This document shows positions 1-64,000 of a stretch of DNA of 64,000 nt, one piece after another. The DNA is from Entomortierella parvispora E1425. Taxonomy: Eukaryota > Fungi > Mortierellomycota. How positions within the stretch are numbered: the first letter of the stretch is position 1; the number at the start of each line of letters is the position of its first letter. Under the pieces are notes generated by a model. The model saw only the letters and a program-made list of their open reading frames with translations. It did no database searches and had not been told where the DNA came from. Both the position numbers and the translations under genes were made by a program. The stretch is taken from the NCBI GenBank assembly GCA_020891255.1, contig BQFW01000009.1, positions 1,054,001 through 1,118,000 on the forward strand. Direction: 5' to 3'.

Positions 1-1011
1 GAGTTCATTTTGGAAGGTGCTTTGGATAACCACTATGGAATGTTGAAGCAGCTTAAAGGAGTTCCCGGTGTCCGTGCTGATCGCTTTGTCGAAGCTCAGC
101 AAGTCAAGCACTGCGCCTTGTCCCTTGTTGGAGAACCTATTTTCGTAAGTTTTTATTAATTTTTTTTTAAAAAAAAATTGTTTGCAGATTTATCATTTGG
201 TACTAACCAGTCTTTGCTCTGTAACTCATGTCGTTACTAGTACCCTCATATCAACGAATTTGTGAAGTTGCTCCATAAGAAGCATATTTCCTCGTTCTTG
301 GTGACAAACGCTCAGTTCCCAGATGCCATCGCCAACATGGATCCCGTTACTCAACTTTATGTTTCTGTGGACGCCTCGACCAAGGAGTCACTCAAAAAGA
401 TTGATCGACCTTTGTTCCGTGATTTCTGGGAGCGTTTCTTGGACAGTTTGGACGCTCTTGGCAAGAAGGGACAGCGCACCGTGTACCGTCTGACGCTCGT
501 CAAGGATTTCAACACGGACGAGATTGCCAACTACGTGGAGCTCATCCGTCGAGGCCAGCCTGACTTTATCGAGATCAAGGGTGTGACCTACTGCGGATAT
601 GGAGGAGCTTCAGGACTGACTATGGCCAACGTCCCCTACCACGCTGAGGTGGTTCGGTTTGTGGAGTTGATTCAGGAACAGTTGGGCGCCGGTTACGAGA
701 TTGCAGCAGAGCATGCACACTCATGTTCCATTTTGGTCGCGAGCACAAAGTTCAAGAAGGGCGACAAGTGGTATACCCATATTGACTACGACAAGTTCTT
801 TGAGCTGGTCGAGTCTGGCCAGAAGTTCACAAGCTTGGATTATATGGCAGAGACTCCTGAGTGGGCCTACTTTGGAGCACCCGAGGGCGGCTTTGATCCC
901 GAGGAGACGCGCTATTTCAGAAAGACTAAGGAGCAGCGCAAGATCGAGCGGGAGAGACGCGAGGAAGAGGAGGAGCAGCAGCAAGACGACGAGGAAGAGG
1001 ATGACGAGTAA
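1..1011 (+). CDS. TYW1: tRNA wybutosine-synthesizing radical SAM protein TYW1, 3' part (gene starts before the window)
   Basis: Spliced reading HCALSLVGEPIF|YPHINEFVKLLHKKHISSFLVTNAQFP...TQLYVSVDAS...RTVYRLTLVK...PDFIEIKGVTYCG; intron 145-240 (gtaagt...tag); acidic tail; stop 1009-1011. Confidence 0.93.
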
Positions 1012-1228
1012 GCCAAAGCTGAGGCCTACCATGTATTTTTCCGTAATAAATCATCATTCATATCATCTCTTGTTCAACTGCAAGGTTTTATATACATATA
1101 TAGGGTATGGGGTATGGGGCATGGGTCTAGTATTCTATCCAGTCCAACTGGAAACCACAACGATGACCATGTTATCTCAGGGGGTTATGACTTGTCAACG
1201 GCAGAAGGAGGTAATCCAATAGCTTCCT

Positions 1229-2803
1229 TCAAACATAATCCCATTGCGTACAATCATCACAGACATCCTGAACGGTACATTTGGGTACTATTTCTCTGCC
1301 TTCAGTCATATTCGGCCAGTTCTCGACCACGTTGATAAAGGTCAAGATAGTATGAGCCTGAATGCTTTGACGCCAGCCAAGTTCGGCCATTGTATCATAA
1401 TTGCAGAACTTTCCAATATGACATTTGGTTTCGAGGGCATATCCTGCAGAGTAACAGCTCGAAGAAGCGCCATTGCAAGTTCCCATGTAGACGGGGTCAG
1501 CTAAAAAAGAGGGGACAGGTAATGTCAGAGACTGTAAAGAAAAATTAGAGGTCCTTGCTCTGACAAAATCTTACCACTATGTCCAAACTGCCAGACCGCC
1601 AGCTTTTTGTGATCAGCGATGGACATGTCGGCCTTCACCAGTCCAATGCGCTGAGCATATCGTTTATCACCAGGCGACTGGAAGGTAAATACCGGATATC
1701 CACGGGTAACACCGATCATCGAAGCTACACTTCCTCCAAGGGAATGTCCCGTAAGCCAAATTGTAGCGTCTGGGTACAATCTCTTGGCGGCATCTACCAC
1801 TTTCTAATAGCAGCCCAAAAGGAAAAAAATGATTGCATTAGATTTGGCGTCAGATCCCAAACACAATAATGGGTGAAAAGTAAGTTGATGGAGGACGCCT
1901 TACCAGTCCTATGCCAACATAGCTCTCTTCCTCATCTCTGTCCTTGATGAGATCGTCGACCAGACACTGTTGGTTGCACTGGTTTCCGCCCATGTAACAG
2001 CCACAGACGCCCCACCAGGTCCTGTCGACTTTACCGCAGCAGCAAGAGAACATTTTGTTGTCGTTCAACTTGTCGTTGTTGCCTGTGGGTCCACCACCAG
2101 TTCCAAATAGCTTGAGAGAGGTTCCTTTAATGCCAATGACGACCGTCTTTTGATCCTCGCTTGCAAAGATATAACCTCGTAATCCGGCCTCGAGCCATCC
2201 GATTTCGGAATCAACCTCCCAATCATCACCAATGTCAACCCATCCTTGGCGCTCAGGGTCCACATAACAGTCCAAGGCCATCCGTACCATCGCGATCACC
2301 GTATCGTGGTCTTCGGCATTTGGGACTCTTCTTCCAGGGAAAGGAAAGGTGTTGGTCGTGGATATCGTCCTTCCCAGGCGACGGGCTCTTGCTCCATCAG
2401 CGGACTCTGGATCAGGAATGTCGTCATGGTGGTCAGTGTCTGGGAAGAACGCATCAGCAACAGTGTGCTCAAACGAGGAGCCAGGACTGGAGCTGGAGCT
2501 ATCCATAAGGTTGATAGAGGCCATCTCCATCCTCATCTGATCGTCCACCTTCAGCTTTCGAAAGACCTTGGCGGTCTTGGCACCGGGGGCGCCATGGGCC
2601 AGGATGTGTTGGAGTCGAAAGGTCTCTGTCTTGGGAAAGAAGGACGTTTGAGTGGGCACAGGCTGTGTTCTGCCCCTGTCCCTGCTCCATGAGAATGGAA
2701 GCTGTGGAGGATGCCAAGGATCGAAAGCGTCCGCTTGTGAAGAGAGAGTGGAGACAGCGAGCACGGCGTAGACTGCGACGGCGACGTAGCTCAAGGACCT
2801 CAT
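1229..2803 (-). CDS. ATG15: Vacuolar/autophagy lipase Atg15 (class 3 lipase), 3 exons
   Basis: Hydrophobic N-terminal anchor MRSLSYVAVAVYAVLAVS; VIGIKGTS, NDKLNDNKMFSCCCG, catalytic WLTGHSLGGS, and ADPVYMGTCNGASSSCYSAGYALETKCHIG joined by GT-AG introns. Confidence 0.92.
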
Positions 2804-3305
2804 GTTGAGTGAGTGAGTGGAGTTTGTGCTCTGGCAGAGGAGATGAGTGTAAAGGATGGAATGAGTAATTGCGTATGTTTGATAGAATAAGGAAGGAATG
2901 AATGGAATGAATGAATGAAAGATGAATGAACAATGAGAGGAGACAAAAGAGAGAGCAATGCATGCATTCATGCGGTCACTCTTGGGCTCTTCCTCCTATT
3001 CGTGCCTGTGTGGTGACGCACTGCGGGTCACCGCTGACTGCCATCGCTGTCGATCCCCCTGCCTATCCCAAGTTCATGTCTTTCTTGTATTCTTGCAGTC
3101 ATAGGAAGCACCCTCGCCCCTACTCTATCAATCCTCTTTCTTGGATTACTGGCCATGCAACCATCGGCCAAGAGATCAATAGAGCTTGGACAGCCATACG
3201 CGCCGCGTGCAGTCACCCCGCTCCATGGATCCATAGATGAGAGCCACCCTGTTTTCCAATTAGCCCAGCCTCATCCGACTGCATCAACTTCACCATTTCG
3301 CCCAG

Positions 3306-4040
3306 TTATGGTACTGACCCTCAACTTGAGATTATCATCGTCGGCGCTGGTATCTGTCGTCTACTCACGGCCATTCAGTTGGGATCGATTACTTGGTTGT
3401 CGAAAAGGCACTCGCGTCTTCACCCCCAGGCTCAGGACGCCAGTTACATTCTGGATCAGCTTGAGCACCGCTTTGTTTCCTGGCAATTGTGGCTCCTCTG
3501 GGTGGTGGAGGATGAATGCGTGGAGAGCCTTGTGGGCTTACTATCTACCTCCATGGTTTCATTCTCCTGGATGAGATTTACAAGATAACTCCAACGTTGG
3601 AGAGATCGTCGCGGATATAGTCGATATTGGCACATGGGAGTGACATGAACTATGGTAGCAGCAAGTCTCGATATGGATATGACGGAATTCTTACTGCACG
3701 CCCTACATTGTACCAGGTCTTGCTCACTCATGTGCCCAAGGAGAAAGTCCATTGGGGAAGCGCATGGTCTGTTTCCATCGGGACCTGGACAATGTAGAAA
3801 TTCAATGCCAGGACTCGATGGGGAACCAAGGCGCGAGCGAGATGTTGGTCACCTTCAAAGGCCACATCCTGATCGGAGCAGGTGGCGTGTACTCTTCTGT
3901 TTGTTCTCATTTTTATGGGAATCTGTTTACCAAAGGACGACTTGGCGCCTCTGCGATACTGACCGTGTGGTCGGAACGACTGAGATCATGTCCGAGGAAG
4001 ACTATCTCATCATTAAAGAAAGAGCGGGGACTTTTTTGCC
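3306..4040 (+). pseudogene. Frameshifted, 3'-truncated FAD-dependent monooxygenase relic (same family as M1-M7)
   Basis: Collinear pieces in different frames: LEIIIVGAGIC, DYLVVEKA, ILDQLE, ARPTLYQVLLTHVPKEKVHWG, FKGHILIGAGGVYSSV, VVGTTEIMSEEDY; no GD/AAH region follows. Confidence 0.8.
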
Positions 4041-4089
4041 TCGATACCATTTGCTAAAGCCTTTATTAATACACGCGCTAATGAGATAC

Positions 4090-5188
4090 TCAGGCGTGAT
4101 AGACCATCAAGTGAGGCGCTCCAAAGGCAGAGAAGTTGTGGATCTTGGCCCATTTCGCAAAACCCTCGGTCTCGATTTGGTGTCCAATTGGATCAAGGGG
4201 AAAGTTGATCCCATGGTGATGGACTGTGGCGTTAACCAGAGTGAAAGTGCCTCCCACGCCATCCAGTTCAACCAGTTCTAAGGAGGGATCCTGGATGTCA
4301 GCCAGGGATTGCCGAAACGTGGGTTGTTGGTTCTCATAACCTACAAAACAAATGCGGGAAAGTGTCAGCGGTGTATATGAAAAAGACATCAAGGACAGAG
4401 AAATAGTCAAGATGGCTACCTTCAAACAGGATATCTTCTTCGTCAAGAGCACGCTGGTGAGCCAATGACTCCAAGGTTTCGTGCCAGTTGTTTCGGTCAT
4501 AGGGATACGGCAATTTCTTCTTCCACCAAGAGCCCTCCATTCTAAAGCAATTGGGGACGATGATGTCCTTGTGGAACGCCATCAGTCGACTTATCAGCTG
4601 TGGAGAGTATTCAATCACATCCACATCCAGCCACAGAACCCAGGACTCATCCGAAAGTGTCCATGACAAAAGAGTGTTCCGACACTCTGCCAAGACTCTT
4701 CGCCTTGAGGATTGGACATTGTAGAGGTGTCTAGTGCTATGGCTATAGTTGTCAGATTTGGATGTTTGATGTATAAGGGTGATTTTGCGGTACAAGCCCA
4801 AGATGGACAGTCGTTGTAGAGTGGTCTTGAGCTGGGCAAGAGTCGGATCATTGGAGGAAGGGTTTGTTCGAGTAGAGACAAGGAATCCAAGAGAAATGTG
4901 GTCTTTGGGATGGTCCACCTCGAACAGTCGTTGAAAGTATCCGTCAAGAAAAGGCGCAGCCTCCATCATAGGAGTAAGAATCAGAACACGGTCCGTCGGA
5001 GAAGTGTATCTTGTACAAGAAGTAAGAGGCATGGTGAGCTCTTCAGACATATCCAAGTCGAGTTCATAGAACGGGGAAGTAGAGGAGTCCCGATGGTGGT
5101 GGGGGAGGAAGGTAATGTAATGCCATAGTAGGAAGTAAATGGTGGTAGACGCAAAACTGAGAAGGGCAAACGATTGAATACGAGGCAT
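4090..5188 (-). CDS. Glycosyltransferase family 62 (Anp1/Mnn9/Van1-type Golgi mannosyltransferase subunit), 2 exons
   Basis: Type II anchor (FALLSFASTTIYFLLWHYI), RVLILTPM, RRRVLAECRNTLL, WVLWLDVDV (DxD), DIIVPNC, ELDGVGGTFTLV, IETEGFAKWA; intron splits ILFEG|YENQ. Confidence 0.88.
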
Positions 5189-5223
5189 CGCAAAAGATGG
5201 GGTGGATATATCAAAGTTTGTAT

Positions 5224-6273
5224 TCAAGCAACTACAAGAGCCTCCAGGGTCTTAAGGAGATCACCTCCATTCTCCTTCAAGTGTTTTTCTGCCACTTGCT
5301 TGGTCAGCTCCATCTCTGCCATCTAATAGCCAGTGAAAATAAAAAAAAGTTATTAATCGTAATCGACAGCTTTCTATCAGACGGTGCACATCAAAGGAGT
5401 TGATCGTTTGCTCGAAATATAATCCAGGGTTACAGTTGTCCCGGGAAAATACGCTTTAGACGGTCCTGACTCATTCACAATTATCCTTATTGTGTCCCAT
5501 GGTTATCCTTTGAATGCCATCCGTATGATCTCAACTTTCTCCCGTAATTTGTCCAATGCGGTATAGCCCGTCCAATATCCCAGAGGTAGTACGATAAAAG
5601 TTGAGGCTTACCAAAGTCTCAACGTCGGCTTTGTTGAGGGTCAGCTTTTCAACTTCCTTGGCACTTGCAAGTCTGTCTGCTTTTTGTTTTTTGCTGACAT
5701 CCGAGATCACGCTCATCGCCTAGAGCATGGTTAGCACATCGAAGGATAGAGAGACAGTGATCAGTAATCTTTTTCATCGTCTGAACTTCATAAAGACATG
5801 CTCTCATAAGTCGTTCGGTCAAGACAATCCTTCGAATATTTTACCTGTTCCAGCTTGTCAGCATCAACGGTGCCACGCTCTCCCTCGGGACCGGTGGAAG
5901 CCATGTTCTTCATAGCGGCCTTGGCTTCGGCACTTTGACCAGTGGCCTTATCCTCCTCTTGCTCCTCCTCATCGTCCTTGTCTTCTCCATTAGCATTCGC
6001 TGAATCCTCGCCCTCTTTTGAATCGGCCGCTGCTGCTGAATCCTTTGCATCCTTTGTCTCCTTTGTCTCCTTTGTCTCCTTCGCAGCTGGCTTTGTGGTA
6101 GATGCTGTTGCGGTTTTTGTTGATGCAGCAGCGGGTTTGGCAGCAGGAGCGGCAGCCTTCTTCTTAGCAGCCTCAAGAGCAGCGACAGCGGCTGCCACGG
6201 AGGCAGCACGCTGCTCAGGTGTAAGCTTCTTCGCAGGTGCAGTTGCAGCAGGCTTCTTGAGTGAGTTGAGCAT
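5224..6273 (-). CDS. HYPK: HYPK-like NAC/NatA-associated protein with Ala/Lys- and acid-rich N-terminus, 3 exons
   Basis: Spliced C-terminus ...EVEKLTLNKADVETL|MAEMELTKQVAEKHLKENGGDLLKTLEALVVA* matches the HYPK UBA-like pattern. Confidence 0.78.
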
Positions 6274-6570
6274 GGCGATGTGGAGAGGTTGTTGATGGCG
6301 TAAATGAAAAGGCGATCGGCGATCGATTCACTCGATCGCCGATGCATCTTGAGCGCGCGAGGAAATCACACGTGACCTACATACGTACGGGGTATTTGTA
6401 CGTATTTTGAGTACGGGTGACATCGCAGTATCTTCCTAGGGTGCCCGAGCTGTTACGTCCTTCGGGGATCAACAGATCAGACCCCTGGAGGCATGCCGCT
6501 TTTGCCATTAGCCCAGGAATCACCTTCTCCTTCACTCCTCCCGTCCGTCTCTCCCCGTCTCGTCCTCACA
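6274..6570. promoter_or_regulatory. Compact (~300 bp) bidirectional promoter between HYPK and mL44
   Basis: Head-to-head starts at 6273(-) and 6571(+); contains a 12-bp perfect inverted repeat (6315-6343), a CACGTG box near 6368 and TACGTA motifs. Confidence 0.6.
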
Positions 6571-8017
6571 ATGGCCGGCGTCCTGCGTTCCTCCCTCACA
6601 CCCCTGGTTCTTGCCAGAGCCAGCCTTCGTGCTGTTCCTGCTGCCCGAGGTACTGAGTTGACCTACACCTGCATTGGATTCAATAGTCAGGATCGCATGG
6701 TGGACTCCGTTCCGGAGAATGAGCTTGTCCGTTATCCTATTGCCTCGTGGACCGTTACTGATCAGCTCTCCTTTTTCTCCTTTTTCCGATTAGTTTGTGC
6801 CCCAGTTCTCGCCCGCACCTTTCTCATTAATGTCAAGCCCACAGAGTCGACCTCAACAACATCACCAACCAACCCAAAACTCAGGATAGAAAAGCCTACT
6901 TCGGCTGTGGTCGCCTTTGCTCATCGTTTGGGATTGAACAAGTTGAAGGATCAGACCTTGCTCATGCGTATCGTCACACACCCCAGTTATGAGAGAGTCG
7001 GTATCCAGTCAAACGAAGGCCTGGACGTCCTTGGTGAGTTTTCGCAGGGAGTGGCTATTTTCGATTCTTCCAATACTTACGATCAGGATGGTTGGGTCAG
7101 ACTAAGCAGGGCAGCAGACCGAGCTTAGAAATCGAATGAAAGATGACAGAGACAAAGGGGAACCCTGCAGAAGTGGCTCGTTCAGACTATCATGGAGTTG
7201 CTCTGAACCACGGATGATCATGGGCCTTGACTAACCATACCATTCAATATCGCTGGGCGGTTTATAGGCGGAAAGGTTATGGAAATGTTTGTGCTCGAGT
7301 ACTTCCACACCAAATACCCAAAGATGCCTACCAAGATGCTGCACGAGGTTGTTTCAACTTACACCCGGTCATCAACTTTGGCCCTTATGGCCAAGGAGTT
7401 TGGTGTTGATGATGTCGCTCGTTGGGTTCGATCCAAGGTAAATGGGAAAAAAATATCAACTAGTGTTAACTGTATTGAAAGTGAAGTTCTGGTAAGCGCG
7501 ATGTTACAAGAAAAGTCACTGATTCTTATCCTAACAACAATAGCCCGATCAGGAGCACCAATTGCATGTCAAGACTGTTCAGGCTTCGGTTGTGCGTGCT
7601 GTTGTTGGCGCATTGTATGCTGATCAGGGAGCATTGAAGGCGCGCGAGTTTGTGCACGCTCATTTCTTGTCGCGTGAGCTGGACCTGAAGCCTCTTCTTG
7701 AGATTGACGACCCCAAGCTTCATATGTCATTCCTGATGAAGCGCCTTAACCGCGAGAGACCCGTGGCTCGTTTGATGTCCGAGACTGGTCGTCTTTCCAA
7801 GGCCCCAGTTTTCATCGTTGGAGTCTACTCTGGAACGGAACAGTTGGGCGAGGGATTCGGATCGTCCTTGAAGATGGCTGAGACCAGAGCCAACAAGAAT
7901 GCATTGACAAAGTACTACTTGGAAGAGCAGAAGGATTTCACTTTGCCATCAGATGTCGAGCGTGAGGGAGCTGTCTACAAGCCCACACCTATCGGTGATA
8001 CTCCCGTCATTGTTTAA
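6571..8017 (+). CDS. MRPL3: Mitochondrial ribosomal protein mL44 (yeast MrpL3; RNase III-like plus dsRBD), 4 exons
   Basis: Arg/Ala/Leu presequence MAGVLRSSLTPLVLARASLRAV; VTHPSY...SNEGLDVLG; VRAVVGALY; DPKLHMSFLMKRLNRERPVARLMSETGRLSKAPVFIVGVYSG...GEGFGSSLKMAE. Confidence 0.9.
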
Positions 8018-10892
8018 GAGATTCCAGGACAAGCACGGACAGAGAGAAGAAAGAAAGAGGGGTGTTCTTGTTGTTTTACCATACGGCCGGCCGCTACCTT
8101 CATTTTGTTTTTTTGCATTTTTCACACATAGAACCCACCCATTGAAAAAATATATACTCCTTTCAAATCGTCCCGTTCCGAGTGAAAGATAAGAGAGCTT
8201 GAGCGTGACAGTTTTAAGGATGGACCTAGGACATTTTGGGCCACCAACTGCCGTCAGTTGAGCGATTAGGGGCAAGGTGTGGGACCAACGTCCATGCGCT
8301 GACCCTATTTTTGCTACGACCCTGTTTGAGCCGAGAGAGGAAAAAAAAAACGGCGAAAAAGCAATCGTCAGGGACCATGTGCAATCAACTCTTATTCTTA
8401 TATGTGCACAGTCCCGAAGAGCTTGAAGAGGAGGGGAGGGGAGGGAGCCGAGTTGGAGGCAATACATGCAGGCGCGCATGTGTCAAAGAATATGAAGAGA
8501 AAAACTCACATATGACACTCTTCGTCCAGGGCTGTGTTGGCAACGGTATCACAGAGGAGTAGGACACACGAGAGAACAAACAAACGAGGGTGTTGGGCAA
8601 CAGGTTTTTGGGCCACCCGTCCGGGAGCTGTTAGTTCGGTTATGAAGTGGAGGGACGCAGCCCAGAGCTTGAAATACCTCAGTGGATCGCATGAAGAGGA
8701 GTGACTGAGTGAGTCGAAAAAAAAGTCTCTGTTGATGTGGGTTAGCTGTGAGCTTTGACCAGGCACGTTTGTCCCTCTCCAAGGAGAAAACAAACACAAG
8801 AATGTACAACGGCAACGGTACAATTTGCCTGACTAAAAGGCAATTGTGTGGACCGGTTTGGGTGCAAACAAAGGCCGTCTCTTTCTGCCTACTCCTTTTT
8901 TTTTGAACAACAAAAAGCTGCTCGGAGAGCCAGGCAAACAACTGTTGGCACATGCTCGTCCAAGTTCATCGTGGGGTTTGGTTGGGAAGGACAGAAAAAC
9001 AGAGAGCAGCAGGAACACAGAGGGAGAAAGAATCGACCTGTGCACAGGTGTTATTTTGAGAACCAGACGAATGAAAAAGGGCACGGCAATGTGGAGGAGA
9101 TGAAGTATTAAAGTGACCAGTGCCAAGCAGGAGGGGACGCGGTCGTTTGGGATCATGTCTGTATACTTGTGTTTGTTGCATTGACACTTTATGGGAGGCG
9201 AATGGGCCTCGGGACTCTGAGGGCAGACTAGACTTTTTGTTAGCAAGGAAAACTGATGGTCATTATGCAATTGACAGGACCACCGAGAGCATGTATTTAC
9301 AGTACGGTGGTGGAGGGTCGATCCTCTGAGAGACAGCACTTTAAGGAAGAGTAGCACTATGAAGGCGCAAGGGGAGTGAATAGGAGTTGTTCGGTCAAGG
9401 TGTCAAGGTCAAGGCGTAGGACAGGTGAGGGACCGAGGCTCAGAACTCAGAACGACCGACCCACGACCACGCTCTCTTCCTTTTCCTTCTCTCCTCCACA
9501 ATTCTTCGATCGCCTGTCTGCCTGCTTCCTCTCCACTTTTCTGTCCCTTTTCTCTTTCTCTTTTTCTCCAGTCTGGTCATCGACTCGACCCTCATTGCAT
9601 TCTCTCCCTCATTGTCTGATCAGCAGCCCGCTTCATTCTCGACAATCCTTTCCTGACTTGGACAGTTTTTTTATCCTCCAAGCGCCACCATTCCTTCTAA
9701 GATTCCCACAGCTCCCACTTCACAACCACTCAACCACCACCAACCAACCAGTCTACCCAACGCTCCCCTCTGTACATTCCTCCCCACTAGTCTCTCAATT
9801 GATGACCCATTTTTAAAGCTACTGCACTCTCTCCACCAGTAACTCGTCTGTTCACGTCGAGATTCAATTCGACCTGCGGAAAGCGCAGACAAGAAAAGGT
9901 AAAAGGCATTTTCGACCCTTGCTCCTCCATACTTCTCTCTCTCCTTTCCACCTTGTTCAGAATTATATCCAGCTTACGGTTTGGTGGCCTTTTGTCCGCT
10001 GCCCTGGATAAAAGATGATTGATTCGTTTTACACTTTGAGGGATTGCAAGAGCACTGAACTAGATAGAAAAAAAGGTTGGGAGTGAAGATTTGTTGTTTG
10101 TTGCTACTCCTGTTGTTGGGTAGAGGAGTGGGTGGGTAGCCCATGCATGTAAAGAGTATCATTTCAACATACATGCAGCGATCTGTTTGCTGCAGTGTCC
10201 ATGGGGGCGGGGAGCAAGTCAAGGGTGGGCGTACTGTGGTGACAGCCCCTGGATGGAGGTGATGGCTGCGCGTCTCAGTCGCGTGCTGGCCCTCTCCGCG
10301 CGTCCGGGTCTGGGACTCGAGTAAAAGAGTAAAAGAGAGCGAGCGAGTGGAGAGAAGTCTCGGTCCGGACGAGTGCCATCTGGGCGGCCAAGATACACAA
10401 AGTCGCCGACCCTGTTGTTTGGTGCATATTGTAGGCTATCTGTATCTCTCTCTCGCCCACTCACAGCCATTGTGGACGCAAGGGTGGGATAGAAGCAAAC
10501 AGTCGTACAGGGCATGGTGCTCTTGTCCTCTGTCGTCCTTTTCTCCTTTTCCTCTTTTTCTCCTCGTCTCTTCACTGTTTGACCGACCATTGCGGTGGAT
10601 CAGTCCATCCATCTACCTCCAACTTCCGACATCCCCTCCATCTAGGTCATCTTTCGTAATCATCTCTACATCATCCTGATCATCTTTTGTCGCGTGTCTT
10701 CTCCACAAATTTTCTTCCGCTGCTCTGTGCTCCTGCAACGCCCACACTCGAATATCAGTCCTCCACTTTCGCCTCTGACCACAGTCCACAACTGACATCC
10801 TCTTGCAATTGCTCCTCCTCTGATCGTCAACAAGCAGCTATATTATTCCCCTCGCCCCTCAAGCGCACAGCGCCAGAGCGACTCTTGCAGCC

Positions 10893-13800
10893 ATGAGTGA
10901 CTCTACCTCGACGTCGACCTTGACCTCCACCTCTTTGTCCGAGACTATTACGTCGACCATCATCGGAACTGCCACCTCCACAGCATCGGCAACAATCACG
11001 GCTATTACATCGATTGTTGCCCCTACTTCCACGCCCACAGCTCAGAATCCAAGCACACCAGAGCCGACATACAACCCTGAAGATCCTTATTCAAACCCCA
11101 ACCTGCTTTGCGACTGGACTCGCACTGCAAGCAACTGCCGCGATGCCGACTTTGTGAAGTGGATGCTAGTCGCGTCATCGATTGCCCACTTTCTCGTGGG
11201 CCTGTACGGTGTCTGGCTTCTTGCTTACAGAAACAGAGGCTTCAACAAGAAGATTGTTACTGAGCTCTTCATCAAAGTCGGCACGGGACTTCGGCCTAAA
11301 CCTGTAAGCGAGATGATATATGAGAGCATACAGAGAGGAACGGCGGATCTAGGCCTGAAATGATGTCGACTGACCTTCCCCATTTACTTTCTACCGTGTA
11401 GATGGACTGCATTATCTTCTTCACCACTATTGCCTGCTTTGTCAAAGTGGCGGCCAATCTTCCCCTGGTCTTCCATGCCCTGCCACATATGATGTGGCTG
11501 CGAGTTGCTATCGAGCAGATATACTGGTAAGAATAACAAACAGAGTTGCACTGAGCAGCAGGTGGGTCGAAAACAAAAGCTGACTTCCCAAACTTGTTCT
11601 CTAGGATATTTGTGGCATTCGCATTCTCGTCGTACTTTGTAGGACTACTGTATGCCATGCCCGTCACCACGCGCGAGGGCATCTTCGCTGTTTATCAGCC
11701 CGAGGTTGTGTTTGGAGCCAAGCCCCTGCCTCCTATCCACGTTCTCACCCCAAACACAGTTCAAAAGAACATTTTACTGGCTCTGGGTCTCATCTATCCA
11801 ACAGTCTTTGGTGCCGGCCTCGGCGTTGCCTCCGGTGCACTGTACGACAACGGTTACTTTTATGCAGGAAGGGTCCTGATGTTACTTCAGTACTCAAACT
11901 GGGTCCTGATTCTTTGGTCTATGGCTGTCATGTTCTTCTACTACGGACTCAAGTACACCTTCATCCTTCGGGCCAACATCATTATTGCCGAGGCTGCCCT
12001 TAAGGCTCCCAGGGCTGCTTTCGGTATTGGTAACCTCAAATCCCGTTCTCCAGCTCGATTCTTGTTTATTCAATTGCAAATTACAGGATTCGGCGGATGT
12101 GCAGTGACAGTCCTGGCTGGATCGCTCTGTATGCTCTGGGTACTTTTCAAGGATCAGATTTTGGCGATGGAGGATGACAAGCTGCCACATGCGATGGCTG
12201 TCTTCTGGACTTGTATGATTGCCTTGGCATTCTTTGTCGTCATGAGCTTGATTGCCGCTCAATCCATCCGCAACCGCAAGAGAGGTCTCCATGAACCATC
12301 GACCACTACCATGTCTCACTCTCTCAGTCCCTCTGGTCAAAAGAATGGCAGCAAGCCTACCAAGTCCAGCCCTCTTGGTACGGGCTTGAACACTTCATCG
12401 GATGCCGAGGCTAGATTAACGCAACATAGTTCTGGCGATCTAAGCACATTGCAGTCGGGCTCGGAAAAGGCGTCCCTGGAGCGCATGGACCAGTTTGACG
12501 ACATGCGCCAGTACTTGCCCCACCCTCTTCACCAGGACGAGAGCCTGAACACGAGAGCAGCGGCGGCTGCATCGGTCGCCGCCATGGCTGAGCTGTCAGA
12601 GAGAATGGACCGTGAGGCTGCCAAGAGAGAATCATGGAGACCTTCGACTCCGACATCAGCAGACCGTCCGCTGACAATTCAAACGAACAATGGTGTAACC
12701 ACCAATGCTAATGGTCATAGTCAGATCCGCGAGTCGGTCTTTGGAGGAAGGACAGCAAGAGAGGATGGGTCGATCTCACCGCCACCCCAACACAGCGGAT
12801 TCAGCATGCCTTCTTTCCCGCTTGTCGCCATCCGCTCCAGCTCTAGGAACAGTGTTCAACCTCGCCCCTCTACTAGCTCTGCGACTCATACAACTTCAGG
12901 CTCTTCATCGAGGTTGTCGCATGGATCATCCAAGCACGGAGCATCTTCCAGCGGATCCCACCATCTTCCACCCACTAGCCCAACAACCTCGACCAACCCT
13001 GTCAACCTGCAGCAACAGACCCAACTTCAGCTTCAGTTATTGCAGCAACAACAACAACAGCAGCAGGGGGGACCTAGATCTCCGGTCTCCCAGCGCGTCG
13101 TGGTGAACCCTGCTGGATTCCAGCCGATCCCAGAAAGTCAACAATATTTCGCAAGTGATGACTATGGTGGCGATCTGCTCTACACTGATTCCCTGCGACT
13201 CCAACAGCAATACCAACAACAACAGCAGCAACCACAACAGCAAGTTCATACCAGGACAAAGTCTAACTCTTCGAACGGAGGTCGGATCCAACCCTCACCG
13301 GTAATTGCACCCATGTCACCGCCCCTTGTGTATCAACAGTATCCCCAACATCACCAATACTACGACCAATCCCGACCCATCAGTCCACCGCCAAGGATGT
13401 CTACCTCGTCCTCAACTCGTGGATACCCGATTCAGCAACAGCAGCAAGAGATGAATTTACCAATGGACATGCAGCTTCAGCAACAGCATCCATTGCATCA
13501 AGTGGCGTTCAAGGGCCTTTCACCCCCACCAAGGTCAACACCAACAAGTTCTACAAGCCCTAGCTTAATGGGCCACGCAATAGCTACCTCCGCACGATCT
13601 GCACCCTCTTCAACCACCGCTGCCTCTGGATCGTCCTTCCCAGCTGGATATGAGGACCCTTACCCTCAAACAAACGTACCCCGTGTTGGTGGAGCGGTCC
13701 GGAGGGCCTCTGGAGGGCAAGCAAAGAAGGAGACTGTCAAGGATTCGGCCTCTGTCATGTCAAATTCGTCTATCTCACTGGCTGCTCCTGTCCCCACTTC

Positions 13801-14140
13801 TCCCATTGCGGCTTCGCGTGGCCCCGGTGGTGGCTATCAGAGCCAAAGAACCGCCGAATCTGCACAGTCCTTCTCGTCCCCCTCCTTGATGGCAGCAACT
13901 GCGGCCGCTTCCTCTTCACCTTCTCCCGGAGCCGCGAGTATATCATCGGCACCATCGGGATCTGCCAAATCATTGAGGCAGACTCAAGCCTTTTCACAGC
14001 AGCAGCAGCAGCAACAACAACAACAACAGATGCAGCCTCGAGGGGGTCCCGTTAGAGAGGATGATAGCGATGAAATGGACGATGGAGCCAGCATCGAGTC
14101 TGCTGGTGACACATGGCCTTTGCCCCCATCTTTTAAATAG
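10893..14140 (+). CDS. Orphan seven-transmembrane (GPCR-like) protein with Ser/Thr-rich N-terminus and long Gln/Ser/Pro-rich tail, 3 exons
   Basis: Exons 10893-11303, ~11402-11527 and ~11605-14140 joined by GT-AG introns; seven hydrophobic segments counted by eye; tail with several polyQ tracts. Confidence 0.72.
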
Positions 14141-14337
14141 ACTGTGCGATACCCGATATTCCCTCTTTTGTCTCTCCTCACGTCGCCAACTAATAATAAT
14201 AAAAAGGCATTCATGATACACGTTTGCGCCATGGATGGTTTATTTGCAATGAAGTGACTCATTGTTGTTGGGTCTGTCGTCTAAAATCTGGCGAGAGTGG
14301 CAGATGAGTTCCGCTTCTGAGCATGGCTTGTGATGTT

Positions 14338-15567
14338 TCACTCTGTCTGACGTTCAGGATCGTGTCCAAAGAAAGAGAAGGCACTTTTGATAGCGTTCAG
14401 GAACGAGGCCATCTGGCTCTGCATCTCCGCTATTTGAAGCGTGAGAAGCATGGTCAGGTCAGTCAGCTGTATATGTCCATCTCTTGTCATCTCGAATGTC
14501 AACAAACTAGGCTTCATTCTTTTTTCTTCCTTGCAATATGTACCTTGTTCGTGTTCCATTTGTGCAATGTTGATCTGGCCAGATTGCAGCATTTGTTCGA
14601 TTTCAGCAAAACGCATCGTCAAAAAATCAGACAAGACAAACTGGATCTCGGTGTTGAGTGCATCAAGGTCCCGACAGATTGCTAGAAAAAAAAAAGAGAT
14701 GACATTGGACTTTTGGTTAGATGCTTTCCCTTTGTTTTCGTGCAAGGCTCAACTTAATAAATGGCGCTTCCTTCTTACTTTGAAGATCCAGCTTCGACTT
14801 TTCCTTGCATTGATTCACGAGATCCCAGAGTGGCTGAGAGTCGAAAGGAAGGTACTCAACTGCCATGGAGTCATCCTTTTTTGGACCCTGTCCTGATCCA
14901 GAGCCGGTAACGCCATTTGCCGCGGTGGATAGAGTCATCTCCTCGGTTGTCTCCCCTGTCAACACCGGTGGCAAATATGCTTCCGGTTGCTTCTTCTGAT
15001 GCCCTTTTGGGCTCGAGTTGGGAAGGGGATCGCCGCCCTGCATCGAGCTGGGAGAAACCTTGATGTGGAGAGGAGTTGTTTGGTTGACAGGATTACAAGC
15101 TGGTCCTGAAGATAATGACAAATACTGGTCAGGGGACAGTTTGATAGGCGTTGAAGCCGGTTTTTCCTTTCCATTCTTCCTGGTGTCTGGGCTCGCGCTC
15201 TTGCTCTCTCTCAAAGTGGAGCCTTCAGTGCTGGACGGTGTTCCCGACTAGATATAAATCAGAACAAAGAGACGATGTCAGACACGGCAGTCGCATGTAA
15301 AAACACGTTTACCATAGGATCCACACCTACCTGAGAATCATCATGAGTGTTCTTGTTGCTTAGAACGCCATCATTCAAACCGGATTTGACCTCGACATCA
15401 TCATCCGACTGAAGAGTCGTGGGTGGTTTTGGTGGCGCATATGCGGCTGTGTTGGGCAAACCCTCGATGGAAGCCTTGCTCTTGGCAAGGATGGCCATGG
15501 AATAGCTATCCTCCAAGGGTGAAAGTTGTTCCTTGGGGAATAGAAGGAGTAGCGGATCGGCGGCCAT
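14338..15567 (-). CDS. Four-exon orphan protein (317 aa): disordered N-terminus and C-terminal coiled-coil helix
   Basis: Exons 15567-15313, 15247-14779, 14681-14544 and 14429-14338; all three GT-AG introns are phase-consistent and give one open frame MAADPLLLLF...KSAFSFFGHDPERQTE*. Confidence 0.75.
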
Positions 15568-16216
15568 GAGCTTGAGGTGTGTAGGGTGGGCTGAAGAAGA
15601 AAGAGAGCATGGCGAGGAGATAAAAAAGCTTCTCTTCAAATCACATGATCACAAGCGCGTTCTCTCAAACTACAGCCATGCTGTCTTGGCTGCTCCGGAG
15701 TGCTTGACCTCATTTGGTCCCTGGCATGCGGATGGGAGCATATTTAGGCTATGGCACTTTTCTTCTTTGTGTGCCACCATCCATCACCAGGAGAGAATAA
15801 AAGATGTGTGGCTGTTGCCAAGTTGTGTCTTTTCTTCCTTTTAAGATTATGAAGTCCATGCGCAATGTGGTAACTGCCATGAGAAGTGGAGTGCCGAGAC
15901 CTCACAACAATTGGCCCCCGTTTGTACTTGCTTGATTTGCCTTGATTTGCCAAAAGGGTCGAAATCGAAACGGCGAGTGATGCCCACGCCGCTTTTTTTG
16001 TTTGGATTTTTTTTTTTTGTTCTTTTTGTTCAATGAATCCCTTTCTTTCAACGCAACATTTGCTTTGCAGAAGAGCATTGTTTTCTCGAGTTTACTTTGC
16101 AAGAAGGTGGGGTCATTGGTGTTTATCGCTTTTGCTATGTCGTCAAGCTGTTGATCAGGGACAACCCAAAGATAAATAAGCATTCCTCAGGAGAGGAAAC
16201 AGCTACATGGGCAGTG

Positions 16217-16224
16217 TATAAAAG
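16217..16224 (+). promoter_or_regulatory. TATA box of the ABCB transporter gene
   Basis: TATAAAAG about 200 bp upstream of ATG 16418, followed by a CT-rich leader. Confidence 0.55.
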
Positions 16225-16417
16225 GGTGCCAAGGTCGCTTCGTTTCTGGCCTTCTCAATCTCTTTCACACCCATCGAACGCTCAACACTCATAGTATTCC
16301 ACCTTTTCCTACCCTTTCTCGCAACAGGCTTGCTAGACTGCACTGCATTCTGCATCATCCACTTTTTATCTTGAACACAAACCCAAATTCCACAAAAAAA
16401 AAAAAATCTTCTGTCCG

Positions 16418-19400
16418 ATGACCAGCAAAGACGAACAAGAACTCCACGAGCTGGACCAGCACGGCGAAACTTCCCCTGAATTCAAGACTCATATTGTTGA
16501 AATCCAATCGGAAGGGTCTGCCGTACCCGATCACTTAGCTACCAAAGACCCAAAGAAGATAAAGAAAGGCAAGAAAAACAAAAAGGACAAGGAAGAAAAG
16601 AAAGATGAGCCCAAGGTGTCCTACCTTCAGCTTTATCGCTTTGCCACTTCATGGGATTGGACCTGTGTCACGTAAGTATACTTGTCCAATTTTGCAAAGA
16701 AAGATATATGGCACCAGTTGCTCGACGAGGTCTAGTAAAGTGGGATTCTAACAAAGGTTATTTTTGTTTATCTATCCAACAGCATTGGCCTCCTGTGCGC
16801 AGTGGTGAACGGAGTTGGTCAACCCATCATCTCTCTTCTCATCGGAGGTGTCGTCAACAAGATCACAGAGTTTGAGAACGACATCGCGCTAGGTGTTGCT
16901 GCCGTTCGTGTCATTGTCATCAAGTTTACCGTCGCGGGCGCGATTGTGGCCGCAGCCTCTTACGGCCAAATGTGCTTTTTTACCCTTTCGGCCGAGAATC
17001 AGACAAAGAGGATCCGTGAGCGGTATCTGCATGCGATCTTGCGGCAGGACGCGGCCTGGCACGACACCTCCCGCAGCTCGGATTCCTTAAATTCGAGATT
17101 AAGCGCAGATACCCAGCTCATTTTTGATGGATTGGCAGACAAAGTTGGTCTGTGTGTGAGCTGCCTCTCAACGTTTGTGGCCGGCATTGTGATTGCCTTC
17201 TTGCACGGTTGGAAAATGAGTCTGGTGCTGATCAGCACGATGCCTTTGATTGCTGGTGAGTTTTCAATTGACCTTGTTCATGTTTGATATTCGTCTTGAC
17301 TTTTGCTGACTAACAATACTCTTGGCTACCAAACCCCCAGCTTGCGGCGCCTTCATGTCATCATTCGCTGGTGATTCCTCGGCCGAGGGCCAAGATTCCT
17401 ATTCCAGCGCCGGTGCTGTTGCAGAGGCCGCGATCTCATCCATTCGTACGGTCTATGCTTTCGATGGACAAAAACGCGAGCTTCAGAAGTTCGGTTCCAG
17501 TCGCACATTGATGAGGCCTACAAATCTGGCGTCAAGAAAGCTTTTGCAACAGGTCTGGGTATGGGGTCTATCATGGCCATCCTCTTCTGCAGTTACGCTC
17601 TTGCGTTTTGGTATGGTGCTCGTCAAGTTCAATCCGGGGCCATGAACTCTGGTGATGTGTTGACTGTCTTGTTTGGTATTGTGATTGGATCCATGTCCCT
17701 TGGAAACGTCGGGCCGAACGTAGCCGTGTTTGCAAAGGCCCAAGCTGCTGCCTTTCAGATCTTCAAGACCATTGACCGTGTGCCCGAGATCGATTCTTCA
17801 AGTCCTCGGGGACTGGAACCCGAGAATTTGGAAGGACATATCATCCTGCAAGGTGTTGATTTTGCTTACCCCTCTCGTTCCGATGTGCCTATCCTGAAAG
17901 GACTGAGTCTGGAAGTCAAGCCCGGCCAGACCGTGGCACTGGTAGGTCACTCTGGAAGTGGCAAGTCCACGATTGTCAGTTTGGTTGAAAGGTTCTATAA
18001 CCCATCAGCAGGGTCCATTCAGCTGGATGGTCACGAACTTAAAGAGATCAGCGTTCGGTTCCTTCGCGACTCTATCGGTCTTGTCTCGCAAGAGCCTGTG
18101 CTCTTCAACGGAACTATTAAGCAGAACATCATCTATGGTATTCGCAAGGACCAAGCCGTCCCATCTCTGAGTGAGATCGAACAGTCCTGCCGTCTTGCGA
18201 ACGCGCACGAGTTCATTTCTCGCCTGCCCAACAAGTATGATACCCTGGTGGGTGAACGGGGTGCGTTGCTCTCTGGTGGCCAAAAGCAGAGAATTGCTAT
18301 CGCCCGTGCTTTGATCAAGAACCCAAGGATCTTGCTTTTGGATGAGGCTACCTCGGCACTGGATACAGAGTCCGAAAGGATTGTCCAAGGAGCTCTGGAC
18401 AACGCTGCCTCTGGCCGATCAACGATTGTCATTGCTCACCGACTGTCGACGATCATGAACGCGGACCAGATCTATGTCATGGACAAAGGAGTCGTTGTCG
18501 AAACTGGAACACATGCTTCACTGATGGCTCTTGGAGGAATCTATGCCGATTTCGTCACAAAGCAACAATTGAAAACGGGCGGCGTCGACAATGAGAATGT
18601 TGCTCATGAAGACTTTGCTTCCAATGCTCCACACATTCCCATCACTGCTCGTCCCGGCAACATTCACCGTACAGGAACGAACACCAAAGTCGGCTCTTTC
18701 CTCAGGCGCATGTCTTCCCATCATTCCGCCGGTGGTTCAGAGAAAGGAGACGCTCTTGAGATCGCTATTCCAGAGGACGAAGATGTGTCTCTGGCGAGGC
18801 AAAAGAAAGAGGCAGCTCGCAAGCTCAAGCTGCAAAAGGCACCTATTGGACGCACGATTGCCTATCTTAAAAATGACCTTGGCCTGGTCTTCATTGGTAC
18901 TTTCCTCTCAATGGTGCAAGGCGCTGTTTTCCCAGGCATGTCCCAAGTCATGTCCCACTCCATCAATACCCTCGCTCGCAAGGGCGAACCTGGTTTTGAT
19001 CTGATTGGGGAAGCAAATCACTATGCCCTTCTCTTTGTCCTGGTCGGCATTGCTGCTTTCATATCCTTTGCCGGTGGCTTGACTTCCTTTCTGATTGTCG
19101 GCGAAAGAATGACACGTCAGATGCGCTACCTGAGCTACAGGGCCATTCTTTCCCAAGAAGTGGCATTCTTTGATAAGCCAGAGAACTCGACTGGTGCTTT
19201 GGCCAGCCGTCTCGCCACAGACTCGCAGCAGATGCTTGAGATGGTATCTCAAGTTATCTTGACGATTCTGGCCTCCTTGGCTACAATCGCATGCGGTTTC
19301 GGCTTTGCGTTCTCTGCCACATGGCAAATGACCCTCATTATCTTGGCAGCGGTTCCAGTCATTGGACTTGGTCAGTACCTTGAGATTGCAGCTCTCTCTG

Positions 19401-20602
19401 GATTCGGTGAAAAGACACGAAAGGCCTACGAGAAGAGTGGAAATGTTGCCGCGGAAGCTATTGCCAACATTCGCACCGTGGCCTCCCTCGCCAAGGAGGA
19501 TCGATTTGAAAAACGCTATGTCGATGTCACGATGGAGCCCCATAAGTATGCCATCGACAAGGCCCTGTACGCGTCTTTTGGCTACGCCATGGCCCAAGGA
19601 GTGGCCTTTTGGGCATACTCGATCGGATTCTACGGTGGTTACCGTTTGGTCGAGGCCGATATCATCACATGGTACCAAATGTTCAACTGCATGCTTGCCA
19701 TCGTGTTTGCCGCTGTTTCTCTTGGCCACATCACCTCTGAGATCCCCAAGTACGCCAAAGGCAAGCAATCTGCCATCAATGTTTACGAACTTTTGGACAA
19801 GGACACTACTATCGATGTTGACCGTGATGGATTGAAGATCGACGGCTCTTCCTGTGAGAATGGCGATTCTCTGTCGCTAGAGAAGGTCCAATTCAACTAC
19901 CCGACTCGATCAGATGTCCCCATCTTCAAAGGTATTGAACTCCAGGCCCAGCCTGCTCAGACTGTTGCCCTTGTCGGTCCATCTGGGTGCGGCAAGTCTA
20001 CGGTTATCGCCCTAATGGAGCGCTGGTATGAGGCTGACGGTGGAAAGGTGGTGGTTGATCAATACGACATCAAGGATCTTCAATTGCACGATGTTCGGAA
20101 CCGAATGGCCCTTGTCGGTCAAGAGCCCGTTCTCTTTGACGTTTCCATCAAGGACAACATCTTGTACGGCTTACCTGACGGTGTCGAGGGCACAATGGAC
20201 CAAGTGATTGAGGCTGCCACGCTTTCGAATATTCACAGTTTTATCATGTCGTTGCCCGAGGGATATGATACCCGGGTTGGCGACAAGGGGTCTCAGTTGT
20301 CGGGTGGACAGAAGCAACGCATCGCCATCGCTCGTGCTTTGATCCGTAACCCAAAGATCCTATTGTTGGATGAGGCCACGTCTGCTTTGGATTCTGAATC
20401 TGAAAAGTTGGTCCAAGAGGCGTTAGACAGGGCGCGAAGTGGTAGAACGACCATCGTGATCGCTCATCGATTGAGCACCATTCAGGACGCTGATTTGATC
20501 TTGGTGGTCAAGGATGGCCACATCGTGGAATCGGGACGACATTATGAACTGATTGCCCTCCAAGGCGTTTACTCTGAGCTCTGCAAGAGACAGAACCTAT
20601 AA
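16418..20602 (+). CDS. Full-size ABCB/MDR (P-glycoprotein-like) transporter, 3 exons, with a frameshift at ~17490-17503 (possible pseudogene)
   Basis: TMD-NBD-TMD-NBD; Walker A GHSGSGKS and GPSGCGKS, signature LSGGQKQRIAIARA twice, LLLDEATSALD twice; introns 16672-16782 and 17256-17340; frame changes inside exon 3. Confidence 0.92.
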
Positions 20603-20765
20603 ATGATATTTATCTATGATGCACTGTTTTTCTGATAATAAATGTTCACGGCAGGGGTTGTCTCCTGCACTGACTTTTTTTTTTTTTTAATTTTTCTCAA
20701 GCAACAATCACCTCGGGTCTTCTTTCCTCATTCTCAAGCTCCTTCACCCCAGCCTTCCTTCAGGT

Positions 20766-22136
20766 ATGAACTTGGCCGAGATTCGAAAGGCAGTTGCGTT
20801 GCACCTGTCTCGCAAGGATTTGGCTGCCTGCACCCTCACCTGTCGAGAATGGCACGATTCCTTCATACCACTTCTGTACAACCCTTTGGACTTAAAGTTC
20901 ATCGGTGGCCCTTCCTCCAAGGGTTCCAGTCAGTCTCATGTCCTCTCTATGGCGACCATTCAGCGTCACGCTCGACATATCCGAACGCTGCATCTCATCA
21001 CTGTGATGCTTCAACCGCAGAACCTATCACTGCGGCAAAAACTACGACCATTCCGTGTTCTTAATGAACCAACTGTTGATCAACAACCCAGGACTTCAGC
21101 GCCACATCCTTTCTCAGATCGATGACCCAGACAGTCTGAAACGTATGTGGAAACAAGCTCTATGTCCCTCTTCGCCCTTGCAGCTGGCAGAGTTACATTT
21201 GAGAGAGCTGACTTTGGCAGCACAACATTTGGTTGCTTTGGTTAACGCCTCGCCAAATCCAACCACTCTTTCTCTCCTGGAATGTGATATTAAAGAAGAT
21301 GGAACAAAAAGACCTCATGGCGGGAAAGGCCTGTCCTGGATTACTTGTAATCCCCCCGATAACAAATCATATGGCCATGACATAGTCATTGACATCCATA
21401 GCCATATCGAAGTCCTCAATGTGAGTGGGTGCTTGGGCTCCTACAGCAATTTATCAACTGTTATCGATTGGGTACGATTTGCAGGTTCAAATCTGGAATC
21501 TCTTTCCTTCAAGATGACACATCCTGACCTCGACGACTGGGGCACAGACGACGAAGAAAGGAAAACAGAACGTCCGTGGTCTTGGGTCCATTGGATCGAC
21601 TACCGACCTGTCCCGGGGCCTTGGATCTCGAGCTGGACAACATTCAGATGAGTGGTGGTGAATTGTCTACAATTCTGACTGCATTCCCAAGTTTGACGCG
21701 CCTGGTGTTAAAGGGTCTCTATGTCGGCCGATCGAATTTTGAGGCTTTGAAAAGGACGCCGCTTCGCTTTTTGACGGTCCTGGATTTCAATGATGATAGA
21801 AGATGCTGGGGCTATATCGAACCTTGGATGTGGAAGGATATCTTCTGTCTTGGCTCGCAATTGGTTGAGCTTGGGATGGAGACGCTCGATTTCGAGCCCA
21901 CGGGCGAGCAAATGATAGAGGACCAAGTCTCTTGGGCTTGTCGCTCAGGTCTCAAAAATCCTTCGGATCCGGTGGGTGGTCTTGGGGCGAGACCATATGT
22001 CCAACCTTTGGGCTATGAAGGAGCTGATGGGGGATTGAAGGAGCTTTATATAAGTCACATTAACAATCCCAACGAGGACAAAATAGTCGCTTGTGATCAT
22101 GACAGATATTATGAAAGGATCTTCGATGGTCTTTGA
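20766..22136 (+). pseudogene. Mortierellaceae-type F-box/LRR-like gene with at least two frame breaks
   Basis: F-box-like start MNLAEIRKAVALHLSRKDLAACTLTCREWHDSFIPLLY; continues in other frames (NQLLINNPGLQ..., ILTAFPSLTRLVL..., WACRSGLK...) in ORFs 20766, 21055 and 21576 without convincing introns. Confidence 0.65.
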
Positions 22137-22337
22137 CCCCCGCCAGCATGGTCCGTTGAGAAATACGCCACCAATTCGAAACACGTGATCATATCTTTGT
22201 TTATGCACGTGACCAAATCCGCCTCAATACAAACAGCAGTCACGAAAAAGAAAAAAGAAAAAAAAAGAAAAGACGCTGCCTCGCATGCAAAGGAAACAAG
22301 GCATCCATTCATCCGCTACACAATCCCCTTTATCACC

Positions 22338-25225
22338 ATGCCTTCTACAAAGACAAAGAAGGTCAACCGCACCGACAGGCGGCAAACCGAGAAGGAGGAG
22401 CTCGCTCAGCTTGAGGAGAGATGCAAACACCCTGTACGTCCTTCCGTTTTCCTCCCCACCCCCTCGCCTCTTTGTACATTCAACAAACCAAACCATCCTG
22501 CCCGTCACCTTGGGCCACGAATGTATGACAACCAACGGGACTAACCTCTTGAACCTCCGTTCAATACTCGCTTCAATATATAATACTAGATTTTGGGCAC
22601 CGATACCATGCAGCAGTTCGACGAGATGCCAATATCGCAAAAGACCGTTTCAGGACTTAAGCGTGCCAATTTCATCAAGATGACAGATATTCAACGAAAG
22701 GCCCTTCCTCTCGGTCTCTGTGGCAAGGATATCCTTGGAGCAGCCAAGACGGGAAGTGGAAAGACTCTTGCTTTCCTTGTTCCTGTACGTACCCTATATC
22801 AGAATTATTGTTGGTTACAGCGTTTTATTCTATGGACCTGCATTGTTTGGAGAACAACGAGAATCTGACTTTTTTTTTTCTTTCTTGTTCTCTTTATGAT
22901 ATTAGATGATCGAGATGTTGTACCGTCAGAAATGGGGACCTCAGGATGGATTGGGAGCCTTGATCATTTCGCCTACTCGAGAGTTGGCGGTTCAGATTTT
23001 CGAGGTGTTGCGCAAGATTGGTCGGGAACATTCGTTCTCGGCTGGTTTGATCATCGGAGGCAAGGACTGGAAGATTGAGCGCGAGTTGATTACAAAGATG
23101 AACATCTTGGTGTGCACCCCAGGACGTTTGTTGCAACACATGGATCAGTCGGCAGGATTCGACTGTGACAACTTGCAACTCTTGGTCTTGGACGAGGCCG
23201 ATCGTATCTTGGACATGGGTTTCAAAAAGACCATCAACGCTATTGTGGAGAACTTGCCCCGTCAACGCCAGACCATGCTCTTCTCTGCTACGCAGACAAA
23301 GTCCGTCAAGGATTTGGCTCGTCTTAGTTTGAAGGACCCTGAATACGTCGCTGTGCACGAGAAGGCTGAGCATTCGACCCCCAAGAACTTGTCGCAATAC
23401 TACATGGTTGTTCCTCTGGATCAGAAGCTGGATGTCATGTTCAACTTTATCAAGACACATTTGACCTCCAAGGCCATCGTATTCTTGTCCAGTTGTAAAC
23501 AGGTATACAAAATTGGATCTACTGTTTGGTTGAGTTATAAGATCCGTGGTTCTTTTGTTCTAATTTTTTTTTTAATATTGTAATATCGGTAGGTTCGATT
23601 TGTGTTTGAGACTTTCTGCAAACTGCACCCTGGTGTGCCTCTTTTGGAACTTCATGGAAAGCAAAAGCAGCAGAAGCGTGCAGAGACATACGCCAAGTTT
23701 GCAGCCCAAAAGGCCGCCTACTTGTTCTGTACCGATATCGCCGCCCGTGGATTGGATTTCGCTGCTGTGAACTGGGTCATTCAGTTGGACTGCCCTGAGG
23801 ACCCTGAGACTTATATCCATCGTGTCGGTCGTACGGCCCGTTATGAGGCCAGTGGACAGGCCATGTTGATGCTTTGCCCCAGTGAAGAGGCTGGTATGGT
23901 CTCTGGATTGGAGAAGGCCAAGGTACCGATTCAGGAGGTTAAGCTGAAGCAGGATGCCAAGGACCACAAGGAACCTATCCAGAAACAGATGCAGCGACTT
24001 TGCTTCAACGATCCCGAGATCAAATATTTGGGACAGAAGGCCTTTATCTCTTACATGCGCTCGGTGTACTTGCAAAAGGACAAGGTCACGTTCGATGTGA
24101 ATGCCTTGCCTGCCGAGACTTTTGCATCCTCTTTGGGTCTTCCTGGAGCACCCAAGATTAAGTTTGTGGAGAAGAAGAACAAGGAGAAGAATGCTGTGCG
24201 GGGCAACCAAAAGAAGACCGAGAGCGATGTCTCTGATGAGGAGGATGCTCAAGATGAAGAGGAAGAGGAGAAGAGCAAGGTCAAGGCTTTGGATGCCAAG
24301 AAGAAGAAGAGCAAGAAGGAGGTCGTGCCCGAGGCCGAGGAGGAGGAGAGCAAGGATGGCAAGCAGGCCAAATCCAAGATTGAAAAGATGTTCAACCGCA
24401 AGAACCAGGGTGTTTTGGCGGAGCATTATACCAAGCTGGTCGACCACGAGAGCGACAGCAAGGACAAGAAATTGTCCACAGGAGAGGACTCTGACGAGGA
24501 GTTTATGACAATCAAGCGTGTGAACCACGACTTGGGAGGCGACGAGATCCCAGAGGGCACCATCTTGCCAATCTCGAAGCGTCAGCAGCGCATGTCCAAG
24601 CTGGAGAAGACCAAGAACGTGGGTCAGGGAGAGAAGTTGCTCTTTGACGATGAGGGTCGCGCTCACGAGATGTACGAACTTGAGGACGAGGCTTCGTTCC
24701 ATGCCAAGGGCGATGCCAAGAGCCAGCAGCAGCAGTTCTTGGAGAAGGAGAAGAAGGTCATGGATCGCGCTGATGTCGATGACAAGGCACTGTCCAAGGA
24801 GAAGTTGCGGGAGAAGAAGGCCAAGAGGAAGCAGCGCGAGAAGGAGGAGATGGATGTAAGTTACAGGACACTCTGCTCGTTGCCTGCCGTTCCCTCTTCT
24901 TGAAGTGAATATTCGTATTGACCATGGTTTTTTTCCTTTCTTCCAATAGGGATACTCTGATTCTGAGGACGAGGAGATGGTTGTCACACTCGGCAACCCT
25001 GACGAGTCTGGAGACGATTACTCTATGGATGATGGTCAGGGCAGTGAGAGCGAAGGCGACTCTGGCGAAGACGAAGAGTCCAAGAAGCGTGGTTGGTGGC
25101 AGGACAAGGCGGATGCGGACGAAAAGGCAGCAGAGTCCAAGAAGAGACGCAAGATTGTGGAAGTGGACGAACCCCAGACCTTGGCAGAACAGGAAGCTCT
25201 TGCTCTCAAGCTCTTGGGATTGTAG
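22338..25225 (+). CDS. DBP4: DEAD-box rRNA-processing helicase Dbp4/DDX10, multi-exon
   Basis: [68 protein letters not shown], and terminal [14 protein letters not shown]. Confidence 0.93.
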
Positions 25226-25414
25226 AAACGTTCTTTTCTTTTTCTCGCTTTGTGTGTTTGTTTCTTTTTGTTGGCATCCTCCTTTTTTTTCCTTTTTACT
25301 ATTTCATTTTGCATCTTCCTTCTCATTCATCTGCATTTTTAGTCCTGTTTTCTTTATCCTGTCAAACGACACAAAACACAAAACAAAACAAATAATAGAG
25401 AAAAAAAATATATA

Positions 25415-28400
25415 TTACAATCGTATCTCAGGGTCAGTATCGTCTACGACGATACGGGCCGTCGATGAACTAGGAGAAGATGCCAAGGATGATACCAAAG
25501 ATGAAAGGGACGAAGAGGCCGAGGCCAACTCTGTCTCGATTTCCATCATGGTGGCTGTGAAGGGACCTTTGAATGGAGTCGAACCTGACCCTCCTGCACC
25601 GTCCGAAAGAGATCGATCCAATCGTGGGGCCGAGGAAGCCGAAGAGGCAGAGGCGGCCGCAAACGTATCGCGAGGCGCACCCATATTAGAAGGCAGAGTC
25701 GGTGTTGATGTCGGCAGATGCGACTGTTGTGGATGTTGCATAGGTTGGCTGGAAGAAGCTGGAGAAGACGGTGGCAAACGGAAACCCCTGACCACCAATT
25801 CTCGGACCTTATTCAGGAACGACTTTGCTGCATTCTCGTCCACAAAGATATGGTGATTCAGAGACTGCAGCAACTTGTCCAGTCGGGTGGTCGTCCCCCC
25901 TCGGCGCAATGGCTTGGAAAGATCGACGCGATGTTCATAGGTTCGATAGTACCGCACCAGATCCGAAATCTGCTGAAAGAGCGAGACCGATAGTTCGTTC
26001 GTCCTCGTGATCTCACGATCATACCCAAACGGCAGCCGGCAGTTCAGTCGATCGTCGAATTGTTCAGACACGGACAAGAACTGGAACTTTGACAAAAAGG
26101 ACAGGTTCCTTGGGTCGAACGGGGATACAATCACGCCTACAAACGGTTCCACCCCCAATTCGTGTCGTCGAAACATGGCCTGGTGATCCGATTGATTCTC
26201 AATATCGCGAATGCTGGGGTTGGGCTCAAACGTTGGATGAGAGTGGTACCAGCCCACGACCACAAATCCTTTGGACGAAAAGAATGAACGAGCCTCCACA
26301 TCCGACTCGGGATCCATCTCGCATTGTAGACCTGTACTGATACTCCTGCAAGGAAAAACTCCCAAGATAAACAGAATGCGTTCATCTTCATCGTAAAGCC
26401 CTCCCAGAAGACCAATGACCTCTGTTTCAGCCAGATGCGAGTGAAAATCCATGATGAGCTATGAAGGTCGACAAAGGACTGGTCAGTTCTCATGTCAATA
26501 GCAGAGCAATTGGGGCATTTACAAAACAGAGCCTACCATGGCGTCGGAAGAAACCTTGACCCGAAAGGGTGCTGTGTTCTGCTGATTGTACTTGCGCAAA
26601 GGAATGAGTCGAAAAGGGTCATAGCCAGTCCCAGCCTCAAGCTCTCCTCCACCATCATCAAATTCATACTCGTGGAACCCTCGAGTCTCTCTTAAAAGAT
26701 GCTGGGCTCTCTTATGTTTGGGAACGCGTGTGTTCACAGGCAACACCTCGGATGCAGCAAAATATTTCGCATTCTGCGCCGTAAGTCTTTCCTGCTCGTA
26801 CTCTTCTTCCATCTCTTCCTTGGTCATTCCGTGTCGCTCAAAGAATGCAGTATCGTCTAATAGCCGAAGGTCGTCGTCGAGATTACTGCTCCTCTTTGAA
26901 GAATATGGAGAGTCCTTTTTGCTATGTACATTGTGCTCGATTACTCGACCTTCCAGTTCTCTCTCATCAACCCTATAGCCGTTGCAGCAAAATAAACAAG
27001 TTAAATTACATCATCCTAGCATTCTGGCAACAATGGCAACACACAAGACCTAGATGACTTACCACTCTCCTTTCTCATTTCGAACTCGTCGTCGTCGGAA
27101 TGGCATATTCACCCTTCCAGATGCCATATCATCAAAGTCTGCCTGAGAGAATGACTGTGTTCTATGCTTTGGAGCCGAAGAAGAGGAAGAGGACGACCAA
27201 CCACCTTCCTCTGAATGCCCACGTCGTTTGGAAGAGTTGTTTCCTCCATTCCTGGGTCTCGCAAGGGATGCACCAGGCGAGGAGGCTGTCATGCCAACAT
27301 TAATGGCTCCGATGGACTCGAGCCAAGAATGGACTCTTCCAATGGCATTAACGTCGCCACAATCCTTAAGGCTGGATCGGACACTGGTCTTTGTCAGGTA
27401 CGTTGTCGGTGACTTTTCCCAGGCTTGCAGGATGGTGTTTCGAATTCGTTGGTATCGCTCTGGCGTTTTGCTAGCCTTGTTACAGAAGAACTCTGTATGA
27501 ACCGTTTTTTCCTCTTCAGTGATTATCGATTTGTCCAATATCCTGGGGCCTGTGGGCGATCCACTGGGGGGTATCGAAGGACTGGCCGACAAAGCCCGGT
27601 CCTGAGAAGGGATGACGGTTGGTTGAGGTTGAAAGGATACTGAATGGGTTGCCGCGGCTACAGCGGACGGCTTAGGCCGAGGCCTTTGGGCTTTCTTGGC
27701 CGCTAGAGAACCTGCTGCCGGATGCAGTGACCGTTTGATCCCAGTTCCAAGTGACCCCTCCTCCTCGCCATCGTCCTCTTCACTATCCTGACTCTGAGGA
27801 GATGTTCCCTCTTGGCGTTTTCCTGAAAATCCGTCATAGGCTGTTTTCCCGCCTTGTGACGGGTTGATCTGCCTAATCGAGGGTGTTTGCCTGTTAATAG
27901 AGGATGTCAACCGTTGGACAGGTAATCGAGCTCCTGACAGATTCGTGGCAACAGGATGAGAGTGTTGATAGAGAGGGTTCGACAATGGTGATGGCGCTAG
28001 GGGTAATCCTGTATAGGCGGCAGCAACTTCAAAGCCTCCATCTTCAGATGAAATTTCATCGTACGAGTTCAAGTCTGGCTGAAGTTCAGCTACATGAACT
28101 GCACCAAAGGAGACAGTCCTTCGCTCTTTTGGAGAATTCGCGATCTTGTCCATAGACATATGTCGGGATGAAGTTGCATCTCCCTTTTGAAGTTGTTGCT
28201 GTTGTTGTAGATAGTTGGCATCCTTCAGCGAGGGCTTGTAGCTCCCACCGGTACCAACGCTGTTGATGCTACTACTACTCGTATTGAAATTGGTGTTGAC
28301 GTAAAGATCGCTTGATGATCCATGTGTATCTGAGAGGGCTGGTGACGAGCCTACAGATCGTTTTTGTGCCTGACCCGATTCCAGAGTTTCCTCTTCATCG

Positions 28401-30055
28401 TCCATGTCCTCAAGCTCCCGATCGCTGTCGCTGTCAAACTCGCTCGACATTCGCGATCGAGTGGACGAGTTTGAAAATGGTGAGATTGACCTTGATTTAG
28501 TACTGGAGACAAACGGCGGTAGATTTCTTGCGAGGTTCAGTCTAGCGGCCGCGTCGTCGTCTGTGCTATCGATGTCGATATCAATGTCCTCATCGACATC
28601 CATGCTTGAATTACGCCCACGGGATACAGATCCAGACGTTGCAAACGAGGTTGCTGGAGATGATGCATACACTGGACGTAATCCAGGACTAGGTGTCCCA
28701 AGCCCAACAGATCCAGACCTTGATACTGATCTGTCGTCGTCATTATCCGTATCGTATCCGCTCTAATTGATAACAAGTATGGATTAGATGATTAGAATTT
28801 CGGCCTGGCTGGTAATAACCTACCAGGTCTCTCTCCATGGTAAATAATGAAAACTTACTGTCGCTCCGAATTCTGATCCCGTAAAGTCGTCGTTGCCAGA
28901 TTCTGAAGTGACACTCCTAGCCCTATGTCGGCTTCGTACAAAGGATTCGTATCCGCTCTCGACCCCAGCTCCAACGCTGGCATCAATTCGCTTGACCTTT
29001 TTGCTTCGCGGTTGTCGCCGTCTCCTGTCTCTGCCTTCTTCCATGTCCTCTTCCGCGGAATTTGCGGCGGATGATCTTCTATCAAGACCTTCGCCATCAC
29101 TGGTATTGGTTGACATGTCATGTGGGATTCGGTCCGAGACGGACAAGTGTCGAGCATGGTTTTTGACCTGAAGCGGGTTTCTTGTTCCAACTACAGCAGC
29201 GATCGCCTTCCAGTTCCCATATCCATGGCGAAGAATACCCTCTCTTAGCCTGTCATCCTCCTCTGGTGTCCAGCGAGTATTGTGAGAGGGGAGATCGGCC
29301 GAGGAAAGCTTGGCATTGAGTCGCGAGTCCTCGCTGGCGCTCCTTTTTGTCCTGATGGAACTATCGTCCGAGTTTTTCCTCTTTTTTGAGTCGTGTTTGC
29401 TCTTCATCGACGATTTTGAGATGTTTCTGGTCCAAGACGCAGCTGCAGACTGATGTTCTCCCAGGGGTGCAGAGCGACCATTGTTCGCGTAAAAAGCCTC
29501 CTCGGCCAACATACTCTCGATCATCTTGCGAGACTTTTCGTCCATGTCTGCGGCTGCCACCTGAGCCTGGTACTGTACATGAAAGTGTGTCCATTGATCA
29601 GCCATAGAAAAGAATGCAGTTCACCAATGAGGGCGTTTCTTAATAGACTTACATCCTGGCTGATCCAGTCTGGGATCACAAAGTCGTCTACTGGATGGAT
29701 GTCGGTTCTACGGTCAACGAAATGAGAAAAGTCAAGTCTGTTAGTCAACCGCTATGCCATTGAATGGCATTGACATGCATTCATTTTATGAAAAATAGTC
29801 GACATGGACAACATACTCCATGCTGCCTTGCCTAGCAGCCTGGCTGGGGGTTGAATGACGGTCGGATCCTGGGTCTGCAGTTGTGCGAGGGGTACTGTGT
29901 GGGGATCTTGCTTCGATCCTGCTGGGTAGGATGGTAGCGTGGTCAGACGAGGACAATGACAAGGGAGTGGGTTGCTGGTGCGCAGACTGCTGGTCGCCGT
30001 CGCTGTCAATGTCAATGTCAATGTCAATGTCGACGTCGGCATCCTCCTCAGCCAT
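25415..30055 (-). CDS. MYSM1: MYSM1-like deubiquitinase (SANT/Myb + SWIRM + MPN+/JAMM), multi-exon
   Basis: Start [13 protein letters not shown]; [14 protein letters not shown]; [30 protein letters not shown]; [19 protein letters not shown]...[21 protein letters not shown]; YDPFRLIP; [11 protein letters not shown]...[17 protein letters not shown]. Confidence 0.88.
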
Positions 30056-31871
30056 CCTGAAGGTCCTTGTCCGTCCTTTTCAGACAGAGATATGCGGTGT
30101 CGGGGGGTTAACAGAGGATGGTAATGTCCGGAGAAAGAAGGAGGCGATCTAATCAATCACGACGCGCTTGATTGAATGAGAAGTGCTTCCTGTCCCGTGG
30201 TGCGATGACGATAATGAGGGTAATGAGGGAGATGGAGAGATCAAGAGATCAAGAGAGACGGAGAGGCAGGGTCGGCCAGAAGAGTGAGCAGACAGACCGA
30301 CAGAGAGAAGGGATGGATGAATGAGTGAATACGAATGAATGGGGCACATGGATCGATGAATGTCCCACAGAACAAAGCACGCAAAGCAACGCAACGCAAA
30401 AAGCAAAGCGGCCCATCAAACACACGCACCCACAGCGCGCGGAAAGGCTGTCCCCATCAAGCACGCTATATCGCTGTGTGAGGTGAGCCAAAAGAGGAAG
30501 CACGAAATTGGTGGCGAAATTCTTTCTGTCTGGTCTCGTTTCGTGCTTTTCTTTTTGTCGATCCTCAGGATAGATGATAGATCCCTGCATGCATGGAGAC
30601 GCATGCCCTCCCTCTTCGTGAAGAGCAAGCTGGCCTAATGGTCCGGTGACGTCGTGTCGAGCTGCCTGCCGTGGGTTGTGGGTCGCTGGTGGGTGAACAA
30701 TCAAGGGTCAATTGACCCCGTCAGTGTGCCCTGTTTGTCTGTATGTTGTCTGCCCTCTTGACCCAATGGACACCCAAAAGTCGACATATCGGGTCAGATC
30801 ACCATCTCCTTTTTCGGCGAACCTCACCTGTCAAATTCGCAGTCTAGATACACGTCGATCGTTGTGTGGGTTGAGTCGACTTTTGAGGGCTCGTCATCAA
30901 TCGGCGGAACCATTTCTCCTGCTGGACTCCTTTCAGAGTCTGGTCTTGATACCGAGAACAGAGCAAGGCAAGGAAGGCGCACTCGGCAGCACTGATTAAC
31001 CAACTCCACCGAACGAGAGAAATGATCTCCCCTCTGTGCTGCACAGTTGCATGCACGGTTAATCTTAATGTGCTAGGCGGGAAAGACACGTTGACATAGT
31101 CTCTTTTTTTTTTTTTTTTTTTTTTTTGTTGGACCGATGAAGGGGTAAAAGGCGCAGGTCGTTCATTTGCCATATATTCTTATCGTTTATAAGCATAGTC
31201 TTGGGGTAACACGACCTCACCTCTTGAAACTGGGCTACTAAAGTTCATGGGTGGATACCCAGAAACGAACCAGTCAGCAGAAGCGAGGACAAATGTCGCA
31301 ATACTGTCGCATCTGCCCACAGACCCTCAAAACCGCTTTGTTGGATCTCCCAGTCCCTTTGGGGACGGCGGCAAAGGAAAGCAGGGGGCTGCGCACAGAC
31401 TGGGATGGCTGGAGTGAATGGACAATTGGACGAGCCAAAAAGTCCGCCGTGTTTATTGTCCAGGTTGTGGACAAGAAAAGAAAGAAGGAGAGAGACGGAC
31501 AGGCGGACGTGTCGACTTCAGGATAGTCCTTTTCTTTCTTTCCGAAATGGTTCCGCAGTTTTCTCTTTTTTTCGAGGCGGGTTTTTGTTTCCTTTCCCGC
31601 ACTCTTTCCGTACGCAATTGCACAGTGCGCGGTTTGTTGTTGGTCTACCTGTGTTTGTATTCGTGGCCCTTTCTTCCGATCACAGAAGCACCGTTATTTC
31701 CCTGAGTAACGCATCGACTCGGAACTGATCCAGGGCACAGTCTCCATGTAAAATACTCTATCCACAGATAGTCCCCTGTGCCCGGGACACGCAATTCGCT
31801 CATGTCTTCCTCTTGGCAGTGGTGGCACGTCCAAAAGTCAAAATAAGGTCATTTTGTTGATCTTCCCCAGA

Positions 31872-31879
31872 TATAAAAA
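31872..31879 (+). promoter_or_regulatory. TATA box of MFS1
   Basis: TATAAAAA about 100 bp upstream of ATG 31975. Confidence 0.55.
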
Positions 31880-31974
31880 GGCCGCCTCAGTCCCCCGTTT
31901 CATTCATTCACTTATCGTAAACCTCCTCAGACCCCTGAAAGCCTACATATAGCTCTCATCAATCAAAGCAGACC

Positions 31975-34124
31975 ATGGAAGATATAGTCACCAAACCCCA
32001 ACGTACCTTTCTTCAAAGCCTCAAGGAGAATAAGGGCCTCCTCCTGGCGATCGTCTCTTTCGCTCAGATGCTTGACATCATCAACGTTGCTAGTGTCACC
32101 ATTGTTCTACCAAAAGTAATGGTAGACGTTGGATACAAGGTTGATCAGCTCCAATGGTAACAAAAAAAGTCAGGGTTGCTCCATTCGCTCCATCCCACAG
32201 TGCACCCTCTCTCTGCCCTTGGCTTTGCTTCACTTTCTTGATACTCAACAGTCATATTTCCTCGTTTCCTACATGTATACATTCAGGGTCTCATCCGCTT
32301 ATTCCCTCGCCTATGGCGCCTTCCTCTTGTTGGGAGGTCGTCTCGGAGACCTGTTCGGACACCGCAACATCTACATCCTGGGTGTCACCTGGTTCTCGAT
32401 CTGGTCTATTGTCAATGGATTCTCTCATTCCCCTGTCATGCTGTCGATCAGTCGCGCTCTTCAAGGCATGGGTGCTGGCTTCACCGTCCCTAGTGCCCTT
32501 GCCATCTTGACTACTACCTACCCTGTCGGACCCGAAAGAACACGCGCGCTCAGGTACAACCGAAATAATCTCGCAAGAAATTTTCGACTACGCACAATTT
32601 TTTTCGACCATCTGACAAATATTCTACACCTCTTTTCCTTCACCAACATCGCCCTTTTCACCATGTACATTGGTTCCTCGTCATGTGGGCAGCATCTTCG
32701 GCGGCACGGGGGCCGTTGGCTCAGTCGTGGGCGTTCTCATGGGCGGTATCCTCGGATCGACAATTGGTAAGAGGTCAACCAGCGATTTTTTTTTTTTTTT
32801 TTGTTGCCGAAATTTTCTCGACTTTCCTCACTTCCCCTTCTTTCTTTTGTTCAATCCGTTCTAATTTTTGCCTCCCGTCTTCTTTGAATTGGGTACTAGG
32901 TTGGAGATGGCTCTTTTACATCACTGGTATTATCGGCTCCAGCCTTGTCATTGCTGGCTTCCTCGTCATCCCTGCGGACCAGTCACAAGGAAAAGTGGAA
33001 GATCGACGTATCGATTTTATAGGGCTCACATTTTTCTCTGCGGGCATCGTCACGATCATCTATTACCTAAGTGAAGGACCAGCTTCAGGTTGGGCTGTAG
33101 CCAAGACCCTGACACCCCTCATCGTCGGCCTCGTCCTTTTGGTGGCGTTCGTTGTCGTCGAGTACAAGATCGACTATCCCATCATGCCCCTTCATATCTG
33201 GCGATCCCGTCGTCTCGTCGGAGCCTGTGCAACCGCACTAGTAATGATGGCGGCCATGAATGCTCATTTCTACTTCACCTCTTTGGCTTTCCAAAACGTC
33301 TTGGGATATTCTCCTCTTCGTACCTCCTTGGCGTTCATTGTCCATGGTGTTGGCGCCATCATTGGCGTCGGCATCCTGTCTGTAGTGGTGAACAAGGTCC
33401 GAACCAAGATCATCATCATTGTCGGTTGGTTGTTTCTGATCGCTTCCGGTGTCCTCTGGGCCCAGCTCAAGGCCGGCAACTCATACTGGTCCGTGCCATT
33501 CCCAGCCCTTATCTTGAACCTGATCGCCATGGTCTGTATCTGGCTTTGTTGCCAGATCAACTCGGTGGCAGATGCTGCAGATGAGGACCAAGGTGTCGTC
33601 GGTGCAGGTGAGATGGATGAACTCATTGAGGAGCAATTGCGCGTGGTTATCACCTTCTTTGCGTGCAATAGTTAACACGGCATGTTCTTCCACTTTTGTT
33701 TTGTCTTTCTTTCTCAAAAGTTTACAACACTTGCCTTCAAGTGGGAGCCCCCATTGGCATCGCCATTTCCAACATTGTCGCCAATGACAAGAACTCGCCT
33801 ACAGCCGTAGGTGCTCAATTGTTGCCTGGTTACCGTGATGCCTTTTACTCGTACGTTGTCCTCGCTGCCGTCGGATTGGTCGTGACCCTCATTGTGAATC
33901 CCAACAACGATTCTTTCAAGAAAGGAAAACAGCCGGATATCGAGCAAAAGATCGAAGAGGAGGATGACGCCACCGAGATCAGAGTTCCTGCTCCTTTGAA
34001 CAATGACAAGGAGGAGATTCAAGAGAGTAACATTTATGAGCAGACATCGAGCAAAACAATCGATTCCGCCCCCGCGACGGTCTTTGAGGGATCAAGTGCC
34101 TCCCTGGAGAAGCCAATTCATTAG
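31975..34124 (+). CDS. MFS1: DHA2-type (14-TMS) MFS drug/metabolite efflux transporter, 5 exons
   Basis: SFAQMLDIINVASVTIVLP, motif A GGRLGDLFGHR, SRALQGMGAGFTVPSALAIL, GWRWLFYI, PIMPLHIW, ADEDQGVVGA|VYNTCLQVGAPIGIAI; introns 32157-32286, 32554-32692, 32767-32899, 33608-33720. Confidence 0.92.
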
Positions 34125-34270
34125 AGAAGGAAGGGTGCTTTTCGCCTTTTTTTTTTTTTTTACATCTAAATAATAATTCCAGGTGCTCATTTAACATTTT
34201 TTTGTGTCTATTTTGTCGGATATTTCATGAGCAACTTCAAAAGAATAAAGCTTTTGGCACTTCTACAGCA

Positions 34271-36161
34271 CTACACTGCAGAAGCAGCGGCAGCTGCACA
34301 TTCTCGTTTGTAGCGCTCCGACTCCTTTTGTGGAAGGACTTCAATGGTACCGCGCTTTGGTGCTTTAGGCAAGAATGTCGCCTGAGGTCGATAATTACTT
34401 CCGCGGAGACTGGACCTTTGCTTGATAGAATCGGGTATGAGATTGAAAACAGACCATCTCAGGCATCTCTCGACGAATGTCTATCCGATTAGATGAAAAA
34501 AGGGTCCTTTGTTGAGGAGATGCTGTTCTAATTTGGAAAAGAGAATCTCCTTGCTCAGGAAAGCTGGATCATCAAACTCACCTGTCCGTAAATAATCTTT
34601 GCATTGAAATGACTAAGGTCATACTGCTCCTTGACATGCTGCGCAAGATAAAGCAAGCATACAGGGTTGTTAGTCTCGCCGTGTTACATTTCTAACCTTT
34701 TTTCCCCTGTCCAACATAGAGTTGATTGGTAAAATAGATTACCGAAAAACGTTGCGCCTTAAAGTCACTCAAAGCAAAGTCGATAGCCGCTGGTGAGAGG
34801 GAGGTGAGTTCATAAAGGCAACTACTCAAAATAATGGCATCTTGCAAGGCGTTGACAGCACCCTGGCCTGCGCTGGGAAGCAACTTGTGCGCAGCTACCC
34901 AAGCCAACAAAAAAAAAAAAAAAAAAAAAAAAAAAACGTCCGCCAATTAGTTCATGGTCTAGAACAATGTTTCCATCCTGTCTTAGCCGAAGAAAGTTTT
35001 ACCATCTCCAATAAGGACAGTGCGGCCATGATTCCAAGTTTGAAAAAGCTTGTCGTCAAAATAGGTCCTGGAGATGGTGTCCTGTGGCGTCAGATTGATT
35101 AGGTCTCCCAGAGTCATGTTGCCGTACGGCACTTTGAAGTCTTTTACATCCTCAATCATGGCACCATTGACTTTGGGGCCCCATTCTACATTTCTAAACT
35201 TTTCCTTGTCAGATTGCTCTTGTGAGGACAATTGAGCAACCACAATCCAAGCAATTCGATTGTCGCGAAGGTTGAAAACACTCCAAGTGTACTGAGTCCC
35301 TTGCCCGATGATAGAATATTGAACAGACTCGTCGTTTTCGGCGTACGGATGCACCTTAGGATCCAAAGGCTCTGTCATGCCCAAGAGACTGACGTAACCT
35401 CTACTGATCTGTTGTGCATCCTGAGCCGGGAGAATATTTTGTTCCCGCATAGACTTGTACAGTGACTCACGGACTTTGCTGTAAGCACCGTCTGCTCCCA
35501 CAAGAATATGACCCTTATGAGAGGAGCCGTCCGCACAATGGATCGTGACGCCCTCGCTGTCCTGTTCCGTGGAGATGACCTTGACACCATAGTGGATACG
35601 CTCGACAGGAACTCTAGAAAGAAGCAAGTCGTAAAGCTTGGGTCTTGCAAAGAGCATGAACTCGTACCCCATCCTAATGAGTCGGTAGTCCAAGGACAAC
35701 AGTTGATCATTAGTCAGGAGCCCACTGAATGACATGCCATGGTCTCTTTGTTTTCAATCAGCATACTCCTCGCGAACGGCGTCGGTGCGGAATTTGGCTA
35801 TGATCTCCATGTTTCCATTCATGACATTGCCAGACTTTCCTGGGAGTGCAATCTTCATAAAGTCCTCGTACAGGCCTGTTTGCTCCAGAGCTGGCAGGAT
35901 ATTGGCGTTCAAGCTCATTAGCGATCCTAGAAAAACAAAAAAAAAAAAAAAAAAAAAAAGTGAGTAAAAAAAAAATGGAATTAGGACGCCTTGGCCAAGA
36001 GACAGCCATCTTTTACCGATCGGCTTGACGGAGGCTGCACGCTCATAGATATCATATGGGATTCCAGCTTTGTCCAAGAGGATAGAAAGAAAGAGGCCGG
36101 CGATGCCTGCACCGACTATGAGAACCTTTGGTGGACTGAAAGGAGTCTGGTCAACAGTCAT
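34271..36161 (-). CDS. M1: group A FAD-dependent monooxygenase (FAD_binding_3 type)
   Basis: VLIVGAGIAG, ARPKLYDLL, ILVGADGAYS (DG motif), VLIGD|AAHKLLPSAGQGAVNALQDA (GD motif), C-terminal YRPQATFLP...PQK; all exons could be joined in frame. Confidence 0.9.
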
Positions 36162-36815
36162 ATCTGAGAGGTAGTTGAACAACTACAAGGGTATGGAAAG
36201 AAGGAAGGAAGGAAAGAAAGAGGAGTAAGAAGAGAGGAAAAGGAGACCAAGGGAAGTGGAGCCTCATTCAGTGCCTTCATCTCAAAACCTGTTTCTACAT
36301 CATGGGCTCCCACACCCATGGGTGTCGAAATGAACCCCATCAGACTTGCATCTCGGGCGTCTCCTTTTGCCACCAAAAACAAAATAATAAAAAAACGACC
36401 GCGTCAAAACGCGTGGCATCCTGCAGGGAGCACAATGAGCACAGCCATTAGAGAGGTCCTCATTGTTCTCTGTCTCTGCATCCTTTCGTTCCTCCATCAC
36501 ATTCACCTCCAGCATGCAATGAGGCGAGGTTTGGTGCGCCCATCTGCTCTCAAGTCGTGGGACATGTTCCTGCGTGCTCGATTGTGCGACCATGCGCCAT
36601 TTCAATTTCCAAAGTACTGTACAGTGCTCTCCATCGACGCAATATTCAGGTCCTTCTTTCGTCACCAGTCCTCTCGACCCCTGCAGAACTACTATATCTC
36701 TGTCGACGGCACCCTCGCAGCTCGATGCCGGGTCTAGAGATGAGTAAAGAATATCGCTTCTTTAGAACTGCACCAGAATTTATTTTTCGCTCTAAAGCCC
36801 TGATCATAGGGCCAA

Positions 36816-38907
36816 TTAAACAGCTACCACAGGTGCAACGGCGGGCGACACATCCTCCGCGGCAGCAGCCTGGCTCTTGAGGGCCTCCTCTTCTCGCTTC
36901 TTCTTTTGTTCTCTCTCGTAGCGCACGGATGGCTTTTGAGGGAGAAGATCTATCTTGCCTCTTTTGGGGATAGGAGGAAGGAAGGCCACCATAGGTCTGT
37001 AAGCAAACCCCTTGTGAATCTCCCTGCGTTGGATAGACTCAGGCATCCAGTTCAGGAGAACATGTCGAAGGATCCTCTCTTGCAAGGTCTAGCAAAGGAA
37101 ATGACCAATGCCGATTATTAGTCAGTCATCTATTATCTGGTCTTTACTTATGACTGCAAATATGCTCAACTGAGCTCATCGTACCTGACCATGGAGAATG
37201 ACAGCATTGATCTTGCTCTTTTCGTACAACTCTGCAACGTGATGGTAACGCTGTTCCTTAAAGTCCAGAAGCGTTTTGTGGATGGCATCCTTGTCCAAGG
37301 ACTCTAGGTCATACAGGCAGTTTGCCAAGACGACAGCGTCTAATAAGGCAATCAGTGTGAATAAACATGGGACGTTTGACATTGAGGATTGGAACTGGAG
37401 GCGGTCTATGTATTCTTACCTTGGAGAGCACATACTGCTCCCTGACCTGCGCTGGGAAGCAACTTGTGGGCAGCTGGTGTCATCGATAGGAGAGAAAAGA
37501 AAGATGAGAGAGAAATTAGTTCAACATTCTCTTGATTGCACCCGGAACAACAAACCCCAAGAATACAAGACAAAAACAGTCTACCATCGCCAATAAGGAC
37601 TGTCCTTCCATGTGACCAGGTATCAAACAGCTTTTCTTCCAAAAAGACCCTGGAAATATTGTCCTCAGGAGTGGCATCGATCAGATTGCCAATGGTTCCA
37701 CACCCTGGAACTTTGAAATCTTTGACTTGGTCAATGAATTCGGGATTGGATTCAGGACCCCATTCCGAGTTGCGAAACCTGATCCTCTCAAACTCTGCAA
37801 CCGATGCAATCTGATAGACAACAACCCAGCAGACACAGTTCTCTGGCATGTTGAACTCGGCCCACTGAGTAAATCCGAAAATCCGAACGGAAACAAACAA
37901 AAAAAAAAAAAGGTGAGCTTATCTTGTCTGTGAAGACGCAGAGCATGCAAAAATGAAAACTCACACTGAAGTTCGTGCCGCGTCCAATGACCTGGCTGTA
38001 GATGGAGCCTTCGCTCTTCAAAAAGGGGTATTGTTCAGGATCCATTGGATTCGTGGTACCAACCATGGCCAAAAAGCCTTTGTTCAATTCTTTGGAATCT
38101 GAGGGAGGAAGCAAGTTCTTCTCTTGCAGGGTCTTGTACAGCCCTTGCCTCACTCCACTATGGGCACCATCAGCGCCTACCAAGATATCACCATGGTAGG
38201 TGGTACCATCTGCGCAACGAATCATGACTCCTTCCTTGTTCTGAATCATGGACATGACCTTTTTGTTGTAGTGAATCTTCTCCGCTGGGACCTTTGACAG
38301 AAGCAACTGATGGAACTTCGGCCGAGCAAAGTTGAAATATTCGTATCCGATTCTAGTACATACCGCAATGGGCATCAGTTTCTTTTGGCGAAGGATAATA
38401 TCTCATTATTTCTGGTAAAAAGTAACGAATCTTACTCGCCATCCTTGTCAACGTTGCCGAACGAGGCAGCGATCTTCATGTCGTCGTACATGATGTTCAC
38501 TTTGTTACCTGGAAACGAGATAGCCTGTAGCTCATCCAGAAGGCCGATCTGCTCGATAGCGGCAAGGATGTTTGCTGTCAGGGACATGACAGACCCTAAA
38601 GTCGCATCCAAGAAAGAAAGGTTAAGGACGATTAGCAACCATGTGTGTAAGAGAGCGTGAATTCAAAAAAGGTAACCCCTTCTCTTTCCATCATACCAAG
38701 GGGTTTGACACTCGAGGCTCGCTCATAGATCTGATATGGGATCCCGGCCTTATCAAGAAGGATCGCAAGCATCAGACCCCCAAGACCGGCTCCTACGATC
38801 ATCACATGGGGGTTTTTGTCGTCACTGGTGTTAGGAAGTTGAGATGGGTATTTGATAGGGGAGTCGTCAAACTCATCGACAGGTTTGCGTGCGCGATGGG
38901 GGTTCAT
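36816..38907 (-). CDS. M2: group A FAD-dependent monooxygenase
   Basis: MNPHRARKPVDEFDDSP...VMIVGAGLGG, ARPKFHQLL, LVGADGAHS, VLIGD|AAHKLLPSAGQGAVCALQ|DA, YRPMVAFLP. Confidence 0.9.
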
Positions 38908-39226
38908 TTCGGGTTGGCGAGATGGAGAATGTTGTGAATGAGAGATGGGGGACAGAATGAGATGTTCTTTTCAGTTGAAAAGTCTGAGCACAAAGGAGAG
39001 CAAAAGAAATTGGAGGTTGGTGGTCCGATGTTGCACAGGGCAAAGGCAAATTACCTGTTTTTGTGCATGAGCAAGGTCTGTCCAGCATGTTGGCAACAGC
39101 AGCGCTGTCCTCTTCTCTCTGGAAGAGTCGCAGCAGCCACTGATGTACCGCGCTGGTGATGCATCCGAGGACCTTGACGACGCGAACGCTCTGACCTCTT
39201 CTCAGGCACGAACGCCACTAAATTTA

Positions 39227-40175
39227 GAGCCAGATAAAATTAGTGGTGCGCATCTAGTGGTGACCTCACCACTAGACACCACTAGACACCACTGGTTTTG
39301 GAACCCCTTTATTCATTCTGAATTCGATTCAACATGTAGGTGTGGTTGTATCTCTGCTTGGTATTGCAGTGCAATGGCCGACACGCACCCCTCGAACAGA
39401 TGAAAATGCGATGTGCTGCTCCACCCCTTCTGCTCGTTGATTGTCTCTTAAAACTACTCTCCTGGTGCCCCGATCAATGTGCAGTCCACATGTTTTGCAC
39501 TTTGGCATACTTCCTCTAAGCCCAACAACACTAACCGAGATACCCATTGGGTGGATCATCCTTTTCTGGCGCTGTAAGATTGTTGTCGCTGGGACAGGAG
39601 ACATCTCTGGTGGAGGGCTCATTACAACTGGTGTTGGAGGAGGGCTTAGTGCCTCTAGATCTGAAAATTCCAAGGACGGGTCTGGTGTGTCCAGGTCTGG
39701 GAATGAGTCTTGTACGCCTTCGTCTGGAGTTGAACCTCGCGCGCCGATATTCGATGAAGAGGACGTGTCGCTCTTCAGGTACCAGGCCGTAACAATATAG
39801 TACCCCTTGGGGTGAGTTCTTTTCAGGAACCAGCCACTTGACCATTGGTCTTTTCATACCGTCGTAAAAGAGAAAACGACCGAGTATGGACACTGTGCAG
39901 CAGAAGTGTCCGCCATTCCCATAAATGACGCACCCCAGATAGGCCTCTGGGCGGAGAGACGTGCAAGGAAAACAATGGAGGAGGAAACAATGGAGGAAGA
40001 GAGAAGGTGGCCAAAGAAGAGAAATAAAAAAAAAAAAAAGTGAGGAATTTTTATTGGCATGGAGTCTGGTGGCGCAGTGGACTGCCTAGTGGTGGTGCCT
40101 AGTGGTCTAGTGGTGCCTAGTGGTGCCTAGTGGTGGGGTCACCACTAGATGCACACCACTAATTTCCATGGCACC
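39227..40175. mobile_element. 949-bp non-autonomous Mutator/Foldback-like DNA transposon with 67-bp TIRs and 9-bp TSD
   Basis: TIRs 39227-39293 and 40109-40175 are reverse complements (core AAATTAGTGGTG(C/T)GCATCTAGTGGTGACC(T/C)CACCACTAG(A/G)CACCACTAG(A/G)CACCACT); CTAAATTTA flanks both ends (39218-39226, 40176-40184); no transposase ORF. Confidence 0.85.
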
Positions 40176-40269
40176 CTAAATTTATTTGATCCCTTCATAG
40201 CGCCCACGAGTCTACATGTATTGCATTTGTTTTACTTCAACCATAGAAGAGAGGAATCCGATGGGCCAC

Positions 40270-42228
40270 CTAAAGAGCAACGATGGGTGATACAGTGACA
40301 GAAGATCCGTCTTCTGCTGCAGCCTTATTCTTGAGCGCCTCCTCTTCTCGCTTCTTCTTTTGTTCTCTCTCGTAGCGCACGGATGGCTTTTGAGGGAGAA
40401 GATCTATCTTACCTCTTTTGGGGATAGGAGGAAGGAAGGCCACCATAGGTCTGTAAGCAAACCCCTTGTGAATCTCCCTGCGTTGGATAGACTCAGGCAT
40501 CCAGTTCAGGAGAACATGTCGAAGGATCCTCTCTTGCAAGGTCTAGCAAAGGAAATGACCAATGCCGATTATTAGTCAGTCATCTATTATCTGGTCTTTA
40601 CTTATGACTGCAAATGTGCTCAACTGAGCTCATCGTACCTGACCATGGAGAATGACAGCATTGATCTTGATCTTTTCGTACAACTCTGCAACGTGATGGT
40701 AACGCTGTTCCTTAAAGTCCAGAAGCGTTTTGTGGATGGCATCCTTGTCCAAGGACTCTAGGTCATACAGGCAGTTTGCCAAGACGACAGAATCTTGTAA
40801 TGCACATACAACACCCTGCCCGGCACTAGGGAGCAGCTTGTGGGCAGCTGAAGCCAGTTGATAAGGGATGAAGGAGATGAAGGAGGAACTGAGTCCAACA
40901 ATTCACTTCAAGGTGACATCAGAAGCACCATATCACCAAAAAAAAAAAAAAAAAAAAAAAAAAAACTTTACCGTCACCAATGAGGACTATACGACCGAAC
41001 GACCAAGTCTTGAATAGCTTCTCTTCCAAAAAGACCCTGCAGATGGTGTCCTTGGGAGTGGCGTCGATTAGATTACCAATGGTGCCACACCCCGGCACTT
41101 TGAAATCTCTGACCTGGTCAGTGAAGTCGTGGTTAGACTCAGGCCCCCATCCCAGACTGCTGAATTTGGTCTGCTCAGACTTTGTAGTCGATGCTATTTG
41201 GGAGACAACGGCCCAGCAAACGCGGTTCTCTGGTATGTTGAACCCGGCCCACTAAATAAACCCAAGGTATCAGGATGAAGGGAAAATATACAGTAAGCTT
41301 ATGATGCACTCAAAAGAGAAGGGTGTTGAATTCGATAATTACTCACGCTGTAGCTCGTGCCACGCTCAATGACCTGATTGAACGTCGAGCCTTCGTTCTT
41401 CAAAAAAGGATATTGTTCAGGATCCATTGGGTCCGTGGTGCCAAACATTGCCAAAAACCCTTTTTTCATCTCTACTGCATCTGAGGATGGGAGCAGGTTC
41501 TTCTCTTGCAGGGTTTTGTATAGACTTTGCCTCACTTCACTGTACGTGCCATCGGCGCCCACCAATATATCACCGCGGTAAGTGGTGCCATCATCACATT
41601 GGATAAGGACTCTCTCCTCATTTTCATCCATAGACACGACCTTCTTGTTGTAGTGAATCTTTTCTGCTGGGACCTTGGATAGGAGCAGCTCGTGGAACTT
41701 TGGCCGAGCGAAATTGAAATATTCGTATCCGATTCTATTTGTACACAACAATAGAGAGTCAGTTCTTGGTGAAGAATCGAATCCCATGCCGTCGTTTCCG
41801 ATGCAAATCAAGAGTCTTACTCGTCGTCCTTGTCAACATTACCGAACAAGGCAGCCACTTCCATGTTGTCATACATGATATTCACTTTGTTTCCAGGAAA
41901 CGACATGGCCTTGAGTTCATCCAACAAACCGATTTGCTCGATCGCCGCCAAGATGTTTGCCGTCAGGGACATGATAGATCCTAGCAAAGGACCAAAAGCG
42001 TAGAATTAAGAACCACAATTGCAAGAAAATATGGACTAAAAAAAAACTATCACTTCCTCCCGTCATACCAAGCGGCTTGACGCCTGAGGTTCGCTCATAG
42101 ATCTCATAAGGGATCCTAGCCTTATCAAGAAGGATGGCAAGCATTAAACCTGCAAGGCCGGCACCAACTATCAACACGTGTGGGGCTTTGTCGCCACTGT
42201 TCCTGGAAAGCTGAGATGAACAGTTCAT
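40270..42228 (-). CDS. M3: group A FAD-dependent monooxygenase
   Basis: VLIVGAGLAG, ARPKFHELL, LVGADGTYS, VLIGD|AAHKLLPSAGQGVVCALQDS; the start is probably the in-frame ATG at 42228 because the ancestral ATG appears lost. Confidence 0.87.
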
Positions 42229-43627
42229 AGATAAATCGTTGAACAGTTTGAAGGATTTGCGGGTAGGGTGGGGGTTGTTGTTTGGCCGAAAGGATGGAGA
42301 ATGTTGGGATGGGGGTGAAAAGAAAAGATATAATGGGCAAACAAGATGTTCTCTTTTCCTGAGAAGACTAAACACAAGAAGAGCAAAAAAAAAAGGGAAA
42401 TTGAATGGTGGTCTGATGGTTGCACAGCATAGCAGCAAACCAATGGTGCTGTACAAGTGCAGGCCTACAGGGGGGCAATTAGCAAGAGGAAGAGGTTGTG
42501 GGCAGCAACAATTCTCGTATTTCAGTTATCCTGTCTGAACATGGCGTCAGGAGAGTACTTCATTAACCCAGAGTTGAATGGACGTCGCAACCAGCAAGTG
42601 AGCTGCATTCGTGCATTCGTGCATTCGTGGTATGAATGGGCGATGAAGTGGACAAGACGCTGCCCGAATCCTAAAACTTCGTTTCTCTCCAGAGTTCTTT
42701 GGATGCCCAGTTGTTGGCAACACTTTTTGTTCGTCCTCCCCATGTAGTGCGTTCTCTTCGTGGCACCCATCAGTTTGAGGCTCACCACTGCAGGCAAACT
42801 CGCTTTCATCTCCACGGATTCAAATCTGTGCAGGACAAATGCTTTCCCCGACAAAAAGAACGGGATGGACAACGTGCAGTGCTCAGAATGCATCTATGGC
42901 CAACCTCTCGGGCGCCCTGCAAGCGTAGTTGCTCTGTCAACACGTTTCGACTTTCAAGAAAGCAACACCAGCGTTTTCGTGTTCAGCTACGGATCTCCCT
43001 CTCTCCTCGTTCCTGGCTCTCATCGTCTTGTCGACTCAACATGAATCCCATCATACCGCAAACCCATCAGTGAGATGCACTTTAGCCAGCCGACCAAGGG
43101 GGGAAGAGTAGAAGGGAGATCAAGCTCACTCATTTCTGTTCCTCATGTCAACCTTATTTTCGATTCGCATGGGCTCCTACGATGTCCATACTGCTTTTTT
43201 CTACTGGGTTCAGTATGCATGTTTCAGGACTTCACTAGCAGACTGCGAGGATGCATCATCTACAAAGGAAAAATGGCCCGTCGCGTGTCACCCTGCGGGT
43301 CGGCACGCGTACATCCAACTGAAACGCCGACAAAAAGGCCCTGTAGGTCCGCTTCGCCATTCTTCTCATCTTGCTTCACATCCATCCGCAACATGCAATC
43401 AAGAACGGTGCACCAATCTGCTCTCGAGCAGAACGCTGCAGGCCCAGGGAAGGAAAAATTGCTCTGATTGTGCGACCATGACCGACCGTTCTCTTTTCAA
43501 TTGCAACGGTCCATGATAGCTTGCTCTTTTGCCGCCCCCTCCCTTCTTCATCTCTCCTCATCTCCTCATCTCTCATTTCGCTCATCCTTCAACCATTCCT
43601 CAACTTCCTCATTACTCTGTCACCATC

Positions 43628-45878
43628 ATGAACCCCCACCGTGCGCGCAAACCTGTCGATGAGTTTGACGACTCTCCTATCAAGCACCCCTCCCAGCTTC
43701 CCAAGAAAAGTGACGGAAAGACTCCCCATGTTATGATCGTAAAGTTGCAGGGTCTTAGGATTTTCTCTTGATATCCTCACGCCGTGAACAAGATTATTGA
43801 GATATATTAATACCATCTTTCTAGGTAGGCGCAGGTATAGGTGGTCTGTTTCTGGCCATTCTCTTGGACAAGGCTGGCATCCCTTACGAGATTTATGAGC
43901 GTTCTCCAGAAGTTAGACCCCTTGGTATGTAGGAGACAGAGCCGGATTCTTTCAACATCTTAAGCGATAAGTCATGCTAACGCCTGCTTTTGTTCTTGGC
44001 GCATCAAGGGTCTGTTATGGCCTTGAATTCAAACATCCTGGGCGTACTGGAGCAACTTGATATCTATGAGGACTTCAAAAAGATCTCGCTGCCCAGCAAA
44101 GTCTTTAACCTCTTCTACGGAGACATGAAGAAAATCGCTACTCTTAACACCAATGATGTGGAAGAAGCGTAAGAGCCCGTCCATTCAGACAGAGATAGCT
44201 CTACTATTAAGAGAAAACTGATCAAACATCATTCTTTAATATGATAGTGTCGGGTACGACTATAGGCTGTTTGCAAGACCTGACTTCTACGCACTCCTTC
44301 AATCTCGTGTGCCCGCGGAAAAGATTCACTTCAACAAAAAGGTTCTCTCCATGCAGCAGAACAAGGAAGGTGTCATGATCCGCTGCGCTGATGGTACCAC
44401 ATACCATGGAGACATCTTGGTCGGTGCTGATGGGGCTTACTCAGCTGTTCGACAACACTTGTACCGCACCTTGAAGGACCAAGGTGTGCTCCCGGAATCT
44501 GACAAAAAGGATCTTAGCAAAGGATATATTTGCCTTGTAGGAGTAACATGTGGACTTGACCCGATCAAGTACCCTTATGTTACGAACGTGGACTCTGTCC
44601 AGCATTCGGTGATTGGAAAGGGCACTCGCTACACGGTAAGCCTGATTTTCTGTATCTCCTGGATCACAAGTCGCTCAATTGACAAACCTCAATGACTTTC
44701 TAGTGGACCATTTTTAACGTCCCCGGGAATCGAATCTGTTGGGTCGCAGTCGCACAGTTGGCCACTTTGGCAGAGGCAGAGTTGCTCAAGTTCCGCAACT
44801 CGGAATGGGGTCCCGAGTCCAATGCTGAAATGATTGCCGAATGCAAGGACTTCAAACTGCCCATTGGAACAACGCTGGGTGATCTCATTGACCAGACTCC
44901 CAAGGACAAGATATCTCGCGTGTTTTTGGAAGAAAAACTGTTTGAAACGTGGAGTCACAATCGAACGGTCCTCATTGGAGACGGTAAGCATACGAACGTT
45001 GATCGATGGTGCCGATGAGCAGAGGGCACAAAACTAATACCCTCAATTCTCTTGGTGCCACAAATGAATCACCATCATAGCCGCCCACAAGGTATACCAT
45101 TTTATCCAAGGATGATCCAGAAGAAGCATCAACTGGACTATACCTCTTTCTAACCTGTATCTTCTTTGAACAACATATAGCTCCTCCCAAGTGCAGGTCA
45201 GGGTGCCGTGTGCGCCATGCAAGGTAAAAGGCACTTGAACAAACTGCAATGCCAAGCATCTCATTTATTCATACAAGTTACCTCATTATATACATGTACA
45301 AAGATGCCGTGATCCTTGCTGGTTGTCTTTATGACCTACCCTCCCTTTCTCCGGACTCGATCCGAGCTGCGCTCCAGGACTACCAAGATCAGCGTTACAG
45401 GTACGAACGCGCAAACTGTAAGGAATCTAATAGGATGCAGCACTGACAGGATGCCTTTGTTTGGATCATACTCTCTAGTCACGTCAAAGAGCAATTTGGT
45501 ATCAGCAAGACCAATGCTATCTTCCTGTATGGACAGGTAATCAGAGAGCATAGAAAGGGCGAATGTAGCTGTAGAGGCCAGCTCTTGTAAAATACTTTTC
45601 TAACTTCTCCATCTTATCCCCATGTACAGACGCTGTCTGAGAGACTCATTCGTTACGCTGCCTTCAATCTCATTCCCAAGGCGATTAAAAACAAACAATC
45701 TCTCAGAGGTGCGGCTTACAGACCTCAGGTCACCTTCCTTCCGAGGGCCCCCAAAAGAGGAACTGTCAAGGAGGTCCCACAAAAGCCTTCTGTCCGATAC
45801 GCCAGAGAACAGGAAGAATCAAAGAAGACGGCTGCCGTTGAAGCGACTGTGCCAGTGCCGTCCGCCGAAGCTGTTTAA
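43628..45878 (+). CDS. M4: group A FAD-dependent monooxygenase, 10 exons including an 11-nt microexon
   Basis: MNPHRARKPVDEFDD...VMI|VGAGIGG, ARPDFYALL, LVGADGAYS, VLIGD|AHK|LLPSAGQGAVCAMQ|DA, YRPQVTFLP; stop TAA 45876-45878. Confidence 0.9.
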
Positions 45879-46084
45879 TGGTTATAGGATGAACTTGTAG
45901 CTCTTTTTTTTTTTTTTTTTTACAGAAACGGCCCAATAAGGCAAACAATGATGGATCAATGGCATCTGAACGAGAAATAAAAACGACAACGACAATCAAA
46001 CGTTTCTTCCCATGTCATTAAAGATTCATTATCACGAGTACAGGGACGGATGTGATCGAAGGTCAAATCATAGCATGTCGTGCC

Positions 46085-46240
46085 ATATCCAGTTCATTCT
46101 TCCTGAGTTCAAAGGCGGTTGCTGGAGCAGAGTCTGATGGTTCTGTTAGTTCACACGTGCCTCTTGACTGTGGATGGTCCGGGTCGTGGGCACTGCTGCC
46201 TGTCTTCCCAACATCCGACTCATAACCCTGCAGCTCCGCC
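46085..46240 (-). pseudogene. Relic of the 3' end of an MFS2-like gene
   Basis: Encodes DVGKTG...HDPD...ELTEPSDSAPATAFE versus MFS2 DVEKTG...HDPD...ELTDPSDSAPATVFE; GTTGCTGGAGCAGAGTCTGATGG is shared with ~52088-52110. Confidence 0.8.
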
Positions 46241-46534
46241 TTTGCATTCCTGTCATCTTGCTTCACCTTCATCTGCAGCATGCCATGAGGTGAATGCTCC
46301 CATCTGCTCTCGAACACTGTCGACCTGCCTCTGCTGCCGTGTCCAAGAAGAGCAAGCTGCTCTAGTATCACTGTGCGACCATGGCCTTGCCATCTCTTTT
46401 CAAATGCAGCTGGCCACAATTGCCTGCTCTCTATTTTTTCCCCAACACGTCCTCCCATCCTTCTCATCTCTCTCCATCCCTCATTCCACTCATCCTTCCT
46501 TCTTCCTCAATCTCCTCGATCTTGCAACATCGTC

Positions 46535-48782
46535 ATGAACCCTCACGACCCCTCCCAGCTCCCCAAGAAAAGCGACGGAAAGACGCCCCATGTTATGATT
46601 GTTAGGTTTTGGTGCTGCGAAAGTTCCTGCTGCAACACTCAAGCAGTAGACTGACACACTATGAAATGCCCCCACTCTAGGTAGGTGCAGGTATAGGCGG
46701 ACTTCTTTTGGCCATTCTCTTGGACAAGGCCGGCATCCCTTACGAGATTTATGAACGTTCTCCAGAAGTTAGGGCCCTTGGTAAGAGGCAAGCCCGACTT
46801 TTTTCGACATTTTGAAGTGACATCGAACAATTGTGAAACTTAACTCTTGTTCTTGGCCTCTCTAGGATCTGTTATGTCCTTGAATTCCAACATCCTGGGT
46901 GTACTGGAGCAACTTGATCTCTATGAAGATTTCAAAAAGATTTCGCTTCCCGGCAAAGAATTCAACCTCTTCTACGGCGACATGAAGCAAATCGTTAACC
47001 TTGACTCAAGTGATGTCGAGGAAGCGTAAGTATCCATTCGCAAATTGTTTAAGCAATGGCAGGTATACCATGACGACAATCCCTCTGATCAAAGAATATT
47101 CCATAATAGTGTTGGGTACGACTACAGACTGTTTGCAAGACCTGACTTCTATGCACTCCTTCAGTCCCGTGTGCCTACGGAAAAGATTCACTTCAACAAA
47201 AAGGTTCTCTCCATGCAGCAGAACAAGGAAGGTGTCATGATCCGCTGCGCTGATGGTACCACATACCATGGAGACATCTTGGTCGGTGCTGATGGGGCTT
47301 ACTCTGCTGTTCGACAACACTTGTACCGCACCTTGAAGGACCAAGGTGTGCTCCCGGAATCTGACAAAAAGGATCTTAGTAAAGCATACATTTGCCTCGT
47401 CGGAGTGACTTGTGTACTTGACCCGATCAAATACCCCTATGTCACGAAGGAGCACGCCATCCAGCATTCAATGATCGGGAAAGGCACTCGCTACACGGTA
47501 AGCTTGCGGTTCAGTATACGCTCGTTCACTCGTTTATCGGGATCCTTTGGTCCACAAGTCGCTCAACTGACAAACCTCAATGACTTTCTAGTGGACCATT
47601 TTTAACGTCCCCGGGAATCGAATCTGTTGGGTCGCAGTCGCACAGTTGGCCACTTTGGCAGAGGCAGAGTTGCTCAAGTTCCGCAACTCGGAATGGGGTC
47701 CCGAGTCCAATGCTGAAATGATTGCTGAATGCAAGGACTTCAAACTGCCCATTGGAACAACACTGGGCGACCTCATCGACCAGACTCCCAAGGACAAGAT
47801 ATCCCGCGTGTTTTTGGAAGAAAAACTGTTTGAAACGTGGAGTCACAATCGAACGGTCCTCATTGGAGACGGTAAGCATACGATTGTTGATCGATGGTGC
47901 CGATGAGCAGAGGATACAAAACTAATACCCTCAATTCTCTTGGTGCCACAAATGAATCACCATCATAGCCGCCCACAAGGTATACCATTTTATCCAAGGA
48001 TGATCCAGAAGAAGCATCAACTGGACTATACCTCTTTCTAACCTGTATCTTCTTTGAACAACATATAGCTCCTCCCAAGTGCAGGTCAGGGTGCCGTGTG
48101 CGCCATGCAAGGTAAAAGGCACTTGAACAAACTGCAATGCCAAGCATCTCATTTATTCATACAAGTTACCTCATTATATACATGTACAAAGATGCCGTGA
48201 TCCTTGCTGGTTGTCTTTATGACCTACCCTCCCTCTCTCCGGACTCGATCCAGGCCGCACTGCAGGACTACCAAGATCAACGCTACAGGTACGAGTGAAC
48301 CCCGGAGCTGCAAGATAAAAAGGCAAGCTAACCTGAAGCTGAATCACTAACCGGATGATGTTTCTGTGCGATAACCGTTTAGCCATGTCAAAGAACAATT
48401 TGAAATCAGCAAAACCAATGCCATCTTTTTGCATGGACAGGTAACTGGAGGACATGGAAGAACCGAATAGTGCTCTAATGATCAACTCAAGCCAAATAGT
48501 TGTCTAACTTCGTCGTCTTTTCCTCGTGTTCAGTCGCTATATGAAAGAATCATTCGTTACGCTGCCTTCAATCTCATTCCCAGGTCGATTAAAAACAAGC
48601 ATACTCTTCGAGGCGCGGCTTACAGACCTCAGGTCACCTTCCTTCCGAGAGCCCCCAAAAGAGGGACTGTCAAGGAGGTCCCACAAAAGCCCTCTGTCCG
48701 CTACGCCAGGGAGCAGGAGGAATCCAAAAAGACGGCTGCTGTTGAAGCGACGGTGCCAACGCCGTCCACCGAAGCTGTGTAA
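46535..48782 (+). CDS. M5: group A FAD-dependent monooxygenase
   Basis: Same exon structure as M4; shorter N-terminus MNPHDPSQLP; microexon 47969-47979; stop TAA 48780-48782. Confidence 0.9.
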
Positions 48783-49597
48783 TGGCTGGTATGATGTACT
48801 TGCCAGCTCACTTTTTACAGAAACAACCTAAAAGAAGATGAGGAGCCATGGAATATTGGAATGAGAAATAAAAATTGCAATCAACGTTTCGTCCAATGTC
48901 GTCTATCTCTCCCAATTGTCGACACGAGGACCCACAGTCACAGCGTGCCTATCTGCAGTTGCTCTTCTCTTTGGATCGCGGTGTGGATCCTGATCGTAAT
49001 CTCCTCACTCTGATCGCTCGACTCTCCTACGCCCAGACTCTTCCATCCCTCGACTCGTCAAAAGATGAACGATGAGCGGAAAGAGAAAAAACCTCACTCT
49101 TCCATCATCATCCCAAATCTGTTTTCGCTGTGGCATGGGCTCCCAACGGTGTCGCTTTTGCTCTTTGCTGGACATGCTTGATCATCTTCACCGGACCACA
49201 CCAGGCTATCTACCAAGAAAATGCGGGCCGCGTTCACGTCGCGTGGCATCCTGCAAGTCGACACGCGCGTTGCAAGCGATACACGTCCCTAGAAAGGCCA
49301 TGCAGCTCCGCCATTGCATTCCGCTCATCTTGCTTCAAGTCCATCTGCAGCATGCACTGAGATGAGGTGCACTCATCTGCTCTCGAACAGGACACTGTAG
49401 ACATGCCTCTGTGCCCAGGGAGGACAAACCGCTCTGATTGTGCGACCATGGCCATCTGTTCTCTTTCCAATTAGCGGTCCACAATGGCTTGCTCGATATT
49501 CTTCCCTCAACCCTTCCTCCCATCTCCCTCATCTCTCCATCCCTCATTCAAATCGCCATTCATCCATTCCTTCTGCCCTCGATCTTTCTCCATCGTC

Positions 49598-51850
49598 ATG
49601 AATCCCCACCGTGCGCCCAAACCTGTCGATGAGTTTGACGACTCTCCTATCAAGCACCCCTCCCAGCTTCCCAAGAACAGTGATGGGAAAACTCCCCATG
49701 TCATGATTGTAAAGTTGCAAAGTCCGTGGGATTTATCTTAGTACCCTCACACAGTAAACTGACGCCATCGTTGAATGCCATCACTCTAGGTTGGCGCAGG
49801 TATAGGTGGTCTGTTTTTGGCCATTCTCTTGGACAAGGCCGGAATCCCTTACGAGATTTATGAGCGTTCTCCAGAAGTCAGACCCCTTGGTATGTAGTAG
49901 ACAGAGCCGGATTCTTTCAATATCTTAGGCGATAAGTCATGCTAACGCCTGCTTCTGTTCTTGGCGCATCAAGGGTCTGTTATGGCCTTGAATTCAAACA
50001 TCCTGGGCGTACTGGAGCAACTTGATATCTATGAGGACTTCAAAAAGATCTCGCTCCCCAGCAAAGTCTTTAACCTCTTCTACGGAGACATGAAGAAAAT
50101 CGCTACTCTTAACACCAATGATGTGGAAGAAGCGTAAGAGCCCGTCCATTCAGACAGAGATAGCTCTACTATTAAGAGAAAACTGATCAAACATCATTCT
50201 TTAATATGATAGTGTCGGGTACGACTATAGGCTGTTTGCAAGACCTGACTTCTACGCACTCCTTCAATCTCGTGTGCCCGCGGAAAAGATTCACTTCAAC
50301 AAAAAGGTTCTCTCCATGCAGCAGAACAAGGAAGGTGTCATGATCCGCTGCGCTGATGGTACCACATACCATGGAGACATCTTGGTCGGTGCTGATGGGG
50401 CTTACTCTGCTGTTCGACAACACTTGTACCGCACCTTGAAGGACCAAGGTGTGCTCCCGGAATCTGACAAAAAGGATCTTAGCAAAGGATATATTTGCCT
50501 TGTAGGAGTAACATGTGGACTTGACCCGATCAAGTACCCTTATGTTACGAACGTGGACTCTGTCCAGCATTCGGTGATTGGAAAGGGCACTCGCTACACG
50601 GTAAGCCTGATTTTCTGTATCTCCTGGATCACAAGTCGCTCAATTGACAAACCTCAATGACTTTCTAGTGGACCATTTTTAACGTCCCCGGGAATCGAAT
50701 CTGTTGGGTCGCAGTCGCACAGTTGGCCACTTTGGCAGAGGCAGAGTTGCTCAAGTTCCGCAACTCGGAATGGGGTCCCGAGTCCAATGCTGAAATGATT
50801 GCCGAATGCAAGGACTTCAAACTGCCCATTGGAACAACGCTGGGTGATCTCATTGACCAGACTCCCAAGGACAAGATATCCCGCGTGTTTTTGGAAGAAA
50901 AACTGTTTGAAACGTGGAGTCACAATCGAACGGTCCTCATTGGAGACGGTAAGCATACGAACGTTGATCGATGGTGCCGATGAGCAGAGGGTACAAAACT
51001 AATACCCTCAATTCTCTTGGTGCCACAAATGAATCACCATCATAGCCGCCCACAAGGTATACCATTTTATCCAAGGATGATCCAGAAGAAGCATCAACTG
51101 GACTATACCTCTTTCTAACCTGTATCTTCTTTGAACAACATATAGCTCCTCCCAAGTGCAGGTCAGGGTGCCGTGTGCGCCATGCAAGGTAAAAGGCACT
51201 TGAACAAACTGCAATGCCAAGCATCTCATTTATTCATACAAGTTACCTCATTATATTATATACATGTACAAAGATGCCGTGATCCTTGCTGGTTGTCTTT
51301 ATGACCTGCCCTCCCTTTCTCCGGACTCGATCCGAGCTGCGCTCCAGGACTACCAAGATCAGCGTTACAGGTACGAACGCACGCAAACTGTAAGGAATCT
51401 AATAGGATGCAGCACTAACAGGATGCATTTGTGTGGATCATACTCTCTAGTCACGTCAAAGAGCAATTTGGTATCAGCAAGACCAACGCTATCTTCCTGC
51501 ATGGACAGGTAATCAGAGAACATAGAAAGGGCGAATGTAGTTGTAGAGGCCAGCTCTTGTAAAATACTTGTCTAACTTCCCCATCTTATCCGCATGTACA
51601 GACGTTGTCTGAGAGACTCATTCGTTACGCTGCCTTCAATCTCATTCCCAAGGCGATTAAAAACAAACAGTCTCTCAGAGGTGCGGCTTACAGACCTCAG
51701 GTTACCTTCCTTCCGAGAGCCCCCAAAAGAGGAACTGTCAAGGAGGTCCCACAAAAGCCCTCTGTCCGCTACGCCAGGGAGCAGGAGGAATCCAAGAAGA
51801 CGGCTGCCGTTGAAGCGACCGTGCCAATGCCGTCCGCTGAAGCTGTGTAA
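49598..51850 (+). CDS. M6: group A FAD-dependent monooxygenase (near-identical to M4)
   Basis: MNPHRAPKPVDEFDD...; exons and most introns almost identical to M4; microexon 51046-51056. Confidence 0.9.
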
Positions 51851-52048
51851 TGGCTGGTATGATGAAGTTGCCAGTTCTGCCTTCAGCGCGACAGTAAGAT
51901 CAATAATTTTTTTTTAGGAAACAACCCAATAGACGGACAATTGCGTTTCTTCCATGTCATTAAAAGATTCATTATTATAAGTATTGGGAAGGGATGTAAG
52001 TGAAAATGGTGGCATGCCATGCCATATGCCATATCTAGTCTCTCCTTG

Positions 52049-54257
52049 CTACCGAGAGGAAGTGTCGCTTGAGCCTCCTTCAAAGACCGTTGCTGGAGCA
52101 GAGTCTGATGGATCTGTGAGCTCATATTGCTCCACGTGCTTCTTGATTGTGCTTGCATTGTCGGGATCGTGGACATTGCCCTCAATATCGCCCGTCTTTT
52201 CAACATCCGAGTTAGTGCTCTTGAGATGATCCGTGTTGGGATTGACTATAATGGTCACGACCAATCCAACAGCAGCGATGATAGCGTATGTGTAGAAAGC
52301 ATCGCGATAGCCTGGCAACAGCTGAGCACCGACAGCAAAGGGCGAGTTCTTGTTATTGGCGACAATGTTGGCAATAGCGATACCAATTGGGGCTCCCACT
52401 TGGATACTCGTATTAAAAACTTTTTTGAAGAGAGAGAGAAAAAAAAAGGTGTATGCTGTGTTAATATTGCCTTTTTTTTTTTGCCATAATATGACAGCGA
52501 AGTCCCAGATGTCTTGAATTAAGAGAATTTTGTTTTTGACTTACTTGCACCGACGACACCTTGGTCCTCGTCTGCAGCATCTGCGACTGAGTTGATCTGA
52601 CAGCAAAGCCAAATGCTGACCATCCCAATGGCATTGACGATGAGGGCAGGGAAGGGCACAGACCAGTACGAGTTGTCGGCCTTGAGCTGGGCCCAGATGA
52701 CACCAGAGGCGATAATGAACAACCAACCCACAATGGTGATAATCTTTGTTCGGACCCTGCTGATGGCCACAGACAAGACACCGATGGAGGCCATGGAAAA
52801 AACACCATGGGGAATAAAGGCGACAGAGGCATGAAGGGATCCGTAACCAAGAACTTCTTGGACGGCCAAGGAGACGTAGTAGAAATGAGCATTCAAGGCG
52901 GCCATCATGATCAGTGCGGTTGCGCAGGCACCGACGAGACGACGGGATCGCCAGATGTGAAGGGGCATGATGGGATAGTCAATCTTGTACTCAATAAACA
53001 CAAACACCACCAGCAGGACGAGACCGACCAACAGGGGCGCCAAGGTCTTGGCTACGGCCCAACCAGCGGTGGGTCCTTCACTCAAGTAATAGATAATCGT
53101 GACGATCCCGACCGTAAAACAGCTTACTCCCATAAAATCGATGCGTCGGTCTTGCACGTTTCCGTGTGCCTTGTCTGATGGGATGACAAAGAAACCAGCC
53201 GTAGCCAATATGAAGCCGATGATACCAGTGATATAAAAGATCCATCTCCAACCTAGTACCCAATTCAAAAAAGACGGGAGGCAAAAATTAGAACGGAATG
53301 AACAAAAAAAAGAAGGGGAAGTGAGGAAAGTCGAGAAAATTTCGGCAACAAAAAAAAAAAAAAATCGCTGGTTGACCTCTTACCAATTGTCGATCCGAGG
53401 ATACCGCCCATGAGAACGCCCACGACTGAGCCAACGGCCCCCGTGCCGCCGAAGATGCTGCCCACGTGACGAGGAACCAATGTACATGGTGAAAAGGGCG
53501 ATGTTGGTGAAGGAAAAGAGGTGTAGAATATTTGTCAGATGGTCGAAAAAAATTGTGCGTAGACGAAAATTTCTTGCGAGATTATTTCGGTTGTACCTGA
53601 GCGCGCGTGTTCTTTCGGGTCCGACAGGGTAGGTCGTGGTCAAGATGGCAAGGGCACTAGGGACGGTGAAGCCAGCTCCCATGCCTTGAAGAGCGCGACT
53701 GATCGATAACATGACGGGAGTGTGAGAGAATCCATTGACGATGGCCCAGATCGAGAACCAGGTAACGCCAATGAGGTAGATGTTGCGGTGCCCAAACACG
53801 TCGCCTAGGCGACCTCCCAATAGCAAGAACGAGCCATAGGCAAGTGAATAGGCAGAGGATATCCTATTGTTTGATCAATGGAGTTGAGGATGTATTGCCC
53901 TGTTAGAGCTGCTCTTGATGATAACGCTGGATGGGTGCTGATCGACGGGATGAGAGAGCAAGAGGGGGCGGGATGATTGAGAGGAGGGGGGATGGGTGAA
54001 CAAGTAGGAGCAGTCAAAACGTTCCATTTCTGGCTCAAATAAAAAAATATAAAAAAAAATAAAAAAAAAACGAACCATTGAAGCTGATCGATCTGGAACC
54101 CAACGTCGCGCATTACGTCTGGTAGAACGATGGTGACACTGGCCATGTTGATGATGTCAAGCATCTGAGCAAAAGAGACGATCGCCAAAAGCAGGCCCTT
54201 CATCTCTTGGATACGCTGACGAAGAGGCAATCGAGGCTTGCCTGTTGAGATGTCCAT
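52049..54257 (-). CDS. MFS2: DHA2-type MFS efflux transporter, inverted paralog of MFS1
   Basis: GLLLAIVSFAQMLDIINMASVTIVLP, GGRLGDVFGHR, GWRWIFYI, PIMPLHIW, GAPIGIAIANIVAN; same intron positions as MFS1. Confidence 0.92.
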
Positions 54258-54277
54258 TGCAGGTGATAGAACGGAGC

Positions 54278-54390
54278 GTGTGGGTGTGAATGAGAGTGTG
54301 TATGAAAGTGTGTATATCTTTTGTGTGTGTGGTGTGGGTGTCTTTGTCGTGAAGGAGTGAGTGGGTGTGTATGTGTTTGCGTGTGTGCAG
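54278..54390. repeat. Imperfect (TG)n/(CA)n microsatellite immediately upstream of MFS2
   Basis: Run of gtgtg/gtgtgtgtggtgtgggtg units just 5' of the MFS2 ATG. Confidence 0.55.
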
Positions 54391-55006
54391 TTAGGGTGAT
54401 GAAGACGGATACACGTTTTGCATGCAAAAGATCTTCTCTTATTACAGCTGACCTTTATACAAAGAACATAAACCAGCCGAGCCGCGAATGGATCCCCGCT
54501 CTAGAAATAAGGGATCCGATCCGTGAGGCCCAGGGAGCCAGGTGTCTGACGTGGTCCTAGACCAGAAGAGTGCTGTGGTGATCAAGATGCTGAGCTTGAA
54601 AAAAAAGCCATAAATGAGCAATGAGAGGCGCGTCTTGCGCGGACAGTCAAACAAAAGCTGCTGATTGCCCCTGGCCCTGTCGGGAGTTGACTCAGCCGGA
54701 ATTGCCGAGTACTGTATTTTTATCGCTCCTCTTCTTCCCTTTCACAGTCAGGCACAGGGGCATGCATCTTGATCACCGCGCAGTTTGCGCCTCTCCCTCC
54801 CTCTCCCGATCAGCTCTCTCCCGATCAGTCCTCACCCAAAGAAGCTCCCAATGCCAAAACCAGTTAAAGGATGACCGCAGTAGGCGCTGAAATTTACTTC
54901 TTGGAAAAAAGCTACGTAACCCCGATCCTCATTCACTGGAGGAGAACAAAACAGGTTTTTTTTTTGGAGGCAGGGCAATATGGTTCATCTCTATCGCTGC
55001 GACGGT

Positions 55007-56976
55007 TTACAGTCTGCGGATACATGCTCGCTCCTCGATCCTCCTTTTCTCCTCCTCGTACCTCTTTGAAGGCTTTTGCGGCAGAATCTTGCCCGTGCCA
55101 CGTTTAGCTGCCTGGGGCAAAAATGCGATCTGAGGTCTGTACGATGGATCCTTGCTCCAATCTCGCTTCATCACAGAGTCCGGAACCCAGTTGAAGACAA
55201 TGTATCTCAAGCTTTTCTCAAAGACCGTCTATGGATAGGAATGAGATCAGAAAACGAATTCAGTCTTGTATTGCAATTGACGGCGCGATCGATCTCCCTT
55301 TTTTTTCTCATCACGCATACTTGGCCGTGCACAAAGAGCGCATTGGTCTGACTGGACTCGTAGAGGGTTTTAACATGTGGATAGCGCTGCTGTTGATAGT
55401 CTTGAAGAGCTCTCTTGATCGAGTCTGTGTCCAGAGATTCGAGTTCGTAAAGACAGTTGGTCAAGATAACAGCATCTAATAAGGCAACCAGTGTGAATAA
55501 ACATGGGACGTTTGACACTGAGAATTGGAAATTGGAGGCGGTGCATGTATTTTTTACCTTGCATGGCACAGACAGCGCCTTTGCCAGCGCTTGGGAGGAG
55601 CTATACAAAGTACGCAGGCACAACATGGTCAATGGATATACATAAGGGTCTTGACAAAAAAAAAAAAAAAAAAAAAAACTACGCTTCCATTCTCACCTTG
55701 TGGGCAGAGTCTCCCAGCAAGACTGTTCGTCCATGTGTCCAGCTCTCAAACAACTTGTCGTGAAGGTACACTCGAGAGATCTTTTCACGAGGTGTCAAGT
55801 TGAAGAGATCCCCGAGAGTGCCACCACAAGGGGCTTGAAAGTCCTTCACCTGCTCCATCATCTCTTCACAGTGTTCTGGTCCCCAACGACGACCGCTAAA
55901 CTTTCCATTCTCAGTTTTGGCAACAGTTGTATACTGGGAGATAATGACATAACAAAGACGATTGTCGCGCACGTTGAAGCATGTCCACTATGAACCAGTC
56001 AATGTCAAAGTCAGCACCTGCTGCTCAGTTATACAACTTTTCAGACTGGCAGATCAAACTTACAGAATAGGGCGTTCCGTCTCCAATAACTTGCAATTGA
56101 TCAGTGTGTTGGTTTTTGACAAAAGGGTATTTCTCAGGATCCACACTGTCTGTCGTGCCGACGAGGCACGAATAGCCTATGTTCAGCTCTATGTCGTCGG
56201 CGGGGGGCAAGATATCCAGGTCTTTAAGTGTCTTGAGCAACTCTCTTCGCACTGCACTGTAGGCCCCGTCAGCACCCACGAGAATGGACCCATGATGGGA
56301 AGTCCCGTCTGCAAAATGAACTGTCACCCCATCCGTGGTCTCCTCAGATGAGACAAACTTCTTGTTGAAATGAATCTTGTCGGCTGGGACCTTTGCCTGA
56401 AGAAATTCGTAAAGTTTGGGACGGGATAGTAAGCGATAGTCATACCCTGTCCTATAAGCAACGATCAGAACAAGAGTGGGGAGGCTCTTTAGATTCCTAT
56501 ATCCAATTGAAGGGCAGTGCGGTACAGTGATGAAAAAAAAAAAAACATTACAATCTCTCATCCAAGGTAGGCACATCAAGGATCTTTTCCATCTCGCCGT
56601 TCATGATCTTCAAGCTTTTGCATGGCAGAGAAATAGACTTGAACTCCTCGTATATACCAAGCTGCTCGAAGGTAGGTAGGATGTTGGAGTTCAGCGCCAT
56701 TATCGAGCCTAGGGTCAGAACGTGAATGAAGGAGATCGAGTCAGGTTATTCCTCCGCTTTTGGTCGCGCCTTTCCATGCTTGGCAAAACTCATCAAAGGA
56801 AGGTAAAGACGCATACCTATAGTCCTGACCTCTGGGTCCCTCTCAAATATTTCGTATGGAATCCCGGCCTTGTCAAGAAGAATGGCGAGAAATAAGGCAC
56901 CGATACCGCCGCCGACTATTAAAACTGAAGGAACTGGTCGTTCTGTGGCATGTGGATATGAAGGGTGGGCGGTCAT
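55007..56976 (-). CDS. M7: divergent group A FAD-dependent monooxygenase
   Basis: MTAHPSYP...VLIVGGGIGALF, SRPKLYEFL, LVGADGAYS, VLLGDSAHK|LLPSAGKGAVCAMQ|DA, YRPQIAFLP. Confidence 0.88.
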
Positions 56977-58835
56977 TTTGCCGAGTCGATACGCAGGTGG
57001 AGTGAGCGAGGATGGAGAAATGATGAAATACGGTGGTGGAGTGAGTGAGGAACGAGAAATGATGAAAGAAGCAGAATAATGAGGATCGATCCCTGCTTTC
57101 AATCCCTCGCCCCCCTTCCCCTCACCATCTCGGACATGGCCGAAAGAGGACACGCCTGAGCCAACATTGTCCACAATGCGTCCGATGTCTCACAATCCAA
57201 TAGATCCACAAGTGCTCTCAAGCATTTCCGTCGGGTGGCGCTGCAACGCCCGAATCGCTACGCATTTCCTTGAACCGTGCGATCCAAACTACAGCTTATC
57301 TCAGTACAGTCCTTTAGGTGTGTAGATTCCAGTGTTTGTCGAACATCAAGCGTGAGGACTGGCGACGCGACCCCTTGGATACAACCCGAACAGACACGGC
57401 GGTGAACATGCAGCGTCAGAATGCAGCTGTAGCAGGGCATCACGTCCAAGTCGCGTTTCCCGTGAGGTTTCCACTAGTTGCATGATAATAACGCGAGAGG
57501 CCCTCTTCCATGCTTGTTGCAGTCCGCGAGAATGACCTTTTTTCGTCTCGTTCAGTCCATGAATGACAGGTTGACCTGGCAGCGAAATGACTAATCGAAT
57601 CTAATCTTGTCGCGAGTCATGGTGTCGTTGGTCCTGCGGCGGTTCTTCCAGGCGTGGTCGTTTCAGCATGATGAAATAGATGGATGATGGAATGATAGAT
57701 GAATGAATGGATGAATGAATGAATGGATGAGTTGAAAGAAGCGCGCATCTGCTGCCTTCACGGCAACAGGGGAACATTGGCCTGACCCACTGCGTGTGCC
57801 CCGTGCGCGCCACCAAAATGGTTTCTTCACTTGTTCATTGGGCTCAATTCATGACCCCACACATTTATCCTTATTCCCTGTCCTTGTCCCCACTTCCATC
57901 TACCTCCCCCTTTCCTGGTTGCATTCGTTCATTTAAAGAGTATCACTTGCGCATGGCACTGTGCGCATTCTACAAAGAGCGGATATTTATACAATTGATG
58001 ACTATTTCTACCCATTTTTGCTCGTTCACACATGAAATAAACAAGAAGAGTGTTCACGATGCTAGTACGAATAGCAGAGATAGATAGAGAGACTGAGAGA
58101 AAGAAGAGTGAGGAGTTCTTCATTATTATTTAGATCGAGTATAAAATAAAATAAATTCTCAAAATCGAAACCAACTCATCCGGGATGAGGACACAGCTCA
58201 ACTCTTCCCGAGGGCATTCTTGGCCTTCTTCACAAACCCAAGCGACCTGAAAAGGCCCTGTCGGTGTCGCAATATGTGGTACAGAACTACCATACCTCTA
58301 CATATTCTTCACTTGCAGCGTGAGTCAATTGTTCAAAGGGTCCTGTCGTGACACCAAACCGCAATGACAGCCAAAAACTCTCTCAAGAGATGAAAAAGAC
58401 AGAAGCACAAGCGCCATTGAGGACTGACAGAGGATTGGGACATGTTGCGGTGTGATAGACACGCGAGCAAAGAGCGAGTGGATGTCTGTTGCTGGCCAGA
58501 GAGGCCGGAGAGATGAACACAGAAAGAAGCCCACGCAAAAAAAAAAAAAAAAAAAAAAAAAAATTAAAAGTGGACGGAATGCGTCCGATCGATCGGCTCG
58601 CAGGTCGACGGACCGTCCGCGTGGAGTCAAACGGATGGCATTTCTCCGCCGGACAAAGTGAACCTTCAAGAGAAACCTTCGTTCGTTCTTCGTGCCTCTT
58701 CGCGGGACGGGCAACCCAACCCTGCTTGTTCTTTTTATCCTTTTCTACCCCACTGCATTCATTCTCATCCCCCTCCTTTTCAATCACCCTTCCTCATCCT
58801 TCTCATTCTCACTCTCATTGACATTACTCACACCA

Positions 58836-60159
58836 ATGGCTACTACCACCGCTACATCTGCCCCTACAGCGGCAAATTACCAACCTGAGGAACGGTCCTT
58901 TGAGCTCCGCAATGGTCTTGTGATCACTGCTCGTCACTGGAGGTCCTCTCCCTCGGGCTCGGCTCGAGACTGTCGTCGTTTCCTTGCCGTCCACGGCTTC
59001 CTGGACAACGCTAGCTCCTTTGACCTGTAATATCCCTTTCTTTCCTTTAATGAAAACGCCTGTTCACTTTTGCCAAGCTCAGTCTTACTAACGCCCTCTT
59101 CTTATCGCTCTTTCCTAGGCTTGCACCGTAAGCGTTCACTCCACCCTTGCATGGACCTGCATGTGCATACAGTATTCACACTGGTTTCTGATCTGATAAG
59201 CGACCTTTTTTTTTTTTTTTTTTTGTCAAATAGATTGATGCTTCAGAAATTGGGCCCTGAACCAGTCGAGATTGTGGCGCTGGATCTGGCTGGTCATGGC
59301 AAGTCCTCGCATCGCCAAACAGAGGATTATGGATTGTGGCGTTATGTCGAGGACATGGACCAGATCGTGGAGCAATTGGGCTGGACGGAACAAGGGCATG
59401 CTATCCTGGGTCACTCCATGGGAGGCGCCGTCAGCTCCATCTACGCGGGCCTTTACCAGGACAGAGTCAAACTCTGCATCCTCCTCGACAACTATGGACC
59501 GTTCACGCGTTCGGTCGAGGATCAACCTTTGCATCTGTTGGAACATATCGCCGAAAAGAAGAACTTGGTCAACAAACGCTTGCCCTTTCACCCCACCATC
59601 CAATCTGCTTGTGTGGCCAGGACCAACGGCGGGAACTTTGCCATGGAACTCTCCTCAGCCCAGGTCTTGGTCCCTAGAGGATTGAGACCCATGGAGAGGA
59701 TCGTTCAGGAACTGGGATCGGATGGCGAATCAAAGGTTGAGGTTGTCCAACAGGGTTACACTTGGAGCACAGATCAGATTTTGACGATCCGGAGCGCCCA
59801 GTCTTTGTCAGAAGGCTATGTCAAGGCTTTTATGTCAAGAATCACGGCTCCCTTCTTGGCCGTCTTGGCCTCACAAGGATTGGGTCCCCTGACAGAAAGT
59901 AAGAAAGGAGCAATGGCCTGAGCTATGACGTTTTGATGCACCTTTTGTCTTGACCATTATTCCGGTCTTGTTAACCAAAAAAAACACTATCTTCATAGTG
60001 CTTGAGCTCAGAACGACTTGGTTGGCACAGACAAAATCAGTGACAAAGCGGATCGTTCCTGGAAATCACTCTGTGCATCTCGACAATGCCTCCGTTGTTG
60101 CCAGCGAAGTTTGCTCTTGGATCCTGGCTCAAGATTCAGCTCCAAAGGCAAGACTCTAA
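58836..60159 (+). CDS. SERHL-like alpha/beta hydrolase with C-terminal PTS1-like ARL, 4 exons
   Basis: LAVHGFLDNASSFD(L|LAP|)LM, ALDLAGHGKSSH, nucleophile GHSMGG, LDNYGP, His motif GNHSVHLD, ends KARL*; 9-nt exon 59119-59127. Confidence 0.85.
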
Positions 60160-60518
60160 ACATTACAACAACACTACTATCAGCCACTACAGTACCTGCC
60201 TGCCTCCGCGTCCGTTAGACAAGGCACCTATACCATACTTAGATTTGAATAGGCCAACCCCACTCCTGCTTGCTCCTTAGTTTGTACATCATGCAAAATA
60301 ACCCTGGGTATAATAAATCAGTGACTCTTGTCTGTGGGAATGGTGTTGCTTGCAAAGGAACTGGAGCAATCCAAAGACCTCTTTCGTCAAACAGCATTCA
60401 CCACCTTTCGAAACAGAACAAGAGGCAAGGATCACGACATTGGGTAAAATAACTTTTTTCTTTAATGCTGAATGTTGAAGCAATAAAGGAGAATAATGGA
60501 CGAATAATTATCGAATGT

Positions 60519-63488
60519 TTACTGCTGCTGCTGCTGGGCCTTCTTGGCAGCCTCACGCTCTCTCCATCCGCCGCCGGATCCACCAAAGAGGGGAGCGCGG
60601 ACGGGTGCAGGTGCCTCTGTGGCAGGCTCGGCACGACGGGGAACTTCACTTGCACGGGCAGCTGGTGGGCGGTAGCCTCCAGTGGAAGGAGCAGGAGCAG
60701 CGGAGGTGGGAGCGGCCTCGCCAGACTCGGCGGCGGCCTTCTTGAGGGCCTCACGCTCTCTCCAGCTGAGCTTCTCGCCTCCTGTAGATGATGGGACAAA
60801 CTTGGGTGGTGTGACGGGGGCAGCGGATCCAGTTGTGCTTCTTGCGAGACGCTGTTCGATCTGAGCCTCCTTCTCGCGCTGCTTGGCGGCAATGGCATCC
60901 AAGTTGCGCATTCTCTCCTCGTACTCGGCTCTCTCCTTGGCAGCCTGGGCATCACGCTCAGCCTTTCTCCTCTCCTCCTCCTCGGCGCGACGGGCAGCCT
61001 CGGCAGCACGCTCGGCCTTCTCCTTCTCCTCACGGGCCTTGCGGGCCTCGTTCTCGGCCTTGCGCTCACGGTACAACTGGATACGTCTAGCCTTCTCCTC
61101 CTCGATCCTGACACGGGCAGCCTCACGCTTCTGGGCAAATTCTTCCTCACGCTTCTCCTCCATGTCGCTACGGACCTTACGGTAATCATCCAGAATCTTG
61201 GCCATGCGCTTCTTCAACAGCAACTCAGTGGTATGCTTGGTGACAGCAGCCTCATAGTGAGCCTTGACAGCAACCTCGTGGTAAACACGGTCAGCCTTCT
61301 GCTGACGCTCGTAATCCTTGGCAACCAAGGGGCGCTCCTCCAGACGCATGGCACGCTCCATATGATCCAGACGCTTGCCAATAGCCTTGGTACGGGCAGC
61401 CATCTCGCTCTTCTCCTTCTCGAGCTGCTTGATCTGAATAGCCACCAACTTGTCCTTGTCCAAGTTCTCGAGATCCTCGTCGTTCAACTCAACACCAGCC
61501 TTGTTCTTAAGAGACTCGGCCAACTTGAGGGACTCGGTCTTGCGGATGGCCTCCTGCTCAGCGCGGATACGATCCTCCTCGCGCTTGCGGCGCTCCTCTG
61601 CTAAACGGACCTTGAGGGCTTCCTGCTCAGCCTGGACACGAAGAGCCTTCTCGCGGGCCTCCTCCTTCTCCTTGCGGGCAAGCATGGTCTCGATCAACTC
61701 CTTCTTGCGCTCGATAATAGCCTTGCGCTCCAAGGCAGCCTTGTGATCCTCCTGCATGCCAACGAGGGCCTTGAGGAAAGCAGCCTTCTTGGCCTCCTTC
61801 TTGGCCTCGATGGCCTCGGGCGAGATCATGTTGACGGTGGCGTTGAGGCTGGTGGCGAGGCGAGTCAACTGGCTGCGCATAAGGTCAGCGGGCAAAGACT
61901 GCAAGACGGGTCCATCGGTGACATTCTTGTTGTCGGTGGCGAACAAGTCAGTCTCGAAGGTCAAGCTCTGGGTGGCGTGGTCAATGCGGATCGACAACTC
62001 TCCCTTCTTGCATCCCTGCATGATGAACTTTTCAATGGTGGCAGAGTCGTAGTTGAAGGGGGGAGCGAACGAAGCCAGCTTGATGACAAAGTCCAACTTG
62101 ACGGTGGTGTAGACCTGGGACAATTGCTGGAAGAGACGAGTCAAGATAACAGAGTGAAGGGGCTTGACATACTTGACAAGCTCGGGATCCTCGGCCAACT
62201 TGTTCATGATGGGCTCGATCTTCTTGCAGATGGAAAGAGGGTGGAACTGAACCTCCAAAATGTTGTACAACTCGCGGAGCTCGGGGCGAACGTGCTTGAG
62301 AATGTTCTTGCTGAGGGCCTCCTTCAAAAGACCAGCACGGTTAGGAGAGCGGCTGAGACCCAAGAGGGCAGCGAGACGGTGCGACTTGTTCTTGGACTCG
62401 TCAACCTCGTAACCGTTGTCTCTGGAAGAGATGACGGGGATGGCCAAAGCGGACAAGAGGGCCAAGGAGGCCATGCGGGTCTGCTCCTCATCAGTGACAG
62501 ACTTGTTCTGTGTCTTGACGAGGGTGTAGTACTTGTTCCAGGCAGCGGCGTGGAAGAGGTAGTTGTCGCTGACCATGAAGATCTTGGTCAACTTCTCGTA
62601 GTAGTTGGCCATCATGAATGGCTTGGGCATCTTCTTGGACATGGTCATCAAATTGTGAATATCCTCGACAGAGCGGAAAGCCTCCTGCCAGAGCTCGAGC
62701 TCAGCAGCACCGTTGAGCTGCTGGAAGCGGGTGTCCAAGTGGCGCTGGAGCGACTCGGGCTCGTTGAGGTTGATCGAGTGGGGCTGGTGGGCGTACTTGG
62801 CAATGTTCTGGAGATGGTTGCGGAGGAGATCGCAGAGGCGACGGAACTCGGTCTTGCGAGTGTACTTCAAGCAGAATTGGAAAGCCTGGTGGGCAGTGGT
62901 CTGGTAAAGAGCCTCAAGACGGGCATTGTTGCGGAGGATGTCGAGAACGGTCCTGTAGGCCTCCCAGAGGAACTTGAGCCAAGGGGTGACGACGGCACGG
63001 TCGGTGCGGTCCTTGTTCTGCTCGCCAGAGACGGTGCTGAGCAAGATGGACTCGGGGGTCTCGGTGGCCTCGAGATCATCGAGTCCGTCCAAGGTGATCT
63101 GGTCAGCCTTGGCCTGGGCCTCCTGAACCTTCTCCTCCGAAAGCTGGATGAACTTGCGGATGACCAACTACGCGTGCGATAATAGAAAGGATACAGACAA
63201 GATGGTTAGCGATTTTGTTATTGTTTTGATTGCGTGCCTAGATCAGACCAGCTTTCAAGATACGCCTTCATACCTCGATGGTGGCGATGCTGGTGTTCTG
63301 GGAAATGTTCTTGTACTGGTGGAGACCCTCCTTGGCAATCTTTCCCTTGCGAAGGGACACGCACAGCTCGACAAACTTGAGCATGATGGGCTCCAACGAG
63401 GCCAAGGGGACACTGCGAGAACGCTTGGAAATGATCACATCGTGGAGTGCCTCCAGGGCAGCGGCGTGCTGACCGACGGCGATAAGCT
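60519..63488 (-). CDS. TIF32: Translation initiation factor eIF3 subunit A (first short exon not found, probably beyond the window end)
   Basis: [12 protein letters not shown]...[63 protein letters not shown] region, long charged helix, WRERE repeats. Confidence 0.95.
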
Positions 63489-64000
63489 CTATTGACACAT
63501 CAAGGTGAGAGACGGAGGTGTGAGAAGGGCTATTCGTCACTGCTGGGACTGACGACACGGAGAACGCAGGGGGGAAAGGAAGCGTGTGGTGTTCGTTGGA
63601 AGGGGATGGATCCATTTCATCTTTTTTTTTGGCTGGCGCATCGAAATTCAAGATTTGGGCCAGCCAGAAAATGTCTGTGCCCCTCGCCCGCCAAAGCATC
63701 CACGATTTGAGTGCTCAAAAGGGTGCCTGTGGACGGGGGAAAAAACGGGCATGGTGCCTGGACGATGATGTATCCGGATGGTGGGATCTCAAGAGGAGAG
63801 AGGATCGATGGATAGACAGATGGATCGATGGATCGACAAAGAGGGTGGATGGGCGATGGATTATTTTTGGGCGGAGAGAGGTGTTTGAGGTGGTGTAGCT
63901 CGAGGGCACAGGGCATTTGGGCGGTGATTTTTTTAGGGTTGGACTGGGTTGATCTGGAGATTAAGTGATGGATCAGTGACGAGGGAGGGGAAGCAAGTGA

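Follow-up and report, generated by a model that had tools for sequence, protein, structure and literature searches.

Our analysis of a 64-kb stretch of the genome of the soil fungus Entomortierella parvispora E1425, hereafter the window, indicates that an array of seven flavin monooxygenase (FMO) genes within it is probably a birth-and-death hotspot of a large, Mortierellaceae-wide family of group A FMOs, grown at an older transporter locus. Ordinary duplication together with gene conversion gave rise to the array, and not the copying of an enzyme-plus-pump module.

Results

Organization of the locus

Gene modelling relied on family HMMs and on canonical GT-AG introns, and gave intact models for 9/9 genes, comprising 7 FMO (M1 to M7) and 2 MFS transporters (MFS1 and MFS2). 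Four of the models match E. parvispora E1425 GenBank proteins exactly (EMPS_06997, 06998, 06999 and 07003). These models bore out the gene order, strands and boundaries proposed for positions 31975-56976 in the initial annotation, namely MFS1(+), M1(-), M2(-), transposon, M3(-), M4(+), MFS relic, M5(+), M6(+), MFS2(-) and M7(-) (Table 1), together with its tail-to-tail pairing of each pump with a monooxygenase, the stop codons lying 146 bp (MFS1/M1) and 198 bp (M6/MFS2) apart. In the measurable gene pairs dN/dS ranged from 0.04 to 0.23, indicating purifying selection; thus, with all nine genes intact, they are predicted to encode working proteins.

Table 1. Features of the monooxygenase array and their positions in the window.
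Feature	Position	Strand	Details
MFS1, DHA2-like MFS transporter	31975-34124	+	5 exons, 544 aa; sequence equals EMPS_06997
MFS1/MFS2 gene-conversion tract	32492-32892	+	MFS2 side roughly 53260-53660; 97-99% identical through two introns
M1, group A flavin monooxygenase	34271-36161	-	6 exons, 464 aa; 100% to EMPS_06998; long-branch singleton
TGTGCRACCAT	36583-36593		antisense to M1
M2, flavin monooxygenase	36816-38907	-	7 exons, 506 aa; 100% to EMPS_06999
M2/M3 gene-conversion tract	36919-37319	-	M3 side from near 40373; 98-100% identical; pS 0.00, codons 360-420
Non-autonomous DNA transposon	39218-40184	.	0.97 kb; 311 bp upstream of M2 start codon
M3, flavin monooxygenase	40270-42228	-	6 exons, 489 aa; 82% identical to M2
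TGTGCRACCAT	42416-42426	-	upstream of M3, sense
TGTGCRACCAT	43469-43479		upstream of M4, sense
M4, flavin monooxygenase	43628-45878	+	10 exons, 498 aa; 11-nt micro-exon 45081-45091; 99% identical to M6
MFS relic (MFS2 3' end)	46001-46233	-	last ~50 codons and 3' flank; downstream of M4
TGTGCRACCAT	46372-46382		upstream of M5, sense
M5, flavin monooxygenase	46535-48782	+	10 exons, 483 aa; micro-exon 47969-47979
TGTGCRACCAT	49439-49449		upstream of M6, sense
M6, flavin monooxygenase	49598-51850	+	10 exons, 498 aa; micro-exon 51046-51056; 100% to EMPS_07003
MFS2, DHA2-like MFS transporter	52049-54257	-	5 exons, 533 aa; GenBank EMPS_07004 covers the last 319 aa only
M7, flavin monooxygenase	55007-56976	-	7 exons, 471 aa; upstream of MFS2, same strand

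Characterization of the monooxygenases

The earlier assignment of the enzymes to the group A flavoprotein monooxygenases was upheld by profile scores, FAD motifs and fold. Scores against PF01494 (FAD_binding_3) were 84-95 bits with a cut-off of 22 (M6, 88.9; M1, 83.9; M2, 87.9), individual exons on their own scoring below the cut-off, and the FAD fingerprints VG(A/G)G(I/L)(A/G)(G/A), LVGADG(A/T)(Y/H)S and GD(A/S)AHKLLPSAG(Q/K)G were present in 7/7 models. In M4-M6 the AAHK residues are encoded by an 11-nt micro-exon, and GKG replaces GQG both in M7 and in BGZ83_005311 of Gryganskiella cystojenkinii. In several array copies the GDAAHK..GQG stretch is encoded by a tiny or 11-nt exon, so annotation pipelines may skip it; many public gene models of this FMO family lack this FAD-binding stretch. 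The two C-terminal types recognized previously are real as sequence motifs, the first displayed by M1 (VFNLIP...SLRG..YRPQ) and M4-M6 (AFNLIP...SLRG..YRPQ), and the second by M2/M3 (LLNWMP...YRPMVAFLP) and M7 (VFNWVP...YRPQIAFLP).

The AlphaFold model of M6 (pLDDT 85.2) displayed a PHBH-type two-domain fold, with HpxO, NicC, TrlE, MNX1 and 3HB6H as top Foldseek matches (probability 1.00) and tetracycline destructases also among the best; TM by target for these best PDB matches was 0.73-0.84. Scores of the array enzymes against NCBIfam equivalogs were far below every cut-off. Judging from the fold and from distant relatives, each enzyme would act on small aromatic or heteroaromatic compounds as a soluble, single-component hydroxylase dependent on FAD and NAD(P)H.

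Characterization of the pumps

As had been proposed, DHA2 efflux transporters are the family that comes closest to the pumps, TIGR00711 being the best named NCBIfam match. MFS1 scored 170.9 bits with Pfam MFS_1, well above the cut-off, and 196.6 bits with TIGR00711, a model built on bacterial proteins whose cut-off is 230.2. A crude Kyte-Doolittle scan at a strict threshold revealed 10 strong hydrophobicity peaks in each pump (DHA2 proteins have 14 helices). Fungal DHA2 members also carry non-drug substrates, so it does not follow that the pumps export an enzyme product. In the pump tree, MFS2 grouped with BGZ83_005312 (support 99) and MFS1 with Gcys001760 (support 84); as each has its own G. 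cystojenkinii orthologue, the split between the two pumps is older than the species split.

Enzyme lineages, amplification and gene conversion

Trees were obtained from the best 120 hits of each search, a sample beyond which closer orthologues of M1 or M4-M6 may exist. M7 grouped with G. cystojenkinii BGZ83_005311 (100/100), M2 and M3 were nested in the clade of an array on another contig of this genome, designated C2 (98/95), and M4-M6 formed a clade (100/100). M7 belongs to a third lineage, and the C-terminal grouping of M2, M3 and M7 is therefore not a clade. The proposed grouping of M1 with M4-M6 was recovered in the best tree, although weakly (66/72). Given these three results, the seven enzymes cannot be regarded as one amplified unit, as had been suggested.

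The tandem amplification of M4-M6 was corroborated, its unit having once taken in the 3' end of the pump. The relic after M4 matches MFS2 residues 476-524 (tblastn E 7e-7) and also aligns to the MFS2 3' flank, with two blocks of 71% and 84% identity at the nucleotide level. In one step of the amplification, the final ~50 codons of MFS2 were duplicated as well. M4 and M6 share 99-100% identity along 1.3 kb; the M5 protein differs by 7% from M4 and M6, and the identity of M5 to M4 (dS 0.32, dN/dS 0.10) is mosaic. For M2 and M3, dN/dS was 0.15. Conversion tracts of 0.4-1.3 kb with 97-100% identity were found in M2/M3, M4/M5/M6 and MFS1/MFS2, the last linking inverted genes 20 kb apart, with pS of 0.06 over codons 120-180 compared with about 0.5 elsewhere. 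As conversion obscures the tree as well as any timing based on dS, the order of events within the array is uncertain.

Promoter motif, transposon and flanking genes

Exact matches to the motif TGTGCRACCAT number five in the window, and not six, four of the five (those of M3-M6) being sense and 160-190 bp upstream of the start codon. Neither pump has it, nor do M2 and M7, and it is common genome-wide, with 130 sites compared with 16 for a reversed-pattern control; the motif does not support the enzyme-pump co-regulation for which it had been invoked. The transposon upstream of M2 has terminal inverted repeats of 57 nt (93% complementary) and the 9-bp direct repeat CTAAATTTA on both sides, with related copies on four other contigs (C6, C14, C12 and C1) and no Pfam domain match in its internal ORFs. 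The inverted repeats, a target-site duplication in the 9-11-bp range, the multiple copies and the lack of a transposase point to a Mutator-like MITE, with the length of the flanking repeat as the single character behind the superfamily assignment.

As anticipated, no synthase was found among the ORFs scanned in the 64-kb window, nor thereby the core synthase of a fungal biosynthetic gene cluster. Pfam searches of the long ORFs of positions 1-31900 returned TYW1, Anp1, ABC transporter, DEAD helicase, JAB and SWIRM/Myb proteins only, with no PKS, NRPS or terpene synthase domains, a search that short or heavily split genes could escape. The right flank carries an abhydrolase and eIF3a, and no such synthase domain was found in the syntenic right flank.

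Synteny and distribution of the family

The syntenic locus of G. cystojenkinii (JAAAIG010000280.1, BGZ83_005310 to 005317) holds an MFS(-)/FMO(-) pair, BGZ83_005312/005311, whose members are the orthologues of MFS2 and M7 and lie side by side; it also shares the convergent second MFS and the abhydrolase and eIF3a genes of the right flank, with two enzymes and three pumps within 25 kb. In contrast, equivalents of M1-M6 are absent between its convergent pumps, BGZ83_005310 is an extra FMO without an E. parvispora equivalent there, and the left flank differs, carrying Endotoxin_N and dynamin genes. Pump linkage is conserved for M7-MFS2 only, in one other genus. The clustering of pumps and enzymes in G. 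cystojenkinii could reflect selection for linkage instead of inherited synteny.

The E. parvispora genome contains about 60 copies of this FMO family (~63 loci), with arrays on contigs C2 (7 and 6 copies), C5, C13, C9 and others. In the database, 1659 proteins matched at E<1e-40, and all organism-named matches among those listed were from Mortierellaceae. Mortierellaceae carry a large, apparently undescribed expansion of one flavin monooxygenase subfamily, on which a literature search returned nothing.

Discussion

The ancestral core of the locus is the co-oriented M7 -> MFS2 pair plus a second pump paralogue, common to G. cystojenkinii. Six more enzymes, belonging to three further lineages, lie between the convergent pumps: M1 as an old singleton, M2/M3 as relatives of the C2 array, and M4-M6 as a recent tandem triplication. 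Gene conversion continually reshuffles the copies, and the MITE has landed upstream of M2. Such an array may serve to diversify substrate range, in the manner of detoxification or catabolic gene 'blooms'.

The initial annotation had instead viewed the locus as a [monooxygenase + pump] unit, inverted-duplicated and then tandem-amplified into a co-regulated modify-and-export module against xenobiotics or bacterial toxins, a reading that now seems improbable. Several traits agree with it, since each pump is tail-to-tail with an enzyme of matching C-terminal type, M1 falls with M4-M6 in the best tree, the tandem unit formerly took in part of a pump, DHA2 efflux proteins are the closest family of the pumps, the structural relatives include antibiotic-inactivating enzymes of the Tet(X) type, and G. 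cystojenkinii, with its cluster of 3 pumps and 2 enzymes, keeps the M7-MFS2 adjacency. However, the pump split predates the species split, and at synonymous sites MFS1 and MFS2 (dS 0.72) are far younger than M1 and M4, which are saturated (pS 0.83). The nucleotide homology between the two pump-plus-enzyme 'units' ends at the MFS stop codon. Moreover, the union of M1 with M4-M6 has the low support given above, M2/M3 and M7 are of other lineages, the part of the pump that was copied is a dead 3' fragment, and neither pump carries the promoter motif. Outside the locus, no pump of the MFS1/MFS2 type lies beside the other family arrays examined (in this genome, Mortierella sp. AD010 and Linnemannia schmuckeri), and in three other species the readable flank of the single-copy pump orthologue lacks an enzyme gene. 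Enzyme-pump coupling is possible for M7-MFS2, and would not be a family property.

It is very unlikely that the enzymes represent tailoring steps of a cryptic secondary-metabolite pathway with a synthase outside the window and pumps exporting the product. MFS exporters are common in biosynthetic clusters, and the fungal group A tailoring enzymes TropB, SorC and PhqK are among the structural matches; nevertheless, neither the ORFs scanned (64 kb) nor the syntenic G. cystojenkinii locus yielded a synthase, methyltransferase, P450 or cluster-type regulator, and the neighbours are housekeeping genes (TYW1, Anp1, DEAD helicase, JAB, SWIRM/Myb and eIF3a). A set of seven near-redundant paralogues that includes a 99% identical pair is better accounted for by dosage or substrate diversification than by a stepwise pathway, and the family forms stand-alone arrays elsewhere. 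Duplicated or mis-joined contigs could in principle produce a repeated structure with copies as similar as M4 and M6, yet such an artefact is scarcely credible here: the copies differ in flanks, promoters and introns, the divergence of M5 and the presence of the relic after M4 only set them apart, the assembly places 38.9 Mb in 20 contigs, the genes and their locus-tag order agree with the GenBank annotation of this genome, and colinearity with another species extends along the right flank.

The locus, read as a birth-and-death hotspot, constitutes a clean, well-resolved example of fungal gene family expansion, and does not by itself show a new kind of system. The modes of expansion seen include a tandem duplication breakpoint clipping a neighbour gene, movement from array to array across contigs, and conversion, which is frequent and occurs even between inverted pumps 20 kb apart. 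Mortierellaceae abound in soil and in the vicinity of roots, and frequently harbour endobacteria. A bolder and rather doubtful proposal is that the family-wide FMO 'bloom', with ~60 copies per genome, is the principal toolkit with which the fungus defends itself chemically against soil aromatics, antibiotics or toxins of bacterial partners, or scavenges them, M7-MFS2 being the original enzyme-exporter couple that gave rise to part of the system. On that view, the subfamily, which has its own conserved C-terminal extension and turns over rapidly in tandem arrays under purifying selection, would play a role comparable to that of P450 blooms in insects. The substrates of these roughly 60 enzymes, if found, could explain part of the chemical ecology of Mortierellaceae.

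Regarding known systems, the array enzymes have the same fold as the HpxO urate hydroxylase (3rp8), NicC 6-hydroxynicotinate 3-monooxygenase (5eow), salicylate hydroxylase (5evy), 3-hydroxybenzoate 6-hydroxylase (4bjy), fungal MNX1 (8r2t) and the Tet(X)/tetracycline destructases, with Foldseek E values of 1e-25 to 1e-21, TM by target of 0.7-0.84 and ~20% identity to solved group A enzymes. The GxGxxG, DG and GDAAH motifs are common to both, as is a single polypeptide without transmembrane segment; unlike the solved enzymes, in which it has no counterpart, those of the array bear an extra C-terminal extension of ~70 residues with the conserved pattern YRPQ..FLP...RG...PQKPS.RY. MFS1 aligns with the model of the DHA2 family (14-spanner drug:H+ antiporters, TIGR00711, EmrB-like) over positions 5-411 of 485 (E 7e-58). 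Among arrays of the same FMO family, those of Mortierella sp. AD010 (contig JAAAUR010000565.1, 8 adjacent copies), L. schmuckeri (JAAAUQ010000681.1, 5 adjacent copies) and C2 resemble the present one in having 5-8 adjacent copies and no core biosynthetic gene. Whereas these are arranged head-to-tail on one strand and without an adjacent pump, the array described here brings together four lineages in two orientations between two pump genes.

Gene models and organization of the array

The genome of Entomortierella parvispora strain E1425, announced in PMC8759367, is assembled in 20 contigs comprising 38.9 Mb, and the window corresponds to C9:1054001-1118000; the proteins it encodes are identical to GenBank entries of this species (EMPS_ locus tags). 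Since the array genes carry introns, bacterial-style ORF lists give fragments only. Annotation was based on our own models together with exact GenBank protein matches: profile HMMs were built from database homologues, six-frame matches were chained, and GT-AG introns were selected by profile score. All seven monooxygenase genes (M1-M7) and both bracketing transporter genes (MFS1 and MFS2) displayed uninterrupted frames over the whole family profile. Our models of M1, M2 and M6 matched EMPS_06998, EMPS_06999 and EMPS_07003 residue for residue, and that of MFS1 is the sequence of EMPS_06997. The complete MFS2 model comprises 533 residues in 5 exons, of which GenBank entry EMPS_07004 holds the last 319 only; its 212-nt first intron and weak donor (GTTCGT) may be the cause of the shortened call.

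The rebuilt models reproduce the order, strands and tail-to-tail pairs described in the initial annotation, namely MFS1(+), M1(-), M2(-), transposon, M3(-), M4(+), MFS relic, M5(+), M6(+), MFS2(-) and M7(-), with 146 bp between the stop codons of MFS1 and M1, and 198 bp between those of M6 and MFS2. The transposon is non-autonomous, contains no detectable protein domain, and recurs in partial copies on four further contigs. In each of M4-M6, a micro-exon supplies the residues AAHK of the FAD-binding motif GDAAHK, and these genes appear broken if it is omitted. Of the 120 public homologue models in our first search, about two thirds were without the stretch GDAxHK..P..GQG; one plausible reason is that gene predictors pass over the tiny exon by which several copies here encode it, and some of these models are also partial.

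The left flank carries genes for TYW1, Anp1, a full-size ABC transporter, a DEAD-box helicase, a JAB protein and a SWIRM/Myb protein, and the right flank those for an abhydrolase and eIF3a. The earlier statement that the array lacks a synthase holds, as none was found in either flank within the window. The ABC transporter, whose family includes efflux pumps, adds a third transporter gene to the neighbourhood of the array, at a distance of ~11 kb on the upstream side of MFS1. Further to the left, a 209-aa ORF with no Pfam match contains a stretch that weakly matches the monooxygenase profile at positions 96-187 (E 2.5e-8 and 1.4e-7); it may encode a distant FAD protein or be an old relic.

Features of the array and its flanks (window positions)
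Feature	Position	Strand	Description
Weak monooxygenase-profile match	3645-3949	+	
Open frame	11594-14140	+	848 aa; no Pfam domain; in strongly negative GC skew
ABC transporter	16802-20602	+	Two ABC_membrane and two ABC_tran domains
TGTGCRACCAT sites (start)	36583, 42416, 43469, 46372, 49439		Exact sites
DNA transposon	39218-40184		57-nt terminal inverted repeats; 9-bp direct repeat CTAAATTTA on either side
Micro-exons of M4-M6	45081-45091, 47969-47979, 51046-51056		11 nt each
MFS relic	46001-46233		Downstream of M4
MFS2	52049-54257	-	
Segment colinear with G. cystojenkinii	58866-63509		Abhydrolase and eIF3a genes

Size and distribution of the monooxygenase family

A search with a full-length relative retrieved 1659 proteins at E<1e-40, and among the matches listed all organism-named proteins belong to Mortierellaceae; Ascomycota also have related clusters. 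No description of this family was found in the literature searched. As a genome search with PF01494 recovers other, higher-scoring subfamilies and misses the array's own, a family member was used as query instead, and a six-frame search with M2 identified at least ~63 separate family loci in the E. parvispora genome. Among these, contig C2 carries two arrays, one of seven and one of six copies; C13 has three copies, C5 several, and C9, the contig of the window, a further dozen. Close to the window, family members are located at C9:1024212-1027019 (~27-30 kb ahead of its start) and C9:1149226-1149630 (~31 kb past its end), and at least 12 copies lie within ~200 kb of this contig. Furthermore, eight family copies lie side by side in Mortierella sp. 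AD010, and five in Linnemannia schmuckeri. Given these comparable arrays elsewhere in the genome and in other species, the seven-gene island is typical for the family.

Duplication history of enzymes and pumps

The initial annotation had proposed that a unit of one monooxygenase and one pump was duplicated in inverted orientation and then tandemly amplified. This model failed when tested: synonymous divergence was 0.72 between MFS1 and MFS2, whereas it was saturated between M1 and every other copy, and the two presumed units are homologous at the nucleotide level only as far as the pump stop codon. Thus, the pumps and their tail-to-tail partner enzymes did not co-diverge. The remaining synonymous divergences were 0.09 for M4/M6, 0.32 for M4/M5 and 0.68 for M2/M3, with dN/dS ratios of 0.04-0.23 in all measurable comparisons.

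The pump tree places MFS2 with gene 005312 of Gryganskiella cystojenkinii (BGZ83_ genes) at a support of 99, and pairs MFS1 with 001760 at 84; as each pump pairs with its own G. cystojenkinii gene, the pump duplication predates the split of these species. In the enzyme tree, M7 joins the re-modelled 005311 (100/100), with which it shares GKG instead of the usual GQG. M2 and M3 (100/100) nest within the clade of C2-array genes, beside EMPS_00993 (98/95), and the expansion of this clade came after G. cystojenkinii had diverged. M4-M6 group tightly (100/100); the proposed affinity of M1 with them is tentative, its long branch joining theirs at only 66/72. Monophyly of M1-M7 (support 96) appeared in a first tree, from an exon-based search limited to proteins of ≤448 aa, and was lost once full-length paralogues were added, being an artefact of the length-limited sample.

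Sliding identity revealed sharply bounded tracts of conversion, which blur dates and local topology. MFS1 and MFS2 are 97-99% identical over ~0.4 kb, two introns included, and 60-86% elsewhere; the last ~0.4 kb of M2 and M3 are 98-100% identical; M4 and M6 share 1.3 kb at 99-100%, with promoters only ~65% alike; M4 displays a mosaic pattern against M5; and M2 is 87% identical to M4-M6 at the N-terminus and 43-58% along most other stretches. The MFS relic matches the final ~50 codons of MFS2 and its 3' flank with 71-84% identity, and occupies, relative to M4, the position and strand that MFS2 occupies relative to M6; none was found after M5. This degree of identity suggests that the relic-carrying duplication is as old as the split of M5, and that M4 and M6 became nearly identical later.

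The promoter motif

A shared promoter motif had been taken as a sign of co-regulation. Five sites in the window match TGTGCRACCAT exactly, where 0.07 would be expected. M3, M4, M5 and M6 each have one in sense orientation, 160-190 bp upstream and within a partly conserved block; the fifth is antisense to M1. No site was found upstream of M2, M7, MFS1 or MFS2, even with one mismatch. Genome-wide there are 130 sites, against 16 for the reversed-pattern control, and among the 100 sites listed ~10 are near monooxygenase family members, the others lying elsewhere. Its absence from both pumps and its frequency in the genome thus remove the motif as evidence of enzyme-pump co-regulation. TGTGCRACCAT is a common promoter element, inherited in part with the duplicated promoters, and has the look of a promoter or transcription-factor site in general use in this fungus.

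Linkage of pumps and enzymes

A link to pumps is not general for the monooxygenase family. MFS1 and MFS2 have no other close relative in the E. parvispora genome, and a pump-specific genome search placed none of the more distant ones, at 63% identity or less, beside an enzyme array. No transporter was found in the arrays retrieved from Mortierella sp. AD010 and L. schmuckeri. M. antarctica, E. beljakovae and E. chlamydospora have the pump as a single-copy orthologue, and no enzyme gene was found in its readable flank. The sole exception is G. cystojenkinii contig JAAAIG010000280.1, with the order MFS(+), small gene, MFS(-), FMO(-), FMO(+), abhydrolase and eIF3a(-), whose last two genes are colinear with the right end of the window. 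No monooxygenase relic was found between M7 and the abhydrolase gene, the position of BGZ83_005310 in G. cystojenkinii, and a search for left-flank synteny in contigs of that species gave noise only. Two of the pump genes at the G. cystojenkinii locus are separated by a 734-aa gene (1448-3652) whose product has the N-terminal domain of a Cry-like delta-endotoxin (PF03945); the window holds no counterpart of it.

Taken together, the most suitable reading of the array is birth-and-death evolution of an ordinary kind, acting on a very large monooxygenase family where a pump-enzyme pair was already in place. A putative modify-and-export role is possible for M7-MFS2, but finds no support when the whole array is considered.

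Protein families and comparison with known enzymes

Both transporters belong to MFS_1; among named families, DHA2 efflux proteins come closest to them, as initially annotated, with a score under the cut-off of that model. The identification of the enzymes as flavin monooxygenases was borne out: the full-length proteins passed PF01494 comfortably, all three FAD fingerprints are present, and the predicted structure of M6 (pLDDT 85) displays a PHBH-type fold. No NCBIfam equivalog came close to its cut-off, and a simple hydropathy scan indicated no membrane segment apart from the Rossmann strand-helix. The enzymes carry ~70 additional C-terminal residues with the family-wide motif YRPQ..FLP...RG...PQKPS.RY. 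Beyond this extension, most members terminate in a dipeptide that is small and hydrophobic: -AV in M1, M2 and M4-M6, -AL in M3, and in many homologues -AV, -VV or the like; M7 differs, ending in -RRL. The solved structures nearest to the M6 model are urate hydroxylase HpxO, NicC, TrlE, fungal MNX1, 3-hydroxybenzoate 6-hydroxylase and tetracycline destructases, all at ~20% identity.
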